This document shows, one piece after another, positions 1 through 64,000 of a stretch of DNA of 64,000 nt (within the stretch, counting starts at the first letter, position 1; each line of letters starts with the position of its first letter). The notes beneath the pieces were generated by a model. The model was not told the origin of the DNA, made no database searches, and saw only the letters and a program-made list of their open reading frames with translations. This stretch comes from Escherichia phage phT4A. The stretch lies in the sequence record NC_055712.1; one strand, given 5' to 3'. A program made the position numbers and the translations under genes.

Positions 1-129
1 GTTGTTTTTCAGGTGCTGACGAATGCGCGGGAGTTCGTTATACATCGATCCGGATACGTCACAAACAAAAACGTGGTTAGTCGGGGTTGGTTTGGCTACG
101 GCGTTTTTGAATTCAATGTTAGTGATCAT
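1..129 (-). CDS. hypothetical protein, N-terminal fragment with vWA-like MIDAS motif; gene runs off window start
   Basis: ATG at 129 on minus strand, frame open to position 1; translation MITNIEFKNAVAKPTPTNHVFVCDVSGSM contains DxSxS. Confidence 0.3.
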   Translation of the reverse strand, partial: MITNIEFKNAVAKPTPTNHVFVCDVSGSMYNELPRIRQHLKNN

Positions 130-136
130 AATTTTC

Positions 137-457
137 TCATTTATAGGTAAATTTGATTAAAATTTCGTTTACTTTTTTGCTAATTATATCTAATGCATCA
201 TCGCATCCAAACTTACTACTCAACAATGAAACAAAATCATCCATCGTTGTTGTTTGAGACTCGCCAACGTCAAAAGACAGAGCGTAGGCAACAGGATTTT
301 TAATCCTTACGATTTGAATAGTATACTCATTCAGGTCAAACCGTTCAAGATATTTTCGCAAAGAAAATAAATCAATCGGTACTGGTAGAGTTTGACTAAA
401 CGTTATTTCTTCCCCCAGTTGATAGGGGGGCATTTTTACACAGATTTCGTATTCCAT
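137..457 (-). CDS. hypothetical protein
   Basis: 106-aa ORF in tightly packed minus-strand array. Confidence 0.4.
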   Translation of the reverse strand: MEYEICVKMPPYQLGEEITFSQTLPVPIDLFSLRKYLERFDLNEYTIQIVRIKNPVAYALSFDVGESQTTTMDDFVSLLSSKFGCDDALDIISKKVNEILIKFTYK

Positions 458-987
458 CAGTGATGACTCTTCATAGTGTGTTCCAGATTACGGAAAATTT
501 GCCCGTGTTCAAGCTGGGATTGGAATTCTCCGCATTCATCAGAGTAAGTAAATTCATAAATGAATACACCGTCCTGATTGCCAAATTTAGAGTTGTACTC
601 TTCATACAACCACATCTTGATCAGAGCGTCTTTCTCTTCTGTTTCCAGATCATACCAGTCACGCCCATCATAAGCAAGCGCAATTTGAGGATTAGACCGA
701 TATCGAGTTTCGGCGCTATCTTCGGTTTCCCATTCATAACGCTTATCATCATAGTATGATTCGAAGCTATTTCCCATATGACCGCCCAGGTCGCGGTGTA
801 CCTGCTGTACAACTTCTTCCGCTGTCGGGCAAGTCATCCAGCTATAACCACAGTTAGGAACACAGTCACCCATCATTTCGCGGAGATTGTTGATATCAGT
901 CGGATCCTTCGGGAACCGTACAATAAAGCTACTTGATGAACTATTGCTCACAAAACCAGAACGGATTTTCATTATAATTTCTCCCAC
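457..987 (-). CDS. hypothetical protein
   Basis: 176-aa ORF, no recognisable motif. Confidence 0.4.
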   Translation of the reverse strand: MGEIIMKIRSGFVSNSSSSSFIVRFPKDPTDINNLREMMGDCVPNCGYSWMTCPTAEEVVQQVHRDLGGHMGNSFESYYDDKRYEWETEDSAETRYRSNPQIALAYDGRDWYDLETEEKDALIKMWLYEEYNSKFGNQDGVFIYEFTYSDECGEFQSQLEHGQIFRNLEHTMKSHH

Positions 988-1211
988 TCAAACGTTGTGA
1001 AATGTTTTCTTTCGTCATACCCAACAGTACAACAATGTGTTGGCTTTCCTGTGAATCCATCAAACACAGTTATACAATAGTAATGCAAAGATGGAAGCGG
1101 TGTATGCTTAATGTAGTTGATCGCGACGTTCAGGTCAACAGTAGAACATACACAATCAGACGTTTGATCAAAACGGCCATCAAAAATCAACTCAATGCTA
1201 TAGATGTTCAT
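972..1211 (-). CDS. hypothetical small protein
   Basis: 79-aa ORF, Cys-containing. Confidence 0.3.
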   Translation of the reverse strand: MNIYSIELIFDGRFDQTSDCVCSTVDLNVAINYIKHTPLPSLHYYCITVFDGFTGKPTHCCTVGYDERKHFTTFEWEKL

Positions 1212-1500
1212 CTTTCACTTCCTTCATATTTTTCATAACTTCTTCAAAAGTTATAGGGTAAGGAGAAAACGTTATTTGATTAATATTTCTCGATTCCCAC
1301 CGAGTTCTATCTAGTTCTGAGTAGGATATTAACTTACTATTATCCCATACGCTAAAACGAATATTATCTATAGAACCAAGATATGAAAAACAATCATGGT
1401 TGTTTACTGCATCAATACAAACCTGTAGAGATTCAGATACACATATAATTTCGCCCGGTTCATAATCAAGCAATCTTTCTCCGACAAAAATCATAACCAC
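1198..1500 (-). CDS. hypothetical protein
   Basis: 100-aa ORF. Confidence 0.4.
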   Translation of the reverse strand: MVMIFVGERLLDYEPGEIICVSESLQVCIDAVNNHDCFSYLGSIDNIRFSVWDNSKLISYSELDRTRWESRNINQITFSPYPITFEEVMKNMKEVKDEHL

Positions 1501-1661
1501 CCCCTAACAATGCTAACCAGCAGTAAACCCAGGATCCAGAACACGGCAACCGCACAAATACGGGCCATTACTACATTTCCGCGACTAGTCCACTCCGCAC
1601 TAAGAAACAAGAGGACAAACGTTAACGCGTATAAAACCATTTCAATAACTTCGGTAATCAT
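1491..1661 (-). CDS. small hydrophobic membrane protein
   Basis: 56-aa ORF found by hand below the ORF-track cutoff, two hydrophobic stretches. Confidence 0.3.
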   Translation of the reverse strand: MITEVIEMVLYALTFVLLFLSAEWTSRGNVVMARICAVAVFWILGLLLVSIVRGWL

Positions 1662-1673
1662 ATAAACCCCACG

Positions 1674-1694
1674 AAAAAGCCCCTTTCGGGGCTT
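1674..1694 (-). terminator. rho-independent terminator
   Basis: hairpin AAGCCCC-TTTC-GGGGCTT followed by T-run on minus strand, just after ORF 1701-1979. Confidence 0.6.
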
Positions 1695-1700
1695 GATTAA

Positions 1701-1979
1701 TCAATGTCCGAACACACCACGAATAGACTCTGCGAATGCATACAGTTCAGGATTTTTAGCTTTCACTGTTTCGATTTGTTCCAGAATGTAATCTGGCTTG
1801 TATTTCGCACCGAACCAGCAGTAAGAGAAAGAGCGATCCCACATGAACACGTTATAGTATTCACCGTTGCGAACTTCAACCATCACATAACCAGGATTAG
1901 AACCCAGCGGATAATCTTTCAGAAGATTGAATTTCGCGCCAGCACCAGTACATCCGTTAAACAGGTCATTAAAAGTCAT
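1701..1979 (-). CDS. hypothetical protein
   Basis: 92-aa ORF. Confidence 0.45.
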   Translation of the reverse strand: MTFNDLFNGCTGAGAKFNLLKDYPLGSNPGYVMVEVRNGEYYNVFMWDRSFSYCWFGAKYKPDYILEQIETVKAKNPELYAFAESIRGVFGH

Positions 1980-2037
1980 GGTATGTTCCTTTTGTCAGTT
2001 TCGTTTCAACAAGGTCACTATACTATTCTTCGTTAGC

Positions 2038-2571
2038 CTATGCAAGATTTAATTTAGCAAATTCTCCAAAATGTTTTATCGCTTCCTGGTCGTATGCTTT
2101 TGCAGCCTCTAACTCATCACTATAAGAACCGATATGCTTAACCTTACCATCAACCATTATCTGTGCAATGTAACGTATTCCGGTTGGTTGATTGCGTACA
2201 CATACACCCTTGAATATGCTGGTTCCTTCCTTTCGCCGTTTCCTGTTCTGAGAGTTGCGGGATTGGTTCGCTTCGCGCAAGTTATCAATCCCGTCACCAG
2301 CCTCAACACCATTTTTGTGATCAATCACATCAGGTAGTTTTCCGGTCGCAACGTAGTAGATGATTCGATGGCGTAGATACCCTTTGCTTTTGAAATAAAC
2401 GCGTGTATATCCTCCTTTGATCTTCGAACCAACTTCCTTTCCGATCAAGTCGGAACGTTTATGCGATGTTCGTATAATCTTTCCTGTGTGGACATCAACA
2501 GAAACAGTTTTGAGGAATTCATCAATTCCTCTCTGTTCTTCTTCAACTGTTCTTAATCCATTATGTGACAT
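2038..2571 (-). CDS. HNH homing endonuclease with C-terminal AP2 DNA-binding domain
   Basis: HNH core LRHRIIYYV...VIDHKNGVEAGDGIDNLREAN; AP2-like GVCVRNQPTGIRYIAQI..GKVKHIGSYSDELEAAKAYDQEA; overlaps 3' end of the methyltransferase gene. Confidence 0.75.
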   Translation of the reverse strand: MSHNGLRTVEEEQRGIDEFLKTVSVDVHTGKIIRTSHKRSDLIGKEVGSKIKGGYTRVYFKSKGYLRHRIIYYVATGKLPDVIDHKNGVEAGDGIDNLREANQSRNSQNRKRRKEGTSIFKGVCVRNQPTGIRYIAQIMVDGKVKHIGSYSDELEAAKAYDQEAIKHFGEFAKLNLA

Positions 2572-3476
2572 AACGCCTTCTTAATTTGTTTTGCTATGGC
2601 TTCAATCACTGGGATGGAAACTGAATTCCCAGCCTGTTTGTAAGCCTGTATTTTGCTTTCAGGGATGATAAACGAATCCGGAAACCCTTGTAACCTAAAA
2701 CATTCTCGCGGGCTTAATCTTCTAGGGTTCTTACCTTCCTGTAATACCAGACATTGAACACCGTCCTTTCCATATTGGGCTGTTATCGTCCCAGTACACA
2801 CAGAATCCACCATAACGGCCTGATAACCAAACCCCTTGCCGTTTGCCTTGTTTCGTTCTTTACGCTCTCTAAAGCCCTTCCAGGCACGATCTGATATGGT
2901 GTATTGATCATTATCCGGTTCGAGAATGTCACCGACCCTTGTTGGGGTACGTGGAGGAACAGGAAAACTAAAGAACACTGGATCGCGAAAGCAGACAATA
3001 AACACACGCTCTCTTCGTTGAGGCAATCCAAAATCTTTTGTATTCATTACCTGATAATGGATATCGTATCCTTCGTCCTGTAACAGCCTGTAGATGGTTT
3101 TAAACGTGTTTCCCTTGTCATGGGTTAATAGCTGGGGAACATTCTCAAAGAACAGCACAGAGGGCTTTTTAGCCCGTATAATGCGGAGTATTTCAAAGAT
3201 GATAGTACCGCGAGGATCTAACATGCCCTGTTTTAAACCTGCTTTACTGAACGCCTGACAAGGAAACCCAGCTAACAGGATATCATGATCAGGCACATCA
3301 TTTTCATCAATGGCGAATATATCACCCTGAATATTTTCATCGCCCCAGTTATCAGCATATGTTTGTTGTGCATGTTTATCGATTTCAGACGTTAAAAGGC
3401 ATTCGACCCCGCCGAATGCCTTATCGAAACCGAGCCTCACGCCACCAACACCAGCGCAAAGGTCAATTATTTTCAT
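2553..3476 (-). CDS. DNA (cytosine-5)-methyltransferase
   Basis: motif I DLCAGVGG, motif IV PCQAFS (catalytic Cys), motif VI ENV, 307 aa. Confidence 0.9.
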   Translation of the reverse strand: MKIIDLCAGVGGVRLGFDKAFGGVECLLTSEIDKHAQQTYADNWGDENIQGDIFAIDENDVPDHDILLAGFPCQAFSKAGLKQGMLDPRGTIIFEILRIIRAKKPSVLFFENVPQLLTHDKGNTFKTIYRLLQDEGYDIHYQVMNTKDFGLPQRRERVFIVCFRDPVFFSFPVPPRTPTRVGDILEPDNDQYTISDRAWKGFRERKERNKANGKGFGYQAVMVDSVCTGTITAQYGKDGVQCLVLQEGKNPRRLSPRECFRLQGFPDSFIIPESKIQAYKQAGNSVSIPVIEAIAKQIKKALCHIMD

Positions 3477-3739
3477 ACGTCGAAATCAACCTCATCGATT
3501 TTGTATGATTCTTCGCCAATATCAGCCCATAGCTGAATATTCACGCTTTTCGCATCACGATAAAGAGATTGACCACAAAGCCCACCTGTATAACAAGTTT
3601 CTGTAATCTCGTTAACTTCCAGGCGGAGGCTATTGCGCATAATTTTAACAACAGCCTTTTCCATTGCAGAATCCAGGGTTTTAGTATCACCCAATACTAC
3701 ATCTTTAACGTTCAAAATAACATCACTCATTATCGCCAC
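3473..3739 (-). CDS. hypothetical protein
   Basis: 88-aa ORF, start overlaps upstream stop. Confidence 0.4.
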   Translation of the reverse strand: MAIMSDVILNVKDVVLGDTKTLDSAMEKAVVKIMRNSLRLEVNEITETCYTGGLCGQSLYRDAKSVNIQLWADIGEESYKIDEVDFDV

Positions 3740-3975
3740 TCCGTTTCAATTCCGTGTTTGTATGCGTCAACGCCCAGAGGGGTGATCACTAAACACATAT
3801 CAGTATTTTTCGTTGGTGAACTAAACGCCATAGATGCATAACCTTTTTGAATCAGGGCATCACGCCCCGATTTACTGGGAACATCGTTGAAATCTAAATC
3901 CAACATTTTTGACGAGTATCTGTAAAGTTTACACAGAACATCAATTTCAGCGCCGGATAATTTCGGGTATGTCAT
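3730..3975 (-). CDS. hypothetical protein
   Basis: 81-aa ORF. Confidence 0.4.
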   Translation of the reverse strand: MTYPKLSGAEIDVLCKLYRYSSKMLDLDFNDVPSKSGRDALIQKGYASMAFSSPTKNTDMCLVITPLGVDAYKHGIETEWR

Positions 3976-4739
3976 TTGTAGTACCTCACAACATGTTCAG
4001 AATACACACGTTCAATGAAATCATTCCAGAAATCGCGATCAACTTCTTTCGGATAACCAGATACAGCCGCCAGCTTTTCAACTTCACACATCGTTGATTC
4101 TAGCGCCTCTTGTACGGTTGCGAAAGGAACACCGCCAGCTTTAACCATTTTCAAAAATGCGCTATCCGGAAGAGGATACACAATATCACCTTCTTTGAAA
4201 ATCTGGATCAATTGCATACCACCGCGCAACGCATGAGAAAGAGCTTTCCAGTCGATCCCGTTGTTGGCTTCTGCTTGCCGTGCGCGTTCCCCGTATTCAT
4301 CCCAGAGTTTATACACGGATTTCTTCATTTCCGCTACAGTGATCGTAGACTGGAATTTACGCCCCAGAACTTCATAAAATTCCTGACAACCTGATTTCAG
4401 TGTTTTGTCTGTAACGAATCGACAAAACTCATTGGTCGGGAATCGGTTAGAAATCTCACCAACTTTGATGCGCTTGCCGTAATTAGATTCATCCACGTTA
4501 CCCAGCAATGATGTACCATACCAGTAATCGGGAATCATTTGTAACACATCAACAACTTCACGCAGTGCCGCCAGGCGAGAACCTTTAACACCATACTTCG
4601 CCGCTTGCTTACGAACATAACCAAACAGGCCAGTTAATTCCGTAGTGTAGAAGCGCGAACGGTTAGCGCGGAGATATTGCCAGATATCAGAGTTAGCGAT
4701 CAGCTTGCTATCATCTGCATGAAGCATATCAATCGCCAC
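3972..4739 (-). CDS. hypothetical protein (5' boundary uncertain, assembly gap upstream)
   Basis: 255-aa ORF; upstream region runs into N-gap 4941-5040. Confidence 0.45.
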   Translation of the reverse strand: MAIDMLHADDSKLIANSDIWQYLRANRSRFYTTELTGLFGYVRKQAAKYGVKGSRLAALREVVDVLQMIPDYWYGTSLLGNVDESNYGKRIKVGEISNRFPTNEFCRFVTDKTLKSGCQEFYEVLGRKFQSTITVAEMKKSVYKLWDEYGERARQAEANNGIDWKALSHALRGGMQLIQIFKEGDIVYPLPDSAFLKMVKAGGVPFATVQEALESTMCEVEKLAAVSGYPKEVDRDFWNDFIERVYSEHVVRYYK

Positions 4740-4940
4740 GGTATCACCATCACATGCGAGGCTAATAAACTTTTGCAGACTGTAAATCTGACGATCTACG
4801 TCATTAACATCGTTCTTTGAGTTTTTATCACCAGTTGATGTATCGATAGACTTCTTCGCAGTGCCTAACAGGATTTCGCGAGGATGAGGGAGATAGATCC
4901 CTTTGTAGTCTTTATCGCTTGTTGGTGTTTCCAGTCCGTA

Positions 4941-5040
4941 NNNNNNNNNNNNNNNNNNNNNNNNNNNNNNNNNNNNNNNNNNNNNNNNNNNNNNNNNNNN
5001 NNNNNNNNNNNNNNNNNNNNNNNNNNNNNNNNNNNNNNNN
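4941..5040. other. assembly gap (100 N)
   Basis: run of exactly 100 n. Confidence 0.99.
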
Positions 5041-5410
5041 CTACATGGGTAACAATACCATCAACAGCAGAACGAGAATTAACATAAATTTTGCTAATCT
5101 CCGCCATGAAAACACTATCTCTCAGATATCGAGCAGTCACTTTATCTAAACACTGAGAAGATACTTTATCTCCGCCAGGATATACTGAGATAATCATTAC
5201 ATGACCCTGAACACGAGCGGTTCCTACTTTATGCAGAATGTAAACCATCGAACCATCAGAATCTTTAGATACAAGGATCACACTGAAAGATTCTTTGTGT
5301 TGCTTCCGAGTTTCTCCACAAGTAAAAGATACTTCCAGAAAATCACCAACTTTAACACCACGGGGTTTTGCTACTTGTTCACGAACACTAATAACAGGGA
5401 TCATAATCAT
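5041..5410 (-). CDS. hypothetical protein, 3' end lost in gap
   Basis: ORF open from ATG at 5410 into N-run. Confidence 0.35.
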
Positions 5411-5679
5411 TTCCTCACAGTTTCAAATTCTTCATCAGATTTCCAATATACGTTAAAATTACGACAATCGTGTTCGGATGTCAACGTGTATTTTTCATTT
5501 GTTTTTTCGTCAGTGATAACCATAGTTTCATTCTCGATCGAGTTAACACCGTAAACGAAAACATTCTCACCACGTTTGTTTAAAAACGCATCACCCTTTT
5601 CAATCAACTGCCAACAGGTAACAGGCAAACCACCCGGACTAACCGGGCGGGTAACAAGACAATAGGGATGTTTAATCAT
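5407..5679 (-). CDS. hypothetical protein
   Basis: 90-aa ORF. Confidence 0.4.
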   Translation of the reverse strand: MIKHPYCLVTRPVSPGGLPVTCWQLIEKGDAFLNKRGENVFVYGVNSIENETMVITDEKTNEKYTLTSEHDCRNFNVYWKSDEEFETVRK

Positions 5680-5870
5680 TTAAATTCTTCCATTGCATAG
5701 GAAGTAAGATCTTTGAAATACCTTGCGGTGTTGCCTTCTGGGTTGTTTGTAATCTCCATCAGGATAACAGCACTATCAACTCCTGCTTTCTTAGCCATGA
5801 ATGAAAGGGCTTCGGTAGCAATAATCGTTGCTTTCATAACATCAGCTTTAGAAACGTTGATTGTATTCAT
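5676..5870 (-). CDS. hypothetical protein
   Basis: 64-aa ORF immediately downstream of PeSL-like cassette. Confidence 0.4.
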   Translation of the reverse strand: MNTINVSKADVMKATIIATEALSFMAKKAGVDSAVILMEITNNPEGNTARYFKDLTSYAMEEFK

Positions 5871-5895
5871 TTTTCTTCCTTTTCATTAATCACTT

Positions 5896-5945
5896 GGTAT
5901 GTGTGTATAATACAAAAGCCCTCACGAGAACGCAAGGGCTTTTTA
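5896..5945 (-). promoter_or_regulatory. PeSL-like early promoter-stem-loop cassette
   Basis: minus strand TTGCGT-17nt-TATTAT with GC hairpin GCCCTTGCG..GTGAGGGC in -35/spacer, followed by ACACACAT leader. Confidence 0.55.
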
Positions 5946-5977
5946 TTAAATTTCGTATAAATCTGGATTCACAATAA

Positions 5978-6007
5978 CCGCACATAAAAGATCATCTATA
6001 TGTGCGG
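5978..6007 (-). terminator. stem-loop terminator after Nudix/NMNAT genes
   Basis: perfect 9-bp stem CCGCACATA/TATGTGCGG. Confidence 0.5.
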
Positions 6008-6043
6008 CTTCTTGTTCTAAGGTTTGCTTAGATGAATGTGCTT

Positions 6044-6622
6044 TCAAGCAACCCCCGTAAAGGCGTTTACTATCTGGAAATGATCATCGAAGAATTCCCC
6101 TTGTCGTTGCACGACCTCATGCATAGGTAGCCAGAACGCGTCTGCTGCATCATCAGCACCGCCCATGATACGAGGCAATGAACCATCGTTATTAGGTTCG
6201 AGCTTGATATACTGTGCTACAGTCGGTTTTGAGAAGTACACCGAACGTTTCGGATGATCGAACAGCATCGAATTACGGATAGAACCACGAATAACCTTTT
6301 CAGGTACTTTAATTCGTACTTCTTCCAGTAATTCACGGATCGCACAATCAAGGAACGTTTCGTTACCGTTTTTGTGTCCACCCGGAAGCGCTAACGCATC
6401 TTTACCAGGCGCAAACTTACGACGGATTACTAACACGTGGTTATTACATACGACCACTGAATCAGCCGTGCAACAGTTCAGAGAATCCGGATACGGATAT
6501 TTTTTGAACTTGTCAATCTCTCGTTGCCAGTGCGCATCTTCATGGGACAAACGCTGGAATTCTTTTGTTTGTGTCCATTCATCGATAAAGGAAACCGTAG
6601 TGCTAGGCGCATATTTTAACAA
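6044..6622 (-). CDS. Nudix hydrolase domain protein (probably C-terminal half of a NatV-like NMNAT-Nudix fusion)
   Basis: Nudix box GGHKNGNETFLDCAIRELLEEV; no ATG start (ORF track begins at TTG); reading frame open across stop of upstream NMNAT ORF. Confidence 0.7.
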   Translation of the reverse strand: MLKYAPSTTVSFIDEWTQTKEFQRLSHEDAHWQREIDKFKKYPYPDSLNCCTADSVVVCNNHVLVIRRKFAPGKDALALPGGHKNGNETFLDCAIRELLEEVRIKVPEKVIRGSIRNSMLFDHPKRSVYFSKPTVAQYIKLEPNNDGSLPRIMGGADDAADAFWLPMHEVVQRQGEFFDDHFQIVNAFTGVA

Positions 6623-7116
6623 ATCTTCGTCCCAGCTTCATGGTGTTCCCAGATAATTTTGCGTAAATTGGTCGAGGACAGATCCTGGTCTCCAACCTTC
6701 ACAGATTCAACCGGAATATGATTCCATCCGAATGCTTTAAGCCAGTAAGAATCTTTGTCTTTTTCGTACCCGACGATCGCAATTCGGTCATTTCGAGTTT
6801 CATCGATTGCCATACGAACACGGGATTTCCATTTTTCCTCGTTATAGAGATAATCCGGAATGTGAGCGAATTTGATTCTGGCTGCATCTTCAACATCAAG
6901 TTTGCAGATAGACCAGCGAGTGATCATTGCTTGACGCTGTTTAGCGGTCAATGGGTTTAATGTGTTCGGATATGCATAAGCAGAACCGATCAGAATGTAA
7001 ACCGTATCAGCAACAGCAAGGGCTTCCCTTACCATTTTCTCATGACCATAGTGAAAAGGTTGAAAACGTCCAATTACTACAGCTTTATCATATTTGTGTT
7101 TCATAACGTGCTCCAC
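6616..7116 (-). CDS. nicotinamide/nicotinate mononucleotide adenylyltransferase-like (NMNAT)
   Basis: HxGH motif VVIGRFQPFHYGH and C-terminal SxTxxR motif SSTNLRK. Confidence 0.7.
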   Translation of the reverse strand: MEHVMKHKYDKAVVIGRFQPFHYGHEKMVREALAVADTVYILIGSAYAYPNTLNPLTAKQRQAMITRWSICKLDVEDAARIKFAHIPDYLYNEEKWKSRVRMAIDETRNDRIAIVGYEKDKDSYWLKAFGWNHIPVESVKVGDQDLSSTNLRKIIWEHHEAGTKIC

Positions 7117-7253
7117 GTTTAAAGGTTAATCATAAAACAGACGCAATTATTAAAACACCAAACAATCCACCAATGAAACCAAAGAATAGTGAAATGAGTA
7201 TTGTCAATACGATCTGTTTTATGTTCATTATAGTATTCTCGTTTTAGATGTCA

Positions 7254-7272
7254 AGCCCCCAAAGAGGGGGCT
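7254..7272 (-). terminator. GC-rich hairpin after SPFH gene
   Basis: AGCCCCC-AAAGA-GGGGGCT; weak T-run. Confidence 0.45.
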
Positions 7273-7280
7273 TTAAAACA

Positions 7281-8207
7281 TTATTTACGAGAATCGAAAA
7301 TCACTTTACCCGCATAATCCGAACCCATTACAGTTTGAGGTACGCCACCTTTATAGCGGGTAGAGTAGTTCATCTGTACATCCAGTTCTTTCCAGCGGAT
7401 CATTTCCGGTGTAATGGTGCGTTGCAGGGCGGCGTTGGCTTCTGCTTCTTTCTTCGCTGCATACAGACGGGCATCAGCATCACGTTCGTTAGCGATTGCA
7501 GCGTTTTCACGCGCCTGGCGATCGGCTTCCGCTTGTTTTACTGCTTGTAATGAAGTCTGTTCTACTTTTTGCAGTTCAGCTTTAGCAGCGTTAACCTGTT
7601 CTTCGCGGATCTTCGTGTTAGTTACCTGTTCCATGATAACTTCCGGCAGGGTGATATCCTGCAAGAATACCTGTTTCACAGTGTAACCGTAAGGCCGTGC
7701 ATAATCTTCTACTTCCTGCTGAATTGCGATTTGCAGTTGGTTTTGGATCTTCGCATCAAACAGGTCTTGCGCTTTTGGTACGGATTTACCAAATTCGCGA
7801 ACAGTGGAAAGCAGTTTTTCAGTTACATACTTATCCAGTGCCTGATCCTGATTACCCGCGTTGATACGGTTGATCGGTGCTTTGCTACCGTCGAATTGCA
7901 GCATTACGGTCATATCCACAGTGGATTTAAATTTATCCTGGGACGGAACCTGTAATTTGTCGAACTTCATCGCGATGTCTTTGGTGCTGAACGTATCAAA
8001 CGTTGCCAGCGGGTTTACAATGTGGAAACCAGGCAGTACGGGTTTCGGTGATACTTTACCCATGAAGGTTTCAGTTTTAACCGTACCGTCTTGCACAATG
8101 GTATACATGTTAGGCACTAACCACAGTGCTGCGACTACGCCCAGAGCGATCAGAGAGGTTTTCTTCGGGTTGTTCACGATAGTGTTTAAGTTCATCATAA
8201 TTTCCAT
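7281..8207 (-). CDS. SPFH/band-7 (HflK/C-stomatin-prohibitin-like) membrane protein
   Basis: N-terminal TM helix SLIALGVVAALWLV, SPFH-like core, Ala/Gln/Glu-rich coiled coil AKAELQKVEQTSLQAVKQAEADRQARENAAIANERDADARLYAAKKEAEANAALQR. Confidence 0.65.
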   Translation of the reverse strand: MEIMMNLNTIVNNPKKTSLIALGVVAALWLVPNMYTIVQDGTVKTETFMGKVSPKPVLPGFHIVNPLATFDTFSTKDIAMKFDKLQVPSQDKFKSTVDMTVMLQFDGSKAPINRINAGNQDQALDKYVTEKLLSTVREFGKSVPKAQDLFDAKIQNQLQIAIQQEVEDYARPYGYTVKQVFLQDITLPEVIMEQVTNTKIREEQVNAAKAELQKVEQTSLQAVKQAEADRQARENAAIANERDADARLYAAKKEAEANAALQRTITPEMIRWKELDVQMNYSTRYKGGVPQTVMGSDYAGKVIFDSRK

Positions 8208-8266
8208 AAGTTGTTGTTCAATTCGATAGTTATTCTATCATCACATTTCACGCTGTCAAACTATTT

Positions 8267-8650
8267 TTAAGAAAGTTTTGTCAGCTTGTAGATTGTTTGA
8301 TAGCACAAGCCCTTAATCTCGTCCAGGATGTTCTTCAAAGAACTATCTACTGATTCGTAGATCTCGTTTGCTTCGTTGGCTATTTTACGGAGATACGCCA
8401 CCGTGTCAAGCACATTTTCGGTTTTTAGCACAGGTTTGTATCTTCCCGTGATTCCTATGTGGATTTCGGTGAATTTATCAACCAAATCCTGCATATCTTC
8501 GTAAAAACCCTCATATGCTTTATGTTGTGAGTATGAACCTGTTGCAAAATGTGCGCTATGCATATAGGTAACGGACATAAGGCACATGCCAATAAAGGCA
8601 TCTATCTTGCTTGAGTTCTCAGATTCTGTAATTTGTTTAAATGATTGCAT
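8267..8650 (-). CDS. hypothetical protein
   Basis: start moved to MQSFKQ with AAGGGA RBS. Confidence 0.4.
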   Translation of the reverse strand: MQSFKQITESENSSKIDAFIGMCLMSVTYMHSAHFATGSYSQHKAYEGFYEDMQDLVDKFTEIHIGITGRYKPVLKTENVLDTVAYLRKIANEANEIYESVDSSLKNILDEIKGLCYQTIYKLTKLS

Positions 8651-8660
8651 GATGATCCCT

Positions 8661-8963
8661 TTATGAACGATGGATACTTGCAAACTCATACGCGACCCTG
8701 ATTCCTAGCTTTGCGCATTCGGATTCAGATCGGCATTGTTTTTGGTGCCATTTTCGTTCCATGTAGTTGTAGAATAGTTCGCTTGTATTTACGCTGGGAG
8801 GGATCGTTGTGATGTATACTTGAAGGGCCGCATTAATATAATCGTCAAATTCTTTCTGAACCGGACGGTCGGCGGCGTGTGTTGTGGGTGTCATCATCAA
8901 CAATCCGAACAGCACAGCCATTGATATGCGTTTAATGTTCATAACAATTACTCTTTTACTCAT
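8661..8963 (-). CDS. secreted/periplasmic protein with signal peptide
   Basis: N-terminus MNIKRISMAVLFGLLMMTPTTHA-ADRP, AxA-type cleavage site. Confidence 0.45.
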   Translation of the reverse strand: MSKRVIVMNIKRISMAVLFGLLMMTPTTHAADRPVQKEFDDYINAALQVYITTIPPSVNTSELFYNYMERKWHQKQCRSESECAKLGIRVAYEFASIHRS

Positions 8964-8991
8964 AGACCCACTATAGGTCTACTCCTGTATA

Positions 8992-8999
8992 TATTTATA
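8992..8999 (-). promoter_or_regulatory. T4-type late promoter TATAAATA
   Basis: exact TATAAATA on minus strand about 29 nt upstream of ATG at 8963. Confidence 0.55.
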
Positions 9000-9047
9000 G
9001 CAAAAACGAGGCCAAGCCTCGTTATAATATTTTTGCTGTAAAGTCAA

Positions 9048-9440
9048 TCAAGTAATGTCATACCAACACAAACTTCTTTCGAAAGCGCGTATTTTGTTCA
9101 CGTTTTCTACGTTTTCGTCCCAACCGATCACACCAGCTTTCATACGTTTCAGTTCCTGACGTAAACGGGTACGTACTTTTGAATCAATTTTCTTTACTGC
9201 AATAGAAAGCATTGCATTCAGATCGCCATGAGCTTTGTTACCGTCGCGACACAGATTATTATCAAATCGAATGTATGCACATCCTGATTTGTGTTTCCAG
9301 TTGGTTGAGTACCAACGCAACCCATCCGGATCAATACCATGTTGAGCATAATAACGAGAATACTCTTTTACTTCTTCGATCTTTTCGTTAGATGAACGGT
9401 CACGAAGAGGATTGTATTTCTTACGGTAAGTGCGACTCAT
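9048..9440 (-). CDS. hypothetical protein
   Basis: 130-aa basic ORF downstream of tk. Confidence 0.45.
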   Translation of the reverse strand: MSRTYRKKYNPLRDRSSNEKIEEVKEYSRYYAQHGIDPDGLRWYSTNWKHKSGCAYIRFDNNLCRDGNKAHGDLNAMLSIAVKKIDSKVRTRLRQELKRMKAGVIGWDENVENVNKIRAFERSLCWYDIT

Positions 9441-9456
9441 AATGATCTCCTTTTGT

Positions 9457-10065
9457 TTATTCTTCCACTGTATCAGGGTTGTTCTTTAGTTGCAAGTAAT
9501 GTTTTCGACAAAGTGAAACATATTTGTCTTCGGCCCCGATCTCAATCTGGTCGCCATTAGCAACAAATTTGCCATTTGCATCAATACGGGCAACGGTAGT
9601 TGCTTTCTTTCCACAATGACAAACCCCCCGCAACTCCCTGATCTCATCAGCAAGTGCCAGCAACATATAAGAACCTTCAAACAGGTTCAACTGAAAATCG
9701 GTTCTTAGTCCATATGTCATTACGGGTATATCTAATTCGTCAACAACCCGACACAGATCCATGACATTTTTCCTGGAAAGGAATTGTGCTTCGTCCACAA
9801 ACACACAAGAAACTAGTTTCTGGCTGTCGCTATAAAAATGATTGTTGTGAACATCATAATATAAGTCCATATCAGGTGTGATCATGGTACATGTTGCTTC
9901 CAACCCAATACGCGAAGAGATACTCTGTTTACCTTCTCGCGTATCAATTGCTGGTTTGTACATCAGGATCCGCATACCGCGTTCCTGGTAGTTGTATGCA
10001 TCGGTGAGTAAACGAGCACTCTTGCCAGCATTCATTGATGCATAATGAAAATATAGTTTAGCCAT
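9457..10065 (-). CDS. tk: thymidine kinase
   Basis: P-loop ASMNAGKSARLL, VFVDEAQF, zinc ribbon CHCGKK...SLCRKHY; near-colinear with T4 Tk. Confidence 0.92.
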   Translation of the reverse strand: MAKLYFHYASMNAGKSARLLTDAYNYQERGMRILMYKPAIDTREGKQSISSRIGLEATCTMITPDMDLYYDVHNNHFYSDSQKLVSCVFVDEAQFLSRKNVMDLCRVVDELDIPVMTYGLRTDFQLNLFEGSYMLLALADEIRELRGVCHCGKKATTVARIDANGKFVANGDQIEIGAEDKYVSLCRKHYLQLKNNPDTVEE

Positions 10066-10339
10066 TTATCCTCTCAACAAAATCTGGGGTATTTTGGAAT
10101 TTCCCTTCCCCTTCATGGTTTTTGCATGTTTTATTTGAACAGTAGATCCACCAATCCCACTCATCATAAGGGGGTTTGGTAATGTTCATTACGCAAATTA
10201 AAGGGAAATGACAATCCCGACAACGAACTTTTTCTATAATGTGTGCGTTAGCCAATTGAAAACCATCCTTTACCCATGAGTTTTTCATTATGTCGCGCAA
10301 GATACTCTTTGATTTCTGGCATCCGGATCGCAGTGTCAT
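10058..10339 (-). CDS. hypothetical Cys-rich protein
   Basis: 93-aa ORF with CRDCH...CSNKTC. Confidence 0.4.
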   Translation of the reverse strand: MTLRSGCQKSKSILRDIMKNSWVKDGFQLANAHIIEKVRCRDCHFPLICVMNITKPPYDEWDWWIYCSNKTCKNHEGEGKFQNTPDFVERING

Positions 10340-10475
10340 ACTCTTCTTTCGTCATGGTATGATTTGCGCAACCCATACACCCGCACACCTGCGCGTTACA
10401 CCAACGGAGTGTTCCATATGTCGCAATCACCTTCATTGCTTTAGCTTTGATTTTGTCAGTCATGATTATAACCAC
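10248..10475 (-). CDS. hypothetical protein
   Basis: 75-aa ORF overlapping neighbour; start uncertain. Confidence 0.3.
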   Translation of the reverse strand: MVIIMTDKIKAKAMKVIATYGTLRWCNAQVCGCMGCANHTMTKEEYDTAIRMPEIKEYLARHNEKLMGKGWFSIG

Positions 10476-10743
10476 TCATTTCGTTATCTTGTGCTTGATG
10501 TATATCAAGATACCACATATTGATTTTGCTTTTCAGTTCGTCCATTTCCTTACTCAGACAATTGTCAACGATACATAGAACATTAACAGTTTCTTTACGC
10601 TGCATAATGTTGATGTTATTCGCTTTCATCGCTTGCGCCAATGCATTATAGGTTTTAACCAGTGCGGCGCGTTGTCCTTTGATTACGGCGATCCGCTTGT
10701 TTGCTTTCTTAATCTCCCGACCTGCTTTGATAGGATCCATCAT
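10456..10743 (-). CDS. hypothetical coiled-coil protein
   Basis: 95-aa ORF. Confidence 0.4.
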   Translation of the reverse strand: MMDPIKAGREIKKANKRIAVIKGQRAALVKTYNALAQAMKANNINIMQRKETVNVLCIVDNCLSKEMDELKSKINMWYLDIHQAQDNEMSGYNHD

Positions 10744-10745
10744 GA

Positions 10746-11219
10746 TTAATTCGCCTTACGAGGATCGAAATGAACGACAATGATCGGGTAATCACCAGTC
10801 ACCTCATTAATAATGCGCTTAATGAGTTCCCAGTCGCCCCCAGCGAGGCCAGCACCGATTAAAGGTGTGATGATAGGCTTTCCAGTCTTAACGGCGTCAG
10901 CAAGCCCTACAGCCTGTTTAAAAGCATTGCCGATTGCGTCATAATCGACACGCGGCCCAGGTGTCCAGAAATCATATTGAGTATATGCATTGAAAACAAT
11001 GTTGCCTTTTTCGCCAATGTAAACAGAACAAGTTCCGAGCTTATCACGGGAACCTTTTAACGTATTGGCATCAACTTGAAATGCACCAGGAATACGATCG
11101 CGGATTTCGCGAGCAATACCAGCGCCCATATTGCAATAGCAGTTGCATCCGTGGATCAAATGGCCTTCACCGTTCAGATACATATTGACAGCATTACCTT
11201 TCACTTCTTTAATGATCAT
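10746..11219 (-). CDS. macro domain (ADP-ribose binding/processing) protein
   Basis: Gly-rich loops GCNCYCNMGAGIAREI and ITPLIGAGLAGGDW resemble macro-domain phosphate-binding loops; start set at MIIKEVKG. Confidence 0.5.
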   Translation of the reverse strand: MIIKEVKGNAVNMYLNGEGHLIHGCNCYCNMGAGIAREIRDRIPGAFQVDANTLKGSRDKLGTCSVYIGEKGNIVFNAYTQYDFWTPGPRVDYDAIGNAFKQAVGLADAVKTGKPIITPLIGAGLAGGDWELIKRIINEVTGDYPIIVVHFDPRKAN

Positions 11220-11303
11220 TTTTATTTTTCCGATATAGTAGGGCCACAACAAGGCCCATCAAAATCACAAGGATCCACAATACAGTGAATTGAACCCCTA
11301 CGC

Positions 11304-11492
11304 TCATTTTCTCGCTTTCCGTTCACGGCGGCGATCTTCTTGATGACACATATATAAAACACCACCAAAAATTATAAAACCGATAACAACGCCTATAAAG
11401 TATCCAGCACTAAACATAGTCATCATCCCCGCAATAGTAACAAGGCCCAGTGCTCTCATGCTTACCAGCATTGTACGCCAAGAACACCACAA
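11304..11492 (-). CDS. small membrane protein
   Basis: 62-aa ORF, hydrophobic core, basic C-terminus. Confidence 0.35.
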   Translation of the reverse strand: MWCSWRTMLVSMRALGLVTIAGMMTMFSAGYFIGVVIGFIIFGGVLYMCHQEDRRRERKARK

Positions 11493-11525
11493 CCGCCGCC
11501 ATAATAATAAAAATCCAGATAGCCA

Positions 11526-11849
11526 TTAGTAAAGTCCTATGCCAGCATTGAATTCGTCAACCAAATAAGTACGGAACTTTTCGCACCGTTCCTTATTTGG
11601 CGCTTGTTTGCATAGATTCATCATTGGTTCAGACTGCAAAAACTCTTTTTGTTTCAGCAACTTACCGCGTTTATACAGGTGAGCATTTTCCTCTCCCCAC
11701 ATATAAGCAACATCTAACTGTTCTGCGATCACTTGCTTACATACTGCGACATCTTTGATATCACGATTGTTGCATAACTCATCCAGGCGAGCATCACCCG
11801 CGTGAGCAAATCCAGCAACCAGAGTTAAAAGCAGTGCTAACTTTTTCAT
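11526..11849 (-). CDS. secreted/periplasmic Cys-containing protein
   Basis: signal peptide MKKLALLLTLVAGFAHA-GD; 4 Cys in mature part. Confidence 0.45.
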   Translation of the reverse strand: MKKLALLLTLVAGFAHAGDARLDELCNNRDIKDVAVCKQVIAEQLDVAYMWGEENAHLYKRGKLLKQKEFLQSEPMMNLCKQAPNKERCEKFRTYLVDEFNAGIGLY

Positions 11850-11858
11850 GATGATTCC

Positions 11859-12458
11859 TTATTCATCCTCTTCGATAGGAGTATAATAATGCGCATTACA
11901 GATATACGCAAGAACTTTTTTCAGAGACATATCCGAGAATGTCGGATCCTGGTTTCGTCTCATCCCACTACCAGTTTCAACAGCCCAACGTTTGTTAGCT
12001 GGATTGTATGTCAGCCAGTAACAATCCCATTCAGACAGAGTATGTTCGAACAGATCGAAACGCTTACGCCCATTTGCTTGCGGCCTGACAAAAGGTTCAA
12101 CCATTTCTAAAGCGGTTAAAACTCGATTAAGGTTTGAACCGTCTTCATCCATCGCGATCCGCAAACAGTATTGGTTAATGTCCGGATCCATACCATCGAT
12201 ACCCAGACCGATAGATTCGAAAAATTTTGTTGCCGCGTGATAAGACACACTGGAAGAACGATATTCCAACATCACGGGGATCTTTTCCCCGTCCTTGACG
12301 TTGTTAATGATATCCTGATCGATGAGTTCAATCAGGTCTCTTTTCTCTTTAATCAACGTGGAAATTTCTTCTTGCAGTGGGGCTATCTGTGCATGAAGTT
12401 CTTTTATCCGTTGATCAATTACGGTCACTTCGAAAGCTAAATTTCTCATTGTACCCAT
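11859..12458 (-). CDS. hypothetical protein
   Basis: 199-aa ORF, N-terminal coiled coil. Confidence 0.45.
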   Translation of the reverse strand: MGTMRNLAFEVTVIDQRIKELHAQIAPLQEEISTLIKEKRDLIELIDQDIINNVKDGEKIPVMLEYRSSSVSYHAATKFFESIGLGIDGMDPDINQYCLRIAMDEDGSNLNRVLTALEMVEPFVRPQANGRKRFDLFEHTLSEWDCYWLTYNPANKRWAVETGSGMRRNQDPTFSDMSLKKVLAYICNAHYYTPIEEDE

Positions 12459-12632
12459 TCCCCGTTTTTGTCAATATACATGATCCAATCAGCAACCGAC
12501 CAATGGGAAGTATTGCCTTTCGGAGTCGCTACGATGTAGGAACCAGCTTTAAACAGTACGCGTTTAGTTTCGTTCAGGATCAGGTCGCTCATAATGTATT
12601 CCTCTCAATTAGATGCATCCATAATAAAAAAG

Positions 12633-12656
12633 CCCCCGACCGAAGTCAAGGGCTTT
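12633..12656 (-). terminator. rho-independent terminator
   Basis: imperfect hairpin followed by TTTTTTATTAT on minus strand after ORF ending at 12660. Confidence 0.5.
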
Positions 12657-12659
12657 TTG

Positions 12660-13301
12660 TCAAATGATTTGTTTTTCTTCTAACAGCTTCGCGGTTGTAT
12701 TAACCATACGAGCATAATCACGGGCTTCTTTCTTTGTATACTTGAAACCAGCGTTATAGCTCGCCAGCGCCTTTTTCAAGTCGCCTTTGTGGTAATCAAG
12801 CCAATACTCCAGTTCATAGATCGCATACTTCGATCCACCTTGAAGAGTTTCGAGCTTTTTGATTACTACGCGTTTAGGATATGACTTATCCATTCGTGCG
12901 CTGGCGCTCCTTGCGGTAACTTGCCAGCATCCATAAGCGTGATGGCCTTTTTTACCTTTACCGACATTCTCACATGCGCGAGACTCGATCCAGGCAATAG
13001 CCGCTAAATGATAGCCTAAACGTTTAGCCTTATCTTTTTCTACAGGTTTTGCAGTCTTCAAATCATAGTTGTGTCCAACTCGATAAGCATACTCCAAAAC
13101 CTCTTTCTGCTTCGGTGTAATGTTATCCAAATCCTTGATGTAGGATGGAGAATTTTTGTTTGCCGGAGGCTTCACAGTAGCCTTTTGTAAAGGCAATTGA
13201 TGAGTAGGCAAATCCGCAATGAAATCCCCTAGCGGATCCGTCGCAGCGTTGCCAGAAAAAGAGCACAAGAAAATGCTGGCAGCAATAATAATTTTCTTCA
13301 T
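12660..13301 (-). CDS. secreted lytic transglycosylase-like (SLT domain) protein
   Basis: signal peptide MKKIIIAASIFLCSFSGNA; AIAWIESRA (Glu-Ser) and YGCWQV resemble SLT catalytic motifs. Confidence 0.5.
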   Translation of the reverse strand: MKKIIIAASIFLCSFSGNAATDPLGDFIADLPTHQLPLQKATVKPPANKNSPSYIKDLDNITPKQKEVLEYAYRVGHNYDLKTAKPVEKDKAKRLGYHLAAIAWIESRACENVGKGKKGHHAYGCWQVTARSASARMDKSYPKRVVIKKLETLQGGSKYAIYELEYWLDYHKGDLKKALASYNAGFKYTKKEARDYARMVNTTAKLLEEKQII

Positions 13302-13365
13302 TTTAATACCTATGTTGCAAAAAGAGGGGCAATAATACACCCCACTTTATATTTATGCAACTATT

Positions 13366-13920
13366 TTAGATAGTTTTCGCGTCACGTAGTTTATCGGCGA
13401 TAAACTCAGCAATGTTATAATTTGAAATAGCCTTGTTAGGATCGTATAGCGCAATGATTTCATCTAACGATACCATAACGGCATGTTTAAAGTAGACGCT
13501 CCAGCTAGTAGTAAGGATCTCACTGTTGTCAAATCCACAATCAGGGCTGAACAATGCGCGGTATTTGTACCCACTGTATTTCGTCAGACGATTTGTGCTG
13601 TGCGCATCACTGGTGATCAGAAAAGTCCCCTGGTGAGTTTCAACAACGAAAAAGTATCCGAGGCGTTCTTTGTTGTCCAGCATCTTTTCAAACTTGCGAT
13701 CGGTTTCTTCGCGAACAATACGAGAAGTCAGCATTTCCAACACTTTATCGTATTCAGGCCAATCATTCTCGATCACGATTGCATCAAATGGTTTCTTACC
13801 ATTAATCCCGCGCCCGATTTCGATTTTCGTGCAAATTTCGTTGAACGTTTTCAAATCTTCTGGCGTCAGTTCTTTAAGATCGCTCAACTTTGCTACATAA
13901 TAACGTTTTTCTAGTTTCAT
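13366..13920 (-). CDS. hypothetical protein
   Basis: start set at MKLEKRYY to avoid overlap. Confidence 0.4.
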   Translation of the reverse strand: MKLEKRYYVAKLSDLKELTPEDLKTFNEICTKIEIGRGINGKKPFDAIVIENDWPEYDKVLEMLTSRIVREETDRKFEKMLDNKERLGYFFVVETHQGTFLITSDAHSTNRLTKYSGYKYRALFSPDCGFDNSEILTTSWSVYFKHAVMVSLDEIIALYDPNKAISNYNIAEFIADKLRDAKTI

Positions 13921-13921
13921 T

Positions 13922-14116
13922 TTACAATTCAACCTCGTTTTTACAGTATATACATTCAATAAAATCAACTTTTCGCATGTTGAAGAAATATGAACCCTCA
14001 GAAGATTTTTCCTTGTGTTTTACATCTTCCGCGTCATATTTCATAGTAGTATCACAACAATTGCACGTAACAATACGAGATTTTGCATTTATGATCTCAA
14101 TCATGATACACCTCAA
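13922..14116 (-). CDS. small zinc-ribbon protein
   Basis: CNCC...CIYC; paralog of next ORF. Confidence 0.4.
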   Translation of the reverse strand: MRCIMIEIINAKSRIVTCNCCDTTMKYDAEDVKHKEKSSEGSYFFNMRKVDFIECIYCKNEVEL

Positions 14117-14316
14117 TTCAAAAATAATTTCACAGAGTTACCACATTTAGGGCATGTGATAAATTTTTTCACGACATAATCAGCAGCAGAGAAAAATCCA
14201 TTGTAAATCGATTCTCTCTTTTGCTGTATATCAGATAGTTCGTATTCTAACCCACTTTTACAGCAACTGCAAACAGTAATTAGTTTTTGGCTATGGATGA
14301 CAGTAATCATATACAC
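14113..14316 (-). CDS. small zinc-ribbon protein
   Basis: CSCC...CPKC. Confidence 0.4.
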   Translation of the reverse strand: MYMITVIHSQKLITVCSCCKSGLEYELSDIQQKRESIYNGFFSAADYVVKKFITCPKCGNSVKLFLN

Positions 14317-14346
14317 CTCACAAAAAGGGGGCTTTCGCCCCCATCA

Positions 14347-15693
14347 TTAGAAATTGTCTTCGACAAACGCCGCGAGACGGGAACGATACACTGTATCAAG
14401 AATGATATGGCTTGAGTGTTCGTATTCTTTCAGCTTTTCAACAGCCCATACAAACCCGTTGTTTACGGCAGTGTTTCGAGGGTTGTCGATCTGCTTAATG
14501 TTCCCGCATAGTATCAGAAGTGTGTTCTCTCCGCAACGAGAAATGATAGATTTAATTTCGTGGTTGCTAAGGTTTTGACATTCATCAACAATTAGCACAG
14601 AACCTTTGCCCGGATCCGGATGTCCGATACTGCGACCACGGAAGTAATACAGGCTAGGGAATTGCACCACCCCTTTTTCAATCAAACCTTCAATGTATTT
14701 TTCAGATTCCGGATTATCCTTAAACAGAATATTCAGGCTAGTAATACAAGGTTCAATAGAAGGCCGGAGTTTTTCGCCCAATGTACCAGGAAGGAAGCCG
14801 ATTTCACTTGATAACGGGCTATCTGACTTCACATACATCAAGTTAGCGTAATGTCCACTATTAACCAGGTGCATAGCACCGGAAACAGCAAGCATTGTTT
14901 TACCAGAACCAGCGCCGCCCATAATGGTAGCAACATCGATTTCATTGCTCATAATGGATTCAACGAAAGCCGCTTGCAGAGAATCACGGGGCTGGATAGC
15001 TTTCATGAGTTTGCGTTTCATCGCCTGTTCATGCTTAACAGGTAAGACATTCAAGCAAATCTCATCAGCAGTCACTACACGCCCGACTAACTCACCATTA
15101 GAGGTAATGTACTGGTTAGGATAAAAATCTTCGTCAGGAAGCGAACTGTAAGTGATTTGGGCTACATTATCCGTATATCCCAACACTTCCACGGTATCCC
15201 AGAAATCAGGGATCTCTACGTAACCGGAATACAACACATCGCTATCTTTTAACGTATCGTCGCCAGTATACTGTTCTACCTTACACCCACGGGACATTGC
15301 GATCAGCAACATCATAATATCGCGAGTAACTAAGGTTGCATCCTGCTGCATACAAGTTTCAATGATTCGTTCGTCTTGCTTGTCAAGAGCAAACGTTTTG
15401 TTTCCGACATAATCAACCACTTTAAGGGTGATAGTGTCAGACAGTGCTGGGTTTGTCAGGTTTAAAGGAATACCTGATTTCGTAATCGCATCATATGACT
15501 GACCGAAAATAACTTTTGACAGAAGCCGGATCGCCAATCGTGCTTCGTGCGCTGTTCGTTCTTTCGTTTTCAGGTGATCTAATTCACCCATAGTAGCAGA
15601 GGTAATAATGATTTCTGTACCAGGTTGAGTGAATGAATAGATTGAATAGGGGTTACTAATCAAAACATTGGTGTCTAATACGTATTTTGACAT
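14347..15693 (-). CDS. phoH: PhoH-like ATPase with N-terminal PIN domain
   Basis: PIN start MSKYVLDTNVLISNPY; Walker A GGAGSGKT; 448 aa. Confidence 0.85.
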   Translation of the reverse strand: MSKYVLDTNVLISNPYSIYSFTQPGTEIIITSATMGELDHLKTKERTAHEARLAIRLLSKVIFGQSYDAITKSGIPLNLTNPALSDTITLKVVDYVGNKTFALDKQDERIIETCMQQDATLVTRDIMMLLIAMSRGCKVEQYTGDDTLKDSDVLYSGYVEIPDFWDTVEVLGYTDNVAQITYSSLPDEDFYPNQYITSNGELVGRVVTADEICLNVLPVKHEQAMKRKLMKAIQPRDSLQAAFVESIMSNEIDVATIMGGAGSGKTMLAVSGAMHLVNSGHYANLMYVKSDSPLSSEIGFLPGTLGEKLRPSIEPCITSLNILFKDNPESEKYIEGLIEKGVVQFPSLYYFRGRSIGHPDPGKGSVLIVDECQNLSNHEIKSIISRCGENTLLILCGNIKQIDNPRNTAVNNGFVWAVEKLKEYEHSSHIILDTVYRSRLAAFVEDNF

Positions 15694-15702
15694 ACATTAA
15701 CC

Positions 15703-16227
15703 TTATGTGGTTTCGTTAAAAAATGCACCGAAAACCTCTTTTGCTTTCCGGTTATAAACGGATTTTGCTTCTTCTGGAGTGTTATAGTACCCCAAAAATT
15801 TTCTTTTTCCATCTATGTTTATCTGCGCTTTGTACTTCCCATTGGCTTTATGATAAGAAACACCTTTCAACCCTGTACTACTGTTTGAGTTACATTTCTT
15901 TTTCATCGCATTTTGCTGGTTCGTCGCTTTCTGTAAATTTCTTGCTGTATCTCCATTCTCAACACCATATACATGATCTACGATAGGAGGAAGATAACCA
16001 TTCTCAACGTAAAACACTATTCGGTGTCGCAAATACATAGAACCTTTAAAATGAATTTGGGAATACTCGTTTTTGCTTCCGGCTTCACTTCCAGGAAACA
16101 TAGGGCCGCGCTGAACTTTCCAATACACTTTACCTGTAGATGTATCAACATCTACAAAATTCAGAAGAGATTCGATCCCTTGAATCTCTTCATGTATGGT
16201 TCTTGATGAATAGCCATGACTTTTCAT
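15703..16227 (-). CDS. HNH homing endonuclease with AP2 domain (paralog of 2038-2571)
   Basis: YLRHRIVFYV...IVDHVYGVENGDTARNL; AP2-like GVSYHKANGKYKAQINIDGKRKFLGYYNTPEEAKSVYN; ATG overlaps upstream stop (TAATG). Confidence 0.7.
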   Translation of the reverse strand: MKSHGYSSRTIHEEIQGIESLLNFVDVDTSTGKVYWKVQRGPMFPGSEAGSKNEYSQIHFKGSMYLRHRIVFYVENGYLPPIVDHVYGVENGDTARNLQKATNQQNAMKKKCNSNSSTGLKGVSYHKANGKYKAQINIDGKRKFLGYYNTPEEAKSVYNRKAKEVFGAFFNETT

Positions 16228-16685
16228 TACATACCCAGCGAAATTACGTGAATATATGCTAATGGATGTTTCTTTTGTACACAATGCATGAGTGTATTAT
16301 ACACAATGTCCATGCGTTCATTGCGCGTAAGATCACACTCATCAAAAATAAGGTTTATTGCCTGGTGCTCTATTCGACGTCCACGGAAATGATTAAGAAT
16401 TGCCCCTTTACTGGTCAATACATCACATCCGGTAGCACCATTTAGCTGTTTGGCGTCTTGTGCTGCATTTAACGTATGCGCTACGTAAATGTTAAGGGAA
16501 CTATGGGAACGTTTCATAAAATCAAACGCGCCTTTAGTCTTTTGCGTTTCTCTGCCCAGATCCAGCCTGGTTTCGAATACCATAAAATCGTTAGGGCCGT
16601 AATTATGCGTTGGTTCTTCCAACTCTCGCATAAGATGCATCTTACGACATTCTTCAATTGTCTTTACATAAAATTCACTATTCAT
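16227..16685 (-). CDS. hypothetical protein
   Basis: 152-aa ORF. Confidence 0.45.
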   Translation of the reverse strand: MNSEFYVKTIEECRKMHLMRELEEPTHNYGPNDFMVFETRLDLGRETQKTKGAFDFMKRSHSSLNIYVAHTLNAAQDAKQLNGATGCDVLTSKGAILNHFRGRRIEHQAINLIFDECDLTRNERMDIVYNTLMHCVQKKHPLAYIHVISLGM

Positions 16686-16716
16686 GTTTTACCTTTAAGG
16701 GGCCAAAGCCCCTTTG

Positions 16717-17112
16717 TTACGCTAATTCCACATGCGGGGCATCAATGAATTTTGTTTCGATCGGAAGGTTCGGATCATTTTTCCAGTTGATACCAAAACG
16801 CAGTTTAACACCCAGTTCATCACCTGCTTGTTTAACAGCATTCAGGACAGGCAACCACACTTTAGGGTTTGTTTGCCAGCCTTGAGGCAACACGCTAGGA
16901 TACAGATCCACCGCATCACCCGTGATGTGTTTTGAGTTCATTGTTTGAGATACACCCTTACGGACATTCTCGCGCTGTTGTTCTACAGTACGCAGACCTT
17001 CACGTACACCAAAATCAACAGGAGACAGTTGCAGAGCACGTTCTACGACTTTCACCAGTTGAGGTTTAACGCCTTTAAGGTTGTTAAGGCTTTTTTGACT
17101 GAATTTAAACAT
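16717..17112 (-). CDS. peptidase M15-like (L-alanyl-D-glutamate / D-Ala-D-Ala type) cell-wall hydrolase, possible endolysin
   Basis: zinc-site-like SKHITGDAVDL and size ~130 aa typical of small phage M15 endolysins. Confidence 0.6.
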   Translation of the reverse strand: MFKFSQKSLNNLKGVKPQLVKVVERALQLSPVDFGVREGLRTVEQQRENVRKGVSQTMNSKHITGDAVDLYPSVLPQGWQTNPKVWLPVLNAVKQAGDELGVKLRFGINWKNDPNLPIETKFIDAPHVELA

Positions 17113-17179
17113 AAATCACCTCTTGTAAAAATACCCTGTTTGGGTACACAGGGTATTTATGGTTTAAGAGGTTCGATAC

Positions 17180-17590
17180 TTAATAATCGTAAAGATCACC
17201 GAAACATTCGTCATACTCGCGTTTACGTTCAATTTGCTCGTTTCTACGATCTTCCATATATGGAGGAAGACGGTTTTCATTGACTTCATCAATGTAAGCC
17301 TGTGCATCCTCTTTTGTTAGAAAGAATGCATGGAAATTGTACCCGTTGTACCCGTTGTACCCGTTCATACTACGATCTTCAAGAGAGAATTCTGTGTGAC
17401 AGTCCCAGTCTTTGTACAGGGTGATACATTTAGCAAACAGCCCAATACCGCGATGAATGTATGGGAATCCAGTAACAATCATCTTGCTACCCATTTCCGC
17501 ATTTTCTCCGTTCACACAGAATACTTCATACATGATCGCGCCTGGTTTAACATCTTTCTTAACAGCACGTTTTTCAAAAGCACTTTTCAT
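17180..17590 (-). CDS. hypothetical protein with NGY tandem repeat
   Basis: 136-aa ORF containing NGYNGYNGYN. Confidence 0.4.
   Translation of the reverse strand: MKSAFEKRAVKKDVKPGAIMYEVFCVNGENAEMGSKMIVTGFPYIHRGIGLFAKCITLYKDWDCHTEFSLEDRSMNGYNGYNGYNFHAFFLTKEDAQAYIDEVNENRLPPYMEDRRNEQIERKREYDECFGDLYDY
17338..17367. repeat. 3 x 9-bp tandem repeat (ACCCGTTGT) inside CDS
   Basis: acccgttgtacccgttgtacccgtt read directly. Confidence 0.7.
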
Positions 17591-17644
17591 AATATATTCC
17601 TCTCAATTGGTGTAACTACAGATTACTAGTTTAGTTTCTGAATG

Positions 17645-17968
17645 TCAACAAGGTTTATCGTTTTTTGACGGAAAAGTTAGAGTGAACAAACGATCATGAA
17701 GGTTGTCGATCCGTTCACAAGCCTGTTTCAGTATGGTTTTATCACCATCATTTGTTGTTTCAATGCATCCAAGTTCATCGGCGTCAATGTTCACTACATC
17801 GCTCATCAATGAAGCAAACACGTTAACATCAGGATGTAACAGTTCTTCGATTTCGGCCTTCATGCCGTCGTGTTCAGAAAGGATATCAATAATATCACGG
17901 GTTAAATCTCCCTGGTACGGGAACCCTGTTTCTAAATGATTGATGATCCTTTGTGCTTTCGTAATCAT
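17645..17968 (-). CDS. hypothetical acidic protein
   Basis: 107-aa ORF. Confidence 0.4.
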   Translation of the reverse strand: MITKAQRIINHLETGFPYQGDLTRDIIDILSEHDGMKAEIEELLHPDVNVFASLMSDVVNIDADELGCIETTNDGDKTILKQACERIDNLHDRLFTLTFPSKNDKPC

Positions 17969-17980
17969 AATTTTACCTAC

Positions 17981-18001
17981 AAAAAAGCCCCTTTCGGGGC
18001 T
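17981..18001 (-). terminator. rho-independent terminator
   Basis: AAGCCCC-TTTC-GGGGCTT followed by T6 on minus strand. Confidence 0.65.
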
Positions 18002-18007
18002 AGTTAA

Positions 18008-18271
18008 TTAAAGTTCACAGCAACGGCACACACCGTATTTTGTAAATGGAGCATCACCGCTAACGTAGGCCCAGAAATCACATGCTTCTTCGGCAGTATC
18101 GAAGATTGCGGCATCATAGAACCCGTGGGCTTCGTTACCGTTCTCATCGATGAAAACCGGAGTCCAGATATTAGGATTGAAGCAATCGTCAACAACAACC
18201 CAACCTTCTTTATCTTTCATTGCTTCTTTGTTGGCTTCGATGTGAGCTAAGATTTCGTTCATGATGTCCAT
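18008..18271 (-). CDS. hypothetical protein
   Basis: 87-aa ORF. Confidence 0.4.
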   Translation of the reverse strand: MDIMNEILAHIEANKEAMKDKEGWVVVDDCFNPNIWTPVFIDENGNEAHGFYDAAIFDTAEEACDFWAYVSGDAPFTKYGVCRCCEL

Positions 18272-18284
18272 TTTTCTCTCCTAA

Positions 18285-18337
18285 AGTGTGTTTCGTTTCT
18301 ACAGGGCTATAGTCTCATAACCCCGTATCTACGTCAA
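18285..18337 (-). promoter_or_regulatory. degenerate PeSL-like cassette
   Basis: TTGACG -35-like box and conserved GTAGAAACGAAAC leader; -10 weak. Confidence 0.35.
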
Positions 18338-18340
18338 CAC

Positions 18341-18601
18341 TTATTTGAAGCGAATTGTGCTATTTTTGAAAAATAGTCCAGAGCACACAGCACCTTCAAT
18401 TTTCACCCCTGTAGGGCTTTTAGCAACGAACCCTGTTGCGTAGGTGTCTTTCTCATCACATGCGAACCAGGCGTGGCCTGTGTACGTGATATCGCTAAAC
18501 CCGTTAGCAGTCAGAATACGTTCGGCTTCTTTCTCATCGGTGCATCCGGATTGTGCTAAAACGACAATAACGACTAACACCAAAGCAATAATATATTTCA
18601 T
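18341..18601 (-). CDS. putative lipoprotein
   Basis: MKYIIALVLVVIVVLAQSGC: signal peptide with lipobox-like Cys. Confidence 0.45.
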   Translation of the reverse strand: MKYIIALVLVVIVVLAQSGCTDEKEAERILTANGFSDITYTGHAWFACDEKDTYATGFVAKSPTGVKIEGAVCSGLFFKNSTIRFK

Positions 18602-18602
18602 G

Positions 18603-19034
18603 TTAAACTCTTTTTAAGTTGGTTTTACTGGCTTCAATCCAGTACACGGGATCAGAATAGTTACCGCACATACCCAGTAACACAGTTGTACATCCTAAAT
18701 GATCGGAAGGTCTCAATCCATCAGGATGAAAAGGCAATTCGTTAACACCGATACTGGTAGCAAAAAGAGCACCTCCAGTACTGTAAAATGTTTTGATATG
18801 ATCGTATGCATCATCAGGCCACTGAAAACGATAAGTTTTATTGTCAATGGTTACTGTATACATATCATATTCCGTAAACAACGGATCTTTTCCTTGTGTT
18901 GCCCCATACAGAGCGCCGCGCCATTCAACCAGATTTGCTTCAATGTCGCTTACACAAATTTCGTTACCCATACGCAAATCATGAAGGATCCCTTCAATGG
19001 TACGAATAGCCCCACTAAGTTCATTAGTTAACAT
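18603..19034 (-). CDS. hypothetical protein
   Basis: 143-aa ORF. Confidence 0.45.
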   Translation of the reverse strand: MLTNELSGAIRTIEGILHDLRMGNEICVSDIEANLVEWRGALYGATQGKDPLFTEYDMYTVTIDNKTYRFQWPDDAYDHIKTFYSTGGALFATSIGVNELPFHPDGLRPSDHLGCTTVLLGMCGNYSDPVYWIEASKTNLKRV

Positions 19035-19214
19035 AGAGTTTCCTTTAAATCGGTTTAATGGTTTTCAGGTGTAGTTTAGCATAAGAAGAACCAAATGAGT
19101 TACCATTATGATCAAACTTATGTTCTTCACTCTTCCAGTATTTCCCCGATTTCATCAAGGGTATACGCTTCTTACCTGCTGTTATCGTTTCAACCATTCC
19201 GGTATGAGTGAATG

Positions 19215-19562
19215 TCATGATATACCCTCTTCTTTCAGCACTTCCCAGATCAGTTTATCAAGGTGCATCAGGTTCCACATAACCGAATCATAAGAACCCA
19301 GTGAGCGGGAGTAAATCACTCCCCATGAACGATAACTTTTCTGGAATGCTTCTGCACTATCTACATCATACGGCATATCATCACCGGATGCAATCAAAAG
19401 TTTAAGGATCATCAGACTGTTCAGAAGTTTTGAACTAGCGTCTTGTGCTTGTACTTTTGCACAATAATTTTCAATAATCGCTTTTGCCTTTGGTTCGGTG
19501 ATGCGTCCATTTTTGCATCGCTCTTTGTACACATACATAAGTTCATCGATTATTTCTTGCAT
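19215..19562 (-). CDS. hypothetical protein
   Basis: 115-aa ORF. Confidence 0.4.
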   Translation of the reverse strand: MQEIIDELMYVYKERCKNGRITEPKAKAIIENYCAKVQAQDASSKLLNSLMILKLLIASGDDMPYDVDSAEAFQKSYRSWGVIYSRSLGSYDSVMWNLMHLDKLIWEVLKEEGIS

Positions 19563-19896
19563 ACATTCTTTCCTTCTGTTCTGTGCTCATGCCATACAAC
19601 TGAGAGCGTATACGGTCTTGTATACGACGCGTTTCGTTTTGCATCAGTTGGTTTGAAAGAATCAAATCGACCACCGCGCCGCGAACTTTCCATAGATAAT
19701 CAATCATCGCCATATCTTCATCAGTATGGAAACCCTTCGCATCACATTCATAGATAATGCTTTGCCTTTCCGCCATTGCCATTTCTGCTGTCGCCGGAGT
19801 AGCCAGAGAATATTCATACTTCTCGATCAATGATTCCAGTGTACGTGGTTTTACGGGAATGTCAACAGTTATTGGACGAATCATATACAGCCCCAC
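19543..19896 (-). CDS. hypothetical protein
   Basis: 117-aa ORF. Confidence 0.4.
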   Translation of the reverse strand: MGLYMIRPITVDIPVKPRTLESLIEKYEYSLATPATAEMAMAERQSIIYECDAKGFHTDEDMAMIDYLWKVRGAVVDLILSNQLMQNETRRIQDRIRSQLYGMSTEQKERMYARNNR

Positions 19897-20177
19897 TTAT
19901 CACCATCTGCTTTAATCTGTAAATTAGCCAGGAATGAAAACATAATATCACAGTTGCTTTCGATTAGATAGCGATATTTTAATACGGTACTTACCTCTTC
20001 CGGTTCTACCGTAGTGACCTTAATGTCTTTAGCACAAAGATCATAATCGTTACAGTACCCGTCAATATCCATAAGCGTTTTGTTTTCATCTGGATATAAT
20101 TCCAGCAAATACGCATCTTCATCAGTTACCAGCGCAACTATCCGGTTGCGCCTTGTGTTATAGGTTAAGATCTTCAT
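19881..20177 (-). CDS. hypothetical protein
   Basis: 98-aa ORF. Confidence 0.4.
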   Translation of the reverse strand: MKILTYNTRRNRIVALVTDEDAYLLELYPDENKTLMDIDGYCNDYDLCAKDIKVTTVEPEEVSTVLKYRYLIESNCDIMFSFLANLQIKADGDKWGCI

Positions 20178-21328
20178 TTCAATTCCACCGCGTATACATC
20201 CAATTCAGGGGCTTTGTGTACGCGCATATCTTTACCACATACAGCATAAGCCGGACAGTTACGGCAACCATTATGATCCTTATTACCGATCAATTCCTGA
20301 CGGAATTTCTTAGTTTTCGGATGTTCCCAGATATCTTTGATAAAGTCACTGGCTTCCAGTACGTTAAGCCCTTCTGACCATCCACCCTCGACCCAACGTT
20401 CAGTAAAGGAACAAGGGAAGAATTCACCCTTCTCGTTGATGTACGAGCTAAACATAGTTGCTTCGCAATCTTCCGCGTACTGTTTGTATTGTTCAAAATT
20501 TTCATGCCCTTCCATAGCCTCTACAAAGGCCGGAGCGGAACAGGAATCAAAACCGAACCCTACACCGGATTCAAGGCAATAATCTACCAGCGCTTTATAC
20601 TGCTCGCGTGTAACGGTATCCCAGTTCTTCCCACGACCTTTTTGTTTCAGACCCAGGAATACGATCGCGTTAACTTGTTTCAAGCGCGGATCATTCTTTA
20701 CAGCATCAACCACGTTAAACGCGTCATCATAGGTTTTAGAGCTAACCATGAAATGAAGGTTGATTTGCTGTTGTCCGGCTTCTGCAAGATTAGCCACTGA
20801 ATTAAACGCTACATCGAATCCAGCATGTTTGTATACTGATACCGCAACAGCCCCAGCAACAGCCGCTAAACGCGCTGCAACGTCTTTTGATACATCAGCA
20901 ATGGTAAGGTTCGGCACAATGCCTTTAGAACGCGCATAGGCCATCATATCAAACATATCAGGGTTTGTTTGTCCCTGTGCATCAGCACCGAGGGCGCATT
21001 GAGTCAGCCAGGGCATTTTGTCGATGATTTTGGTGAAGGTGGCAAGATCCATGTTGAACCCGTTCGGGTTATTGGACTTGTAGCAGAACCCGCAGAGTTT
21101 ACCCGCTGGCCCGTTGCATTTGGTAGTGATCTCGATATCGAGGATAAAAGGAAAATGACTATAAATAGGATCGTCAGCAGGAGTTTTTCCCCAAGTCATC
21201 ATATGACCTGTTTTCATATCAAAATTAAAATTAACCTCTTCGGAACGATAGATTTTCTTTCCTTTCGCTTCCAGTAGAAGTCCAACAGGCGTTTTGATAT
21301 GTTTGGCGTTTACTTTAACGTGTCTCAT
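20174..21328 (-). CDS. Cys-rich putative Fe-S / radical-SAM-like enzyme (uncertain)
   Basis: N-terminal cluster ITTKCNGPAGKLCGFCY (Cx8CxxC) and C-terminal CRNCPAYAVC (SPASM/twitch-like); start set at MRHVKVN with GAGG RBS. Confidence 0.35.
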   Translation of the reverse strand: MRHVKVNAKHIKTPVGLLLEAKGKKIYRSEEVNFNFDMKTGHMMTWGKTPADDPIYSHFPFILDIEITTKCNGPAGKLCGFCYKSNNPNGFNMDLATFTKIIDKMPWLTQCALGADAQGQTNPDMFDMMAYARSKGIVPNLTIADVSKDVAARLAAVAGAVAVSVYKHAGFDVAFNSVANLAEAGQQQINLHFMVSSKTYDDAFNVVDAVKNDPRLKQVNAIVFLGLKQKGRGKNWDTVTREQYKALVDYCLESGVGFGFDSCSAPAFVEAMEGHENFEQYKQYAEDCEATMFSSYINEKGEFFPCSFTERWVEGGWSEGLNVLEASDFIKDIWEHPKTKKFRQELIGNKDHNGCRNCPAYAVCGKDMRVHKAPELDVYAVELK

Positions 21329-21340
21329 AGGAACCTCATA

Positions 21341-22069
21341 ATGTATTACGTTTACAGAATCACGAATGTTATAGAGAACAAGCACTATTATGGATCAAGA
21401 AAACCTAAAAAGTCAATGCTTGCTTCCGACGATTTAGGGAAACACTATTTCAGTAGTTCCCGTGATAGTCATTTCATCCAGGATCAGAAGGAAAATCCAG
21501 GACACTACAAATATAAAATAATCGTATCTGGGTTGTCAAGGGAAAAAGCGATGAAACTTGAGAAAAGGTTACACGAAATCTACAAGGTGGACAAGAACCC
21601 ACATTTTTATAACAAACACATACACAACAGCATTGATTTTTCATGTACGCCAGAAACAGGAAAGAAGATTTCTCAAACACATCAGAAATACGCAGCAAAG
21701 AAAATCTCAGAATCCCATAAAAGGCGATTCAAGGAAGGTATTGCATCACACAAAGGAGAGAACAACCCACGATACAACGACCATCGGTCTTATGAAGAGA
21801 TACACGGAGAGGAAAGAGCGGAAGCTATACGTAAAGCGCAATCTGAATCAAGAAGTGGAAAAGGCAATTCCCGCGCGGTTATGTGGAGATTTACTTCCCC
21901 TACTGGAGAAGAATTTTTAGTTGAAGGAGAATGTAAAAAGTTTTGCAAAGACAGAAATATTTCCATGCGCAAACTGAAAACATATTTTGGTGAAGTCATC
22001 ACAACATGTGATAAACCCTACGATATCTCTAAGAATACCGTAGGATGGAAATTAGAAAAGATTATTTGA
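21341..22069 (+). CDS. GIY-YIG homing endonuclease (seg-like), divergent from neighbours
   Basis: MYYVYRITN...HYYGS GIY-YIG motif, basic K/R/H-rich C-terminal region; sole + strand gene in a minus-strand block; AT-rich. Confidence 0.7.
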   Translation: MYYVYRITNVIENKHYYGSRKPKKSMLASDDLGKHYFSSSRDSHFIQDQKENPGHYKYKIIVSGLSREKAMKLEKRLHEIYKVDKNPHFYNKHIHNSIDFSCTPETGKKISQTHQKYAAKKISESHKRRFKEGIASHKGENNPRYNDHRSYEEIHGEERAEAIRKAQSESRSGKGNSRAVMWRFTSPTGEEFLVEGECKKFCKDRNISMRKLKTYFGEVITTCDKPYDISKNTVGWKLEKII

Positions 22070-22316
22070 ATCTTCTTTTACGTTCGTCAGCCAGTTCTTT
22101 TTTGTACGTTTTGATGTACTTCCCGTTAAGGATGCGAAGCTGTTGGAAAACCTTGTTGCACAAAGCACGTTTCGCTTTGTATTCAGGCGTATTGCGGATT
22201 GATTCGATCGTCATCCCCATTTCATTTTTAGGGTACGCGCTCAACTCCCTGCCGATCTCTCTGTGCCAGTTGCTTAACTGATCACGCTGTGCTTTGTACT
22301 CTTCAAAAGTTAACAT
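22062..22316 (-). CDS. hypothetical protein
   Basis: 84-aa ORF. Confidence 0.4.
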   Translation of the reverse strand: MLTFEEYKAQRDQLSNWHREIGRELSAYPKNEMGMTIESIRNTPEYKAKRALCNKVFQQLRILNGKYIKTYKKELADERKRRFK

Positions 22317-22324
22317 AACAATCT

Positions 22325-22385
22325 CCGGTTTCGTTTCTATGTGTGTAAGGTATCATTACCCTACACACAACGCAAGCGATTTTTA
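22325..22385 (-). promoter_or_regulatory. PeSL-like cassette (degenerate)
   Basis: TTGCGT-17-TACCTT, ACACACATAGAAACGAAAC leader. Confidence 0.4.
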
Positions 22386-22583
22386 TTTTCCGTAAAGAAC
22401 ACAACATTTTTTATATTTTTCACGGGCTTTTTCTTCATTACTAAAGGAAACTCCCATTCCAAAATCAGAACCTTCGTAAGTAACATCCCACGATTCATAC
22501 CCATCTTCCGAATAATAGGAAAGTGTTATTTTACGATCTTCAAGAACAAGTTGTTCAACAACAATATCAATTTCAGTAGTCAT
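22383..22583 (-). CDS. hypothetical protein
   Basis: 66-aa ORF. Confidence 0.4.
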   Translation of the reverse strand: MTTEIDIVVEQLVLEDRKITLSYYSEDGYESWDVTYEGSDFGMGVSFSNEEKAREKYKKCCVLYGK

Positions 22584-22722
22584 AGTTCATTTCCATAATC
22601 TTTTGCTGCATCTTCGGGGGTTGCGTCCAGTCGATAAAGCTCAACGGCTAACGGACTGGGTTTGATTTCGCGGTTCAGGATCTCACTGATACCGCGAAGG
22701 AATTCGATATAAGGACGGAATC

Positions 22723-22974
22723 TCATTTGATACGTACCGCGTTAAAAGCCTGGTTGCGCAGTTCATAAGCCTGTTCAAGCTGTTCAGTAGTGAACAGAGG
22801 ACTATCAGTGTTAGTGGTGAAACTGCAAATGGTTTTGTTGTCGGCGTTGACTTCTTCGACAACGATTTCATAACCCCAGATCCCGCTGTACTCACATTTC
22901 ACGTTCCGGTACTTGATGTAAACTGCTGCAACATCTTCTTTTTTGTAGTTCCGGCTTTTGTAGATGATTTCCAT
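22723..22974 (-). CDS. hypothetical protein
   Basis: 83-aa ORF. Confidence 0.4.
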   Translation of the reverse strand: MEIIYKSRNYKKEDVAAVYIKYRNVKCEYSGIWGYEIVVEEVNADNKTICSFTTNTDSPLFTTEQLEQAYELRNQAFNAVRIK

Positions 22975-22984
22975 GATTTCCTCC

Positions 22985-23045
22985 TTCGTTTCGATGTGTG
23001 TACAATAACAGATCAGGGTTATCGAGTTTTAGCAATTTGTGCTAA
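22985..23045 (-). promoter_or_regulatory. PeSL-like cassette (degenerate)
   Basis: conserved ACACACATCGAAACGAAGGAG leader; -35 unclear. Confidence 0.35.
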
Positions 23046-23324
23046 TTATGCCATTTTCTTAGCGATTTTCCAGGAGGCTTTGAACGCCGGAACGTCTTCA
23101 ATATCAATCCAGAAACCAGATCCGAAACCATCACTATAGCAAGGGCAACCGTCGCAGTAGTTTTCCCAGGTCATCACTTCACCACCAACAGAAGCACCAG
23201 TTTCCATAGCACGTAATGCATCTTCAACTTTTTCCAGTTTTTCGGCGTTGTCGTCGTAAATGACAAAGTACCATTTACCGTTGTATTCGTTACCAAGTTT
23301 GATAGCTTCGCGAACAAGTTTCAT
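23046..23324 (-). CDS. hypothetical protein
   Basis: start at MKLVREAIK directly after PeSL leader and AGGAAATCATC RBS. Confidence 0.45.
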   Translation of the reverse strand: MKLVREAIKLGNEYNGKWYFVIYDDNAEKLEKVEDALRAMETGASVGGEVMTWENYCDGCPCYSDGFGSGFWIDIEDVPAFKASWKIAKKMA

Positions 23325-23339
23325 GATGATTTCCTTTTT

Positions 23340-23408
23340 GTCTGTTTCGTTTCTATGTGTGTAATATAACAAAACCCCTCACCATTGGCAAGGGGTTTTT
23401 GCAAAAAT
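23340..23408 (-). promoter_or_regulatory. PeSL-like early promoter-stem-loop cassette
   Basis: TTGCCA-17-TATATT with hairpin CCCCTTGCCAATGGTGAGGGG, leader ACACACATAGAAACGAAACAG. Confidence 0.6.
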
Positions 23409-23668
23409 TATCGTTTGATTGGGGTATTATCTATAACCCGTTGAATTTCCGAACGCATCGTAGAATACTGGCACAATTCGGTAAGCGCCCGATCCAGGTG
23501 CATCATAGCGTAAGAAAACTCTTTTCCGCATTTGTCGCATCGAGCGTATAAATGTAAATGGATGCGCCCGATCCCATCTACCTGACTATATTTCTTGAAT
23601 ATGTAAGGTTTTGCACCTCGATAGCCAGTAGCTTCATGCTTACACTCTCGTTTTTTGAACCATGACAT
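23408..23668 (-). CDS. hypothetical Cys/His-containing protein
   Basis: 86-aa ORF. Confidence 0.4.
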   Translation of the reverse strand: MSWFKKRECKHEATGYRGAKPYIFKKYSQVDGIGRIHLHLYARCDKCGKEFSYAMMHLDRALTELCQYSTMRSEIQRVIDNTPIKR

Positions 23669-24243
23669 TAATAATATCCTTGTACGTTGAAGCGGTCACA
23701 CAACAATCTACGTGTTTGGTTAGTATCGCTTTGGATAGAATGCAACATAGCGCTGAACATGTTTAGGTTATTTTGCATCATTTCCGCGCTCATGAGAACT
23801 TCCATACGCGCACGTAAGCGTTTATTTTCTTCTTCCAACTCAACCATACGGTCATATGCTTTGATGCGCTCTAAGGGCATATCAGGACGCTCTTTGAGTA
23901 CGCGAGCACGTTCAACCTCACAAGCATGATTTGCTTTCCAGTGGTTCGATTCCGCTTCAAATTTATTAAGGCGGCGGATCTCTTCAACCATCTTTTTGAT
24001 CATGTGTGGATCCATCATGTCGATGAATTTCATCAGGCAATTGGATTTTGTTTTGTTGTCAGCACCAGACCAAGACGAATTATACGTAACGGTAAACGTG
24101 CGGCCCATTTCATCAACAACCCCGATCTTGTTATCATCGGTGATTGTAGCCGCCCATTTATCCCGCATGGCTGTACAGGTTCCGCTGGCGACACTATGCA
24201 ACTTGTTTAATGTTGCATCATCAAATACAATTTCATCACTCAT
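23668..24243 (-). CDS. hypothetical protein with C-terminal coiled coil
   Basis: 191-aa ORF. Confidence 0.45.
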   Translation of the reverse strand: MSDEIVFDDATLNKLHSVASGTCTAMRDKWAATITDDNKIGVVDEMGRTFTVTYNSSWSGADNKTKSNCLMKFIDMMDPHMIKKMVEEIRRLNKFEAESNHWKANHACEVERARVLKERPDMPLERIKAYDRMVELEEENKRLRARMEVLMSAEMMQNNLNMFSAMLHSIQSDTNQTRRLLCDRFNVQGYY

Positions 24244-24250
24244 ATATGCC

Positions 24251-24649
24251 TCACATAGATTTCAAAATACGCAGAAGTGCGTTAGTAAAGATATCAGGAA
24301 CACAACCACCAAACAACTTATGATTCATCAGCGCTAATTTCATGCTGTGATTTTCAGTATATCGCCCGTTATGGATCCCCCAGGCAACGACATTACCAGG
24401 TTCATGAATAACTAAGTTAGTGAGAGTAACGGTCATGCGCTCTTTATCATTGATAGAGAATGAATAGCAGTAACCGGATCCGATGTCGCCGTAAAGGTTA
24501 AGGTCTTTCAATTTCCCTTGCTCATGCAAGCGTTTCATATGAACTGCACATGCATGATTAATGGTCATTTCGTCATCCCTAGCCCAATCATCAATACCAG
24601 AGGTATAACGAATATTGAAATAGTTAGTCAGTTCATTTGATACGCTCAT
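24251..24649 (-). CDS. hypothetical protein
   Basis: start set at MSVSNE with GTGAGG RBS. Confidence 0.4.
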   Translation of the reverse strand: MSVSNELTNYFNIRYTSGIDDWARDDEMTINHACAVHMKRLHEQGKLKDLNLYGDIGSGYCYSFSINDKERMTVTLTNLVIHEPGNVVAWGIHNGRYTENHSMKLALMNHKLFGGCVPDIFTNALLRILKSM

Positions 24650-24827
24650 TAGAAACCTCACTTTTATAAAATTCTTTACCAGTCCCATTACAGCTACTGC
24701 ATTTGGGGGAACGGTTGCTATCATACCGCCCCGATCCGTTACATGCAACACATTTCCTTAATTTCCAGCCATACACGAACCTCATATAATAATCAGTTCG
24801 TGCGGCCTTGCGTTCGTGGAAATTCAT
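24633..24827 (-). CDS. small DnaJ-type zinc-finger (CxxCxGxG x2) protein
   Basis: CVACNGSGR and CSSCNGTGK. Confidence 0.4.
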   Translation of the reverse strand: MNFHERKAARTDYYMRFVYGWKLRKCVACNGSGRYDSNRSPKCSSCNGTGKEFYKSEVSNERIK

Positions 24828-24967
24828 TCGATTTCTACCGAGTAACCTTCTTTACGTTTTTGGTCAGCGAAATTTCTTGCGCCTCCCCAATCGTAACAGG
24901 TTCTACGACCAACTTCTGAATCATTATGAAACCAAATCACGGTATATCGCTTTCCCATAATAACCTC

Positions 24968-25171
24968 TTAAACTTTGTTGTAAACCTGAACCAACCACAT
25001 TTCGATGTTAGGCGCGTAAGTAACGTTTACCTTATGCATTGTGCGGTATTTGTAAGCGGCTTTGTATGCATCGAGTTCAGTCGGAACACAGAAAGAGAAA
25101 CCGTTGTCATAGCGTTCTGCGTTAGAAACTTCACAACCAACTACAGCGGCAATATTTTTGTTCATGTTCAT
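24968..25171 (-). CDS. hypothetical protein
   Basis: start MNMNKNIAAV after PeSL leader with AGGAAAACATC RBS. Confidence 0.45.
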   Translation of the reverse strand: MNMNKNIAAVVGCEVSNAERYDNGFSFCVPTELDAYKAAYKYRTMHKVNVTYAPNIEMWLVQVYNKV

Positions 25172-25186
25172 GATGTTTTCCTTTCT

Positions 25187-25250
25187 CTGTTTCGTTTCGA
25201 TGTGTGTAATATAACAAAGCCCCTGCACTAATGCAAGGGCTTTTTGATTA
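25187..25250 (-). promoter_or_regulatory. PeSL-like early promoter-stem-loop cassette
   Basis: TTGCAT (25236-25231) -17 nt- TATATT (25213-25208) with hairpin GCCCTTGCATTAGTGCAGGGGC; leader ACACACATCGAAACGAAACAG. Confidence 0.65.
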
Positions 25251-26162
25251 TTTTGGTAATTTTTCGATTGTTGCTTTCAACTCATTGATTTTATTAAAGA
25301 GTTCATCGCTATATTTCATCAACTCACTACGGCGTTTTTCGGCCCACTTGATCAGGAATTCAGGAGAATCTACACCATACGTGTAACCTTCTGCACTCAG
25401 TTGAATACGAGCACGGGAACCATAATCAACAGAACTTTGTTCAATGAGAAACTTAACCGCATCAAGCAGGGCTAAATCTTCATGACTTACCATGATTCCT
25501 TCTGCCTTTGGAAGATCCACAACTTCATCCTGAATGAGTTCACGGCGGGTTGTTTCTTCCAGTGTTTCATGATTCTGGATCATCGTTTCGACCGGATCCT
25601 TTGCCACGGCTGGTTTGTTTTCACCTACTTCTTCCAAAAACATCAAAATCCATCCAGGAATTTTAGTCCGGAAAGAACTTTGTACTTCACTGGTGCATGA
25701 ATTTCCCAGAATGTGGATCGCGTTACCATGCATATCAGCTTTATTGATATAGATAACGTTCTGCTGTTCCTGTCGGTTGCTACCATAAGAAAGGAAGCGG
25801 CGTAACGATGTGTTATGACCATACTTCCCTAAATCGATTTCAGCCAGGCAATCAATGATCCCACGGTTAGAAACCTTGTAACGCTTACCCTGTTTGAAAA
25901 ATAACGATTCTTCCAGGTGAGTAGGGGTAAACTCTTCATAAAGAACATAGAATTCTTTAGGAATTTTGCGCTGAACCAGACTCAGTTTACAATTATTAGA
26001 AGGAACAATAACAGAGTGAATGTTTCCTTCGGTATCACACATAGCTTGCATTACTTGCGGATAGTAAAGATGGTCTTTCTTGCAAGTATAGCTATGGATA
26101 CGACTCTGACGTTTTTTGAAGTACCATTTACCAGTTTCAAAAGGCGCTGTTGTAAAATTCAT
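25248..26162 (-). CDS. hypothetical protein, translationally coupled to upstream DUF262 gene
   Basis: 304-aa ORF; 4-nt overlap with 26159-26689. Confidence 0.45.
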   Translation of the reverse strand: MNFTTAPFETGKWYFKKRQSRIHSYTCKKDHLYYPQVMQAMCDTEGNIHSVIVPSNNCKLSLVQRKIPKEFYVLYEEFTPTHLEESLFFKQGKRYKVSNRGIIDCLAEIDLGKYGHNTSLRRFLSYGSNRQEQQNVIYINKADMHGNAIHILGNSCTSEVQSSFRTKIPGWILMFLEEVGENKPAVAKDPVETMIQNHETLEETTRRELIQDEVVDLPKAEGIMVSHEDLALLDAVKFLIEQSSVDYGSRARIQLSAEGYTYGVDSPEFLIKWAEKRRSELMKYSDELFNKINELKATIEKLPK

Positions 26163-26689
26163 TTTGCATTCTCATACATAGTTAAAATTGCTTGCATATG
26201 TTCCGGTGATTGTGGAACCCCTGCAAAGTTCACTTTCAAAAAGAAATTCAACCGATCTTTTATGTTGCACTCATCGAGTCCAAGCGCTGGCAATGAAATG
26301 TTTTCAAAAGCACGTTGTTCATGTCTTTCCATTTCACCCCAAAACAAACGGGAACCGTTAGGCATCGGTATTCCAATTTCATTGTTCCAGAATTTCATGA
26401 TAGTTGTCAAGCGTTGTTTTCCATCAATGACTTCTACCCATCGAGATTCGTTGAATTCACTATCAACCGCGATCGCAATGATACCGCAAGGAAACCCAGT
26501 AATCAAAGTCTTCATGAAAGCATCTTGCTCTTTCTGCTTCCACACGTAGGGCCGCTGATAGGACGGATTCAGATCCAGATCGTTGTTCTTGAACCAATGA
26601 ATGTAACTACCAACCATGATCGCATGATCGCGACTTTGGAAAGTTTTTAACTCACGAATACGGTTTCTTACAATTTCGTCTGTCATTAT
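26159..26689 (-). CDS. DUF262 / ParB-like nuclease domain protein
   Basis: LNPSYQRPYVW and VIDGKQRLTT (DGQQR-type motif); start set at MTDEIV (ATGA overlap with upstream stop). Confidence 0.6.
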   Translation of the reverse strand: MMTDEIVRNRIRELKTFQSRDHAIMVGSYIHWFKNNDLDLNPSYQRPYVWKQKEQDAFMKTLITGFPCGIIAIAVDSEFNESRWVEVIDGKQRLTTIMKFWNNEIGIPMPNGSRLFWGEMERHEQRAFENISLPALGLDECNIKDRLNFFLKVNFAGVPQSPEHMQAILTMYENAK

Positions 26690-27009
26690 AAAATCACCAT
26701 CCAGTATATAATCGTAATCATAACCGCTACAGTGAAACACATTGCAGCATACACACGCGCATTATGAACCTGTGTTTTCAATTCTGCGATCTCTTGATCC
26801 TTTTCGCTTTCAAACTCTTCGCGAGTACCATAATACCCAGGATCGTTAGCAGTTGCCAATCTAACCGCATCTTTTTCAACCAGCGTTGCGTAACCGCTTT
26901 TTATTTGTGTCGCCCCGTACCATCCACCCCGATCGTTGTTAATGATCAGATGATCGCCTTTTTCGTTATGCTTTGATTCGCCAACAACAATAACCCGCTT
27001 ACCATTCAT
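26686..27009 (-). CDS. hypothetical protein with C-terminal TM helix
   Basis: 107-aa ORF, hydrophobic tail AAMCFTVAVMITIIYWMVIL. Confidence 0.4.
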   Translation of the reverse strand: MNGKRVIVVGESKHNEKGDHLIINNDRGGWYGATQIKSGYATLVEKDAVRLATANDPGYYGTREEFESEKDQEIAELKTQVHNARVYAAMCFTVAVMITIIYWMVIL

Positions 27010-27016
27010 AATATGA

Positions 27017-27034
27017 TCCTCAAAGGGGCCGAAG
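27017..27034 (-). terminator. GC hairpin
   Basis: AGGGGC-CGAA-GCCCCT; weak T-run. Confidence 0.4.
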
Positions 27035-27037
27035 CCC

Positions 27038-27295
27038 CTATTTCGCGTTCTTCTGTAGATAATCTAACAGATTTCCGCTTTGATGTAAATCCAAAACTTT
27101 AGAAAACTTCTCTGCGTTTCTTTCGTTTGTGAGTTCGTCGAAATGCCATACACCATCATCAGCTATTAACGCGCCAGGTGATGAACCTGTTTCTACATCA
27201 CGGGAAAGCGCAAGCCCCAGAGGGTGTAAGATTTCGCGGTTAATGCGCCAAACAAGGCCCATTTCAGATAGAGTAGTAAAATCGACGTATTTCAT
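27038..27295 (-). CDS. hypothetical protein
   Basis: 85-aa ORF. Confidence 0.4.
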   Translation of the reverse strand: MKYVDFTTLSEMGLVWRINREILHPLGLALSRDVETGSSPGALIADDGVWHFDELTNERNAEKFSKVLDLHQSGNLLDYLQKNAK

Positions 27296-27296
27296 A

Positions 27297-27680
27297 TTAT
27301 GCCTTTGGTTTCACACCGTAGGCCAACATACCAAAACGATGATCATTATCTGCATCTTTAAACAGAACTTCGTTACCATCAATGCAGAGAACCTTTGCTT
27401 CCGGATCGATGTATGGAAGCAACCACAAAGGGATCAGGCGTAGGCCGCTATGTTCATCCCAGCGACTGAAATTAAGTTCTTCCAGTTCATCAAGGGAAAA
27501 CTCATTAGGATCGATATAACGGAACCATTTGGTATTTTTGAGGCGGTCAGGGAAGTTTACAATTTCTTCATAGCCGAATTCAGCACTCCATGAAGAGTAA
27601 ACAGTGACTTCGGATGCTTTGGTTAAAACAGCATCGCGAATTGATTTGCAGATATCGATTAAAGTCAGTTGATTTTCCAT
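27297..27680 (-). CDS. hypothetical protein
   Basis: 127-aa ORF. Confidence 0.4.
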   Translation of the reverse strand: MENQLTLIDICKSIRDAVLTKASEVTVYSSWSAEFGYEEIVNFPDRLKNTKWFRYIDPNEFSLDELEELNFSRWDEHSGLRLIPLWLLPYIDPEAKVLCIDGNEVLFKDADNDHRFGMLAYGVKPKA

Positions 27681-27690
27681 GATATATTTC

Positions 27691-28098
27691 TCATCTTGCT
27701 AAAATTTTAGGCAGTAGTTGCCCCATCGTTTTACGTGCATGTGACGGAATCTGTGATACTGGGACATATTTGAAATCATCCATTTCACGTATAGTCCGTC
27801 CGTTCTTAACGAAAGTGGATGCACAATAGCATTCTTCCGCTACTGGGTAATCTTGCCCTACATAGAGAAATAAAGCAAGGTTTTTTGTTTTCGTGTAATC
27901 GAGAACACCCAGGCTAACCAATTCCTCCGCGAACACTTCAAATCCTGTTTCTTCAAAGCATTCACGGATCGCCGCGTCAATATGAGTTTCGCCCTTTTCA
28001 ACATGCCCCTTCGGAATATCCCAATGGGGCGTTTCAGTGGCATGGCCCATCAACACGGCACCATCTTTAATAAAGATAATACCCGCTGATAGTTCCAT
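27691..28098 (-). CDS. Nudix hydrolase (NudE-like)
   Basis: canonical Nudix box GHVEKGETHIDAAIRECFEETGF. Confidence 0.8.
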   Translation of the reverse strand: MELSAGIIFIKDGAVLMGHATETPHWDIPKGHVEKGETHIDAAIRECFEETGFEVFAEELVSLGVLDYTKTKNLALFLYVGQDYPVAEECYCASTFVKNGRTIREMDDFKYVPVSQIPSHARKTMGQLLPKILAR

Positions 28099-28344
28099 TT
28101 ATTCACCTTCAAAAGCGTTATCAAATGCTTCAAGTGCTTTGTTAGCGCGAGCACTGGCTTTTGTCACACCAGCAGAAAGGTTTTCGAAGAAAGTATGTTT
28201 CCACACTTCGCGGCGACTGGATTCATGTTCCAGACTGTTTTTGTGATCACCGCGAATCTGTTCTTCCATGTCATAACGGTACAGATCGAGTTCTGCGTTT
28301 AATTTCTGTTCTAATGCCTGTGCAAATACATGTTCAATATTCAT
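28099..28344 (-). CDS. hypothetical protein
   Basis: 81-aa ORF. Confidence 0.4.
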   Translation of the reverse strand: MNIEHVFAQALEQKLNAELDLYRYDMEEQIRGDHKNSLEHESSRREVWKHTFFENLSAGVTKASARANKALEAFDNAFEGE

Positions 28345-28592
28345 TTTGTATAGCCTATTTCAGATTTAAGGTTTTCGAGGGTGGAGTGATAAACAACATT
28401 CCCTTCGTGTCGAGTATACCATACTTTTCCGTTCTGGTTACACTCATTCATTACATTTTCATCTAAACCAGGGATCGGCTTCATGCTGGGAGAAAACGCG
28501 ATAGACATCATTTGTTCCGCACTATCAGCAAACCCACAAGGGAAAACAGATCCAGTTGGTTTATCAAGATACATCAACTCTACTTTAGCCAT
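28341..28592 (-). CDS. hypothetical protein
   Basis: start tentatively at MAKVEL; overlaps neighbour. Confidence 0.3.
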   Translation of the reverse strand: MAKVELMYLDKPTGSVFPCGFADSAEQMMSIAFSPSMKPIPGLDENVMNECNQNGKVWYTRHEGNVVYHSTLENLKSEIGYTK

Positions 28593-28878
28593 AGATTTCT
28601 TCGAAATCCTCACAATCAGGCAAATACGTTTCACAGAAGGTGCAAAGCGTAAAGAATGCAGGTTGACGAATACCAGGATTATCCGGTAGATACATCCAGA
28701 AGGTGTTAGCAAACACGATGAATGTTTTCAGGTTTTCGGTGGTAATTTCGCTAACACCATCATACCCGGATTGATTGATCGCGCGTTGCAGTGGCACCTC
28801 GTACTGTTCGCAATAGTCGGCATAATGATCGCTTGTTACAAGGCCATTAGCCATTTTAATCAAATCGACGATTTTCAT
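28585..28878 (-). CDS. hypothetical protein
   Basis: 97-aa ORF. Confidence 0.4.
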   Translation of the reverse strand: MKIVDLIKMANGLVTSDHYADYCEQYEVPLQRAINQSGYDGVSEITTENLKTFIVFANTFWMYLPDNPGIRQPAFFTLCTFCETYLPDCEDFEEIYG

Positions 28879-29210
28879 GATTTTACATATTCCACTTTAA
28901 CAGGTTTTGCAACAAATTTATCTTTGGTGCGCCCATGACCATTACACAGGTCACATTCTTTGTTGAAATCTTTCATATCTTCGACCCATCCAGAATCTGG
29001 CAACCCAGACGGATATGCGTTATAACGAATGGTTTCATAACCTTTTCCGTTGCATTTCGGGCAAACATGAGGACGTTCTTTTTTAGCAGACTCTGCCAGT
29101 TCGCGAAGGGTGGTAGAACTACCATAAGCCCGACACATGTTTTCAAAGTCTTTTAAAGTCATTCTATAAACATCAATGACGTTATATTTTTTGCCGGATG
29201 GTTTAGCCAT
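28875..29210 (-). CDS. DnaJ-type zinc-finger (CxxCxGxG x2) protein
   Basis: CPKCNGKGY and CDLCNGHGR; start at MAKPSGKKY. Confidence 0.45.
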   Translation of the reverse strand: MAKPSGKKYNVIDVYRMTLKDFENMCRAYGSSTTLRELAESAKKERPHVCPKCNGKGYETIRYNAYPSGLPDSGWVEDMKDFNKECDLCNGHGRTKDKFVAKPVKVEYVKS

Positions 29211-29450
29211 AATATATTTCTCACTTAAAGAATTTTTTGATGAAAGAGATAGCAAGGCCGATACCAAAGAAAATTAAGTAACCTTTTCCGTCACCGTGCG
29301 CCAAAACATAGAGTGAGCTGCCGTATGCGATGAGTTCTGCGATGTTCATTAAGTTTCTCATGATATCCTCCTTTTTCTATATTAAGTATCTTACCATAAT
29401 ATAAACCAAAGTCAACAACAAAGTTTTATCAACCCACTTATCACCAGTCA

Positions 29451-29591
29451 TTAGTAATCCCCTACAGGTTGAGACGCCGCAACACTCAGGATCTTGAAAG
29501 TGCAATTGTTCCATTCACAATAAGTTTTTGCGCAATGAACACTTCCTTTCATAACAAACCCGTTTGAGAAAATTAACCAGTAAAGTTTCAT
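29451..29591 (-). CDS. small hypothetical protein
   Basis: 46-aa ORF starting right after PeSL leader with AAGGAGG RBS. Confidence 0.35.
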   Translation of the reverse strand: MKLYWLIFSNGFVMKGSVHCAKTYCEWNNCTFKILSVAASQPVGDY

Positions 29592-29595
29592 GATA

Positions 29596-29659
29596 GCCTC
29601 CTTTGTTTCGACAAGGCCAATATAACAAAGCCCCTGCACGAATGCAAGGGCTTTTTTCA
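29596..29659 (-). promoter_or_regulatory. PeSL-like early promoter-stem-loop cassette
   Basis: TTGCAT-17-TATATT with hairpin GCCCTTGCATTCGTGCAGGGGC, near-identical to copy at 25187-25250. Confidence 0.6.
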
Positions 29660-30196
29660 GTTTTTCAACATCCAAAGTTGCGGAGGACAATCTTTAGAAG
29701 CGATTAGACGATCCAGGCGGGACATAACCCGACGATAACCGTCGTATTCAAAATTAATTTTTGGTGGAACGTAGTTGACCTGGATTGTTTTTCTGTTAGC
29801 TAAAGAAACATACTCAGGGATCACCGTTCGCAACCGTATAGCGATCACTGGCTTCTCTTCGCCTTCGTTAAAGAACATTTGAACAGTTATAGGACAAGCA
29901 AAGATTTTACCATTTACCCGACGATAAACAATAACTTCCTGTGTCCCTTCTGTTTTGGCCTTCACCGCGTAGGTTAGAACATAACACGAATAATGATTTG
30001 CTAGACTCATCATGATATCGCGATAAGTTTCAATATCTTTTTTAATCGATACTGAACGGTCTTTAAAGCGATCTGCAATGTGGTCAGCAGTAGCCGCTAC
30101 CTTGATTGTATACCAGTCACCTAACGCGCTAGTAAACGCCTCGCTAACTTCTTTTCGTACACTGTTAACAAGATACATTAAACGTGTTCTGTTCAT
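29657..30196 (-). CDS. hypothetical protein
   Basis: start set at MNRTRLMY with GAGGA RBS. Confidence 0.45.
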   Translation of the reverse strand: MNRTRLMYLVNSVRKEVSEAFTSALGDWYTIKVAATADHIADRFKDRSVSIKKDIETYRDIMMSLANHYSCYVLTYAVKAKTEGTQEVIVYRRVNGKIFACPITVQMFFNEGEEKPVIAIRLRTVIPEYVSLANRKTIQVNYVPPKINFEYDGYRRVMSRLDRLIASKDCPPQLWMLKN

Positions 30197-30203
30197 ATAA
30201 TCC

Positions 30204-30827
30204 TCACTGATTTTTGAAGTATTCGATCTGACGCAAACGCTTTTCAGCGGCGGCTTTCGAATCGTATTCACCAAGTTCTTTTGTGTGATCGTGATTCAAA
30301 ACAACCCACTTATCGCCACGCTGTTCAATGTGTTCTGTAATATCTTTTAACGACTTATCCAGATCCAGTGATTCAGCCTCTTCACAGATAATAGTCAAAT
30401 CCACGGGCAGTGTCAACAACCTTTTTACTCCGCTGATATCATCAAGCATCGAATCGTATGCAAGGGTTACGTGCGGTTTGTAATCCGGATAATCGTATGT
30501 TGCGCCAGCATCAATAGAATCTTTGAAACGGCTATGCAGGTATTCAGATTCCAGGATCCCTACGATAGTGCTACCGTATTTTGTGTCCCACTTTTCAACA
30601 TCAACCAGTTTAGCAGGTTCTGTGATGTCCTGTTGCGGGAACAAATCAACCGTTTTCCGGCTGTATACGATCGTTGTATGCATCTTTTCGGCTGAAACAG
30701 CATTCTTTGTGATACCTAATGTCTTTTGAACATTTTTCAAAGCCTCACATGAAGCCTGATCGAATTTAGCACACATGTAGATACCAGGATCTACAACAGG
30801 TTTTGTGATTTCAAGAAATGATTTCAT
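30204..30827 (-). CDS. 57B: 2H phosphoesterase, T4 57B/Acb1-like
   Basis: two HxT motifs (MHTTIVY and PHVTLAY) typical of the 2H fold; position next to 57A and gene 1 as in T4. Confidence 0.55.
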   Translation of the reverse strand: MKSFLEITKPVVDPGIYMCAKFDQASCEALKNVQKTLGITKNAVSAEKMHTTIVYSRKTVDLFPQQDITEPAKLVDVEKWDTKYGSTIVGILESEYLHSRFKDSIDAGATYDYPDYKPHVTLAYDSMLDDISGVKRLLTLPVDLTIICEEAESLDLDKSLKDITEHIEQRGDKWVVLNHDHTKELGEYDSKAAAEKRLRQIEYFKNQ

Positions 30828-30840
30828 AAAACACCCCAAT

Positions 30841-30862
30841 AAAAAAGGGGCCGAAGCCCCTT
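30841..30862 (-). terminator. rho-independent terminator
   Basis: GGGGC-CGAA-GCCCC followed by T6 on minus strand. Confidence 0.6.
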
Positions 30863-30878
30863 TGTAATAAATTTGTTT

Positions 30879-31151
30879 TTACGCTTCTTCGCCAAAGTCG
30901 GCTTCATCTTCCGCGCCTTTTTCGACTTCAACGGAAGGGATCAGAGCGGATACCGCGCCAATCACTGCTTCTGGGGTTACTGGCTGGCTTGCGTCAATAC
31001 CCAGTACCGAACACAGGTCGGACAGAAGTTGACGATGAACAGAGAGTTCACTTTCTTTTTGCGCGATTACTTCGTTCAGATCGAATGCGCGGCCTTTCAG
31101 TACCAGTACTTCATTTTGCAGTTTTTGAATATCAGACATTTTATTACCCAT
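30879..31151 (-). CDS. 57A: gp57A-like tail-fibre assembly chaperone
   Basis: small coiled-coil protein with acidic C-terminus immediately upstream of gene 1, as in T4. Confidence 0.5.
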   Translation of the reverse strand: MGNKMSDIQKLQNEVLVLKGRAFDLNEVIAQKESELSVHRQLLSDLCSVLGIDASQPVTPEAVIGAVSALIPSVEVEKGAEDEADFGEEA

Positions 31152-31153
31152 TG

Positions 31154-31849
31154 TTAAAATTTAAAAGTATCGAGCACTTTGCTCTTTAGTTGTTTCAAAG
31201 TACCTTCGTTAGTGATGATACTATCTCCCGGTTGAGGTGTCAAACCTTTTTCCGTGGAATGTTCATCAACAATTCCGGTATCTTTTACAATAAACACAAA
31301 CTTAGCACCCAAGCGTTTCAGGTATTTATATTCGTGTTCCTGACGACAGTCAGTTACCAGAAGATGATTGTATTCGTCACCAGCATATTTATTGACGAAT
31401 CTTTCCAGTGTGTAACGAACCCAAACCGTGTTATCATACTTGCATACGATATCAGTTCCAAACACTTGCATCAAGCGTCTGATACTCCAGGGAGTATCGT
31501 TACTCATAATCAGATTATCAATATCATCAGGACTATAAACAATATTGTATCCACGTTCTTTGAGGATTTCAAGCCCGATTTTGAAAATATTTAGAACATC
31601 TTCATTAGACATCACAAGAGGTTTCTCTCGATCACCTTCGTAAAAAATAGCATCCGGATCAGAATATTTTCCTTCAACCAGACTACGAATGTATGGTTTA
31701 GCGTAACCATATCGCTGCATTGCTACTCTTAGCGTTCTTTTGATACCAAATGCCAGTGCTTCACACTGAACATCATTGTACGCCTCTTGAATAAATTTAG
31801 CAACCGTATCTTTACCAGTTCGCTTTTTTCCACTAATCACATAAATCAT
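31154..31849 (-). CDS. 1: deoxynucleoside monophosphate kinase
   Basis: SGKKRTGKDT P-loop, WSIRRLMQVFGTD, ITNEGTLKQL; colinear with T4 gp1. Confidence 0.88.
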   Translation of the reverse strand: MIYVISGKKRTGKDTVAKFIQEAYNDVQCEALAFGIKRTLRVAMQRYGYAKPYIRSLVEGKYSDPDAIFYEGDREKPLVMSNEDVLNIFKIGLEILKERGYNIVYSPDDIDNLIMSNDTPWSIRRLMQVFGTDIVCKYDNTVWVRYTLERFVNKYAGDEYNHLLVTDCRQEHEYKYLKRLGAKFVFIVKDTGIVDEHSTEKGLTPQPGDSIITNEGTLKQLKSKVLDTFKF

Positions 31850-32379
31850 TAGCTCATTCTCTTTTGAGAAGTGACTACTTTTCCGTCAATTTCAACTTCC
31901 ATATGAAGGAAGCCAAAAGTTGCCATACACGTAACCGCTTCATCACTATCGTTAGTATAACCCAATTCAACCTCACCCAAGTTTGTTGGGAAGGCACCAT
32001 AAAATCTAAATGTGGCGATCGTTTTCATCTGGGAGTTATCCAGGATATGCACAGCGAATGATTGCTTAGGATCATCCCACGCAACAGAGTTAAACTCGTT
32101 GTAATCGTTTGTGCTCAACATCCATATGTAAATCCCAAGATACGATCTCATTTCCTCATCGACTACAAAGCGGATCATCAAAGGATCAAACTCAAAAGCC
32201 GAACCAGGTACTTTACCTCGAACCATCATATTTGCAGGAATATCAACTGCTGGGAGGTTCATTGATGGTAGTGTAACCCCTTGAACTTGTAAAGTCAAAC
32301 CTTTCATGTAACTGTTATCAGGAATATCAACCCGAAAGTTTGTAGGTGAGATTTGGTTTAAAATCATTTCTGTAGACAT
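31849..32379 (-). CDS. 3: tail completion / sheath stabiliser gp3
   Basis: 176 aa like T4 gp3; tail-tube-family motif FRFYGAFPTNLGEVELGYT resembling gp19. Confidence 0.7.
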   Translation of the reverse strand: MSTEMILNQISPTNFRVDIPDNSYMKGLTLQVQGVTLPSMNLPAVDIPANMMVRGKVPGSAFEFDPLMIRFVVDEEMRSYLGIYIWMLSTNDYNEFNSVAWDDPKQSFAVHILDNSQMKTIATFRFYGAFPTNLGEVELGYTNDSDEAVTCMATFGFLHMEVEIDGKVVTSQKRMS

Positions 32380-32458
32380 AGGATCTCCTTTCCTCTATTT
32401 AGCGGGGAACGGGATCAAAGCGGCCTGACGGGGTAATATAAAAATTTGAAGAAAATGC

Positions 32459-32487
32459 TTGACCTTTTAAAATCTTTGATCTATAAT
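32459..32487 (+). promoter_or_regulatory. sigma70-type early promoter P1
   Basis: TTGACC - 17 nt - TATAAT, AT-rich surroundings. Confidence 0.6.
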
Positions 32488-32574
32488 AATTATTAATTAA
32501 AATTTTATCAAAAAGATCTAACAAGATCAAGTAAAATTTAATAAATAATTTATCAAAAATTTTTAGATCTGATC

Positions 32575-32603
32575 TTGAATTCATAAATTTTATGATCTAT
32601 AAT
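32575..32603 (+). promoter_or_regulatory. sigma70-type early promoter P2
   Basis: TTGAAT - 17 nt - TATAAT. Confidence 0.55.
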
Positions 32604-32689
32604 ATATTAATATTTTATTTTATCATAAATTTTTATGAAGATCAATACTTAGATCTAATAAATTTTATGCTTTTTCTGAAAACTTTTCC

Positions 32690-32718
32690 TTTACCCCGTC
32701 ACTAAATACTGGTACTAT
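32690..32718 (+). promoter_or_regulatory. sigma70-type promoter P3 (plus CTAAATA late-like box at 32703)
   Basis: TTTACC - 17 nt - TACTAT about 30 nt upstream of ATG 32749. Confidence 0.4.
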
Positions 32719-32748
32719 GTTCCCATATTGGAAATCAGGAAAAACAAA

Positions 32749-33538
32749 ATGACTCACTTGAAAAAATTCAAAGAATTTCTGACCGAAGGTAAAACCCTCG
32801 CTCGTACCGTAGCACGTGGTCAACGCGCTAAAAACTTCCGATAAACATTCAATCGGTTTTCTTCACTTCAAACATGGTTCTGATTTCGAAGTTTTAGCAC
32901 CGGATTCTCACGATCTGGCATACTTCGGTAAAAACATTGTACGTTTGAAAGGTATGACTACTGGTAAAGTTCAAGCGGCTTATGTCGATTGGGCTAAAGG
33001 TACTGTTTCTTTCTACAGTGGCAATCCGGATGATGATCTGGATTTCGACAAACCAGAAAAATTCAAAGCTGCTACTCTGTATGAAGAGGCGGAAGAAAAT
33101 CTGGATCTGTATAACCAGTTAGCAGAAGATTTCGAAATCGAGATCCCTATGGATGAAGCTCTGGTGAAAGGTAAAGTTTACAAACTCCCAAGCAACGATA
33201 TGCGTCTTCTGTACACTGGGCGTTCTAAAACTAAAGCAAGCGGTGAATATGCAGTGTTTACCGTAGTTGATGCTTCCGGCAAACCTCGCCTAGTATCTGG
33301 TAAAAAATTCACCCAAGAATATAAAGGCGATATGGTTTCTAAACTGGTTCTGGCTGAATCCGAAGATCTGAATGAAGCGGCTAAAGGCATTCGCGAAAAA
33401 GTTATTGCTGTGATGGTGAAACGCGGGTTTAACGAAAAAGATGCAGAAAAGATGGTTGACAAAAACCTGAAAGATGCTATGAAAGTTAGACCTGGTGCGA
33501 CCCCTGGCAAACTTGCAGAAATAGTTAGCACCCTGTAA
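32749..33538 (+). CDS. internal-head-protein-like protein with capsid-targeting-like N-terminus; frame broken by one extra A in A5 run 32830-32834
   Basis: ATG at 32749 with AGGAAAAACAAAATG RBS; N-terminus MTHLKKFKEFLTE resembles T4 IP targeting sequence MKTYQEFIAE; frame open to 33538 after a +1 shift; strongly biased codon usage. Confidence 0.5.
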
Positions 33539-33544
33539 AAATAA

Positions 33545-33572
33545 AGCCCCTTCCTTTCGGTTGGGGCTTTTT
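33545..33572 (+). terminator. rho-independent terminator (bidirectional position)
   Basis: AGCCCC-TTCCTTTCGGTT-GGGGCT followed by TTTTT. Confidence 0.65.
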
Positions 33573-33574
33573 GA

Positions 33575-34429
33575 TTAGTATTTGCTCCAGACTTTTTTTG
33601 CGCCGTAAGGTTTCCCTTTGGACATAAATTGCTGAGTCGGTAGCCAAACAGCTTTCGCCCAATCTTTAGGGGCAATCTCTGCTAATGGTGATTTGAGGTG
33701 TGATGGTAGATATGCTTTGATCATTTCTGTTGCGCCTCGCATACCTTTCACGTTACCCCAGTTAATTTTAAGCACGGTCTTGTTAGAGAGGCGTTTAGTG
33801 GATCCGTACCCTCGCTTCAATAACTCTTCTAAAAACTCCTGTCGTGCTCTGGGTGGCGCATAGTGCAAGTTCAAACCATAGAACACTAAGTTACCCGCTT
33901 TCGATCTTCCGGATCCTAAGAAAATGATCAGTGGAAATCTATCCCAATACGGCAGGGTGTCTTTATATTTTGCATCATATGCAAACGTGTACAGGCGACC
34001 CGTTGCTGGTTTTGCCACACGGTGTGTTTTGATACTGGTTTTGATGAAATTACCAAACCATTCTGTTGAATCTTTCTGTCGCTTTGCCGCCGATACACCA
34101 ACAGTGATCTTTTTCAGACTATTACGGAAATCGTTGATGATCTCGATCCCGTGTTTTTTACGGTAGTCATTACGTTTTTTACGGGCTTCTGTCTCTGCGG
34201 AACGTCGTTCAATCTCATCATCAATCTGTTTTTTGTAACGATGCATTGACTTTGTGAACGTTGCGTAGTTTAATCCCTCAGAATCGGCAAAACGTTTAGC
34301 AGAAACACCTTTCGTTTTTGCCTTACGGAATTTGATCCCCAGTTCAACCCAATCACTCAATTTGCGTTTGGGTGGTGCTTTGGGTTTATCCTCTTCCGCG
34401 ATGATCTCAAACTCAAAAATAAAACTCAT
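33575..34429 (-). CDS. 2: DNA end protector protein gp2
   Basis: 284-aa basic protein between gp3 and gp4 as in T4. Confidence 0.6.
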   Translation of the reverse strand: MSFIFEFEIIAEEDKPKAPPKRKLSDWVELGIKFRKAKTKGVSAKRFADSEGLNYATFTKSMHRYKKQIDDEIERRSAETEARKKRNDYRKKHGIEIINDFRNSLKKITVGVSAAKRQKDSTEWFGNFIKTSIKTHRVAKPATGRLYTFAYDAKYKDTLPYWDRFPLIIFLGSGRSKAGNLVFYGLNLHYAPPRARQEFLEELLKRGYGSTKRLSNKTVLKINWGNVKGMRGATEMIKAYLPSHLKSPLAEIAPKDWAKAVWLPTQQFMSKGKPYGAKKVWSKY

Positions 34430-34444
34430 GTTTCCCTCCAGGGA

Positions 34445-34912
34445 TTACTGACCTCGCCACCCAAAAACTTTTTTGAGTGATTCTTCTGTTACGATTTTGA
34501 ACTGCCAGCCTTTTTGACGGCATAGCTCATTTGCGGCTTTCCACTTATCAATATTAACTGTATAGGTGTAAAGAGCATCAATAAATTTCTTTTTATTGTG
34601 TACGTTGTTGTTTACTGGCTTCGGTGGAGGCATGGTTTCTTTAAGGGGCTTAACCTCCCAAAGATATGTAGTACCATTTTCCATTTCCACATAGAAATCC
34701 ATGTAATAGCGTCTTCTCTTACCGTCTGCATTGCAGAAATACGGGATCACTATACATTCAGAATTCCAACGTTTTACGTGTGGGTTTTTATCCAGCCACT
34801 TCATAACGTAGCGCTCCCACGATGACCTATACGTAATCTTTCGCGGATCGCCTTTATACTTCTGTATGTTTTCGGGTACAAACGACCCTTTATACGTCTG
34901 TCTTCCAGCCAT
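34445..34912 (-). CDS. 4: head completion protein gp4
   Basis: 155 aa, YRSSWERYVMKWLD region, position next to gene 53 as in T4. Confidence 0.65.
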   Translation of the reverse strand: MAGRQTYKGSFVPENIQKYKGDPRKITYRSSWERYVMKWLDKNPHVKRWNSECIVIPYFCNADGKRRRYYMDFYVEMENGTTYLWEVKPLKETMPPPKPVNNNVHNKKKFIDALYTYTVNIDKWKAANELCRQKGWQFKIVTEESLKKVFGWRGQ

Positions 34913-34962
34913 TGCGTAAATCCTAAATAGAATAATATAACGTTTAGATAGGGGAACTTATC

Positions 34963-35517
34963 GTGCTATTTTCATACTTCCCGCCTGTTGATTACAAAGG
35001 CACCCAGACAACTGATATTTTCCGAGACTATCGATTTTATTTTAATCGTGTGATTGGAAAATATAAAACCCGTAGTTACCAGATAACAGGCACACTACGA
35101 CCTGAACAACTTGCAGAATCATTATATGGAAACCAGCAATACTACTGGATCCTGTTGATGCTTAACTCTGTTTATGACCCTTTCTATGGTTGGATCTCCG
35201 ATCAGGAAGCCGCGTATCAGTGCGCTATACAGCGTTATTCTGAGGTTGGCGGTGAACAGGTTCTGTATCATGTAGATGAAAACAACAACAAGTATTATAA
35301 CCTTGTCGAAGACCCCAATAACCCTGGTCATTGGTATGACAAAGGTGACAAACCAATGCTGTATTTACAGTATCAAGGTGTATTAGCTCCTGTAGATATT
35401 TATGAAGATGCAGTGTTGCAAAATGAAGCAAAACGAACAATAAAAATCATTAGTCCGTCTGACATCCAGGCGTTTCTGAATGATTTTATTAAAGAAATGG
35501 AAAAGGCTAACTCATGA
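34963..35517 (+). CDS. 53: baseplate wedge protein gp53
   Basis: GTG start; colinear with T4 gp53 (YDPFYGWISDQEAAYQ, VLYHVDENN, WYDKGDK). Confidence 0.88.
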   Translation: MLFSYFPPVDYKGTQTTDIFRDYRFYFNRVIGKYKTRSYQITGTLRPEQLAESLYGNQQYYWILLMLNSVYDPFYGWISDQEAAYQCAIQRYSEVGGEQVLYHVDENNNKYYNLVEDPNNPGHWYDKGDKPMLYLQYQGVLAPVDIYEDAVLQNEAKRTIKIISPSDIQAFLNDFIKEMEKANS

Positions 35518-37283
35518 AATTAGGCGGAAATTTACACTCCCCTTTCTTTGATGGGGTGGTTGAAAACGTTGATGATCCGCGCGGGTTGGGCCGTGTTCAA
35601 GTCCGTGTATTTGGACAACACCCAGCCCAAAAACAAAAATCCGATGCAATCGGTGTTCCTGTTGAAGATTTACCCTGGATGATGCCTATTCAGGATATTA
35701 GAAGCGCTGCGATCTCTGGTGTGGGCTTCTCTCCAACTGGTATCACTCGCGGATCCTTTGTTGTTGGTTATTGGCGTGACAAATGGCACCAAGATGGTAT
35801 GATAATTGGTACTGTCGCTGGTGAATATGTCGAACAACCAGACACACAGAAAGGTTTTTGCGATCCTATGGGTGAATACCCTCGCTATGTTGGTAACGAT
35901 GTTAACTCCCTTGCTTTAGGTGGTTTGAAAGGCAAAGGATCATCAAGTGTCATCATTCGTGATTCAAACACAAGCATAGCAGTAAACCCAGACGATCGCC
36001 CACTGGATGAGATACCAGAAGATAACCGCCCTGATACGGGTGGATTTACGATCGAAAAGATGCTCAAGCAGGATGAGGGGATCCGTACACGATGGTATAC
36101 AGACAGTGAAGGATATCCGACAATCGGGATCGGGCATTTGCTTATCCGCGAAAAGACTCGCGACACTGCAAAAATTAACGCTGCGATCAGTAAAGCGGTA
36201 GGTCGAGAAGTAACAAACGGAACAATCACGGCAGAAGAGGTATCAACCTTATTTGCTCAAGATTTAGCCAAAGTAAGATCTGATATTCAGAGAACCGCTA
36301 ACGTCCGTGAAGTGTATGTGAACCTCAACCGTCCTCGTCAAATGGCGATCGAAAACATGTCGTTTCAAATGGGCGTCGGTGGTGTTGCTAAATTCACCAA
36401 TACCCTGAAAGCGATGAAAAATGAAGATTGGCAAGCGGCTTATAATGGTCTTCGAAATTCACTGTGGGCTAGTCAAACTCCAGGCCGTTCTTCTCGCGTG
36501 TCTAAAATAGTCCTCACGGGCAACCTTGAATCATATGGGGTACAAGTACCAGATCCGGAAGGGCGCTCTCTGAGTGCTGCTTACGCTGCGTATAACGGTG
36601 CTACATTGCTGGCGGCTAGTCCGGAAGATCCTTTTACTCCTGGTGATACCCGTGTGATGTTTGAAGAACCAGCATCATCTTATAATGCTGAATATCCGTA
36701 CAATATGGTTTTTGAATCGAGATCCGGACACATTCAGGAATTCGATGATACCCCAGGATACGAACGATATAACCGTGTTCACCCAGCAGGGAGTTACGAA
36801 GAAATTCGCCCGGATGGAACCCGCGTTGTTAAAATCGTAGGGGATGATTATCAAATTGTGATGCAGGGCCGGAAACTCAACGTTAAAGGCAACTTGCAGG
36901 TAGTTATTGAAGGCGACGCATTCATTTACAACATGGGTAACGTTCAACAAACGGTTGATGGTAACGTAACTGAGTTTGTTCGTGGCAACGTTCAACAAAC
37001 GGTTGAAGGTGAGTACGTTGGCCTGATTAAAGGCAATGCTGAACTAACTGTAAACAAAGATGCAACAGTTAACGTTGATCAGAATCTTACCGCAAATGTG
37101 AAACAGAATGCAACCGTGGCTGTAACAGAAGACGCAACGGTCACTGCAAAAAATGCGAAAATTGAGATTGAAGAAACGATGGATATCGGTGCTAAAGATA
37201 TCAATATCAAAGCAACGAATAACACGTTTATTGATTCTGGCGCATTAACAAAAATCACTGGCGGCACCGTCCAAGTGGGGTAA
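35514..37283 (+). CDS. 5: baseplate hub + tail lysozyme gp5
   Basis: OB-fold N-terminus, central T4-lysozyme-like domain (YTDSEGYPTIGIGHLL), C-terminal beta-helix repeats (GNVQQTV...). Confidence 0.92.
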   Translation: MKLGGNLHSPFFDGVVENVDDPRGLGRVQVRVFGQHPAQKQKSDAIGVPVEDLPWMMPIQDIRSAAISGVGFSPTGITRGSFVVGYWRDKWHQDGMIIGTVAGEYVEQPDTQKGFCDPMGEYPRYVGNDVNSLALGGLKGKGSSSVIIRDSNTSIAVNPDDRPLDEIPEDNRPDTGGFTIEKMLKQDEGIRTRWYTDSEGYPTIGIGHLLIREKTRDTAKINAAISKAVGREVTNGTITAEEVSTLFAQDLAKVRSDIQRTANVREVYVNLNRPRQMAIENMSFQMGVGGVAKFTNTLKAMKNEDWQAAYNGLRNSLWASQTPGRSSRVSKIVLTGNLESYGVQVPDPEGRSLSAAYAAYNGATLLAASPEDPFTPGDTRVMFEEPASSYNAEYPYNMVFESRSGHIQEFDDTPGYERYNRVHPAGSYEEIRPDGTRVVKIVGDDYQIVMQGRKLNVKGNLQVVIEGDAFIYNMGNVQQTVDGNVTEFVRGNVQQTVEGEYVGLIKGNAELTVNKDATVNVDQNLTANVKQNATVAVTEDATVTAKNAKIEIEETMDIGAKDINIKATNNTFIDSGALTKITGGTVQVG

Positions 37284-37287
37284 TTAA

Positions 37288-37337
37288 ATGATTATGGATT
37301 ATGAATCAATAATTGATGGAATTATGCAAAATTATCA
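37288..37337 (+). CDS. start of ORF running into assembly gap (may be 5' end of the following large ORF)
   Basis: ATG 37288 with GGGG RBS; MIMDYESIIDGIMQNY then N-run 37338-37437. Confidence 0.3.
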
Positions 37338-37437
37338 NNNNNNNNNNNNNNNNNNNNNNNNNNNNNNNNNNNNNNNNNNNNNNNNNNNNNNNNNNNNNNN
37401 NNNNNNNNNNNNNNNNNNNNNNNNNNNNNNNNNNNNN
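37338..37437. other. assembly gap (100 N)
   Basis: run of exactly 100 n. Confidence 0.99.
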
Positions 37438-38910
37438 TGCAAATATACGGGTATGCAGGTTAACACCAACGCAGATACAAGCATTCCTCCTGTTCCTCCT
37501 GCAATGCCTTCCACTTATGGGGCATTACCGAGTGAATTAATCCGTGCTGATATTTCGTGCATTCCGGCAACTGTTGGTTTCGCATATACAAATATCAGTG
37601 ATGCTATGTTACAGGCATGGAACGAAACCCGTAATACGTTCAAGCTACAGTTTAACATGTTAACGGGTGCTGTACAGAATGGATTCGGGATCGCGACGAT
37701 GTTTGATGGTTTATCCGTATCGATGGAAGAAGTAATGGCGGGGGCGCTCGCATTGTCACAGCAAGCATGGCAAACTGCTATGAAAGTTTTCAGACAAGTG
37801 ATTAGCGCTGCATTTAACATTATCGGTGGTGCATGGGGATTGATTAATCAGTTCTTGCCTCAAGTAACCATCTTAGGTGTTGCGATCAACATTTACGATC
37901 TGGTGTTTGGTGATAATTCTGTTCAGACTTTGAAAGATGCGTTTAATGCAATCATCAAATCCGGACAACAAACATATGAAACCGTCATAAACGCAATATA
38001 CGGGGCCATAGGAAGCGCATACAATTACTCTGTGGAATATGTCAAAGCTGGCGCTCGCGACCTTGTGGATGCGTGTAGCGCGTTATTTGATTGGTGTTTA
38101 ACGATGTTCCAAAACGGTTGCGTTGCATTAATCGACTTATACGGTCGGATCATGCAAACATGGGCTATCCCTCCGGAAGTCCCAAACCCGTTATGGTCTG
38201 CGGTGCTGGCTATCCGTAACATCATGATGCAAATCAAACCACTTGATATAATTCTGGGCGGTAACTTCCCTGGATTCACTGCAATGGATTTGTATCAACA
38301 AGCACAGGAAAAAGTCAAGGCTTTTGTTGATGAGTCATACGAACAGATCCGAGGGCTTTATGAACAGGGGCAGGAACTTTACAAAACGTTAAAAAATCAG
38401 ATTTTCGAACGTGATACAATTCAGAGAAAATTCAACCAGTACTTAAACTGGATGTGGGGCGCTGTAACAGACGAAGCAACAGCGGCTTATCAATCTGCAT
38501 TGGATGCTGCAAACGCTGCTGTAGCTGCAACACAGGCCGCGTATGACGCTATACAGGAACAGATTGGATCTCTACAAGATGCAATGAAAGATACATACAG
38601 CATGGCGATGGAAGAATTAAAGAAATTGCCTTTGATGAGTACAATAAACGAGTTTTTAGGCTTCTGTGGTGTCGCATTTGACGATCTTCTCAAGTCATAT
38701 GAAAATGCGATTACTGGTGCTCAGTCTCTGTACAAAAATTTCATTGATAGTTCTCGCTCGTTTAAAGATCACTGCAAAGTAATCTATAACCAAATTTGTA
38801 CGTTGGCGTTGAGTAAAGTCACACAATATGTGAATAAATTGCTGTCTCTCATAGGATTAGCAATCAACTTTGGTTCGATTAGTGTATGTGTTCCAGTACT
38901 GAAATACTAA
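37438..38910 (+). CDS. large hypothetical Ala/Gln-rich protein between gp5 and gp6 (5' partial)
   Basis: about 490 aa of open frame after gap; no T4 structural homolog recognised. Confidence 0.5.
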   Translation, partial: CKYTGMQVNTNADTSIPPVPPAMPSTYGALPSELIRADISCIPATVGFAYTNISDAMLQAWNETRNTFKLQFNMLTGAVQNGFGIATMFDGLSVSMEEVMAGALALSQQAWQTAMKVFRQVISAAFNIIGGAWGLINQFLPQVTILGVAINIYDLVFGDNSVQTLKDAFNAIIKSGQQTYETVINAIYGAIGSAYNYSVEYVKAGARDLVDACSALFDWCLTMFQNGCVALIDLYGRIMQTWAIPPEVPNPLWSAVLAIRNIMMQIKPLDIILGGNFPGFTAMDLYQQAQEKVKAFVDESYEQIRGLYEQGQELYKTLKNQIFERDTIQRKFNQYLNWMWGAVTDEATAAYQSALDAANAAVAATQAAYDAIQEQIGSLQDAMKDTYSMAMEELKKLPLMSTINEFLGFCGVAFDDLLKSYENAITGAQSLYKNFIDSSRSFKDHCKVIYNQICTLALSKVTQYVNKLLSLIGLAINFGSISVCVPVLKY

Positions 38911-38941
38911 ATAGTCGAATGATCAAGAGGAATTTATAATA

Positions 38942-40867
38942 ATGGCTACTGCTAAGACTAAGACTGTCAAAAAACAGATTAACCAAATCCCCGATATTTT
39001 TATCGGGGGTACTTTCGAAGAAATTAAAACAGATCTGATTGATTGGCTGGGTGGACAAGAAGAGTTTAAGGATTACGATTTTTCCGGCTCGCGAATGAAC
39101 GTACTGATCGACCTTCTGTCGTATGCTACTCTTTATATTCAGCAGATGGGTAACACGGCTCTATTTGAATCGTTTATTCGCACGGCTGCATTGCGTAGTT
39201 CTGTTGTACAGTCTGCTCAAGATCTGGGATATATGCCAGATTCTCGCACGGCTGCAAGCACAGCAGTAATGATTACGGCTGCTAACCCACTGACCCCAAC
39301 ATCGATCCGTATCCCGCGCGGTACAAAATTCATCGGTACTGTAAAGAATACAGACAGTTATTCTTTTGTTGTATCAGATGACGTTGTTATCGTTCGTGAT
39401 AGTAATAACAACTATACATCAATGCTGAACCTGGTGCAAGGCCGTTTAGTTCGTACTGAACTAATTTATGACGGTTCGAGTATCCTGATCCGAGATCCAA
39501 ACATTGACCGTAGTCAGGTACGTTTAACTGTAAACGGCGCACAATGGGAAGACTGGACAAACGAAAGCATTGTAAACGCAACAGGCGCAAGCACGATTTA
39601 CTACATGCGTGAAACTGTTGATGGACATACCGAAGTTTATTTCGGTGAAGGTGAAGCAAGTCAACAAGTGGCGGGTGGTGCATTAACCGCTGAATATATC
39701 GGGGGCTTGAAACCTGCTAATGGATCGACTATCGTTATTGAATACCTGTCAACCGATGGGGAAGCGGCTAACGGTGCAAAAGATTTTATCTATGTCGATA
39801 CATTAACCAATATTAGCATCACTAACATCGAAGAAAACCCGACTAAATCCCCTGATTATGTCGGTGCTGATGGTGGTGGTGATCCAGAAGATATCGAGCG
39901 TATTCGAGAACTGGCCCCTGTTATGCGTGAAACACAACGCCGTTGTGTAACTGCATCGGATTATGAATCTTTCCTGTCTCACAGATTTGGTTCTATCATC
40001 CAGGCGGTACAGTGCTTTACTGATAACGAAAAACCCGGTTATGCTTTCATTTCTGTTAAACCAAAGTCAGGTTTGCGCCTAACATCGGTACAGAAAGAAG
40101 ATATGCAAACGTATCTTTCGAAATATAACCTCGCGACGATCACCCCGTCGATTATGGATCCTAACTATCTGTATATTGTGCAATCTGTAAAAGTAACGTA
40201 TGATATCAGTAAGTTGACGGAATCAGAGGAATGGTTACGCGGTCAGGTTATTTCGTCGATCGACTCTTACTATACTGACAACGTTGAAATTTTCAACAAA
40301 TCTTTCAGTGTATCTAAGATGTTGACTTATGTCGATCAGTCTGATACCTCTATTATCGGTTCGGAAGCAGATATTAAATTGCTCCGTGAAATTGACAACT
40401 ATTACAGCGCCCCTATGTCTGGGATCCATTTCTTGAACCAGGTGGAATCTAAATCAATCATTTCCAGTACATTCAAGTTCACCAACGGAGAAGACGAAAG
40501 TTATGATGTTCGTTATGCTTCTACGGAAATGGATCAGGATGGTAACGCAAAAATTGTAATAGGCCCGTTCAAGGATGGGGATATTTCGATTGCTGCTTAT
40601 ACAGGCGATGACTTTGAAAAATTAACAGATGCAGGAACCCGTAATAAATATTACGAAGTTGGATCGGTTTCTCATTACACCGATTTCATTATCTTTGACC
40701 TGGGCGTTCTGAACGTATCCGCCGATAGTTTCAGCGCTGCTTATATCGAGCTAACCGCAAAGCCTCTCGAAGAAACCATTTTTACTCGCGATGGATCGTT
40801 GATCGTGTTTGAAAATGACCTGCGTCCTCAATACACCACATTGACTATGAATCCTATCAGTCAATAA
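38942..40867 (+). CDS. 6: baseplate wedge protein gp6
   Basis: 641 aa, position and size match T4 gp6. Confidence 0.8.
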   Translation: MATAKTKTVKKQINQIPDIFIGGTFEEIKTDLIDWLGGQEEFKDYDFSGSRMNVLIDLLSYATLYIQQMGNTALFESFIRTAALRSSVVQSAQDLGYMPDSRTAASTAVMITAANPLTPTSIRIPRGTKFIGTVKNTDSYSFVVSDDVVIVRDSNNNYTSMLNLVQGRLVRTELIYDGSSILIRDPNIDRSQVRLTVNGAQWEDWTNESIVNATGASTIYYMRETVDGHTEVYFGEGEASQQVAGGALTAEYIGGLKPANGSTIVIEYLSTDGEAANGAKDFIYVDTLTNISITNIEENPTKSPDYVGADGGGDPEDIERIRELAPVMRETQRRCVTASDYESFLSHRFGSIIQAVQCFTDNEKPGYAFISVKPKSGLRLTSVQKEDMQTYLSKYNLATITPSIMDPNYLYIVQSVKVTYDISKLTESEEWLRGQVISSIDSYYTDNVEIFNKSFSVSKMLTYVDQSDTSIIGSEADIKLLREIDNYYSAPMSGIHFLNQVESKSIISSTFKFTNGEDESYDVRYASTEMDQDGNAKIVIGPFKDGDISIAAYTGDDFEKLTDAGTRNKYYEVGSVSHYTDFIIFDLGVLNVSADSFSAAYIELTAKPLEETIFTRDGSLIVFENDLRPQYTTLTMNPISQ

Positions 40868-40872
40868 TCGTT

Positions 40873-40904
40873 AACCCCTGTCTTCGGATAGGGGTTTTTC
40901 TTTT
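40873..40904 (+). terminator. rho-independent terminator
   Basis: AACCCCT-GTCTTCGGAT-AGGGGTT then T-run. Confidence 0.65.
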
Positions 40905-40912
40905 TATAAATA
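40905..40912 (+). promoter_or_regulatory. late promoter TATAAATA
   Basis: exact TATAAATA 36 nt upstream of gp7 ATG. Confidence 0.6.
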
Positions 40913-40947
40913 CGTGATATACATAACCGCAAATTTGGAGAAATATA

Positions 40948-43900
40948 ATGATTAAAGCGCCTTCGATTACGAGTTTGCGCGTTGATAAGCTGGCTGCTAA
41001 CTTCGTTTACCTTAAATGGGATGATGTTGGCATGGATTTCTATTATGTGGTTGAATTGGCCCGTAGCCGTGATATGGACGGAACTATTATTCCAGACGAA
41101 GAGTTAATCTGGACGCAGTTGGGTTATAGCTACGAAAACGAATGGTTTAGCGATCAGGTTGCCCCAAATACACGTTATAAATTCCGTATTCAAACAACTC
41201 ATGAAGGGTTTGAACCTTCTGATTGGGTGATCAGCGATGAATTATGGACGTTTGATGAGAACGCCTACGCATATACAACCATGCGTGAATTCACCCCTGC
41301 TGATTCGTTTATCAATGAAAAATTCGCCAAAAACAATCGTGATTACGTCGATTTTAACGATGATGTTATTATGGCTTCTCTGATGGTTGAGGATTTTGTA
41401 TACTCTCCCCTGTATTCTGATGTAAGCCAGATCAGCGATAAGATCCTGAAACAAGAAAGCTACCATGAAATTCAAGATCACATCGAACACGTTTGTAATG
41501 ATATAGATCGCACGTTCCTGGTATACTCAAACGGATTGCTTTACCTGTTTGAACGTTTTCAGAATATGGCTAAAGTGTCAAATGACAAAGGCCAAACGTG
41601 GTATTACTACAAAGCATTAAACGATCGTGTAGGCAATCCGGTTTCCCGTACCGTTGCTTATCAGAGCGCTAACACTACGTATGTGTTAGGATACGATCGC
41701 ATATTTTACGGGCGCACGTCAACAGATATTCGTTGGTCTTCTGATGAAGTTCGTTTTTCTGCTGATGATGTAACGTTTGCGAAGCTGGGGAACCAGTCAG
41801 GGTTAGATTTTGATGTTGATTCATACAACACGTATGCGCGTCTACCGGGCGGAGTGTCGAAGTATGCCGAAGCTATAGCTTGTTCTAGTGATTGGCTCTA
41901 CGTGGCTGCTAAGAACGTTATGCGCCGTATTGCGTTACGTAACACACCAATTGATACTGATCCTGGTTCGCCGACCTTTGGTGAACGTATTTTTGATGAA
42001 GTTTCATATACCATCGTACCAGGAAATGATAAAATTGTTGTTAAAAAAATGGACGTGCTAAATGACCGTCTGTACGTTCTGGTAACTGGTGAAGTTAAAA
42101 CGGCGATGATGGATCCGACTGTCAAAGCTAACGTGATCCCATCAAACGATGCTGGCGTTTATCTGTGGGATGAGAATGCAAAGACGTTTACCCGTGTTTA
42201 TGGTAAAACCGAAGATGAACGTTTTTATATCACTCATGAATATACCAATATGTCAACCAATGGCGATGAAGTTTACATTTCTGTTGGTAACTACAAATAT
42301 CCAGGCACTTTGTCAGATCCAGATCTGGTTGAAAAGTATCCGGAAGATGTGCATTCAGCGGTGAAATACGATCTTGTTCCTGGTTATACTGCGAGCATTT
42401 CGATTAACTTTGCTACAGTTCGTGCAAATCAGAACGATCCTACAGTATGGAACTTTGGGCCGCAAGAGTACTACAATGAAGCAAACTTTAGCTGGCATTT
42501 CCGCGATAAGGTTAGCACATGGATCACCAATGATAACCGTCCTCTGGTGGTTTATCCGGAAACCCTGTATACTCTGGTTACTGATAGCGCGTCTCCTGCG
42601 TCAACGATTCGTGTAAACCATGAAGTTTGGGACAAAGGAACAGTTACTATCTACTTGAATAATATCAAGTTTACTGGTTTTACGAAGTACACAAACGGTG
42701 TTCTGTTGTATCGCTCAGGTGGTAGGATAATTGGATTCTATGAACTGTCATACCGCGCAAGGGATGAACTCACTATTTTCTGGAAACCCGATAACACTTT
42801 AATGGTGGCAAGTCTGGTTAATCAGGAACGTGAAAATCCATATACGCCGGATATTGAACCTGGATTAATCGACCCTGATCTGAGTCACATGATCACTCGT
42901 TTTGCTCCGCAAAGCTATCTGGACAACCAACAGTTCGAAAAATTTGGTGAATACTATCTGCAATACATTTCGTTGGGAAGCAACAGTTACTATAACAAAT
43001 TGCTGAACCTCATCCGGAACAAGTATCCGAGAGAGAAAAACAACGTTGAATATTTGTGGTCTGAAATTAACCGCCGTAACATTTACCTGGATAAAACCAA
43101 ACGTGAGGCAGTGGTTAGATTTTTCGAATCACGTGCAAGTGATTTCTATTCAACAAAAGGGATCGAAGCAAGTTATACGTTCCTGTTTAAATTGCTGTAT
43201 AACGAAGATGTTTCCGTTGAGATCGAAAGCTCCAACAGTCTCGAATATGATATTTTGGTTAGTTCAACAAATATCAGTCAGGATATCGTAGGCCGGACGA
43301 TCTATACACCAACTGGACGCGCTAACGTTACATACATCGAACGTGAATATGAAAATGGTCAATTGCGTTGGTCAATGACTCTGCATAATGCTCAAGGTAA
43401 CTTTATCGAAGGACAGGTTGTCAAGTCAGAAAAAACCAATTTCACCGGAATGGTAATTCGTGGTGTTCGCGGTAAACAAATGGCTAACAACTCGATCGAC
43501 TATATCAACCGTGGACGATCTTACTATGTGATGAAAATTCGTTCAAATCTACCGACTTCCCGTTATAAGGATGACGTATTGAGGTTTGTTCATCCGGTAG
43601 GATTCGGCTTTATGGGTATCACGATGTTAACAGTATTCATCAACTCTGGTTTGTCAATGACTCATAACGAGACAATCATTGATATTCTGAGAAACTACCG
43701 TTTCGATAGTGGTTATCCTAAGTTCTGGCCTGATCGCATTGCGAGTATGGACGGTAACGGAAACCAACAATTCGACCTGGTTACTGGTGAACCTCTGTAC
43801 ACCGCACACCCGCGAGCGGGGGAACCTTTTGATGTACCTCCGGAATATGACATTGAAGAAAAACCGCTTAACGGTGTTCTTCCTTCTGCGCGACGGTTCG

Positions 43901-44034
43901 ATCAAAGCCCGTTGTTCGATTGCTCAGGCGTTAAATATTCACAGTTCCGTAATTTGGTGGATAAACGACTGAAAGATGATGCAGGAAACCCACGTGATCC
44001 AAATCCTCCATCACAGATTAAGGTAGGAAATTAA
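40948..44034 (+). CDS. 7: baseplate wedge initiator gp7
   Basis: 1028 aa (T4 gp7 about 1032 aa), position between gp6 and gp8. Confidence 0.8.
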   Translation: MIKAPSITSLRVDKLAANFVYLKWDDVGMDFYYVVELARSRDMDGTIIPDEELIWTQLGYSYENEWFSDQVAPNTRYKFRIQTTHEGFEPSDWVISDELWTFDENAYAYTTMREFTPADSFINEKFAKNNRDYVDFNDDVIMASLMVEDFVYSPLYSDVSQISDKILKQESYHEIQDHIEHVCNDIDRTFLVYSNGLLYLFERFQNMAKVSNDKGQTWYYYKALNDRVGNPVSRTVAYQSANTTYVLGYDRIFYGRTSTDIRWSSDEVRFSADDVTFAKLGNQSGLDFDVDSYNTYARLPGGVSKYAEAIACSSDWLYVAAKNVMRRIALRNTPIDTDPGSPTFGERIFDEVSYTIVPGNDKIVVKKMDVLNDRLYVLVTGEVKTAMMDPTVKANVIPSNDAGVYLWDENAKTFTRVYGKTEDERFYITHEYTNMSTNGDEVYISVGNYKYPGTLSDPDLVEKYPEDVHSAVKYDLVPGYTASISINFATVRANQNDPTVWNFGPQEYYNEANFSWHFRDKVSTWITNDNRPLVVYPETLYTLVTDSASPASTIRVNHEVWDKGTVTIYLNNIKFTGFTKYTNGVLLYRSGGRIIGFYELSYRARDELTIFWKPDNTLMVASLVNQERENPYTPDIEPGLIDPDLSHMITRFAPQSYLDNQQFEKFGEYYLQYISLGSNSYYNKLLNLIRNKYPREKNNVEYLWSEINRRNIYLDKTKREAVVRFFESRASDFYSTKGIEASYTFLFKLLYNEDVSVEIESSNSLEYDILVSSTNISQDIVGRTIYTPTGRANVTYIEREYENGQLRWSMTLHNAQGNFIEGQVVKSEKTNFTGMVIRGVRGKQMANNSIDYINRGRSYYVMKIRSNLPTSRYKDDVLRFVHPVGFGFMGITMLTVFINSGLSMTHNETIIDILRNYRFDSGYPKFWPDRIASMDGNGNQQFDLVTGEPLYTAHPRAGEPFDVPPEYDIEEKPLNGVLPSARRFDQSPLFDCSGVKYSQFRNLVDKRLKDDAGNPRDPNPPSQIKVGN

Positions 44035-45027
44035 ATGGCACAACAAAACTTGTATCGGTCGGTAATTACTGCAAAATTCCGAACCGAAAACTTGATGAAC
44101 TTCAAAGATATGATCGGCGATGCCGCCGATCTAAACACGATTTATATGTCTATTGGGCGAACTGAATCATGGGCGGATAACGAATCCGACCCTAACTTCG
44201 CCCCGCCATATCCAAATGATAGCACCGATGGTGTTAGTGATATGTGGACGCATATGATCGGGGCTACTAAAGTTCCTGGTGATATGATAGATGCAATTTT
44301 ACCACGTAAAGACTGGGGTGATACTCGTTATCCAAACCCGAAAATCTTTTACTTTAACGATATTGTCGTTGTAAACACCGCGCCTTATAACCGTACTGAT
44401 CCGGGTAAAGGTTGGATGGTTTATCGTGTAGTCGATGTTCCTGATATCGGTTCTTGCTCCATTTCGAGCATTACCGGAAAACTTGAATGTATCAGGATCG
44501 GCGGTATCTGGAGTCCGTCTCATGAATCTAGTGAACCTCCACGCGGAGAAGCTAACGGGATCGACATGGGCGACGGTTATAAATGGGAATACCTCTACAC
44601 AATCCCGCCAGATGTCGTGATCAACCGCTGTACAAACGAACATATCGTAGTTCCTTTCCCTGGCGAACTGGAAGAGGATCCGGTACGTTGGGGTTATGAT
44701 AACGTGATTCAATGGTATCCAGGACAATACGATCTAGTGTATCGGTTGAAGGTGAATTCAATGCGTTTTCGTGCATACATGGATTCTCTTTTCTTCCCGC
44801 AATCTACGCTTCCTGGTAACAAAGGGTTCCGTCAGATAAGTATTATTGTAAACCCGTTGATTAAAAAGGCAAGCCCGACCGAACCTGAAAAGAAAGCAAC
44901 TGGTGATTACTATAATGCTAACGCGCTTGAACCTGATTCCGGACGTATGATTTACATGGAAAACAGACAACCTATTATTCGCTCCCTTGATCAGACTGAG
45001 GAAGTGAGTATTGTATTCGAATTCTAA
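44035..45027 (+). CDS. 8: baseplate wedge protein gp8
   Basis: colinear with T4 gp8 (DMWTHMIGATKVPGDM, RKDWGDTRYPNP, GDGYKWEYLYTIPPDV, MIYMENRQPII). Confidence 0.9.
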   Translation: MAQQNLYRSVITAKFRTENLMNFKDMIGDAADLNTIYMSIGRTESWADNESDPNFAPPYPNDSTDGVSDMWTHMIGATKVPGDMIDAILPRKDWGDTRYPNPKIFYFNDIVVVNTAPYNRTDPGKGWMVYRVVDVPDIGSCSISSITGKLECIRIGGIWSPSHESSEPPRGEANGIDMGDGYKWEYLYTIPPDVVINRCTNEHIVVPFPGELEEDPVRWGYDNVIQWYPGQYDLVYRLKVNSMRFRAYMDSLFFPQSTLPGNKGFRQISIIVNPLIKKASPTEPEKKATGDYYNANALEPDSGRMIYMENRQPIIRSLDQTEEVSIVFEF

Positions 45028-45036
45028 GGAAAAACA

Positions 45037-45900
45037 ATGGCTTACCAAACAGCAAAAAAACTAATTGATGTCGGTGAAATCGGCAACCCATCAACAGGCG
45101 ACCCGCTTTATGATGGTGGTGTTAAACTGAACGAAATGATCACCAACGTTTATAATGCGTTTGGTGATGTGCGTATGCTGTCTGCAAACGAAGGTGTCGG
45201 TAACATGGTGATCCATGCTACCGGATACTATCAGAAACTACCACGCACTTACTATTCAAGCACACCGATCGAACTGGGTTCCTTGCATGACATGGATACT
45301 TCAACAGGTTCGATTACCGTTGTTCTTCCTTCTGGTAAGGTTGGAGAAGGTTGCTACTTCATAAATAGTACGGGTAGTGTCTCTGTTGATCGTCCTATCG
45401 CGTTTCGTCCTCAAGTTGGCGATACTATCGCGGGGGTTGCAGACCAGTTGTATATCACGTCACCTTACACCTTTGTAAAAATCTGGTGTACCAAAAAAGA
45501 AGGTGCGGTAACAACATGGGATTATTCTGTAGAATCTATGTTCGGTTCTAAAACGATGCCTGTTGACACTACGGCGCTTGTACTGAAAGCAAACCCGACT
45601 GCTATTCCTATGTTCGGATATAGCGAATTTAGCGGGGCTAAGGTGCTCGTATACGCAGAAAACGTAGCTGGTACAGTTACCAAAATGGCAGAAGTTTTAA
45701 TGACCGTGGATCGTGTAAACAAAACGATTTATTCAACGGAATACGCTATTTTGAAAAACAGTGAAGATGAAATGTTTACATTAAACTTTACTGTCGGTGC
45801 TGGTGATGTCGTATACGCTAACGTGCAAGCGATCAAAGAAGATCGAATTAAATTCACGATTAAAGCAATCGATACGATTAAATCAGGGATCGCGTCATGA
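45037..45900 (+). CDS. 9: baseplate wedge / long tail fibre attachment protein gp9
   Basis: 287 aa, synteny. Confidence 0.75.
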   Translation: MAYQTAKKLIDVGEIGNPSTGDPLYDGGVKLNEMITNVYNAFGDVRMLSANEGVGNMVIHATGYYQKLPRTYYSSTPIELGSLHDMDTSTGSITVVLPSGKVGEGCYFINSTGSVSVDRPIAFRPQVGDTIAGVADQLYITSPYTFVKIWCTKKEGAVTTWDYSVESMFGSKTMPVDTTALVLKANPTAIPMFGYSEFSGAKVLVYAENVAGTVTKMAEVLMTVDRVNKTIYSTEYAILKNSEDEMFTLNFTVGAGDVVYANVQAIKEDRIKFTIKAIDTIKSGIAS

Positions 45901-47714
45901 AACAAGAAATTTTAATAGGTCAGGTTGTAGACGATGGTACAGGCGATTACCTGCGTCGAGGTGGTCAAAAGACTAACAGCAACTTTACAGAATTGTATAA
46001 CATGCTGGGGGATGGTGAGATCCCCCATCCAGCAGGTGCCTGGAAAACTTTTGCGGGTACGACGCTATCACCAAAATTTGGTGAATCATGGGCGTTGAAT
46101 ACCAGTGCAAACAAAATCACCGTAAACCTCCCGAAAGGCGGCGTAGGCGATTATAACAAAGTTATTCGTCTGCGTGATGTGTGGTCGCGTTGGGCTACCA
46201 ACAACGTTAGACTGATCCCCGCAACTGGTGATACTATCAAAGGTTCCCCAACTCCTAAAGATCTGTTTAAAGATTTTATGGATGTGGAATTGGTGTATTG
46301 TTCTCCGGGCCGTTGGGAATACGTCGAAAACAAACAGATTGACAAAATCACAACTTCGGATCTGGCAACAGTAGCAAAAGAAACGTATATTGCTACTCAG
46401 GGACAAACTGACTTCCCTAACGTATTCGGTGTTGGTAATGAATACAACCTGCAATCGTTCGAAGTTTACTATCGCGGTAACTTGCTTTTCATCGATGAGA
46501 AAGACGGATTCAATGCTGATAACTCAGACTATGGATCGATTGGTTCTGCTCCTGGTGAACTGGTTGCACTTGATGGTAATTCAGTACGTCTTAAAAACCC
46601 GTGTAACGCTGGTGACACGCTTCAATTTGTTACCTATCTAGATGGGTTAGCAACATGGCGTTCGAGCTATGAAGCGTATGTGATGCGCATGTATCAGACT
46701 GGTGATACTTCTCTGGAAACCGTTCCTGGTGAACAGTGGGTAGGTGATCTGGCAACCAAAAAAGAGTTTACACCTGCTGAATTTGGTGTTAACCCTCGCG
46801 TGTTGATTAACCCTAACTCGTTTGAACTGCTTCTCAACGGTAAACAACTGGTTAAAGGCGGTGACGCTGACTATCCGGCGTTTTCCTGTGAAGGTGCGGA
46901 AGGTGTTGATGAAAGTACGTGTGTTGGTAACTCTGGTGTATGGGTTCCGTCAGGACAGGATTATAGTTTAGTATTCACTGATTCTGTAGTGACTTCAATC
47001 AAGTTTGCTCAGGAACTGGAATCCGGCGACGTTGTAACGATCCGTTGGTTTAACAATGATATTGGTACTCTGATGGATTGGGAAGGAACTGGCGGTATTA
47101 AAGAAAAAGCTGATAAGGTTTATCTCAATAACGAAGAAGAAGTTATATTGACGAACCGTATCGAATATACCGATTATAATAACCCTTCTCAGAAAACAAT
47201 GCGTAATACAGGGGAAACCTATCAGGGACGTATTCTGGATATTCAGGCTATGTTTGATATTATCCACCCGATCGGAACCATCTATGAAAACGCACACAAC
47301 CCGGCAAACCCTGCTGATTATATGGGATTTGGTGGTTGGAAACGTTACGCAGAAGGTTATTTCCTGGCTGGCTGGACATCAAATGCAGCGGATCCTGATT
47401 TCGCATTAAACAATAATGATTTAGATAGTGGTGGTCAACCGAGTCATACGGCAGGTGGTACAGGCGGTGATCGTGGTACAGAAATCAAAATCATCAACGT
47501 TCCTGAACTTGTATCAAAAGATAAAGTTCTGATTGCTGATGAAAATGGTGCTGTGATCATTGGTGGTTGTCAGTTAGATCCTGATGCTTCTGGCCCTGGA
47601 TACACTAAATACCGTGAGGATACATTGAAAGTGAATCATGGTAACACATTACCTGATAAAATCAAAACTATTCCACCGTATATGACTGCACATCGCTGGA
47701 TAAGGGTTGCATAA
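45897..47714 (+). CDS. 10: baseplate wedge / short tail fibre attachment protein gp10
   Basis: 605 aa, synteny. Confidence 0.75.
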   Translation: MKQEILIGQVVDDGTGDYLRRGGQKTNSNFTELYNMLGDGEIPHPAGAWKTFAGTTLSPKFGESWALNTSANKITVNLPKGGVGDYNKVIRLRDVWSRWATNNVRLIPATGDTIKGSPTPKDLFKDFMDVELVYCSPGRWEYVENKQIDKITTSDLATVAKETYIATQGQTDFPNVFGVGNEYNLQSFEVYYRGNLLFIDEKDGFNADNSDYGSIGSAPGELVALDGNSVRLKNPCNAGDTLQFVTYLDGLATWRSSYEAYVMRMYQTGDTSLETVPGEQWVGDLATKKEFTPAEFGVNPRVLINPNSFELLLNGKQLVKGGDADYPAFSCEGAEGVDESTCVGNSGVWVPSGQDYSLVFTDSVVTSIKFAQELESGDVVTIRWFNNDIGTLMDWEGTGGIKEKADKVYLNNEEEVILTNRIEYTDYNNPSQKTMRNTGETYQGRILDIQAMFDIIHPIGTIYENAHNPANPADYMGFGGWKRYAEGYFLAGWTSNAADPDFALNNNDLDSGGQPSHTAGGTGGDRGTEIKIINVPELVSKDKVLIADENGAVIIGGCQLDPDASGPGYTKYREDTLKVNHGNTLPDKIKTIPPYMTAHRWIRVA

Positions 47715-48382
47715 TGGCTTACAACAATATTTCAAAAACAAGGGAGGGCGCTCGCGTCCTCTCTAAAGAAGCAGATTACTTACAGTATGATACTTATGGT
47801 AAGTTGCCTCTGATCGGCGGTAAACGTTCGATCGGCGAACCAAACATTGACCAAACAAAACGCGGTGTTCTGTATGGAAACGTACAATCCGCAATTGATG
47901 ACCTGTATACGCTTATCGAGCAAATCCCGATTAACGGCGTTGTTACCATGACTGAGGATGCACCTCCAATCGCCGTACAGCAGGTTGAGAGCGTTTCTTT
48001 TGATGGTATTGTACAGAACATCGATTCAGACCAAGAACAGGCTGTAGTTCACGTATACGGCTTCCCTTTCATCTTTGATAATGGGACTAACGCCGCAACC
48101 GTTTGTGAAACTGCATACAACAAATTTACTGAATTCGTTGCAGCGGAAAAATATTTCGCAGAAGTTAACCGCAAAGGTGTTGATGGTACGATCCTTGAAT
48201 GTCGATTTATTGATAGTGTTCCGCACCCGGCAACAAATATCTCAGAAAACGGTATTCGTCAAATCGGAACTATCGACGTAGCCGCAAAAAATGGCTATGG
48301 TTCATGGGTTAAGTTGGGTTCTGGTTTCTTACCTGATGTTACTCCGCAAGTAACCGTGTATTACTTCAAACGAATTGCATAA
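47714..48382 (+). CDS. 11: baseplate wedge protein gp11
   Basis: 222 aa, synteny. Confidence 0.75.
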   Translation: MAYNNISKTREGARVLSKEADYLQYDTYGKLPLIGGKRSIGEPNIDQTKRGVLYGNVQSAIDDLYTLIEQIPINGVVTMTEDAPPIAVQQVESVSFDGIVQNIDSDQEQAVVHVYGFPFIFDNGTNAATVCETAYNKFTEFVAAEKYFAEVNRKGVDGTILECRFIDSVPHPATNISENGIRQIGTIDVAAKNGYGSWVKLGSGFLPDVTPQVTVYYFKRIA

Positions 48383-48391
48383 GGATAACAC

Positions 48392-49777
48392 ATGAGTAAC
48401 AATACAATCAACCACGTAAGTGATAAATCCATTTACGTGACATTTGACCCAACAGGTACTGATTGGCCTGATACCATAACCAACGTACAAGATGCGTTGG
48501 AAAAAATAGGTAGTTGGGCGCGTACTGATACTGGGCTTCCTATCGCAACAACTTCTGTTCGTGGTATTGCTCAGATCGCAACCGAAGCTGATATTGACGC
48601 TGGCACGGATAACACTAAGATTGTTACTCCGAAACTGTTAGCATATCGTATGCAGAACCCTAAAGCATCACAAACCGTATGGGGTTATACGAAGTATTCG
48701 ACTGATGCGGAATCTACAACCGTAACTAACGATGCATCGTCTATTACTCCGCGATCTCTGAACTATGTGTTCAATAACCGTAAAGGTACAGAATCGGTTT
48801 GGGGTTCTTCTAAAATTGCTACCACTGCACAGGCGGTTGCTGGTACAGATAACACTGTAACTATGACTCCGCTTAAAGTCAAGCAAGCGATCGCGTCCCT
48901 GGTTCCTGTTCAGTCAAGCGCGACCGAAAGCTCGCAAGGTTTGGTACAACTGGCAACAGTTGCACAGGTTCAGGCTGGTACGATCCGTGAAGGGTATGCA
49001 ATTTCACCTTATACGTTTATTCGTTTAACTGCAACTGAAAGCAACCTGGGCGTTATTCGTATCGCATCACAGGCAGAAGCAAACGCGGGTACTGATGACA
49101 CCAAAGCGATTACTGCGAAAAAATTAATCAATACCCGTGCAACTGGATCTCAGTTCGGTGTTGTCAAATTAGCAACAACTGTTGGTTATGTGGCAAACAC
49201 TGCACTTTCTTCAAACGCTGCTGTATTACCTAGTGATCGAAATGCGGTAATTAACGGTTCTCTTTATGAGAATAGCGCAATATATAACAACAAATATCAG
49301 ACGTGGACAGATCTTGATTGGCATTTCCCAGTAGGTGCTATTGTCATGACTGGTTTTCAGACTGACCACGGTAGTTTGTATATTTGTGATGGTCGCTCAC
49401 TGAATAAAAATAACTATCCGTTACTTTTTGAGCGTATAGGTTATACATTTGGTGGTGGCGGTGATTGGTTTAACCTTCCAGATTGTCGAGGCGTTGCAGT
49501 ACGTGGTCATGACCGTGGACGCGGATTAAACCCTAATCGTGGGTATGGTACATATGAAGGCGATATGTTGGGCTGGCACGAACACCCATTACAGCTTATC
49601 TACCAGAACGGCGGTAATATTCCGAAATGGCAAGCAGTTTATGAACTTAAAAGCGCCGAGAAAAACGATCAGAGTGCTCGCGTGTTTGATTCTTCCATAA
49701 CTAAAGCTACTGGTGTGGGCGGAGAAGAAACCCGCATGAAAAACATCGCATTAAACTACGTAATTCGCGTATTATAA
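48392..49777 (+). CDS. 12: short tail fibre protein gp12
   Basis: N-terminus MSNNTINHVSDKSIYVTFDPTGTDWP and repeats ...GTDNTK..TP..L match T4 gp12; conserved C-terminus NIALNYVIRV. Confidence 0.88.
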   Translation: MSNNTINHVSDKSIYVTFDPTGTDWPDTITNVQDALEKIGSWARTDTGLPIATTSVRGIAQIATEADIDAGTDNTKIVTPKLLAYRMQNPKASQTVWGYTKYSTDAESTTVTNDASSITPRSLNYVFNNRKGTESVWGSSKIATTAQAVAGTDNTVTMTPLKVKQAIASLVPVQSSATESSQGLVQLATVAQVQAGTIREGYAISPYTFIRLTATESNLGVIRIASQAEANAGTDDTKAITAKKLINTRATGSQFGVVKLATTVGYVANTALSSNAAVLPSDRNAVINGSLYENSAIYNNKYQTWTDLDWHFPVGAIVMTGFQTDHGSLYICDGRSLNKNNYPLLFERIGYTFGGGGDWFNLPDCRGVAVRGHDRGRGLNPNRGYGTYEGDMLGWHEHPLQLIYQNGGNIPKWQAVYELKSAEKNDQSARVFDSSITKATGVGGEETRMKNIALNYVIRVL

Positions 49778-49790
49778 CAGAGGTTATTAA

Positions 49791-51543
49791 ATGATCATCG
49801 ACAAATTAAACCCGTTGCCGAAGATCCCGTTTGTTGATGGCGTCCCAGATGACGCCACGACTCAAACGAAGATTATTTGGATCAAAAACGGTGAAACTCT
49901 GGACGGTTCGCCAGATAAAGTGTCAAACACTGGTAGTCTTAACCGAACTGGTGTAAACATCCAGCAGAACGCGGTTCAGTTAGAACAAAATACCATCACC
50001 CATAATGATAAAATCAACGAAGTAATCGATCAGGTTAACTTGATTACTGAAAACATTGATGCTATTGGTGATGAGAGCGTAATCAAAAAAAGTTAACCAG
50101 TTGGATCAGGATGTTCAGGCATTAACTTTATCTAACACCCAAACACAGAACAAGGTAGCACAGTTAACCCTTTCTGTAAATGCTCAGAACGATGAAATTG
50201 GGGAATACGATCCAGAAAAGGATCCTAAACACCGCACAATTCGTAATGATATCATTTACATTAAGAAAGAAGTTGGTTCATATCCTGGATTTAACGTTGA
50301 TGGTGATGTTGACCCCTCTTCTACTGGTACTGGCCTTAAATACCGCGTACTGAGTAACCAACGTGCTATTTCTATGCAGGAAACTCGCATAACCAAACTG
50401 GAAGATGATTGGGCGCTTTCCGAAGTAGGACAACTGACAGAAGAGGTAAAAGAACTTCGTGCTGAAATGGGTGATTCTGGTCTTGCCACAACCCGATCAA
50501 TCTATGCGCGAATCAAGATCCTTGAGGATGGTTCTATTGTAATGCAAAATGAACTTGATGCGATTAATAGTTATATCGGTCGCACGTCAGGTTCAACCAG
50601 TTCCATTAACGATCGTGTGAACAGTCTGGAAAACTCCGTTAGTTCTCTGGCTACACAAATCAATGATCCGGTAACTGGTATCACTGCACAAATTGCAACC
50701 ATTAACGGTCAAATCGGTACGGCTTCTGCTCAGGGTAGTATCCGTTATGATATTGCGGAAACTAAACGCAGATTGATGGATATGGAAATGATTCTGGGTG
50801 AATCCGGCGATGATGGATTGCAGGGACAAGTTGCGATCTTAACTGGTGACGTTGGTGAAGATTCAGATCCTACCAGTATCAAAGGCCGTTTGAGTGTTGT
50901 TGAGGGTGAATTACGCACCAACACTAGCGCACTCTGGGAACTGCAAGGCGTTGTAGGTAACTCTTCTAGTGGCCTCGTTGCAACTAGCCAGCAGATTAAC
51001 AAAGAAATCTATGGTGATGGTGTTAGTTCCGATCCTGTTACTCGCGCTGGTTTGAAAACAACAACCCGCAACCTGTTCACTCAGGTAGGAGATAACTCCG
51101 AAGGTAACGAAACGGGCATTTATGCACTGATTGCCGACCTTACTAAACGTGTTGAGGATTTAGAAGCGTTGAACATTGCACAGGCACTTGCAGATCGCGT
51201 AACTATCGAAGATCTGAATGCTAAACTGGCTCTGTACATCAAAGAAGCTGACGCCGATCTCCGTTATGAGAGCAAAAACCCGCCTCTGTCATTCGGTACT
51301 AACCTAACTGGTGATACTGAATACACTACTGGCGATCCATTGTCTCTAAGCGTAACTATGAATGGTGGTGTTTCTCCGCTGTCTTACCAGTGGACGAAAA
51401 ACGGCGTAAACGTTGGTACTGATGCTAACACATTTACCATCGATTCGCTACAGCCTTCTGATTCCGGAACTTACAAAGTAACGGTAACTGATGCAAGCCA
51501 TAAAGTCATCGTTTCTGATGAACTGGCGATCACTGTCGCTTAA
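49791..51543 (+). CDS. wac: fibritin (wac, whisker/neck fibre) with apparent +1 frame break at A7 run 50085-50091 and Ig-like C-terminal domain
   Basis: N-terminus LPKIPFVDGVPDD...IIWIKNGETL like T4 Wac; segmented coiled-coil body; C-terminus SYQWTKNGVNV...SGTYKVTVTD Ig-like; frames rejoin if one A is removed. Confidence 0.75.
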
Positions 51544-51551
51544 CGATTAAC

Positions 51552-51572
51552 AAGGGGCTTCGGCCCCTTTTG
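51552..51572 (+). terminator. rho-independent terminator
   Basis: AAGGGGC-TTCG-GCCCCTT then TTTT. Confidence 0.65.
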
Positions 51573-51581
51573 AGGATCTTT

Positions 51582-52508
51582 ATGATTACGAACAACCCAG
51601 CACAATTAAAAGATGAAATTCTGCGCCGTTTAGGTGCTCCGATCGTCAAAATCGAAGTGACAACCGAACAGGTTTATGACTGCATTCAACGAGCATTAGA
51701 CCTATATGCAGAATATCATTACAATGGATCTAACAAAGGGTATATCATTCTCACCCTGGGGCCGGACAACCCGAAAAATATTTTCGATCTGAGTAAAGAA
51801 CACATTTTCGCAATTACTAAAGTGTTGCGTACTAACATGGGTTCCCTTGTATCGATGGATGGTACTGCGGTTTATCCGTGGTTTACTGATTTCCTGATGG
51901 GCCTTACTGGTGGTTCTCTGGGCGGTGGTGGTTGTGCATCACGTACCTACGGAATGAACGCATATGGCGCGGATATGGGCTATTTTACCCAGATGATGAG
52001 CTATCAGCGGTCAATGCAAGATCTCCTGTCTCCGCTTCCGGATTACTGGTATAACGACGACACAGGACAGTTTGCAGTATACGGAACCGTTAAAGATGGT
52101 GATATTGTTGTTATCGAAGCAATGATCAGATCCTTTGTTGATGTACCCAGTATGGTCGGTAACGTCGCTGGATACGCTACAGCGGGTTCTGATGGTGAAG
52201 ATAAGCCAACTATAGCAGATATATACAATAACCCCTACAAAGCCGTCTCAGGCGGCGTGAAGGCTGGTCAAGGTACAGGCGTTCAGAGTTCATCCTCTGC
52301 GTATAACAACCGTTGGGTGAAAGATTACGCAACTGCTCTTGTTAAAGAGGTAAACGGTCAGGTGCTGGCTAAGTTTCAGGGTATGCAATTGCCTGGTGGT
52401 GTTGCTCCGGATGGAACCAGACTGATTCAGGAAGCTATGCAAGAAAAAGAAAACCTCCGTCAAGAACTTCTGTTACTGTCTGATGCACTTCCAGTGTTGA
52501 TGATGTAA
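51582..52508 (+). CDS. 13: neck protein gp13
   Basis: ATG at 51582 with GAGGA RBS; ILRRLGAPIV, YPWFTDFLMG, NNRWVKDYATAL colinear with T4 gp13. Confidence 0.9.
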   Translation: MITNNPAQLKDEILRRLGAPIVKIEVTTEQVYDCIQRALDLYAEYHYNGSNKGYIILTLGPDNPKNIFDLSKEHIFAITKVLRTNMGSLVSMDGTAVYPWFTDFLMGLTGGSLGGGGCASRTYGMNAYGADMGYFTQMMSYQRSMQDLLSPLPDYWYNDDTGQFAVYGTVKDGDIVVIEAMIRSFVDVPSMVGNVAGYATAGSDGEDKPTIADIYNNPYKAVSGGVKAGQGTGVQSSSSAYNNRWVKDYATALVKEVNGQVLAKFQGMQLPGGVAPDGTRLIQEAMQEKENLRQELLLLSDALPVLMM

Positions 52509-52517
52509 GGGGGAAAA

Positions 52518-53132
52518 ATGCAATTTAGATTATATCTAGTAGAGTTTAAAACTTCTACGGGAATAAAAATATATGGAGGTAAACGCCATTCTCCATTTAA
52601 TGATCCTAGACATGATTGTTATTGCGGATCTGGGGTATACATCAAACGAGCATTAAAAAAATATGGAAGAGAATGTATTGTTAATATACAATGGTCAAAA
52701 CCGTTTCCAAACAAGGATTTATTAGCGGAAGCCGAAGAATTACTTGTTGATGAGTTGATAGCATCTTATGATAATTGTGTTAATTTAGTTCGTGGCGGTA
52801 AAGGAGGTGCTTCTTTTTATAATCCAGAAGATAACCCTAATTTTGGTTCTAAACGATCTATTGAATCTAAAATAAAGATGTCAGAAAAGGCAAAAAATAG
52901 GGTTTATAGCGAGGAAGGACTAAAACGAAGACAGGAAGCCACTAGGGTCATGATTCAACACAGAAAGCCTCGTGATGTTTCTGGAAGCAAAAACCCAGCC
53001 GCACGAAGGGTAATTGTGGATGGAGTAGAATACTCAACATTGAAAGAATGTGGAGATCATTACGGGATAACTAAAAACTCCGTCTTTAGTCGAATAAAAT
53101 CTAAGAAATGGGAGGGATGGAATTATGCGTGA
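52518..53132 (+). CDS. GIY-YIG homing endonuclease (seg-like) inserted between gp13 and gp14
   Basis: FRLYLVEF...IKIYGG GIY-YIG-like N-terminus, C-terminal DNA-binding tail RRVIVDGVEYSTLKECGDHYGITKNSVFSRIKSKKWEGW; markedly AT-rich; overlaps gp14 start. Confidence 0.7.
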   Translation: MQFRLYLVEFKTSTGIKIYGGKRHSPFNDPRHDCYCGSGVYIKRALKKYGRECIVNIQWSKPFPNKDLLAEAEELLVDELIASYDNCVNLVRGGKGGASFYNPEDNPNFGSKRSIESKIKMSEKAKNRVYSEEGLKRRQEATRVMIQHRKPRDVSGSKNPAARRVIVDGVEYSTLKECGDHYGITKNSVFSRIKSKKWEGWNYA

Positions 53133-53871
53133 TTGGGATGATAATTTATTCGCACAGTTGGAATCTGGCGAAGGTGTTGATAATAGTTTAAAAACGGAAG
53201 TTACTAACAAATACGTTAACTGGTACAAGTATAACCCTACTCAACAGTTACATGATTCACTAACAGCCGAAGCAATTCAAATGAAATCTCCGGATATGTA
53301 TTACGTCCGTCGAGAATTTGTTAATATTGATAAAATTTTGGGTGAAGACCGTGAATCGAAGTTTACAAAATCGTGGAAAATTGCAGCATACATCGATTCG
53401 TATGCAAACTACGAAGGACAGAGAGACTTTTACAGCAAATTCGGTATGATGTCAAACGATGAAATGACACTTGTGATCAATCCTCGTTTATTTGCACATC
53501 AAACTGATGGCGGGATCCCTGTTCTGGGGGATTTGATTTATTTCCCTATGGATAATAGCCTGTTTGAAATTACATGGATTGAGTTTGATCCGTTCTTCCA
53601 GTTCGGTGATCGTCCTCAACGTAAAATCAACCTCGTTAAATTTATCTATACTGGTGAAGAATTGGATCCTAAACTGCAACGAAATGAAGGGATTAACCTT
53701 GCTCCAGATGCTGATCTGGATCTCGAACCTATTCGAAATCTTGATGGATTGGCTGATACCAATATTGAACAATACGAAGAAGATCAAGCCTTTGAAGATG
53801 AAGGCGATGAATTCATTGAATCGTTTGATGTTGTTAACGGACGCGGATCACCGTTCGCACAGTTCCCATAA
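53125..53871 (+). CDS. 14: neck protein gp14
   Basis: DLIYFPMDNSLFEITWIE, FIYTGEELDPKLQRNEGIN colinear with T4 gp14. Confidence 0.9.
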   Translation: MRDWDDNLFAQLESGEGVDNSLKTEVTNKYVNWYKYNPTQQLHDSLTAEAIQMKSPDMYYVRREFVNIDKILGEDRESKFTKSWKIAAYIDSYANYEGQRDFYSKFGMMSNDEMTLVINPRLFAHQTDGGIPVLGDLIYFPMDNSLFEITWIEFDPFFQFGDRPQRKINLVKFIYTGEELDPKLQRNEGINLAPDADLDLEPIRNLDGLADTNIEQYEEDQAFEDEGDEFIESFDVVNGRGSPFAQFP

Positions 53872-53874
53872 ATA
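53867..53874 (+). promoter_or_regulatory. possible late promoter variant CATAAATA
   Basis: one mismatch to TATAAATA, upstream of gp15. Confidence 0.3.
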
Positions 53875-53951
53875 TAACCAGGGGAAACCCTATACATGTA
53901 AGGGTATAAGATTTCTCCTATACCCGCTTTAACCCATACAGGAAAAATAAA

Positions 53952-54772
53952 ATGTTTGGATTTTGGTATAATAGTTCGCTGCGAAATTATATTGTCTTGA
54001 TGGGTTGTCTTTTCAATCACGTGCAAGTTAAACGCATTCGCGGCGAACAAGAAAAATTTATCAAGGTTCCGATTACCTACGCATCAAAAGAAAAATTCCT
54101 GGCATCCATGAACAAGCTGAACTATGCATACAGTCAGGAAAATGTTGCTAAAACGGAAACAATTTTACCACGTATGAATCTATCCCTCGTTGATTTGCAG
54201 TATAACGCAATTCGTAAAACGGGGATCGCGGTAAACCAAAAAATGACGCAGTTACGCGCACCTGGAAAAACAGTAACGCAGTTTAACCCTGCTCCGTATC
54301 GTCTCATGTTCGAACTGGGAGTGTATACCCGTTACGAAGATGATGTGTTTCAGATCATAGAACAGATACTGCCATACTTCCAGCCGCATTTCAACTGTCG
54401 TATTACAGAATTACATAAAAACGACATTAAAATAGACCGAGATATTAAAATATCTCTGCAATCTGTTTCCCCTGATACCACGTTTGAAGGTGATACAACG
54501 ACACGGCGACACATTGAATGGTCTTTAATGTTTGAATTACAGGGCTACCTGTATCCGCCTGTTAACGAGATTAAAGGCGAGATCAGAACAGTATACACGG
54601 ATTTCTTTTCCAATATGAACCCGTTGGACAAAGACAATTTTGAATCCGTTGATGCTCAGGTGGATCCGGTTGATATGCCTATACAGGATTACACGGGAGA
54701 AGAATACGTTCAAACGTATGCTAATGATATCCCAATTCCTAGCGGTGATCAACCTCCTAAACCGAGGGGCCA

Positions 54773-54776
<4 letters not shown>
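53952..54776 (+). CDS. 15: tail sheath stabiliser / tail completion gp15
   Basis: FIKVPITYASKE, QIIEQILPYFQPHFN colinear with T4 gp15. Confidence 0.9.
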
Positions 54777-57115
<2,339 letters not shown>

Positions 57116-57132
57116 TTAGAGGAAACTTAATA

Positions 57133-59124
57133 ATGGCTTTAATCTCTCCAGGCATTGAAACTAAAGAAACATCGGTACAATCTACCGTTGTTCGAAATTC
57201 AACTGGTCGTGCTGCTATTGTTGGTAAATTTTCATGGGGGCCAGCTTACCAGATCCGTCAGATTTCTAACGAAGTCGAACTGGTAAACTATTTTGGCTCC
57301 CCAGACAATGACACCGCTGATTATTTCATGAACGCTGTAAACTTTTTACAGTTCGGTCAGGATCTGCGTGTTGTTCGTGTCGTCGATAAAGAAGCCGCAA
57401 AAAACGCAACCGCGATCTATAATCAGATCAAAACCACGATCACCGCTGCTGGTTCTAACTATGCAGTAGACGATCAGATCAAAGTTAAACACAATAACGT
57501 TGTTATTGAAGAAGATGGTGTTGTTACCAGCGTTGATGATCAGGGTAAAATCCTGTCTGTGTTCATTCCGAGCACTAAGATCATCGCACATGCTAAACAG
57601 GTTGGTGTATATCCGGATCTATCTAGTGGCTGGACTACAGAAATCATTTCCAGTTCTTCTGGTGTTTCTGCTACGATTACAATCGACGGCGTAGAAGTTG
57701 ATCCGGGTATTACTCTGCTCAACCTTGATACCGCAAAAGAAACTATTCAGGCAACTGCTTTCCAGGAACTTTGCACCAAATACCAGCTACCGTCTGTTAT
57801 TGCAATTTATCCTGGCGAAATGGGTAGCACCGTAACGGTTGAAATTCTGTCTAAAGCTGCATACGATTCTTCGGCTGTCATTAAGTCTTATCCTTCTGGT
57901 AAGTCTGGTAAAAACAGCGGTCGCAGTTCGATGAACTTTGGCCCTCAGAATGATAACCAATACGCGTTTATCGTTCGCCGTGGTGGTATTATCCAAGAAA
58001 CGTTTATCGTGTCAACCGCTAAGGGTGATAAAGATATCTACGGTTCAACGATCTACATGGATGATTTCTTTGCAAACGGTGGTTCGCAGTATCTGTATGG
58101 TACGTCCCTAAACTGGCCTGTCGGATTCTCCGGCGTTCTGGAACTGGGCGGCGGTACTTCTGCAAACTCCACTGTAGGCGCTGATGAACTCATGGCTGGT
58201 TGGGATATGTTCGCAGATCGTGAATCTCTGCATGTTCCTCTGCTGATTGCGGGTGCTTGTGCTGGCGAAACTGCCGAAATTTCGTCTACTGTACAGAAAC
58301 ACGCTGTGTCTATCGGTGAAACCCGTTCAGATTGCGTTGTATTCGTTTCTCCGCCGCGTTCTGCTCTGGTTAATATCCCACTGGCTCAGGCCGTTGATAA
58401 CCTCGTAGAATGGCGTACAGGCTACAAAATCGGTAATACTACCCCAGTTGATAATAACATGAACGTAAGTTCAAGTTATGCGTTCATCGACGGTAACTAT
58501 AAGTTCCAGTATGATAAATACAACGATGTTAACCGTTGGATCCCGCTCGCGGGTGATATGGCTGGCCTCTGTGTTTATACCGATCAGGTATCGCAACCGT
58601 GGATGTCTCCGGCTGGCTACAACCGTGGTCAACTGCGTAACTGCATCAAACTGGCTATCGAACCGACCAACGCGCATCGCGATTCTATGTACCAGGTACA
58701 GATTAACGCGGTTACTGGTTTCTCTGGTGGTGCCGGATACATTCTGTACGGTGATAAAACCGCAACGACTGTTCCAAGCCCGTTTGACCGTATCAACGTT
58801 CGTCGCTTGTTCAACATGATCAAGAAAGACATTGGCGATAACGCAAAATATAAACTGTTTGAGAATAACGATGATTTCACTCGTTCTTCCTTCCGTATGG
58901 ATGCAGGACAGTATATGTCTAACGTTCGCGCTCTGGGCGGTGTATACGATTACCGTGTGGTTTGTGACACTACGAACAACACGCCGGATGTTATTGATCG
59001 CAATGAGTTTATTGCATCAATCTACGTCAAACCAGCACGTTCTATCAACTACATCACACTGAACTTCGTAGCAACCTCAACTGGTGCGGATTTCGATGAG
59101 TTGATTGGATCAACGTCAGTATAA
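57133..59124 (+). CDS. 18: tail sheath protein gp18
   Basis: start MALISPGIETKETSVQST matches T4 gp18 N-terminus; ORF-track start 57064 lies inside gp17. Confidence 0.92.
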   Translation: MALISPGIETKETSVQSTVVRNSTGRAAIVGKFSWGPAYQIRQISNEVELVNYFGSPDNDTADYFMNAVNFLQFGQDLRVVRVVDKEAAKNATAIYNQIKTTITAAGSNYAVDDQIKVKHNNVVIEEDGVVTSVDDQGKILSVFIPSTKIIAHAKQVGVYPDLSSGWTTEIISSSSGVSATITIDGVEVDPGITLLNLDTAKETIQATAFQELCTKYQLPSVIAIYPGEMGSTVTVEILSKAAYDSSAVIKSYPSGKSGKNSGRSSMNFGPQNDNQYAFIVRRGGIIQETFIVSTAKGDKDIYGSTIYMDDFFANGGSQYLYGTSLNWPVGFSGVLELGGGTSANSTVGADELMAGWDMFADRESLHVPLLIAGACAGETAEISSTVQKHAVSIGETRSDCVVFVSPPRSALVNIPLAQAVDNLVEWRTGYKIGNTTPVDNNMNVSSSYAFIDGNYKFQYDKYNDVNRWIPLAGDMAGLCVYTDQVSQPWMSPAGYNRGQLRNCIKLAIEPTNAHRDSMYQVQINAVTGFSGGAGYILYGDKTATTVPSPFDRINVRRLFNMIKKDIGDNAKYKLFENNDDFTRSSFRMDAGQYMSNVRALGGVYDYRVVCDTTNNTPDVIDRNEFIASIYVKPARSINYITLNFVATSTGADFDELIGSTSV

Positions 59125-59147
59125 CATGTAAGGGGCTGAAAAGCCCC

Positions 59148-59155
59148 TATAAATA
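59148..59155 (+). promoter_or_regulatory. late promoter TATAAATA
   Basis: exact motif directly after hairpin AGGGGCTGAAAAGCCCCT, 18 nt upstream of gp19. Confidence 0.65.
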
Positions 59156-59172
59156 CACATAGAGGTTAGAAA

Positions 59173-59658
59173 ATGCTTACTGATATTGTACGCGCCTTTG
59201 AATCCGGTGATTTCGCACGTCCGAACCTGTTCGAAGTAGAGATCCCGTACCTGGGCAAAAACTTTAAATTAAAATGTAAAGCCGCTACTATGCCAGCGTC
59301 TACCGTTGAAAAAGTTCCGGTAGGTTACATGAACCGCAAAATTAACGTTGCTGGTGACCGTACCTATGATGACTGGACAATCACGGTATATAACGACGAT
59401 GCACACACAACCCGTGATGCAATCGTAGCATGGTCAAACATGCTGCATGGTATGGGTGAAGACATTACAGGGGATATCCCTGCAAACTACAAAAAAACCG
59501 CTACGGTTAAACAAAAAAACCGTAACGACGAAGTAACCGCCGAACATACCATTTATGGCCTGTTCCCGACCAACGTTGGTGAGGTTACTTTAGACTGGGA
59601 TAGCAACAACGAAGTGAGCACTTTTGAGTGTACTTTCGCGCTAGACTGGTGGGTTTAA
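59173..59658 (+). CDS. 19: tail tube protein gp19
   Basis: 161 aa; YGLFPTNVGEVTLDWDS. Confidence 0.9.
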   Translation: MLTDIVRAFESGDFARPNLFEVEIPYLGKNFKLKCKAATMPASTVEKVPVGYMNRKINVAGDRTYDDWTITVYNDDAHTTRDAIVAWSNMLHGMGEDITGDIPANYKKTATVKQKNRNDEVTAEHTIYGLFPTNVGEVTLDWDSNNEVSTFECTFALDWWV

Positions 59659-59662
59659 ACGC

Positions 59663-59670
59663 TATAAATA
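59663..59670 (+). promoter_or_regulatory. late promoter TATAAATA
   Basis: exact motif upstream of gp20, followed by hairpin AGGGGTAGCAATACCCCT. Confidence 0.6.
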
Positions 59671-59713
59671 TAGGGGTAGCAATACCCCTTATCATTATTT
59701 TTCGGAGTTGTAA

Positions 59714-61288
59714 ATGAACTTTTTTGGATTAGACAATGTGTTAGGGTTTTTCAAAAATTTCGCCAAACAGGATGAAATGGAATTTGAAGCCCAATTAAAA
59801 GATGATACAGGTTCGATTGCGCCTCCGAAAAATAACGACGGGGCGCACGAAATCGAAACGGACTTATCAAACCAGCGTTATTCTTCTGTGTTCCAACAGT
59901 TCTATTCCGGACAGGATCCGCGAATTCAGAACAAAACACAGCTAATAAATACATACCGTGGCATCATGACATACCCGGAAGTGGAAAACGCTGTTTCTGA
60001 AATCATTAACGAAGCGATTGTTAATGAACAAGGAAAAGATATTGTTACGATGGATCTTACTAAAACGAATTTTAGTAAAAATATCCAAGATAAGATCATG
60101 GAAGAACTCGATACCGTAATGAATATTCACGATTTCGATAACCGAGGCTCTCGTTTATTCCGTGATTGGTATGTTGATTCGCGTATCTATTTCCATAAAA
60201 TCATGCACAAAAATGAAGCTGACGGCATCAAAGAATTGCGCCAGTTAGATCCCCGTTGCATGGAACTGATCCGAGAATCGGTTACAGAAACCCTACCCGG
60301 TGGGGTTAAAATTTTCCGTGGCTATCGTGAATACTTCGTATACACCGCACCGAAAAACGGTTATAGCTACAACGGACAGATTTATAGTCACAATGACAAG
60401 GTAAAAATTCCTCGCTCTGCGATTGTTTACGCTCATAGCGGCCTTGAAGATTGCGACAACAACATTATAGGCTACCTGCACCGCGCGGTCAAGCCAGCTA
60501 ACCAGTTGCGTTTGCTGGAAGATGCTATGGTGATTTACCGTATTACCCGTGCGCCTGAACGTCGTGTGTTCTATATCGACGTAGGTCAGATGGGTGGCCC
60601 TAAAGCTACACAGTACGTAAATAACATTGCACAGGGCTTAAAAAACCGTGTTGTATATGACGCGAGCACTGGTAAAGTTAAGAATCAGCAAAATAACCTG
60701 TCAATGACAGAGGACTATTGGCTGATGCGTCGTGATGGTAAAGCAGTTACCGAAGTTTCAACGCTTCCTGGTGGCACTGCCTTCTCTGATATCGACGATG
60801 TTAAATGGTTTAACCGTAAGCTGTATGAAGCGTTGCGTATTCCGTTAAGCCGTATGCCTCGCGATGATGGCGGTATCCAGTTGGGTAACGATGGCGGTAT
60901 TACCCGCGACGAATTGAACTTTAGCAAATTTATTCGCGAATTGCAAATTCAATTCAACCCTGTTCTTGCGGATCCGTTAAAAACTAACTTGATCGCGAAG
61001 AAAATCATTACAGAAGATGAATGGGATGAAAACGTAAGTAAGATTGCTTTTGTATATCAGCAAGATTCTTACTATTCCGAAATCAAAGATATTGAGATTT
61101 TGGAACGCCGTTTAAACCTGATGGGCCAACTTGAAGGAGTGGTCGGCAAATATATCTCCCATAAATACGTAATGAAAGAAGTTCTCCGGATGTCTGATGA
61201 GGAAATTCAAAGCGAAGCCAAACAGATAGAAGAAGAATCAAAAGAAGAACGTTTTAAAAATCCAGAAGCGGAAGAGGAAAACTTTTGA
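59714..61288 (+). CDS. 20: portal vertex protein gp20
   Basis: 524 aa as in T4 gp20, synteny. Confidence 0.88.
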   Translation: MNFFGLDNVLGFFKNFAKQDEMEFEAQLKDDTGSIAPPKNNDGAHEIETDLSNQRYSSVFQQFYSGQDPRIQNKTQLINTYRGIMTYPEVENAVSEIINEAIVNEQGKDIVTMDLTKTNFSKNIQDKIMEELDTVMNIHDFDNRGSRLFRDWYVDSRIYFHKIMHKNEADGIKELRQLDPRCMELIRESVTETLPGGVKIFRGYREYFVYTAPKNGYSYNGQIYSHNDKVKIPRSAIVYAHSGLEDCDNNIIGYLHRAVKPANQLRLLEDAMVIYRITRAPERRVFYIDVGQMGGPKATQYVNNIAQGLKNRVVYDASTGKVKNQQNNLSMTEDYWLMRRDGKAVTEVSTLPGGTAFSDIDDVKWFNRKLYEALRIPLSRMPRDDGGIQLGNDGGITRDELNFSKFIRELQIQFNPVLADPLKTNLIAKKIITEDEWDENVSKIAFVYQQDSYYSEIKDIEILERRLNLMGQLEGVVGKYISHKYVMKEVLRMSDEEIQSEAKQIEEESKEERFKNPEAEEENF

Positions 61289-61531
61289 TGAAAGAATTTA
61301 TCGAAGCAATCAAAAGCGGTAATCTGGTGGAAGCTAAAAAAAACTTTTTACTCCATCATGGAAGACCGCAAAGAAGCGCTTCGTCACGAATTGCGCGTTG
61401 AACTTGCCGAAGCTGTACGCATCGAAGGCGAAGAAGACAAAGAAAAAGACGACGAAGGCGCTGATAAAGATGACGAAAATGGCGATAAAAAGCCAGCCGA
61501 GGATGATAAATCCGATAAAGATGATGAGTGA
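61288..61531 (+). CDS. 67: prohead core protein gp67, frame broken at A8 run 61336-61343
   Basis: MKEFIEAIKSGNLVEAKK then +1 shift into ...SIMEDRKEALRHE...acidic tail KDDE; resembles T4 gp67 MEGLIEAIKSNDLVAARK. Confidence 0.7.
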
Positions 61532-61539
61532 GGTGTGTA

Positions 61540-61944
61540 ATGCAACTTGACATCGAAATCACCGCCGAAGATCTCCAGGAACATTTAGACGAAGCGAAAG
61601 CCCGTGTAGATATTCTGGGTATCGATGAAGGCACGGTTAAAATCATCGAAAATTTGGCGGTCACCGAACCAAATTTAGCCCTTGCTATGATGGCGGTTGT
61701 TGAAGGTTTAACACTTGATGAGGTAATTGTCAAGCATGTTGATTCCCGTGGCAACGTAGAACGCCTCAAAGACAGGAAAACCCGTGAGCGTAATGCGTAT
61801 CAGACGACCGGATTAACTAAATCCCAACGTCGCCAGATCGCGCGTCGTGCTCTCAAAACAAAACGTGCTAACCCGTCAATTGCTACTCGCGCACAACGTA
61901 AGCGCAAGAAAGCATTGCGTAAACGTGCTGCACTGGGGCTATAA
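61540..61944 (+). CDS. 68: prohead core protein gp68
   Basis: ATG 61540 with GAGG RBS; 134 aa; position between 67 and 21. Confidence 0.75.
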   Translation: MQLDIEITAEDLQEHLDEAKARVDILGIDEGTVKIIENLAVTEPNLALAMMAVVEGLTLDEVIVKHVDSRGNVERLKDRKTRERNAYQTTGLTKSQRRQIARRALKTKRANPSIATRAQRKRKKALRKRAALGL

Positions 61945-61946
61945 AT

Positions 61947-62594
61947 ATGAATGAATCCCAAATCAACGAAAACGGCGATATGCTTTTAATCGAAGAATGG
62001 GGTTTACCTTGCGGTGACGTTTCAGAATCTATTTTAGAATCTGTTGGGGAATCAAAAGACGGTAAATTGCGGATCGAAGGTATTTTCCTTCAAGCCGAAA
62101 AGGTTAACCGTAACCGTCGTTTGTATCCTAAAAACGTACTTGAAGAAGCAGTTAACGATTATATTAGAACTCAAGTTAACACCCGTCAAGCATTAGGTGA
62201 AATGAATCACCCTCCGCGCCCGAATGTGGATCCGCGAAATGCTTGCATCCTGATTGAAAAATTGTGGTGGAAGGGTAACGATGTTTGGGGCCGCGCTGTT
62301 GTTGTTGAAGGCGACGGTGGTGATGGTGACAAACTGGCGGCGTTGATTCGTGCTGGTTGGGTTCCTGGTGTTTCTTCCCGTGGATTAGGTAAGCTCTCCG
62401 ATTCCGGCAAAGGCTACGGCGTTGTACAAAAGGGCTTTAAATTAGCTGTAGGCGTTGATGTCGTCTGGGGGCCAAGCGCACCTGATGCATATGTTAAGCC
62501 TATAGTGGAAAATCAGCAAAGCAAACCGCTTGTTGAGAATAATAGTGCTGATGACGCTTTTCGGGAATTGTCCGAGCGTTTGAAAGGTCTATAA
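61947..62594 (+). CDS. 21: prohead core scaffold protein and protease gp21
   Basis: MNESQ..., LYPKNVLEEAVNDY, GEMNHPPRPNVDP, GWVPGVSSRGLG colinear with T4 gp21. Confidence 0.93.
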   Translation: MNESQINENGDMLLIEEWGLPCGDVSESILESVGESKDGKLRIEGIFLQAEKVNRNRRLYPKNVLEEAVNDYIRTQVNTRQALGEMNHPPRPNVDPRNACILIEKLWWKGNDVWGRAVVVEGDGGDGDKLAALIRAGWVPGVSSRGLGKLSDSGKGYGVVQKGFKLAVGVDVVWGPSAPDAYVKPIVENQQSKPLVENNSADDAFRELSERLKGL

Positions 62595-62597
62595 ATA
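62590..62597 (+). promoter_or_regulatory. late promoter TATAAATA
   Basis: exact motif 30 nt upstream of gp22 ATG. Confidence 0.6.
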
Positions 62598-62626
62598 CAT
62601 TAAACAAAACAACAGGAAAATCAAAA

Positions 62627-63415
62627 ATGCTTAAAGAACAACTGCTGGCGGAAGCCCAGAACCTGGATACTCCGGTCGAGTTAGACAGCATTTTCGAATC
62701 AGTTGAACTTTCTGATGACGTGAAAGCGACATTCACCACTGTATTCGAACAAGCTGTAAAAGCTGGCGCGGCAAAACTCGCTGAATCCCACATTACCCAG
62801 ATCGCGGAACGTTCCGACGAACTGGTCGAAGCTCAGGTAACTGAACGTGCCGCTGAAATCGAAACTAAGCTGTACGAAGATGCTGATAAATATTTTGCGC
62901 ACATTTCCGAAGAATGGCTGAAAGAAAACAAAGAAGCCGTTTCCCGTGACATCAAAGCAGATCTGTTTGAATCCCTGATCATGGGCCTCAAAGAAGTTCT
63001 GGTTGAACATAACGTTGTCATTCCGGAAGAACAGGTTGATGTAGTCGCCGAACTGGAAGACGAACTGACTGAGAATCAGCAGGAAGTTAAAACCCTGTTT
63101 GAAGCAAATCAGGAACTGACCAAAGAAATTTCAGAAATGAAACGCAATGCAGTAGTTTCAGAGAAAACTAAAGGTTTGACCGAATCTCAGGTCGAAAAAG
63201 TAGAATCTCTGATTGAAGGGCTGGAATATTCCGCAACCTTCGAAAATAAACTCAGCGCAATTGTTGAAATGGTAGCAACCAAAGCTGAAAAACCCGTTGA
63301 CGAGTCTGTAAATACTCCGCAAACGAAAGATGACTTTGTTCCGGTAGTCGAAAGTGTTCCGGCAGAGAAATCCAAGATCAATAAATATGTACAAGCGGCA
63401 AAAGCCCTTTCTTAA
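62627..63415 (+). CDS. 22: prohead core scaffold protein gp22
   Basis: 262-aa acidic coiled-coil protein, synteny. Confidence 0.85.
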   Translation: MLKEQLLAEAQNLDTPVELDSIFESVELSDDVKATFTTVFEQAVKAGAAKLAESHITQIAERSDELVEAQVTERAAEIETKLYEDADKYFAHISEEWLKENKEAVSRDIKADLFESLIMGLKEVLVEHNVVIPEEQVDVVAELEDELTENQQEVKTLFEANQELTKEISEMKRNAVVSEKTKGLTESQVEKVESLIEGLEYSATFENKLSAIVEMVATKAEKPVDESVNTPQTKDDFVPVVESVPAEKSKINKYVQAAKALS

Positions 63416-63434
63416 TTTCAAAAGGTAAGAAACA

Positions 63435-64000
63435 ATGTCTAAGAAAAACGAATTGATGGAAAAATGGAACGATCTTCTGGAGTCTCAGGAAGGCTTACCG
63501 GATATCGCTACCAAATCCAAAAAACAACTGATTGCTGCCATTATGGAAGCACAGGAAAAAGACGCAGAAGTTGATCCGGTTTACCGCGACGAGAAAATCG
63601 TTGAATCCTTCGGTGGTTTCCTGGCGGAAGCTGAAATTGCTGGTGACCACGGTTACGACGCAACCAAAATCGCTTCTGGTAACTCAAGCGGTGCTATCAC
63701 CAACATCGGCCCTGCTGTAATCGGTATGGTTCGCCGTGCGATTCCTAACCTGATTGCGTTCGATATCTGCGGTGTTCAGCCTATGACTGGCCCTACTGGT
63801 CAGGTGTTCGCTCTCCGCGCAGTGTACGGCAAAGATCCGCTGGCTTCCGGTGCTAAAGAAGCATTCCATCCGATGTTCTCCCCGGATAGCATGTACTCCG
63901 GTCAGGGCGCGGCTCCGAGCAACGGCTTTAACGAACTGGCTTCCGGTACTGCTATCGCTGACGGCGCTATCGTGTTCCACGATTTCTCTGAAACTGGTCG
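63435..64000 (+). CDS. 23: major capsid protein gp23, N-terminal part (continues past window end)
   Basis: DEKIVESFGGFLAEAEIAGDHGYDATKIASG, IGPAVIGMVRRAIPNLIAFDICGVQPMTGPTGQVFALRAVYGKDP nearly identical to T4 gp23. Confidence 0.93.
   Translation, partial: MSKKNELMEKWNDLLESQEGLPDIATKSKKQLIAAIMEAQEKDAEVDPVYRDEKIVESFGGFLAEAEIAGDHGYDATKIASGNSSGAITNIGPAVIGMVRRAIPNLIAFDICGVQPMTGPTGQVFALRAVYGKDPLASGAKEAFHPMFSPDSMYSGQGAAPSNGFNELASGTAIADGAIVFHDFSETG

Follow-up and report, generated by a model that had tools for sequence, protein, structure and literature searches.

SegF, SegG and MobE of bacteriophage T4 are free-standing homing endonucleases whose spread by intronless homing is accompanied by marker exclusion and co-conversion. 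The locus described here resembles theirs in the placing of a nuclease gene next to conserved genes, either between two of them or at the end of one, in its scattered occurrence in closely related phages and in a tract of donor sequence that adjoins it on one side only, and the distance of about 200–250 bp from the insert to the end of that tract recalls the distant cleavage of SegG. The T4 enzymes are of GIY-YIG or Mob type, whereas the present nuclease, termed HNH1, combines HNH with a probable AP2 domain; unlike theirs, its insert stands inside the last codons of the target reading frame and shares the stop codon, and cleavage by HNH1 is putative. The same predicted architecture of N-terminal HNH and C-terminal AP2 is found in the HNH-AP2 genes of RB43, RB16, RB49, JSE and KP15, tabulated in 2010 (PMC2993671, Table 5), and in the IPA-HNH genes of ICP1, which lie at recombination boundaries (PMC10448857); taken together, these relatives belong to the clade of the present phage and, as here, mark the limits of exchanged stretches. 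Neither paper describes the 3′ end of a methylase as an HNH-AP2 insertion site, which is annotated only in GenBank records. In ShiLan (PMC11855218), an HNH insertion element also targets a phage DNA methylase gene, the element being in frame inside the methylase there, whereas HNH1 is a separate reading frame at the extreme 3′ end and leaves the methylase intact.

Counterparts of the methylase have been described as well. RB43ORF127c was reported in 2006 (PMC1524935) and KP27_137 was reported as "Dcm" in 2013 and 2016 (PMC3620542, PMC5219037); both, together with KP15_105, are orthologous to the methylase analysed here, share its genomic position and show 77–97% nucleotide identity to it. Compared with these three, only the present copy has HNH1 in its last codons, and it also bears the HNH1-linked patch of 196 bp. 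The hmC genes, for dCMP hydroxymethylase and glucosyltransferase, are reported to be absent from KP15 and KP27 (PMC3620542, PMC5219037) and likewise from the RB43 group, and homologues of DenA and dCTPase have been retained in the clade despite this absence (PMC8056088).

The DNA analysed is a stretch of 64,000 nucleotides from Escherichia phage phT4A (NC_055712.1), hereafter the window. It shares 97–99% nucleotide identity with more than 100 Slopekvirus genomes and can be assigned by sequence to the T4-like Klebsiella Slopekvirus phages of the KP15/KP27/Miro type, and its cytosine would be unmodified in the T4-hmC sense. The locus was compared in detail across 14 loci. We consider it probable that the region combines the clade's conserved orphan methylase with free-standing HNH-AP2 homing endonuclease genes and holds no functional methylase/HNH pair. 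The locus clearly illustrates biology that is already known and does not amount to a new kind of system. The features are collected in Table 1.

Table 1. Features of the methylase locus and of the second HNH-AP2 gene in the window
Feature	Coordinates	Strand	Size	Basis
HNH1, predicted free-standing HNH-AP2 homing endonuclease gene	2038..2571	(-)	177 aa	HNH_3, phrog_99 and AP2 matches
Insert relative to HNH-free alleles	2047..2573	(-)	527 bp	Alignments with relatives
Overlap of methylase stop region and HNH1 start, in different frames	2553..2571	(-)	19 nt	Reading-frame positions
Orphan C5 cytosine DNA methyltransferase	2553..3476	(-)	307 aa	PF00145, TIGR00675, motifs
AAGAAGG, Shine-Dalgarno-like, 4 nt ahead of the ATG of HNH1	2576..2582	(-)		Substitutions in HNH+ alleles
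Methylase 3′ patch (motifs IX-X) travelling with HNH1	2577..2772	(-)	196 bp	Mismatches between window and KP27
Start of PIN-PhoH, diverged between HNH2+ and HNH2- genomes	15649..15693	(-)	First ~45 nt	Comparison with Roth22
HNH2, second predicted HNH-AP2 homing endonuclease gene	15703..16227	(-)	174 aa	phrog_99, similarity to HNH1, AP2 match

Identity and conservation of the methylase

The methylase is covered over its full length by PF00145 (profile 1–324 of 324; E = 3.3e-94; 316 bits, cut-off 22) and scores 322 bits with TIGR00675 (cut-off 100.65). Its best PDB match is M.HhaI (E = 1.5e-66), with which motifs I (AdoMet binding; DLCAGVGG, residues 5–12), IV (GFPCQ, with Cys73), VI (ENV, 111–113), VIII (QRRER, 153–157) and X (GNSV) all align; motif IX is represented by RE. 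Judged by these profiles and motifs, the protein is a member of the C5 methyltransferase family with its motifs intact, in agreement with the original prediction, which had named motifs I, IV and VI. The same prediction had regarded such an enzyme as unusual in a T4-like context, and this does not hold for the present clade, since the gene occupies a constant position in every Slopekvirus and Pseudotevenvirus (RB43-like) record found (about 175) and has been in the literature since 2006.

The genes neighbouring the methylase, a nucleotidyltransferase gene and small hypothetical ones, include no cognate restriction endonuclease. As it has no partner enzyme, the methylase is to be regarded as an orphan, most likely with an anti-restriction role. 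The truncated nucleotidyltransferase at 3972–4739 was dismissed as an artefact of a run of 100 N at 4941–5040, which replaces about 880 bp found in relatives.

Subfamily and predicted specificity

The closest characterised relatives of the methylase are the CCNGG methylases M.Kpn2kI and M.Ecl18kI of the SsoII/NlaX family, and identity to M.Kpn2kI reaches 53% across the whole methylase domain. Within the target-recognition domain 45 of 88 residues (51%) are the same as in M.Kpn2kI and M.Ecl18kI, the alignment being gapped only where the domain begins, and the phage protein shares with the SsoII/NlaX/Ecl18kI family the catalytic domain and a recognition domain of matching length carrying GKGFGY and TI(S/T)A.Y.KDG. 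M.SsoII and M.Ecl18kI possess a regulatory helix-turn-helix (HTH) N-terminus of 71 residues that is absent from the phage methylase, which begins at the position matching residue 72 of M.Kpn2kI. In this it is similar to M.NlaX, which has the specificity of M.SsoII without its N-terminal domain, the phage protein likewise consisting of one domain, about 310 aa in length (PMC3978073). The nearest bacterial homologues (59–60% identity, 307–310 aa) include one named nlaX by its source. Members of type II restriction-modification systems on plasmids of Klebsiella, Enterobacter and Shigella are the closest relatives of the methylase, and the neighbour of the near-identical pECL18 methylase matches R.Ecl18kI (PDB 2FQZ, E = 2.6e-203); the phage methylase has no such partner. 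From this sequence evidence, the methylase is a single-domain member of the SsoII/NlaX/Ecl18kI lineage.

The original prediction had called the enzyme Dcm-type, which is right as to a C5 methylase and imprecise as to the subfamily. A true Dcm orthologue was rejected on the NCBIfam model of enterobacterial Dcm (NF007772/PRK10458, CCWGG), where the score was 192 bits and the cut-off 710. The Dcm-like PDB chain 3ME5 matches with E = 6e-48, more weakly than M.HhaI. GCGC specificity, suggested by the match to M.HhaI, was rejected on the recognition domain, where only 22 of 83 residues (27%) are identical and 22 columns are gaps. GGCC specificity, implied by the name "bsuRI modification methylase" in one GenBank record, was also rejected, as M.HaeIII matches the N-terminal half only.

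By homology the most likely target is the inner C of CCNGG, or of the CCWGG subset, on which the methylase would act in replicated phage DNA. In recognition loop 1, five consecutive residues differ between the phage protein (GYQAVMVD) and the SsoII family (GYGLFNEN), so the specificity may differ as well; the window allele further reads YGKDG where the others have YYKDG. CCSGG is depleted in the window (observed/expected 0.41) and CCWGG is not (0.80), a pattern more consistent with protection restricted to CCWGG than with protection of CCNGG as a whole. A literature search found no published measured methylome for a Slopekvirus.

Such methylation would shield the genome from CCNGG/CCWGG enzymes such as Kpn2kI, Ecl18kI, SsoII and EcoRII, whose restriction systems would be met on small plasmids of the phage's hosts. 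This anti-restriction role is suggested by the homology together with the published resistance of KP15 and KP27 DNA to EcoRII despite about 280 sites (PMC3620542), a resistance that could also be explained by the host's own Dcm. A protective function had been proposed originally, and anti-restriction appears to be its best form. The methylase might instead serve the phage's own biology, by marking DNA against a DenA-like nuclease (PMC8056088) or by regulating transcription or packaging, in keeping with the DenA and dCTPase homologues kept without hmC and with the conservation of the methylase across hosts. We regard this as improbable, since about 129 sites of a 5-bp specificity in 64 kb lie too far apart to keep a general nuclease off the DNA, the nearest relatives are the plasmid restriction-modification methylases named above, and the strong avoidance of restriction sites by the genome indicates heavy restriction pressure.

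Insertion of HNH1 in the last codons of the methylase

The HNH-AP2 gene that the original prediction placed across the methylase 3′ end was recovered there. HNH1 matches the HNH (His-Me finger) profile HNH_3 with 30.1 bits (cut-off 24.8) and the phrog_99 "HNH endonuclease" family with E = 3.7e-51, and the AP2 domains of plant WRI1 (PDB 7WQ5) align with its C-terminus at E = 1e-4, the Pfam AP2 profile giving no match. By analogy, His85, Asn97 and Asn106 are its putative catalytic residues.

Comparison of the insertion site with relatives, which had been recommended at the outset, was made by alignment with KP27, Miro, KP15, phiKp_3, phiEap-3, Roth26 and pR7_1, and revealed the insert listed in Table 1, with junctions ambiguous by 2–3 nt. 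The original methylase end, CTT GCA TAG (2038–2046), now forms the last three codons of HNH1 including the stop, so that the Leu-Ala-stop of the methylase is reused by the nuclease. The methylase tail is shifted from ...KKALA in HNH-free alleles to ...KKALCHIMD in the window, the new five residues following motif X. In KP27 the methylase spans 912 nt, and in the window 1439 nt separate the methylase start from the HNH1 stop.

Just upstream of HNH1, synonymous changes in the Lys-Lys codons of the methylase convert AAAAAAG of the HNH-free alleles into AAGAAGG, through substitutions at 2583, 2580 and 2577 that are specific to HNH+ alleles against both Miro-type and KP27-type alleles; from its sequence, the motif is inferred to act as the ribosome-binding site of HNH1. 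A scan of 1900–3800 for an HNH1-specific promoter or terminator gave no excess of sites over shuffled sequence. An inverted repeat at 2512–2531 lies inside HNH1, without a T-run on the coding strand.

Distribution of HNH1 and the co-travelling patch

HNH1 is present in 14–18 genomes (18 phage records), always at the single fixed site and with an identical 19-nt overlap. Full-length copies in Slopekvirus number 14, a further copy, in KLB1, is truncated, and three Pseudotevenvirus phages (4 records) also carry the gene; about 90% of the methylase-bearing relatives are without it. Against KP27, which is HNH-free, the window has 1 mismatch in 2773–3476, 44 in 2577–2772 (22% divergence) and none in 1900–2047. 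The divergence forms a patch that directly abuts the insert and lies almost wholly on one side of it; in KLB27 it extends to 2826, the tract length differing between genomes.

These distributions bear directly on the proposal that the pair acts as a mobile selfish module, in which methylase and HNH1 would move together or the methylase would guard against the HNH nuclease in the manner of restriction-modification. In its favour, the two genes overlap, lie side by side and share their orientation, and the methylase 3′ end does move with HNH1. The methylase, however, keeps its position in about 175 genomes, of which only about 18 have HNH1, its 5′ 700 bp are 99.9% identical to those of KP27, no CCNGG site was seen around the insertion point, and the second HNH-AP2 gene is distant from any methylase. 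A joint module is largely refuted by this distribution of the genes and seems to us scarcely credible. A mobile module of the whole methylase fails because of the many relatives that have the methylase without HNH1, and what survives of the proposal is the 3′ end: only the last 196–250 bp of the methylase, not the whole gene, appear to be mobile with HNH1.

It can also be supposed that HNH1 has come down by vertical inheritance as a relic, possibly an inactive one, and that its link with the patch reflects ordinary homologous recombination among mosaic phages. Phages of this group are mosaic throughout, for example at 1409–1700; the HNH-type patch is present in Miro and KP15, both of which lack HNH1, and the copy in KLB1 is truncated. 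Against this stand an intact reading frame with HNH residues in at least 14 genomes at 95–100% identity, the same site in two genera, and a patch constantly present in HNH+ genomes with at least 2–3 different backbones on either side and beginning exactly at the insert. In Pseudotevenvirus, moreover, patch and HNH diverge together (82% and 84%) within a backbone that is 96–99% identical. A relic is on balance unlikely, although the patch could be a polymorphism that predates the insertion, its association with HNH1 then being partly linkage.

Free-standing homing remains the preferred reading, and the patch is putatively either a co-conversion tract or a cleavage-resistant allele. An origin of the patch in Pseudotevenvirus was discarded, both patch types being about equally distant from that genus (75–78%). 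Conservation of HNH1 between genera above that of its flanks was likewise not accepted as proof of transfer, the picture being mixed (HNH1 87%, methylase 78%, downstream gene 94%).

The second HNH-AP2 gene

A paralogue had been predicted between a hypothetical gene and PIN-PhoH, and HNH2 is indeed found there, upstream of PIN-PhoH (14347–15693) with the phrog_2586 gene (16227–16685) on its other side. The start adopted is the ATG annotated in GenBank relatives, the longest mechanical reading frame going to a TTG at 16284. HNH2 shares 39% identity with HNH1 (E = 6e-37), matches phrog_99 with E = 7e-55 and the AP2 domains of WRI1 (7WQ5) with E = 3e-6, and scores below the Pfam cut-offs for HNH_3 (21.6 bits, cut-off 24.8) and AP2 (23.2 bits, cut-off 33.3). 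A tblastn search of the window gave no third HNH-AP2 copy.

HNH2 occurs in 84 records, 61 at 99% identity or above and 23 at 90–95% in the other genus; it is 94.5% identical across genera, in a surrounding region that is mostly at 60–90%. Roth22 and its relatives lack HNH2, and Roth22 has an empty site and a diverged PhoH 5′ end: against Roth22 there are 13 mismatches in 15601–15720 and 0 per 60 nt further downstream through PhoH and beyond. The start of PIN-PhoH may accordingly be read from the alignments as a short flanking patch adjoining HNH2.

Proposed course of homing

HNH1 and HNH2 are best interpreted from their sequences and distribution as sporadic free-standing homing endonuclease genes, with cleavage inferred. 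HNH1 would have entered the last codons of the methylase as a 527-bp cassette. In a co-infection it presumably cleaves an HNH-free allele within the methylase 3′ region, and repair off the HNH+ genome would copy the HNH gene together with 196–250 bp of adjacent methylase sequence; HNH2 may behave likewise between the hypothetical gene and PIN-PhoH. More tentatively, and with less than even confidence, we suggest that HNH1 is actively homing and cleaves KP27-type alleles about 200–250 bp upstream of the insertion, thereby replacing the last ~65 codons (motifs IX-X) across two genera.

Implications

Overall, the "Dcm" label carried by more than 100 genomes of therapeutic-candidate Klebsiella phages would be better replaced by an SsoII/NlaX-type orphan methylase, probably of CCNGG specificity. 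The relabelling predicts which plasmid restriction systems are evaded (Kpn2kI, Ecl18kI, SsoII, EcoRII) and is of consequence for host range in therapeutic use. More remotely, differences between methylase alleles might play a part in the broad resistance to restriction, so far unexplained, that KP27 shows relative to KP15; the differences concerned are the 3′ patch, Thr/Met in recognition loop 1 and, elsewhere in the protein's recognition domain, YY/YG.

As a natural case of putative intronless homing, the HNH1 locus is a clean one. Donor tract, recipient backbone, empty site and truncated derivative are all represented among sequenced isolates, so that the cleavage site and co-conversion can be easily tested. 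If active homing across the two genera is borne out, a selfish nuclease and not host selection would set allele turnover in a counter-defence gene, the anti-restriction methylase.

Gene content and genomic setting of the methylase locus

The gene coordinates of the original prediction recur in the open reading frame (ORF) list of the window, and the identities proposed there, a C5 cytosine methyltransferase (the methylase) and two paralogous HNH-AP2 genes (HNH1 and HNH2), are borne out by matches to PF00145, TIGR00675 and PHROG 99. The 5'-most 19 nt of HNH1 overlap the methylase gene end in another reading frame, and the mechanical ORF of HNH2 reaches a TTG at 16284.

Genes at the two HNH-AP2 loci of the phT4A window
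Feature	Coordinates	Strand	Description
C5 cytosine methyltransferase	2553-3476	-	ORF, 307 aa; PF00145, TIGR00675
HNH1	2038-2571	-	ORF, 177 aa; PHROG 99, Pfam HNH_3
HNH2	15703-16227	-	174 aa from the ATG used by GenBank relatives; PHROG 99
PIN-PhoH fusion protein	14347-15693		448 aa; PIN_4 (E=6.5e-15), PhoH (E=6.9e-35); phrog_2765

More than 100 genomes of Klebsiella Slopekvirus phages, among them KP15, KP27, Miro, Matisse and PMBT1, match the region at 97-99% identity; Pseudotevenvirus genomes, from RB43-like phages of Cronobacter, Enterobacter, Citrobacter and Escherichia, match it at 76-90%. The window sequence is interrupted twice by runs of exactly 100 N, at 4941-5040 and 37338-37437. The first corresponds to about 880 bp in CP-p-KP-21068 and KP27 holding small ORFs and the 5' end of a nucleotidyltransferase gene, and therefore the 255-aa GTG ORF at 3972-4739 was rejected as an artefact of this gap. 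Downstream of the methylase locus there is a mosaic switch at 1409-1700, where the window is of the Miro, KP15, phiEap-3 and Roth26 type and is 26-63% divergent per alignment window (40-60% in most) from KP27, phiKp_3, KLB27 and CP-p-KP-21068; the latter four carry an extra 204-nt gene.

Both HNH proteins match PHROG 99 (HNH1, E=3.7e-51; HNH2, E=7e-55) and share 39% identity; HNH1 lies above the Pfam HNH_3 cut-off of 24.8 bits and HNH2 below it (21.6). Their C-termini resemble the plant WRI1 AP2 domains (PDB 7WQ5; E=1e-4 and 3e-6, respectively), with Pfam AP2 below cut-off, and no third HNH-AP2 copy was found in the 64-kb window.

HNH1 insertion and exchange of the methylase 3' end

HNH1 matches only 18 phage records: 14 full-length Slopekvirus copies (95-100% identity), a truncated remnant in KLB1, and the Pseudotevenvirus phages iPHaGe-KPN-11i, HMGUkp1 and leE. 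In KLB1 (locus record L007, 1904-2152) the truncated gene is fused to a deletion of downstream genes. The same 19-nt overlap with the 924-nt methylase gene recurs in every locus fetched.

The comparison with HNH1-lacking relatives, as the original prediction proposed, yielded exact junctions of a 527-bp insert (2047-2573). HNH-free alleles end ...AAA AAA GCG CTT GCA TAG, and HNH+ alleles read ...AAG AAG GCG TT/ATG TCA ... AAT/CTT GCA TAG, such that the 3' end of HNH1 is the original Leu-Ala-stop of the methylase. The insertion replaces the methylase tail KKALA with KKALCHIMD, and methylase activity is probably unaffected, because the new tail lies downstream of motif X, where homologues vary freely. 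Substitutions exclusive to HNH+ alleles at 2583, 2580 and 2577 convert AAAAAAG into AAGAAGG, a Shine-Dalgarno-like motif 4 nt ahead of the HNH1 ATG, which we infer to be its ribosome-binding site.

Against KP27, which lacks HNH1, the 5' part of the window methylase has 1 mismatch in 704 bp, the patch directly upstream of the insert (2577-2772) has 44 mismatches in 196 bp (22% divergence, 8 amino-acid changes), and the stretch just downstream (1900-2047) has none in the approximately 150 bp compared; the match fails again beyond about 1760. In HNH+ KLB27 the backbone to either side is KP27-like and the patch extends to 2826, and CP-p-KP-21068 carries the same patch beside a Miro-like upstream backbone. 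Between iPHaGe-KPN-11i and leE, the flanks are 96-99% identical, the patch only 81.6% and HNH1 84%. Taken together, these comparisons indicate that the exchanged unit is the methylase 3' patch plus HNH1, with a one-sided tract of variable length.

Intronless homing with co-conversion is known for the Seg and Mob endonucleases of T4 (references in PMC10448857), and the HNH1 locus shares with it the one-sided, variable-length tract, a hallmark of such homing. HNH1 is thus read as a homing endonuclease cassette, of putative cleavage activity, lodged in the final methylase codons. The methylase-HNH pair had been proposed as a mobile module; the pair does not move as a whole, and it is the methylase 3' end that hitch-hikes with HNH1. 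The patch also occurs in Miro and KP15, which have neither HNH1 nor the three substitutions of the putative ribosome-binding site; its haplotype may therefore be older than the insertion, and it may represent a cleavage-resistant allele.

The methylase, HNH1 and HNH2 all belong to known kinds; what is new here is the description of the HNH1 insertion site, the shared stop codon and a clear donor tract.

HNH2 and its PIN-PhoH neighbour

Miro, Matisse and many other phages have HNH2 annotated as a homing endonuclease. It is the second member of the HNH1 gene family and the more widespread, occurring in 84 records (61 at >=99% identity; 23 of the other genus at 90-95%, against mostly 60-90% for the 4.5 kb around it). 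The insertion-site comparison revealed that in Roth22 and relatives the site is empty, with a spacer of 55 nt; their PIN-PhoH gene differs from the window in its first ~45 nt, on the insert side, and is otherwise identical. PIN-PhoH is conserved in the clade, its 5' end being the flank affected by HNH2. HNH-AP2 genes were tabulated in 2010, with 3 copies in RB43, 6 in RB16 and 1 in KP15 (PMC2993671).

A clade-wide methylase

Nucleotide matches to the methylase gene were found in 179 phage records, 172 nearly full length, and in all loci inspected the gene lies between the same small genes and the nucleotidyltransferase gene. The orthologue RB43ORF127c was listed in 2006 (PMC1524935). The "Dcm" of KP15 and KP27 was discussed in 2013 and 2016, these phages lacking dCMP hydroxymethylase and glucosyltransferase genes and having EcoRII-resistant DNA (PMC3620542, PMC5219037), and a 2021 survey recorded a C5 methylase in these hmC-free phage groups (PMC8056088). 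The view that the gene is unusual in a T4-like context is therefore mistaken here: unusual relative to T4 itself, it is ordinary and previously reported in the Slopekvirus/Pseudotevenvirus clade. Immediately upstream of the methylase, pR7_1 has an opposite-strand 699-nt ORF (L013, 2431-3129), and in KLB27 the small upstream genes are replaced by a mobE-type homing endonuclease (L003, 5684-6442).

Lineage and predicted specificity of the methylase

The methylase is a full-length C5 cytosine methyltransferase (PF00145, E=3.3e-94; TIGR00675, 322 bits) with motifs I, IV (Cys73), VI, VIII, IX and X intact in alignment with M.HhaI, its closest solved structure (E=1.5e-66); the match to the Dcm-like chain 3ME5 is less strong, and the protein fails the NCBIfam Dcm subfamily model (192 bits against 710). 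The nearest non-phage proteins (59-60% identity, 307-310 aa; one called nlaX by its source) sit on long contigs, many >100 kb, which we take as bacterial chromosomes.

A tblastn search of plasmids gave 53% identity over the entire protein to methylases of 4-6 kb plasmids, namely pKPN2 (Klebsiella pneumoniae), pECL18 (Enterobacter cloacae) and similar Shigella sonnei and E. coli plasmids. The divergently oriented neighbour on pECL18 is R.Ecl18kI (PDB 2FQZ, E=2.6e-203), and therefore these matches are the CCNGG systems Kpn2kI, Ecl18kI and SsoII. M.NlaX has been described as a naturally occurring single-domain counterpart of M.SsoII with unchanged specificity (PMC3978073). In a joint alignment, the motif VIII-IX region is identical to M.Kpn2kI at 45 of 88 positions with gaps at the start only, as against 22 of 83 with 22 gap columns for M.HhaI. 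On these grounds the phage methylase is assigned to the SsoII/NlaX lineage and predicted to methylate CCNGG, with the caveat that the first recognition loop departs from that of the SsoII family at five consecutive residues (QAVMV in the phage, GLFNE in the family).

A further caveat comes from a maximal-order Markov model of the window, in which CCSGG, with 18 sites, is depleted (observed/expected 0.41) and CCWGG, with 111, much less so (0.80), as expected if CCWGG alone were protected; the most depleted XYNY'X' family is GGNCC (0.67). The published EcoRII resistance is explained by CCNGG or CCWGG specificity alike.

Two polymorphisms fall in the target-recognition domain: at 2769-2772, QYGKDG in the window, other HNH1+ phages and Miro, and YYKDG in KP27, KP15, Pseudotevenvirus and all bacterial homologues; at 2808-2812, AVMVD in the window and KP27, and AVTVD in most others.

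Likely protective role and restriction-site avoidance

The methylase is an orphan, as it lacks a partner nuclease. The 64-kb window lacks 24 of the 64 six-base palindromes, compared with 95 of 4032 non-palindromic hexamers; the missing palindromes include AAGCTT, CTTAAG, CCATGG, GCATGC, CTGCAG, GTCGAC, GGTACC, GAGCTC and CTCGAG, each expected 5-20 times. Published notes on KP15 and KP27 name the HindIII, NcoI and PaeI sites only. Such very strong restriction-site avoidance is consistent with an anti-restriction role, and the protective function originally suggested holds as the likely one: the methylase would shield phage DNA against the CCNGG/CCWGG restriction enzymes that are common on host plasmids.

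Follow-up and report, generated by a model that had tools for sequence, protein, structure and literature searches.

Candidate early-promoter/terminator cassettes of the PeSL kind in a Slopekvirus genome and their place among the routes of gene turnover

PeSL elements were described in the coliphages RB49 and phi1 by Arbiol, Comeau, Kutateladze, Adamia and Krisch in 2010 (PMC2839356), where their promoter and terminator activity was shown by lacZ reporters and mini-circles were also demonstrated. PeSL sequence families are specific to the individual T4-like subgroups, as was shown in a study of such elements and of PmSLs in PST/T4 and nt-1/KVP40 (Comeau, Arbiol and Krisch 2014, PMC4122927); the RB43/Slopekvirus clade lay outside that analysis. 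A partial parallel is offered by the internal-protein (IP) loci of T4, where short, conserved regulatory repeats made of promoter and stem-loop lie on either side of small non-essential genes and permit their shuffling (Repoila et al. 1994, via Arbiol 2010); as far as that account goes, these elements differ from the cassettes described below in their T4-type early promoters, their weaker AT-rich stems and their confinement to two loci. For phages like the present one, the GenBank records of KP15 (GU295964) and KP27 (HQ918180) list 'putative middle promoter' and 'terminator' features that overlap each other but were predicted separately, with MEME and ARNold (Maciejewska et al. 2016, PMC5219037). 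No composite element, repeat family or indel link is described in that paper.

Here, we analysed a 64,000-nt stretch of DNA (the window) that belongs to a Slopekvirus, a T4-like, KP15/KP27-like Klebsiella myovirus, i.e. of the RB43 type. Its early-gene region contains a repeated cassette of about 75 bases, in which a putative host-type promoter is set within a predicted transcription-terminator hairpin (Table 1). A profile search of the window with nhmmer located five full and about five partial copies in the 35-kb early region and none in the late/structural half. All five full copies share one layout, namely the hairpin with the -35 element, the spacer, the -10 element, 6 nt, a conserved block, the SD and the ATG. 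The -35 hexamer TTGNNN is located in the 5' arm and loop of a GC hairpin of 12-13 bp and is followed, in five of five, by a U-rich spacer of 17 nt and a -10 hexamer reading TATATT or TATTAT. A stop codon and an A5 tract lie upstream of the cassette, the SD and ATG follow 20-35 nt past the -10, and both the orientation and the distance to the ATG are fixed among the full copies.

Table 1. Cassette copies and a related composite in the window (all on the minus strand); E, nhmmer E-value; z, fold z-score
Element	Span	Hairpin	-35	-10	Leader or block	SD	ATG	E	z
29.6k, full	29589..29654	29654-29627	TTGCAT 29647-29642	TATATT 29624-29619	GTCGAAAC 29612-29605	AGGAGG	29591-29589	1.8e-16	-4.8
25.2k, full	25169..25243	25243-25216	TTGCAT 25236-25231	TATATT 25213-25208	ATCGAAACGAAAC from 25201	present	25171-25169	1.4e-22	-4.9
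23.4k, full	23322..23399	23399-23371	TTGCCA 23391-23386	TATATT 23368-23363	ATAGAAACGAAAC from 23356		23324-23322	1.9e-19	-4.0
12.6k, full	12590..12657	12657-12628, UUCG loop	TTGACT 12649-12644	TATTAT 12626-12621			12592-12590	1.8e-15	-5.7
5.9k, full	5868..5943	5943-5914	TTGCGT 5935-5930	TATTAT 5912-5907	ACACACATACC		5870-5868	1.3e-17	-6.8
22.3k, partial	22314..22378	no terminator hairpin	TTGCGT	TACCTT, weak	ACACACATAGAAACGAAAC, full leader		present	8.9e-6	
23.0k, partial	22972..23036	none	none well spaced	TATTGT	ACACACATCGAAACGAAGGAGG		present	1.2e-4	
18.3k, weak	18269..18340	none	TTGACG, promoter-like site		GAAACGAAAC	present	present	0.31	
2.0k, partial	1977..2046	none	TTGCAT, 17-nt spacer	TATAGT	GTTGAAACGAAAC after 6 nt	present	present	0.05	
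11.9k, degenerate, in 3' end of gene 11859-12458	11847..11923	11910-11890, weak	TTGCGT, 17-nt spacer	TATTAT	ATCGAAG	present	present	3.7e-3	
Related, non-homologous composite	7226..7274	GCCCCCTCTTTGGGGGC, terminator, 3' end abutting consensus promoter	TTGACA, 16-nt spacer	TATAAT					

A previous sequence-only reading of this DNA had proposed four strong elements on the minus strand (29.6k, 25.2k, 23.4k and 5.9k) with a -35 inside a GC-rich hairpin, a 17-nt spacer and a TATATT or TATTAT -10. All four were found where it placed them, with identical geometry and with each of these features. The conserved leader that it ascribed to the whole set held only in part, since the full ACACACATMGAAACGAAAC occurs in the 23.4k and 25.2k copies only, while the 5.9k copy retains just ACACACATACC and the 29.6k copy GGCCTTGTCGAAAC. 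Three weaker copies on its list (18.3k, 22.3k and 23.0k) do possess a promoter-like site and the leader but no hairpin, and the list was incomplete, as it missed the fifth full copy at 12.6k and the partial copies at 11.9k and 2.0k. For the 18.3k copy, the profile relationship to the family is marginal. The -35 of the 2.0k copy shares bases with the stop codon of an HNH endonuclease gene.

The repetition clearly exceeds chance, with three matches to the hairpin plus -10 pattern against 0.00 expected and four to the leader pattern against 0.05 expected. In a terminator scan, the three cassette copies between 20 and 40 kb were the top three terminator-like hairpins of that region. Each copy lies between genes or reaches at most into the final codons of the gene before it, so that the repeats are not limited to coding sequence, an outcome that would have spoken against the original proposal. 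Scanned in full against Rfam, the window matched no family at the gathering threshold, and Tandem Repeats Finder detected no repeats in the promoter-dense 32.2-32.9 kb region.

In comparison with the PeSLs of RB49 and phi1, the cassettes likewise combine a sigma70-like early promoter, its hexamers separated by 17 nt in each of the five full copies, with an overlapping, stable GC-rich stem-loop as putative terminator, preceded by a stop codon and an AT-rich region and followed by SD and ATG. They are also multi-copy, lie before small ORFs, occur preferentially in the hyperplastic early region, and contain indel junctions between relatives in the form of chimeric cassettes, with crossovers between the -10 and the ATG as in phage KLB27 (see below). 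Of the five PeSL subclasses in the literature, the window cassettes match the one whose stem-loop overlaps the -35. However, no similarity to the RB49/phi1 elements was detectable by blastn (word size 11; 50,697 phage records), which indicates an analogous family rather than a homologue. Further differences are a copy number of 11-12 full cassettes per genome against about 50 in RB49, a single fixed geometry instead of five variable placements, the RTYGAAAC(GAAAC) block conserved where transcription is predicted to start, and the basis of the functional assignment: promoter, terminator and mini-circle activity was shown there, whereas the cassettes here are known from their sequence. The initial comparison with RB49-type phages was thus right about the published architecture and wrong about the lineage, the phage being of the RB43 type.

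Because PeSL families differ between subgroups, the dissimilarity to RB49 does not exclude membership of the PeSL kind. In nt-1, the stems (A3-4G3-loop-C3T3-4) and the -35 (TTGYVH) are similar to the A-tract/GC/T-tract stem and the TTGC/TTGA hexamers of the window, and the 'degraded half-PeSLs' reported in PMC4122927 correspond to the hairpin-less window copies. In contrast to the elements of PST/T4 and nt-1/KVP40, the present ones belong to another clade and host range, and they have no Mot box, which the PmSLs use. Combined, this makes the cassettes a new PeSL-type sequence family, a type of element known in other T4-like phages since 2010.

The KP15 and KP27 features mentioned above are the same physical sites, as orthologues of the 29.6k, 25.2k, 23.4k, 12.6k and 5.9k copies. 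Their MEME-derived 'middle' labels, together with the resemblance of TTGC to the start of a Mot box (tTGCTT), would favour MotA-type middle promoters and make the cassettes PmSL rather than PeSL elements. The Mot box consensus is (a/t)(a/t)(a/t)TGCTTtA, situated 11-13 nt upstream of the -10. TGCTT, however, occurs in none of 26 copies, whose hexamers read TTGCAT, TTGCCA, TTGCGT, the near-consensus TTGACT (in several copies) and similar, and the hexamer stands 17 nt from the -10, as in sigma70 promoters. Furthermore, neither a MotA orthologue nor a middle-promoter motif was detected in RB43, and its early promoters are sigma70-like (Nolan 2006). With motif, spacing and literature all against it, the middle-promoter assignment is very improbable and was rejected.

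To compare the copies, 26 distinct cassettes from three genomes were aligned, as the sequence-only reading had suggested. Invariant columns comprise TTG of the -35, TA(T)..T of the -10, and the A-tract, C's and T-tract of the hairpin. Of the cells in the stem alignment, 92% are paired, compared with at most 64% when the partners are slid, and 21 compensatory cells were counted against 8.3 expected, a value reached in 0 of 500 shuffles. Opposite the invariant TTG, change is confined to the 3' partners (U.G to U-A). The sense strand folds at -17 to -22 kcal/mol (z -4.0 to -6.8) and the antisense strand more weakly, in line with an RNA-level role on the transcribed strand. Invariant sigma70 contacts and stem covariation show that the contact bases and the stem pairing are under selection. 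They fit a dual role as promoter (DNA) and terminator (sense RNA), and both activities are suggested by sequence, covariation and analogy. Since the U-tract is interrupted in most copies (UUUGUUAUAUU), termination may be partial.

The hairpin might instead act as DNA, as a cruciform or a recombinase/nuclease site, in which case the cassette would be actively mobile rather than a passive patch of homology. Arbiol et al. raised the possibility that a protein might target the conserved stem, the A-tract/T-tract symmetry looks bidirectional, and the KP27 depositors annotated terminators on both strands. However, G.U pairs are frequent in the stems, which together with the weaker antisense fold indicates selection for pairing on just one strand; the mapped crossovers lie outside the hairpin, terminal inverted repeats and target-site duplications are lacking, and orientation and ATG distance do not vary. 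We therefore regard a DNA-level function as extremely improbable.

The elements are probably composite early-promoter/intrinsic-terminator cassettes, a Slopekvirus/RB43-clade family of the PeSL kind that also serves as a recombination substrate. As DNA, the TTGNNN -35 and the TATATT/TATTAT -10 would be read by host sigma70 RNA polymerase, predicted to start early transcription about 7 nt past the -10, at the R of the conserved block, and to continue through a short A-rich leader, SD and ATG into the next small early gene. As RNA, the whole element would be carried by the transcript of the upstream gene, which the AAAGCCCUUGNN-loop-NNCRGGGCUUU hairpin and the U-rich spacer would stop, whereas transcripts born at the cassette would begin downstream of the hairpin and hence escape. 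With incoming transcripts stopped and its own starting past the hairpin, each cassette would insulate the gene blocks on both sides. No usable Slopekvirus transcript map was found in the literature. Finally, the phage homologous-recombination system is predicted to cross over between copies sharing 40-80 nt of near-identity, and could thereby delete, insert or exchange 'cassette + ORF' modules.

Comparison with related phages indeed located junctions inside cassettes, and judging from these alignments, relatives have gained, lost and swapped genes there. KLB27 carries a single chimeric cassette in place of two cassettes and 1.85 kb of the window, its crossover between the 25.2k and 23.4k copies lying inside TTTGTTATATTACACACAT. 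R2_1 and Matisse contain an additional gene between duplicated sequence of the 23.4k copy (window 23341-23376), and in PSKm2DI the 5.9k cassette and the following 64-aa gene are swapped for a different cassette allele. At 12.6k, a 19-nt SD-ATG block (12586-12604) marks the loss of a 396-nt gene that is present in all seven relatives compared. The crossovers observed fall in the -10/leader or SD-ATG parts. Between genera, homology ends 1-2 nt from the hairpin edge at three copies (at 25245 for the 25.2k copy); 'cassette + ORF' modules shared with an Enterobacter phage are 89-96% identical over a background of 66-81%, and module edges at cassettes are seen in the comparison with CYPEBC003. Conservation of the cassette exceeds that of its flanks at 29.6k and 5.9k (92% vs 72-89%). 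At 25.2k and 23.4k it does not, the genes downstream being conserved to the same degree, and the pattern was reinterpreted as one of high-identity modules.

Alternatively, ordinary terminators and promoters might overlap independently in a packed genome, with functional constraint making them alike and no special role in shuffling; indels would end at cassettes merely because viable indels must end between genes. Among seven close relatives, 40 breakpoint clusters were counted, 6 of them in cassettes, an enrichment over a uniform null (P about 0.001) that vanishes under an intergenic-only null based on minus-strand, ATG-based gene calls with approximate intergenic totals (6 vs 5.9 expected, P = 0.56, for all cassettes; 5 vs 2.5, P = 0.09, for full copies only). 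The uniform-null enrichment was consequently rejected as a sign of special recombination activity. Breakpoints no commoner than in other intergenic DNA are what independent elements predict, and homing endonucleases or SD-ATG repeats of 10-19 nt account for many other indels. Conservation of positional orthologues across genera points the same way, as does the recurrence of the design in unrelated uncultivated viral contigs, which suggests convergence. Nevertheless, the copies are alike far beyond functional need (about 40 nt identical between 25.2k and 29.6k but for one loop base), the KLB27 chimera proves crossover between two copies, and the abrupt ends of inter-genus homology come with high-identity modules attached. 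Independent elements are thus a fairly unlikely explanation, and a recombining cassette family is preferred. The earlier expectation that cassettes explain the shuffling of small ORFs survives as recombinants with cassette junctions, but not as an excess over other intergenic DNA: cassettes are one of several gene-turnover routes, not demonstrably favoured in this sample.

Beyond the window, a blastn search with a 79-nt cassette query (word size 11) against 50,697 phage records matched 1389 places in 185 of them, all in the RB43-like clade except for a few weak matches. Whole genomes of the clade hold 11-12 full copies (12 in p4515, 11 in CYPEBC003), compared with five in the window. Positional orthologues retain their own leaders across genera, suggesting that the copies are stable fixtures rather than actively transposing. 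The same promoter-in-hairpin design was also observed in unrelated uncultivated viral contigs (L075 and L048), for which look-ups returned only tRNA or distant terminase matches.

RTYGAAA favours a position 6 nt past TAnnnT, with 17 occurrences per genome against 2-8 at other distances. Each genome has about 17 promoters in which the block AUCGAAAC(GAAAC) stands exactly 6 nt past the -10. Kept across genera, this block could conceivably serve as a 5'-terminal RNA tag that a phage or host factor recognises, although we consider this quite unlikely. The roles suggested for such a tag are mRNA stabilisation/processing or translation, beyond a mere initiation preference. If true, it would define a clade-specific post-transcriptional early-gene regulon that travels with each cassette-bounded module.

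In practical terms, the cassettes correct the 'middle promoter' labels of reference records, predict transcription-unit boundaries, and mark safe insertion and deletion points for phage engineering. They also supply clean natural recombinants at single-base resolution. The design is fixed and very economical, with one sequence of about 45 nt apparently selected both as promoter in DNA and as terminator in RNA. The PeSL concept thereby comes to cover a further large clade, that of RB43/Slopekvirus, among whose members are many phages of Klebsiella, Enterobacter and Cronobacter that have been considered for therapeutic use.

Four strong minus-strand elements between 5896 and 29659, proposed in the sequence-only reading to share one architecture, were all recovered in place, and their geometry is identical. 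Each cassette consists, in order, of an A-tract, a 12–13 bp GC hairpin, a 17-nt spacer, a -10 box (TATATT or TATTAT), 6 nt, a conserved block, a Shine–Dalgarno sequence (SD) and the ATG. The -35 hexamer (TTGCAT, TTGCAT, TTGCCA and TTGCGT in the four copies) sits in the 5′ arm and loop of the hairpin, while the spacer is formed by the hairpin 3′ arm and a U/T-rich tail. The hairpin plus -10 pattern gave three matches compared with 0.00 expected, and the leader pattern four compared with 0.05; the best three terminator-like hairpins of 20–40 kb are the three cassettes located there. The leader had been described as conserved, but its full form, ACACACATMGAAACGAAAC, occurs in the 23.4k and 25.2k copies (named by position) and not in the other strong ones; it is also present in two copies without a hairpin. 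Similarly, three elements read as weaker copies (18.3k, 22.3k and 23.0k) possess a promoter-like site and the leader but lack the hairpin, representing partial profile matches (E values of 0.3, 9e-6 and 1e-4, respectively). A fifth full cassette and two degenerate copies had been missed. Using a profile built from the five full copies, no further full copy was detected in the window, and its late half was empty.

Coordinates of cassette-related features (window positions unless another record is named)
Feature	Position	Record	Detail
Fifth full cassette	12590-12657	window	TTGACT-17-TATTAT, UUCG loop
Degenerate cassette copy	11847-11923	window	
Degenerate cassette copy	1977-2046	window	
CYPEBC003 homology end	5944	window	hairpin 5′ edge 5943
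CYPEBC003 homology end	23400	window	hairpin 5′ edge 23399
CYPEBC003 homology end	25245	window	hairpin 5′ edge 25243
RTYGAAAC(GAAAC) block	25201-25189	window	block also genome-wide in p4515 and CYPEBC003
RTYGAAAC(GAAAC) block	23356-23344	window	
RTYGAAAC(GAAAC) block	22340-22328	window	
RTYGAAAC(GAAAC) block	29612-29605	window	
RTYGAAAC(GAAAC) block	2010-1998	window	
Homing-endonuclease gene	2038-2571	window	minus strand
Homing-endonuclease gene	21299-22069	window	plus strand
Homing-endonuclease gene	42617-43170	L007	
Same-layout site	5046-5079	L048	IMG/VR contig
Same-layout site	5917-5950	L075	IMG/VR contig
Same-layout site	5083-5116	L077	IMG/VR contig
Same-layout site	3958-3990	L083	IMG/VR contig

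An alignment of 26 distinct cassette copies showed that the -35 TTG, the -10 TAT..T and the A-tract, C's and T-tract of the hairpin are invariant. In E. coli promoters, TTG and TA...T are the most important positions for sigma70 recognition, and the cassette is a predicted sigma70-type promoter. The RTYGAAAC(GAAAC) block (AUCGAAAC) is separated from the -10 by exactly 6 nt and falls at the predicted 5′ end of the transcript, and about 17 promoters per genome bear it, with or without a hairpin. RTYGAAA prefers the position 6 nt past a TAnnnT hexamer (17 per genome versus 2–8 at other distances; 7 matches versus 1.5 expected in the window), which places the block at the expected transcript start. 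The depositors of the KP15 and KP27 GenBank records labeled the cassette sites as 'putative middle promoter'. We argue that this label is wrong, since no Mot box was found among the cassette copies, the spacing is of the sigma70 type, and neither a MotA orthologue nor middle promoters were found in RB43, whose early promoters are sigma70-like with G at -33 (Nolan et al. 2006).

The same hairpin is predicted in every copy at -17 to -22 kcal/mol; relative to shuffled sequences, the window copies have z-scores of -4.0 to -6.8. In one alignment (A1), 92% of the cells are paired, compared with at most 64% when the partners are slid. The two apical pairs contain 21 double-sided compensatory cells versus 8.3 expected, a number reached in 0 of 500 shuffles, and the pairing of the invariant TTG is maintained by 3′-side changes only (U.G to U-A, G-C to G.U). 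Such an inverted repeat could also act as a DNA cruciform; however, the opposite strand folds worse (-15.5 to -16 kcal/mol), its counterparts of the G.U pairs being A.C mismatches, and selection for pairing therefore seems to act on the transcribed strand. This fits a predicted RNA terminator rather than a cruciform. Transcripts from the cassette's own promoter would start past the predicted terminator hairpin and thereby escape termination.

Profile searches detected 12 full cassettes (E < 1e-7) in the complete genome of phage p4515, of which 5 correspond to window copies and 7 lie elsewhere, on both strands, and 11 in the divergent Enterobacter phage CYPEBC003. The consensus of the family reads AAAAAGCCCTTG(AC/CA)-tetraloop-(GT/TG)CRGGGGCTTT(T)GTTATATT-N6-ATCGAAAC(GAAAC)...SD...ATG. 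With the 25.2k cassette as blastn query, 185 phage records matched at 1389 places, typically 5–12 per genome and, save a few weak ones, confined to the RB43-like clade, with zero matches in RB49-group phages. A strict pattern scan of IMG/VR recovered KP15, RB16, RB43 and CfP1, together with several uncultivated genomes (~140–180 kb). In a few unrelated viral contigs it also revealed the same layout combined with other leaders; there, an AAAGCCC...GGGGCTTTT terminator contains TTGAC in its 5′ arm, and TATAAT or TATATT follows 17 nt on. Nucleotide similarity to the RB43 clade was not found in the two contigs checked (L048 and L075), suggesting that the layout may arise convergently.

Promoter-early stem-loops (PeSLs) were defined in RB49 and phi1 as elements combining a sigma70-like early promoter with a stem-loop, which in one of five subclasses overlaps the -35, with an AT-rich region upstream and SD and ATG downstream (Arbiol et al. 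2010, PMC2839356). They occur in ~50 copies per genome, mainly in hyperplastic regions beside differential ORFs; their promoter and terminator activities were proven by reporters, mini-circles were detected by inverse PCR, and crossovers map between the -10 and the ATG (PMC2839356). Other T4-like subgroups own separate PeSL sequence families as well as 'half' PeSLs (Comeau et al. 2014, PMC4122927). For RB43, 'PeSL-like sequences' are mentioned only in passing, at the g43 locus, and the KP15/KP27 paper (PMC5219037) lists predicted promoters and terminators but does not describe a composite element; our literature search found no paper tying PeSLs to Klebsiella or Slopekvirus phages. The proposed PeSL-like class holds, as the defining features that sequence can test are present, except that a preferential association with indels depends on the null model used. 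The Slopekvirus cassettes, whose promoter and terminator roles are predicted, share kind but not sequence homology with the RB49-family PeSLs; they are a new sequence family of the already known PeSL kind.

In megablast searches, the window groups with the Slopekvirus T4-like Klebsiella myoviruses KP15, KP27, Miro and Matisse; about 110 records match at 95–99% identity, and second-tier matches (~80%) belong to Enterobacter, Cronobacter, Citrobacter and Escherichia (RB43, RB16) phages. Judging from annotated relatives, positions 1 to ~34.9 kb hold small early genes, almost all on the minus strand, including tk, rI, endolysin, phoH, nudE, 57A/B and genes 1 and 3. This block has the baseplate gene gp25 on one side and gp53/gp5 on the other, and the remainder of the window carries plus-strand structural genes. 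Against close relatives, the early block aligns in 7–13 pieces with 75–95% covered and is therefore a hyperplastic region. Other gaps in it are occupied by simple terminators that lack a promoter or by simple promoters that lack a hairpin.

Megablast alignments between window 1–35.5 kb and six relatives were chained, and their junctions were inspected. KLB27 lacks 23402-25166 (4–5 genes), and its single cassette follows the 25.2k copy from the upstream flank through the hairpin and -10 to ACACACAT, then the 23.4k copy over AGAAACGAAACAGACAAAAGG...ATG, which places the crossover within the shared TTTGTTATATTACACACAT. R2_1 and Matisse carry an additional 333-nt gene at the 23.4k cassette, with a hairpin cassette upstream and a promoter and leader without hairpin downstream; window 23341-23376 aligns to both flanks. 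In PSKm2DI, the 5.9k cassette and the following 64-aa gene are swapped for another cassette allele (TTGACT/UUCG type) positioned to drive the next gene. Direct repeats of 10–19 nt spanning SD to ATG, for example GAGGAATACATTATGAGCG, border other gene-sized indels (12586-12604, 1657-1675, 19040-19049), so translation-initiation regions also act as recombination patches. Further gene-sized indels involve homing-endonuclease genes, which explain several presence/absence differences; one such insertion in KLB27 (33569/33575) falls exactly on the terminator hairpin equivalent to window 33540-33574. A 396-nt gene (KP15_119) found in 7/7 relatives compared is absent from the window.

Each of the five full cassettes has a positional orthologue in CYPEBC003, and the order is the same. 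Homology to this phage ends 1–2 nt from the hairpin 5′ edge at three copies and stops at the ATG (12587) of a fourth. Cassette-attached blocks are 89–96% identical over a background of 66–81%, and 24972-25245, at 95.6% identity, is precisely one cassette plus one 67-aa ORF. This indicates that cassette-bounded modules have been swapped between genera.

The claim that the cassettes explain the modular shuffling stands in part. At the level of genome comparison, they are demonstrated crossover sites and module boundaries, as seen in the chimeric junctions and module edges. Among 40 breakpoint clusters across seven relatives, 6 fall in full or partial cassettes and 3 at plain terminators. Under a uniform null, 1.2 cassette clusters are expected (P about 0.001), but under an intergenic-only null the excess disappears (6 versus 5.9 expected, P = 0.56), with 5 versus 2.5 expected for full copies alone (P = 0.09). 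A preference for cassettes over other conserved intergenic sequence is thus not supported in this seven-relative sample, in which they explain a minority of the events.

Several other features were observed in the early region. In the very AT-rich divergent intergenic region 32426-32701 (~270 bp), a direct repeat of ~116 nt occurs twice in imperfect form, and the edges are formed by inverted-repeat arms of 42 nt (32426-67 and 32660-701). The region also has several GATC sites and sigma70-like promoter matches on both strands, and 32470-32628 is present in an additional copy in R2_1; an array of divergent promoters or an origin-like element is conceivable here. A short insert at 13922-14110 (64-aa ORF) is absent in 7/7 relatives compared, and another at 24828-24977 (44-aa ORF), inside the block missing from KLB27, is shared only with PSKm2DI; neither insert showed a cassette or an obvious repeat at its edges. 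Positions 4728-4864 form 137 nt without an ORF adjoining an indel hot spot (4940-5422), where relatives have ~880 nt of additional genes or a mobE-type homing endonuclease.

Combined, the original observation is confirmed and extended, and its interpretation is supported with caveats. The family comes as no surprise to a T4 specialist and is of use for annotation and phage engineering; notable are the invariable geometry, with two predicted functions encoded by one sequence, the conservation across genera and the conserved block at the predicted start site.

Follow-up and report, generated by a model that had tools for sequence, protein, structure and literature searches.

Several phage pathways that rebuild NAD+ have been described, and NARP2 is the one to which the locus analyzed here compares most directly. 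NARP2 was named by Osterman et al., who showed that type I Thoeris and DSR2 are overcome, and NAD+ levels increased, by the Nampt and Nmnat pair of Vibrio phage KVP40 (bioRxiv 10.1101/2024.02.11.579819). The same study reports that NARP2 consumes PRPP and that the KVP40 operon is toxic in E. coli (bioRxiv 10.1101/2024.02.11.579819). The Nmnat component of the KVP40 pathway is the protein NatV, and natV and nadV are documented to occur together in phages (PMC7139368). NARP3 is a distinct pathway, made up of a NadR-like enzyme and the transporter PnuC (PMC13464706). For the genus Slopekvirus, the 2015 genome announcement of phage Miro noted the gene in related phages and not in T4 (PMC4591322), and a 2025 study reports that NAD salvage enzymes are encoded by all Klebsiella Slopekvirus phages (PMC11845039). 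The gene family, its occurrence in Slopekvirus, and the NARP2 pathway are already known and published, and the first-pass annotation of this DNA overstated the novelty of the gene, because it has been annotated and discussed for Slopekvirus since 2015.

We analyzed a stretch of 64,000 nt, hereafter the window. Its natV region shows 99.0-99.6% nucleotide identity to many Slopekvirus Klebsiella phages (e.g., Miro, PMBT1, KP15, R2_1, and CP-p-KP-21068), and the best record for a 25-kb span shows about 98% identity. By these identities, the window is classified as a scaffold of a Slopekvirus (Straboviridae, T4-like), of a strain distinct from the phages in the collection. We hold with good confidence that this locus carries natV in its Slopekvirus version, with a role in the NAD+ pathway, that its split in the window is a base-calling or assembly error, and that the real phage makes the fused protein.

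Domains and reading frames of the natV-like gene

The ORF listing of the window places two overlapping ORFs, 6616-7116 and 6044-6622, on the minus strand. The first-pass annotation assigned an NMNAT domain to the former and a Nudix domain to the latter, and both are found by Pfam searches (CTP_transf_like, PF01467, 1.5e-11; NUDIX, PF00293, 2.2e-13). The coordinates of the gene, of its two frames, and of the other features are collected in Table 1. The gene starts at ATG 7104 and stops at TGA 6046-6044. GTG 7116 is merely the mechanical start of the listed ORF and overlaps the GGAG ribosome-binding site; the true start is ATG 7104, as annotated in the relatives, and the Miro record carries an annotated RBS at the position equivalent to this GGAG.

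Table 1. Features of the natV-like locus, of its Nampt partner in a relative, and of the scaffold
Feature	Position	Strand	Details
natV-like gene (bifunctional NMN adenylyltransferase / Nudix ADP-ribose pyrophosphatase)	6044-7104	-	1061 nt; frameshifted at codon 157
NMNAT-domain frame	6616-7104	-	residues 1-156 authentic, then 6 out-of-frame residues (AGTKIC) and TAA
Nudix-domain frame	6044-6637	-	residues 157-353 of the intact protein
Missing-base site	6636-6637	-	relatives GAAGGCTGG; window GAAGCTGG (GG to G); codon 157
GGAG ribosome-binding site	7111-7114	-	6 nt upstream of ATG 7104; direct sequence reading
Sigma-70 consensus promoter (TTGACA, 16-nt spacer, TATAAT), predicted	7227-7254	-	12/12 matches in scan
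Two hairpin + T-run terminators	~5978-6007 and 5913-5944 (5913-6007)	-	downstream of natV-like gene
100-N run	4941-5040		flanks 878 nt apart in all available relatives
100-N run	37338-37437		flanks 544 nt apart in all available relatives
Conserved 262-aa hypothetical protein gene	32749-33535	+	private +1, A4 to A5 at 32830-32834
Fibritin (neck whisker) gene	49791-51540	+	private +1, A6 to A7 at 50085-50091
80-aa prohead core protein gene (gp67-like)	61288-61528	+	private +1, A7 to A8 at 61336-61343
Nampt (477-aa nicotinamide phosphoribosyltransferase)	PV864763.1 50448-51881		~16.8 kb past the window end in the closest relative

With the intact protein as query, tblastn places residues 1-157 in frame -2 and residues 157-353 in frame -1 of the window. 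The Nudix frame is in the -1 register with respect to the NMNAT frame. It is open from 6637, which is five codons 5' of TTG 6622, and shares about 20 nt with the 3' end of the NMNAT ORF. The first-pass annotation had described the Nudix ORF as lacking an ATG start and staying open across the NMNAT stop codon (6616-6618), and both points were reproduced here: translation shows no ATG upstream of the Nudix fold in the Nudix frame, and TTG 6622 is the sole start candidate. An indel that fuses the two frames is possible only within 6619-6637. The placement of the indel at 6599-6613 in the first-pass annotation was wrong, because the NMNAT frame has already terminated upstream of that interval and an indel there cannot fuse the frames; the missing G is at 6636/6637.

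Sequence comparisons leave the homology of the gene product to the NadM-Nudix family unambiguous. The two ORFs are consecutive parts of the NCBIfam family PRK05379 (354 positions), with the NMNAT ORF matching positions 10-160 and the Nudix ORF matching positions 175-354. The best NCBIfam model, NF003786, scores 262.8 bits (E 5e-78), below its cutoff of 397 bits. The trusted cutoffs of the PRK05379 equivalog models range from 354 to 449 bits, and the lower score of the phage protein indicates that it belongs to a diverged clade. Two solved structures match the intact protein over its full length, the Synechocystis NadM-Nudix enzyme slr0787 (2QJO; residues 1-350, 3.3e-53) and that of Francisella tularensis (2QJT/2R5W; 7.3e-44), and all of them share GRFQPFHxGH, SSTxxR, and a Nudix box with R for G. 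The HxGH (FHYGH) and SxTxxR (SSTNLRK) motifs and the Nudix box read in the first pass are intact on the protein repaired by restoring one G. In the numbering of this repaired protein, the HYGH of the nucleotidyltransferase motif GRFQPFHYGH is at residue 18, in alignment with the equivalent motif of 2QJO; LSSTNLR occupies residues 142-148 (SSTNLR from 143) and aligns with FSSTAIR of 2QJO; and the Nudix box GHKNGNETFLDCAIRELLEEVRI is at residue 243. Compared to the consensus GX5EX7REUXEEXGU, this box carries R in place of G, as does that of the solved Synechocystis enzyme.

The repaired protein is also 39% identical to KVP40 NatV (KVP40.0162) over 348 aligned residues (E 8e-82), a full-length match that bears out the likeness to vibriophage NatV proposed earlier. 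The two proteins have the two-domain architecture in common, while KVP40 belongs to a different genus and infects a different host from Slopekvirus. The NARP3 protein Bas30_86, a NadR-like enzyme that combines an NMNAT with a ribosylnicotinamide kinase (RNK), has the NMNAT module in common with this protein and likewise serves to rebuild NAD+; it differs in having the RNK domain where the phage protein has the Nudix domain, and in having the PnuC transporter, not Nampt, as its partner (PMC13464706). The protein of the window scores weakly against NadR models.

The missing base and the origin of the split

In all four relatives inspected, the locus is a single 1062-nt CDS encoding 353 aa, and three of the four records give it an NMNAT/Nudix or cytidyltransferase name. 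It is labeled "bifunctional NMN adenylyltransferase/NUDIX hydrolase" in Miro (AKU44716.1), "NadM family / ADP-ribose pyrophosphatase" in PMBT1 (SCO64710.1), and "cytidyltransferase" in CP-p-KP-21068 (XXQ00884.1), and names of these kinds also stand under the natV match in many further records of the hit tables. The locus and its neighbors are the same in these phages as in the window, and the difference is the absence of one G at codon 157 of the window, which splits the ORF. Alignment of the junction with the four relatives contains this one gap, and the rest of its 122 columns are identical. Restoring one G gives a 353-aa translation with no amino-acid differences from the CP-p-KP-21068 and R2_1 proteins (100% identity), the repaired gene differing from theirs by 3-4 nucleotides, all synonymous; compared to Miro and PMBT1, the repaired protein shows 2-3 amino-acid differences. 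No decay of the gene beyond the frameshift is seen when the repaired gene is compared with these relatives. The two domains, which are on separate frames in the window as written, are on one polypeptide in all relatives inspected and after the G is restored, and the two ORFs are the halves of one NatV-like gene split by a single-base indel, as the first-pass annotation had supposed.

The deletion is private to the window among the records searched. The 81-mer of the window across the junction is identical in none of the 111 related records matched, and each of the 60 listed among these 111 aligns to the junction query with exactly one gap (82 nt for 81 nt). Exact searches with a 41-mer containing the deletion found no match in IMG/VR, in GTDB genome contigs (one genome per species), or in JGI metagenome contigs. 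Two IMG/VR contigs carry the intact 42-mer. No record was found of the exact 162-aa truncated product.

We also compared the rest of the scaffold with its relatives. The window contains two runs of 100 N (Table 1), and 100 N is a conventional placeholder for a gap. Masking of an equal length of sequence was rejected as an explanation of these runs, since 878 and 544 nt stand at these places in the relatives, and at both runs the alignments continue right up to the first and last N. The window is taken as a draft assembly because the two runs are scaffold gaps of unspecified length. In addition, three insertions in A-runs each split a conserved gene (Table 1). The exact sequence of the window was found in none of 108 related records at the hypothetical protein gene, in none of 108 at the fibritin gene (81-mer across the A-run), and in none of 111 at the prohead core gene. 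The prohead core protein gp67 is essential in T4, and it is difficult to see how a T4-like phage could be viable with its prohead core protein frameshifted. As a baseline, comparison of two finished relatives, PMBT1 and CP-p-KP-21068, over 47 kb shows five 1-nt indels that are uncompensated, and all five are intergenic changes in homopolymer length.

With four private indels that break the frame of genes otherwise conserved perfectly, and with gaps in the scaffold, the split is best explained as an artefact of sequencing or assembly; a private mutation of very recent date is less likely. This weighing comes from comparison between records. We attribute the separate frames of the NMNAT and Nudix domains to a probable sequence error, and because the missing G is most likely an error of the draft scaffold, the normal fused protein is very probably what the real phage makes. 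One property of the lesion speaks against an artefact: it takes one base out of a GG dinucleotide, which is less typical of sequencing error than the insertions in the three A-runs.

The location of the lesion outside any long homopolymer speaks for the rival reading, in which the deletion is real, a very recent private mutation that would have turned natV into a fresh pseudogene with loss of NARP2, or into separate truncated fragments. We consider this improbable, though well short of negligible. The products would be an NMNAT of 156 aa followed by six junk residues and a Nudix fragment weakly re-initiated at TTG; the TTG at 6622 shares bases with the TAA that ends the upstream frame (TTGTTAA), a geometry compatible with translational coupling. 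Because NARP2 is costly in its use of PRPP and the KVP40 operon is toxic in E. coli (bioRxiv 10.1101/2024.02.11.579819), loss of natV could be tolerated or even selected on hosts without NAD+-depleting defences. However, the junction is present in no related record and in no contig collection searched, and the absence of amino-acid changes compared to two relatives means that no further decay has taken place. The other three private frameshifts on the same scaffold, one of them in the gp67-like prohead core gene, and the N gaps weigh further against a real mutation, as does the damage it would do: whatever follows the SxTxxR motif in the NMNAT domain is lost by the truncation, and the Nudix half is left without an ATG. 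If the deletion were real, the phage would be a natural NARP2 knockout and could serve as an isogenic control for the contribution of NARP2 in Klebsiella hosts with SIR2/TIR defences.

Regulated production of NMNAT alone or NMNAT-Nudix, by programmed -1 ribosomal frameshifting or transcriptional slippage, would suit the -1 relation of the two frames and their overlap of about 20 nt, and we give it almost no weight. It is effectively refuted by comparison with the relatives: the fusion is in a single frame in every one inspected, so there is no conserved recoding site, and the lesion is a plain deletion relative to an otherwise identical sequence. Direct reading of the overlap GAAGCTGGGACGAAGATTTGTTAA also shows neither an X XXY YYZ slippery heptamer nor a long homopolymer. 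A natural division into NMNAT and Nudix genes, ancestral or typical of the phage group, has in its favor the few distant phages that match the NMNAT half only (e.g., Myxococcus phage Mx1, 44%, and an Acinetobacter phage, 54%), but it is hardly credible and is refuted by the single CDS in the relatives and by the 466 phage records with natV homologs, 434 of which, including all Slopekvirus matches listed, match 80% or more of the fused protein at a single location; moreover, the halves in the window are collinear halves of PRK05379, and the break falls inside the C-terminal part of the NMNAT domain and does not coincide with a domain boundary that has a start codon of its own.

With an error of the draft scaffold as the preferred reading, the annotation of the scaffold should merge the two ORFs or flag the frameshift, and likewise for at least three other genes.

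Two further differences from CP-p-KP-21068 were observed elsewhere in the window. At about 17340-17365, inside a small hypothetical gene, the window has a net gain of 9 nt, which is in frame and yields three tandem copies of GTACCCGTT. In four short stretches (1254-1487, 13923-14109, 19564-20126, and 52524-53196), megablast gives no match to CP-p-KP-21068, the closest relative; these are variable or mosaic segments, and some are near genes annotated as homing endonucleases in relatives.

The Nampt partner and the predicted NAD+ pathway

A NadV (Nampt) partner, for which the first-pass annotation had proposed a search, is found in the relatives and not in the window, where tblastn returned only chance matches (E > 1). 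Since the KVP40 pair is non-adjacent, we walked the whole annotation of PV864763.1, and Nampt was located beyond the position equivalent to the window end (Table 1). This protein matches PF04095 and PF18127 and scores 464 bits with NF006629, above the 405-bit cutoff, and 108 phage records carry it at 99% identity or more. In KVP40 and in the Slopekvirus relative alike, natV and nampt are non-adjacent. By these family assignments, the Slopekvirus genus carries the published NARP2 pair (Nampt and Nmnat), and Nampt is expected in the window's own genome.

From the functions of their families, Nampt would convert nicotinamide and PRPP to NMN, and the N-terminal domain of NatV would convert NMN and ATP to NAD+. 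The Nudix domain of NatV would probably hydrolyze ADP-ribose, a product of NAD+ cleavage, to AMP and ribose-5-phosphate, which may feed PRPP synthesis. Together, Nampt and NatV could replenish NAD+ during infection and could defeat NAD+-depleting defences in the manner of NARP2. The NAD+ salvage and counter-defence role suggested by the first-pass annotation agrees with published NARP2; activity and counter-defence have been demonstrated for the KVP40 genes only, and the Slopekvirus proteins are known here from their sequences. Slopekvirus phages are candidates for Klebsiella phage therapy, and the pair would bear on their performance against NAD+-depleting hosts.

Transcription signals and neighboring genes

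The promoter upstream of the natV-like gene matches the sigma-70 consensus at every position of both hexamers and is about 120 nt from the gene (Table 1). It is predicted to be an early promoter used by host RNA polymerase. Downstream of the gene are two hairpins followed by T-runs, which are visible in the sequence of the window and equivalent to terminators annotated in Miro; a simple terminator scan did not report them, and they were kept on homology and direct reading. The perfect sigma-70 promoter and the two downstream terminators suggest that natV is an early monocistronic unit transcribed by the host polymerase.

Between the promoter and natV, on the same strand, is a very hydrophobic ORF of 32 codons (7130-7228; MNIKQIVLTILISLFFGFIGGLFGVLIIASVL), which is annotated as a CDS in one relative. 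Its ATG overlaps the -10 hexamer, and it therefore could not be translated from the transcript of this promoter. Immediately upstream of natV, also on the minus strand, is a gene for a 308-aa protein (7281-8207) that relatives annotate as an SPFH/band-7 domain protein or a lipoprotein, and farther upstream on this strand is a gene for a 140-aa protein (8267-8689), a "starvation-inducible transcriptional regulator" in relatives.

The first-pass annotation had also pointed to a second Nudix hydrolase and a macro-domain protein, and Pfam searches recover both domains. The gene at 27691-28098 matches PF00293 (1.3e-14) and is a Nudix hydrolase in the annotation of relatives. The announcement of the Miro genome mentions a T4-like NudE protein in that phage (PMC4591322), and this NudE is probably the product of the gene at 27691-28098. 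The protein encoded at 10746-11219 on the minus strand matches PF01661 (5.2e-7) and may be another ADP-ribose-handling gene product of the early region. It also shows a weaker, sub-threshold likeness to the macro domain of Thoeris ThsA (PF20016, 8e-4), and the equivalent gene of one relative is a "phosphatase" in the Pharokka annotation.

Follow-up and report, generated by a model that had tools for sequence, protein, structure and literature searches.

A phage-encoded SPFH/Band-7 membrane protein in Escherichia phage phT4A, a candidate subunit of a periplasm-facing cage

Structures of SPFH cages, among them those of HflK/C, prohibitin, erlin, stomatin and flotillin, were solved only recently, and what these cages do in the cell is debated. 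An initial annotation of the genome of Escherichia phage phT4A (NC_055712.1), made from the sequence alone, described one gene as coding for an SPFH/Band-7, HflK/C-like membrane protein, which raises the questions of whether the protein is a true member of this group, which of the known SPFH systems it resembles, and what a phage might gain from carrying it. The stretch of DNA analyzed here, referred to as the window, is 64,000 nt long, and the coordinates of the features described below are collected in Table 1.

The gene corresponds exactly to an open reading frame of 308 codons counted from the first ATG, with its stop codon at 7281-7283. Translation probably begins at the ATG at 8195, giving a protein of 304 aa, because this start agrees with the annotation of phage Miro, where the gene is a 915-nt CDS, and with the form carried by most homologues (database homologues are mostly 304–305 aa). 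A profile search against PF01145 (Band_7), as had been suggested in the initial annotation, gave a match to the 308-aa protein above the curated threshold (E=4.1e-19; 69.7 bits, cut-off 23.6), spanning aa 49-213 and positions 14-173 of the 176 in the profile. The protein also matched phrog_200 of the PHROG database (E=8e-77). The SPFH match is far above chance level, and the phage gene does specify a true membrane protein of the SPFH/Band-7 group.

Table 1. Features of the SPFH gene, its product and its flanks (positions in the window).
Feature	Position	Strand	Basis
SPFH/Band-7 protein gene	7281..8207	minus	ORF list, Pfam Band_7, phrog_200, Miro CDS
Sigma-70-type promoter-like sequence, early-type	8232..8259	minus	Consensus scan, 11/12 matches, extended -10
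GC-rich hairpin, GCCCCC-N5-GGGGGC	7255..7271	minus	RNA fold; comparison with Lw1 and EBPL
32-aa single-TM micro-ORF	7130..7228	minus	ORF list; Lw1/EBPL comparison
N-terminal signal-anchor TM helix, about aa 17-38	8094..8159	minus	Hydrophobicity, flank charges, AF2
SPFH alpha/beta core, aa 35-186	7650..8105	minus	AF2 secondary structure (pLDDT 75-90); alignment; Foldseek
Long CC1 helix, aa 189-264 (76 residues)	7416..7643	minus	AF2 (pLDDT 82-92); composition; Foldseek
CC2 helix (aa 267-284) and C-terminal tail	7284..7409	minus	AF2, conservation

The AF2 model of the protein (mean pLDDT 79) consists of a TM helix, an alpha/beta core, a 76-residue helix, a second helix and a tail. The TM helix, proposed initially from the sequence, is evident as a hydrophobic segment, with the best 19-residue window at aa 20-38 (Kyte-Doolittle 1.9), and as a modelled helix at aa 14-33; the hydrophobic segment is kept in 32/32 relatives, and a conserved Lys-Lys pair (aa 15-16) lies immediately before the helix. 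Within the SPFH core, a VPSQDKFKS motif (aa 87-95) is invariant in an alignment of 32 sequences. The long Ala/Gln/Glu-rich coil noted in the initial annotation is the single CC1 helix, in which these three residues account for 49% of the sequence versus 24% across the whole protein, and in solved SPFH assemblies this element makes up the cage wall. The CC2/C-terminal region, the part that closes the cap in solved cages, carries conserved TITPEMIRWK and GGVPQTV segments in its tail (same alignment), where the model places short strands at residues 294-296 and 302-304, with pLDDT <50 beyond residue 285.

Searches with Foldseek aligned the model over ~300 columns with solved SPFH cage subunits (probability 1.0, E=1e-14 to 1e-8), the matches being subunits of erlin1/2, PHB1/2, HflK/C, stomatin, QmcA and flotillin. 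The predicted fold, on which the initial assignment had been made to depend, is not an unrelated one and matches SPFH subunits over its full length, and together with the Band_7 match this bears out the SPFH-like core proposed earlier. For cage subunits 9vvj, 9o9z, 7vhq and 8z5g the structural alignment is full-length and includes CC1, and this similarity suggests, by homology, that the phage protein would likewise assemble into a cage.

There is moderately strong support for an N-in/C-out anchor that would place the SPFH domain in the periplasm, based on the charge bias of the family and on relatives with lipoprotein signals. The mean number of Lys and Arg residues flanking the TM helix in 32 relatives is 3.3 on the N-terminal side versus 1.7 on the C-terminal side, and the flanks of the phage protein alone are weakly biased (+2/-1 before the helix, +2/-2 after it). 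A lipobox is present in the first 50 residues of 7 of the 238 full-length relatives, and in six of the seven it belongs to a canonical signal peptide that ends where the TM anchor ends, so the SPFH domain of these relatives should be exported to the periplasm. The predicted orientation is the same as that of HflK/C and prohibitin. Sequence similarity and predicted topology disagree in direction, the former pointing to QmcA, which has a cytoplasmic SPFH domain.

Upstream of the gene is a promoter-like sequence (TTGACA-16 nt-TAGAAT, with TG upstream of the -10) that ends 25 nt before the first ATG, and the sequence between the two contains no TATAAATA motif of the T4 late-promoter type. The homologous gene of T5 is situated downstream of two early promoters annotated in its record, T5P22 and T5P23. 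Given this promoter-like sequence and the early unit of T5, the best explanation is that the gene is expressed early from its own sigma-70-type promoter. At the other end, a hairpin begins 10 nt past the stop codon. The predicted RNA fold of 7240-7290 has an energy of -19.3 kcal/mol (z=-5.9), with 0/200 shuffles as stable, and comparison with Lw1 and EBPL shows an unchanged stem and a loop that varies. The hairpin lacks a T-run and was not called by a terminator scan; since no U-tract follows the stem, its probable role is weak termination or stabilisation of the 3' end of the mRNA.

Directly downstream is the micro-ORF, whose ATG shares nucleotides with the -10 of the promoter that follows. 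Earwig_ER32 has it annotated as a hypothetical gene, and it is kept in Lw1 and EBPL, where 13 of 17 nucleotide differences are third-position changes and none affects the second position of a codon. Co-transcription with the SPFH gene is possible. A comparison of loci did not find it beside the SPFH gene in T5 and AS-gz, and it is specific to the lineage of phT4A.

The neighbours of the SPFH gene, identified by Pfam, are DUF5856 and NMNAT/Nudix genes. The flanking genes searched with Pfam included no NfeD gene, and neighbour clustering across 13 viral lineages and 61 cellular loci revealed no conserved partner gene, with synteny seen at the lineage level only. T5-like lineages carry a gene for an SleB-like cell-wall hydrolase 0.4–2 kb away, and in T4-like phages the SPFH gene is located in the tk-rI region. 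The proximity to the rI antiholin gene is absent in T5, and so it appears to reflect T4-type synteny without a functional link.

A tblastn search with the SPFH protein matched 737 places in 735 phage records, with one match per genome, and in the 64-kb window the family profile detected this SPFH ORF and no other. More than 100 sequenced phages (records of Slopekvirus, the KP27/Miro-like group of phT4A) carry the protein with 100% identity; identity is 91% with RB43 ORF139c and about 76% with the protein of T5 and T5-like siphoviruses, and in a neighbour-joining tree the T5-like and T4-like sequences are intermixed. These identities, together with the tree, point to strong purifying selection and exchange between phage families, and the gene is best explained as an accessory module that virulent phages infecting Enterobacterales, Aeromonas and Vibrio have passed among themselves. 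The initial annotation noted no SPFH protein in T4, and the syntenic position agrees with this: T4 has the mobD cluster between rI.-1 and nrdC.11, where phT4A has the SPFH and NMNAT/Nudix genes.

Chromosomal relatives of the same subfamily occur in Morganella/Providencia and in methylotrophic Gammaproteobacteria (loci L006-L065). They are about 300 aa long with 35–55% identity and a VPSQDK motif and, like the phage gene, specify an N-terminal anchor and stand alone without NfeD, but unlike it they lie in non-prophage, housekeeping contexts. A pattern-based scan of representative genomes of Klebsiella, E. coli and Salmonella found the subfamily to be absent.

The family itself is not new. The T5 protein (AAX12012.1), named 'putative transmembrane protein', carries the note 'IPR001107: band 7 protein' in the T5 record, RB43ORF139c, 44RRORF098c and Aeh1ORF064c were listed as SPFH/Band 7 by Nolan et al. 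2006 (PMC1524935), and the protein identical to that of phT4A is named 'SPFH domain-containing protein' at NCBI, so the phage family has been known at annotation level since 2005–2006. A homologue in Pantoea phage Phynn is named 'prohibitin family protein' in GenBank. The T5 and RB43-type proteins belong to the same family as that of phT4A, agreeing with it in size and in having the TM anchor, the SPFH core and the coiled coil, and each of their genes is early or accessory; there is no substantive difference between them, and these orthologues or xenologues have been catalogued as domain matches only. Our literature search returned catalogue mentions and no functional study of any phage SPFH protein. 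The terms SPFH, band 7 and prohibitin do not occur in the main texts of the HIDEN-SEQ and transposon mutagenesis preprints on phage essentiality, nor in the CRISPRi-ART paper and 49 of its supplementary files. The literature search also returned one paper on virulence and a P. multocida prophage, whose homology to the phage SPFH family is putative. Among the defence and counter-defence models of PADLOC, none matched the SPFH protein at E<=0.1.

The top structural matches of the phage protein are the prohibitin 1/2 and erlin 1/2 cages (PDB 8rrh, 9o9z, 9vvj and 9o9u), which align over the full length with E=3e-14 to 1e-12. The domes of these cages lie on the side opposite the cytosol or matrix, as is predicted for the phage protein, but they are eukaryotic hetero-oligomers with about 16–19% identity to it, and their partners, the m-AAA protease or ER-associated degradation (ERAD), are absent as such from the bacterial host. 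To our knowledge, every structurally solved member of the SPFH family packs into a ring or dome, and each characterised SPFH cage facing away from the cytosol controls how membrane proteins reach a machine that degrades them. The pairs concerned are HflK/C and FtsH, prohibitin and the m-AAA protease, and erlin and ERAD.

We propose that the phage protein is a stand-alone SPFH (stomatin/prohibitin/flotillin/HflK-C) scaffold, which would be produced early from its own promoter and held in the host inner membrane by its single N-terminal signal-anchor helix. The short, Lys-rich N-terminus would remain in the cytoplasm, with the SPFH domain, CC1 and the C-terminal tail in the periplasm. Lateral packing of the subunits would give a ring or dome, expected to be homo-oligomeric because the gene is present in one copy with no paralogue in the window, and the dome would fence off a patch of the inner membrane. 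The role we favour, by analogy with HflK/C, prohibitin and erlin, is one of gating or shielding, in which inner-membrane proteins, either those of the host or the envelope proteins of the phage itself, would be sequestered or shielded from quality-control proteolysis during infection; it is from these systems that we infer both client and function. An early, periplasm-facing, homo-oligomeric cage that shields inner-membrane proteins from proteolysis, and that spreads as a module exchanged between phages, is on balance the probable reading. FtsH is put forward tentatively as the leading candidate protease, and its control by the phage protein is plausible by analogy; the sequence of the phage protein shows no specific link to FtsH. 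The ideas on lysis timing and abortive infection in the initial annotation are likewise pure analogy, given that PADLOC returned no match and that no partner gene is conserved.

A less probable explanation is that the protein is a general membrane-integrity scaffold without a specific protease client. It would stiffen or organise the inner membrane, which would thereby remain energised once DNA has been injected and for as long as an extended latent period or lysis inhibition lasts. Such a role would resemble the stress-tolerance functions proposed for bacterial SPFH and flotillin proteins. It fits the early-type promoter, the presence of the gene in large virulent phages whose cycles are long and place heavy demands on the membrane (T5-like phages, and the tk-rI region of T4-like phages) and the lack of a conserved partner or client gene, and the SleB-like hydrolase near the gene in T5-like lineages suggests an envelope-related neighbourhood. 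In addition, a published study (PMC10434171) connects HflKC of E. coli with tolerance of aminoglycosides and of oxidative stress. However, the nearness to rI is explained by shared T4-like synteny and is absent in T5, and T4 manages lysis inhibition without this gene.

The resemblance to HflK/C that was emphasised in the initial annotation raises another possibility, that the protein is a direct mimic or competitor which would bind the FtsH of the host, take the place of the HflK/C cage or insert into it, and re-tune FtsH proteolysis. The E. coli HflK/C-FtsH structures (PDB 7vhq, 7wi3 and 9cz2) are among the Foldseek matches (E=5e-13 to 1e-8), and HflK/C likewise has an N-terminal TM anchor, a periplasmic SPFH domain (predicted in the phage protein), CC1 and a C-terminal cap. 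The likeness holds for this architecture and for the predicted orientation but does not extend to orthology. No HflK or HflC equivalog in NCBIfam matched at E<=0.1, and when the family profile was compared with PDB sequences, QmcA (E=1.4e-7) and prohibitin-2 (E=2e-5) ranked ahead of HflC (E=6.6e-3), while solved HflK was unmatched. Identity to the HflK/C chains is about 16–19%, no higher than to erlin or PHB, and HflK/C is an obligate K/C heteromer, whereas the phage has a single gene and no K/C pair. An HflK or HflC orthologue is ruled out by the missing equivalog match, the single copy, the lack of an NfeD partner and the closer similarity to QmcA among solved sequences, and a direct mimic or competitor of HflK/C we consider unlikely.

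Slightly less likely again is a scaffold of the QmcA/stomatin type on the cytoplasmic face of the membrane, with the N-terminus outside and the SPFH domain inside. No solved structure matches the phage protein better in sequence than QmcA (E. coli QmcA-YbbJ, PDB 8z5g), by single sequence (E=5e-4) as well as by profile; QmcA is 305 aa long, its IPSQE aligns with the P-S-Q-D/E motif at aa 88-91 of the phage protein, and each system has one SPFH gene, a homo-oligomer being the expected product in the phage. The two differ in that the SPFH domain of QmcA is cytoplasmic and that its gene adjoins one for an NfeD protein (the title of entry 8z5g pairs QmcA with YbbJ), whereas the phage domain is predicted to be periplasmic and no NfeD neighbour occurs in the lineages examined. 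Arguing further against a cytoplasmic domain, Lys/Arg residues are conserved ahead of the TM helix across the family, and in those relatives that have a cleavable lipoprotein signal at this junction the domain can only be exported.

Superinfection exclusion, in which an early, periplasm-facing assembly would occlude or disorganise the site where incoming DNA enters, seems improbable. T4 Imm and Sp would be analogues in role, not in fold, and we know of no SPFH protein that acts in this way. The early-type promoter and the predicted periplasmic location are compatible with it, as is the circumstantial observation that an annotated superinfection exclusion gene of PhiSH19, a Vi01-like phage, adjoins an SPFH gene belonging to another subfamily (PMC3220722), but the housekeeping contexts of the chromosomal relatives argue for a generic membrane function. 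Finally, phrog_200 and many Pharokka-annotated records bear the annotation 'lipoprotein', which the lipobox of some relatives might seem to favour, but the 308-aa protein contains no cysteine (as is true of most close relatives), so that lipid modification at a lipobox Cys is impossible and lipoprotein identity is ruled out; for this protein, the database label should become 'SPFH/Band-7 domain membrane protein'.

As an annotation the finding is an ordinary one, a correct domain call in a family that has been annotated for about 20 years. A more ambitious reading, which we consider doubtful, is that this phage-spread subfamily, which the hosts (Klebsiella, E. coli and Salmonella) lack, forms an early, periplasm-facing, homo-oligomeric cage that captures a specific inner-membrane client. 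Candidate clients under such a reading include FtsH, another envelope quality-control factor, or phage proteins of the holin/antiholin type. If that reading is true, the cage would be a previously unrecognised device for host takeover or envelope control, common to T5-like and several T4-like groups by way of horizontal transfer and carried by the model phage T5 as well as by hundreds of Klebsiella, Salmonella and E. coli phages that are therapeutic candidates. The compact, single-gene and predicted homo-oligomeric version found in these phages would be a tractable system in which to ask what lies inside an SPFH cage and what need of the virus it serves.

The minus-strand ORF that the initial annotation had described as carrying an N-terminal TM helix, an SPFH core and a long coiled coil contains all three elements, as seen with Pfam, AlphaFold2 and Foldseek (see table). 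In the profile search against SPFH/Band 7, the Band_7 domain was placed at aa 49-213 (Pfam E = 4.1e-19; 69.7 bits vs a gathering cut-off of 23.6), and the whole protein matched phrog_200 of the PHROGs database (E = 8e-77). The AlphaFold2 model, built from an alignment of 32 homologous sequences, has a mean pLDDT of 79, with the C-terminal tail modelled poorly. Its top Foldseek matches in the PDB were solely SPFH cage subunits, namely erlin1/2, prohibitin1/2, HflK/C, stomatin, QmcA and flotillin (E = 1e-14 to 1e-8, about 300 aligned columns, 16-19% identity). The true start of the gene is probably the ATG at 8195, since the resulting 304-aa form is annotated in Klebsiella phage Miro and is carried by most database homologues.

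Features of the SPFH gene, its product and its surroundings, with two oxidoreductase genes that follow chromosomal homologues
Feature	Position	Strand	Remarks
SPFH/Band_7 ORF	7281..8207	minus	308 aa; ORF list
TM helix	aa 14-33		AlphaFold2 model
Alpha/beta core	aa 35-186		AlphaFold2 model
Long unbroken helix	aa 189-264		76 residues, 49% Ala+Gln+Glu; AlphaFold2 model
Second helix	aa 267-284		AlphaFold2 model
Sigma-70-type promoter, TTGACA-16-TAGAAT plus upstream TG	8259->8232	minus	just 5' of SPFH gene
GC-rich hairpin	7255-7271	minus	starts 10 bases past SPFH stop codon
Micro-ORF, MNIKQIVLTILISLFFGFIGGLFGVLIIASVL	7130-7228	minus	32 aa, single TM; between SPFH and NMNAT genes
Pyr_redox_2 (NDH-2-like) oxidoreductase	L019 6815-8149		after SPFH gene, Methylococcaceae
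Mqo/DAO-type oxidoreductase	L026 6929-8257		after SPFH gene, Methylophagaceae

Phage-encoded SPFH proteins are already known and widely annotated. Slopekvirus Klebsiella phages such as Miro, KP27 and Earwig_ER32 share 99% DNA identity with this region of the window, and tblastn detected the protein in 735 phage records, almost always once per genome. Identity is at least 99% (mostly 100%) in more than 100 Slopekvirus records, 85-92% in Pseudotevenvirus (RB43, Lw1, EBPL), about 76% in T5-like siphoviruses including T5 and BF23, about 56% in Aeromonas T4-like phages, and 27-38% in Vibrio and other phages. The T5 GenBank record names its homologue 'putative transmembrane protein; IPR001107: band 7 protein', NCBI names an identical protein 'SPFH domain-containing protein', and RB43ORF139c (91% identical to the window protein), 44RRORF098c and Aeh1ORF064c were catalogued as SPFH/Band 7 by Nolan et al. 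2006 (PMC1524935). Among viral models, Foldseek also matched SPFH proteins from giant viruses and from many further phages. The initial annotation knew of no such protein in T4 itself, which holds for the locus between rI.-1 and nrdC.11, where T4 has the mobD cluster and the window phage the SPFH and NMNAT/Nudix genes. The annotated T5 Band-7 CDS (AY587007, locus L002, 3983-4930) overlaps a tRNA-Arg gene (3942-4016) by 34 nt; because it aligns with the window protein only from locus position 4001 onwards, translation probably initiates downstream of the annotated start. Complete T4-like genomes of about 177-178 kb are also deposited as bacterial contigs or 'plasmids' of Flagellimonas marina (NZ_JBHSCL010000010.1, locus L005, 178,077 bp), Enterobacter asburiae and Klebsiella pneumoniae, with homologues P0002 and P0014 among this set; these probably represent contaminating or carried phage DNA that was wrongly labelled as the host's.

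When 1.84 billion cluster representatives were searched exhaustively with phmmer, only 481 clusters matched at E<=1e-3, of which 136 reached E<=1e-10, and by these sequence comparisons the protein belongs to a small, discrete SPFH subfamily. It is orthologous to neither HflK nor HflC: the NCBIfam equivalog models for these gave no match at E<=0.1, and the family profile, searched against all PDB sequences, scored QmcA at 1.4e-7, prohibitin-2 at 2e-5, prohibitin-1 at 4e-4 and HflC at only 6.6e-3. In a pattern-based scan covering 185,579 species genomes, chromosomal copies fell into two groups, one in Morganella and Providencia (52-55% identity) and one in methylotrophic and other Gammaproteobacteria and a few other MAGs (31-43%); no locus in Klebsiella, Escherichia or Salmonella was returned. 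One Morganella copy is flanked by an ADH/TetR pair and an HlyD/ABC-C39 exporter, and a Methylophagaceae copy comes after trpB-trpA-accD-folC; given such ordinary chromosomal contexts, this is a genuine cellular subfamily and not prophage cargo alone. In a rough neighbour-joining tree, built without support values, T5-like and T4-like phage sequences are mixed in one clade with the Morganellaceae copies nested within it, and the methylotroph clade is separate, a pattern that tentatively fits phage capture followed by exchange across unrelated phage families. In two separate chromosomal groups, the gene immediately 3' of the SPFH gene encodes a roughly 440-aa flavoprotein oxidoreductase. HflK/C and prohibitins have been linked to respiratory-chain enzymes, and the adjacency may reflect such a link or coincidence.

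The gene is most likely expressed early, as it follows a sigma-70-type promoter, no T4 late-promoter motif is visible in its upstream region, and annotated early promoters precede the homologue in T5. The hairpin beyond its stop codon (7240-7290: -19.3 kcal/mol, z = -5.9) has an invariant stem and variable loop in Lw1 and EBPL, lacks a U-tract and was not called by the terminator scan. Abutting it is a perfect sigma-70 consensus promoter, TTGACA-16-TATAAT (12/12; 7227-7254, minus strand), from which the NMNAT/Nudix gene is presumably transcribed. The 32-aa micro-ORF has its ATG within reach of this promoter's -10 hexamer, the two overlapping, and would therefore be translatable only from read-through transcripts. 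The micro-ORF is kept in Lw1 and EBPL, where the substitutions clearly point to a coding sequence: of 17 differences, 13 are at codon position 3 and position 2 has none. It is annotated in some records only (Earwig_ER32; missing from Miro, Lw1 and EBPL), and was not found beside the SPFH gene of T5 or of AS-gz. Miro, Earwig_ER32, Lw1 and EBPL each carry the bifunctional NMN adenylyltransferase/Nudix gene as one CDS of 1062 nt. In the window (6044-7116, minus strand), one nucleotide is missing from a GG run near 6616-6625 (GAAGGCTGG to GAAGCTGG), and the resulting frameshift splits the gene into a 166-aa NMNAT ORF and a 192-aa Nudix ORF; the deletion may stem from a sequencing error or be a real inactivating or splitting mutation.

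Only lineage-level synteny is conserved around the SPFH gene. T4-like phages share the order tk, rI, rI.-1, SPFH, NMNAT/Nudix, so that the nearness of the rI antiholin most plausibly reflects this common T4-type arrangement rather than any functional link. A SleB-type cell-wall hydrolase (PF07486) is encoded within 0.4-2 kb of the SPFH gene, in varying placement, in T5 and in several of its siphovirus relatives, whose genomes are larger or smaller (loci L076, 5299-5790; L077, 5319-5813; L102, 5611-6033; L085 of T5, 1964-2431). This may mark an envelope-related neighbourhood.

Lys/Arg residues are conserved in the short flank before the TM helix (family mean 3.3), compared with a mean of 1.7 within 15 residues after it. 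A lipoprotein-signal pattern occurs in the first 50 residues of 7/238 full-length relatives, six of which have a canonical signal peptide instead of the TM anchor and a lipobox Cys (e.g. LLGSC, LLGAC, AIGSC) at the SPFH-domain junction. Some relatives thus export the domain as a lipoprotein, so it must work outside the cytoplasm; together with the Lys/Arg bias, this makes an N-in/C-out topology with a periplasmic SPFH domain the likely arrangement. The SPFH domain of HflK/C is periplasmic and that of prohibitin faces the intermembrane space, the same orientation as predicted here, whereas QmcA is oriented oppositely. The PHROG label 'lipoprotein' probably stems from the lipobox relatives and is wrong for the window protein, which has no cysteine. 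In the true-lipoprotein minority (P0107, P0123, P0137, P0172, P0208, P0266) the +2 residue is Ser, Ala or Thr, which under E. coli-type sorting specifies the outer membrane; an SPFH assembly anchored there would be unusual.

No second SPFH gene was found within the 64-kb window, Pfam identified no NfeD among the flanking genes, and neighbour clustering in 13 phage lineages and 61 cellular loci revealed no partner gene that is conserved throughout either set. With only one copy, the protein would form a homo-oligomer; its full-length similarity to cage subunits implies a ring or dome, which by the predicted topology would sit on the periplasmic side of the inner membrane early during infection. 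To our knowledge, every characterised SPFH cage facing away from the cytosol governs whether membrane proteins reach a degradation system, namely FtsH for HflK/C, m-AAA for prohibitin and ERAD for erlin, and structures of all three cages are among the Foldseek matches. By analogy, we favour a role in which the dome would fence off inner-membrane proteins, host or phage-encoded, from quality-control proteolysis, with FtsH tentatively the leading candidate protease. A membrane-stabilising scaffold with no client seems rather unlikely. Less probable is a strict HflK/C mimic acting on FtsH. The interpretation in the initial annotation is partly supported: the protein is SPFH and resembles HflK/C in architecture and predicted orientation, yet it does not belong to the HflK/C family, and a link to FtsH would be by analogy. 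A QmcA-like scaffold facing the cytoplasm has the best profile score on its side and the predicted orientation against it, and is slightly less probable again. Superinfection exclusion is very improbable. PADLOC gave no defence link for the window protein.

We found no paper reporting experiments on a phage member of the family. An SPFH protein in a phage will not surprise a specialist; what is added here is the predicted periplasmic orientation, the expected homo-oligomer without a partner gene, the placement of the protein in a discrete subfamily that also has chromosomal members, evidence of exchange between T5-like and T4-like phages, and the corrected 'lipoprotein' label. As SPFH cage biology is currently active, the gene is a good, tractable target in T5.
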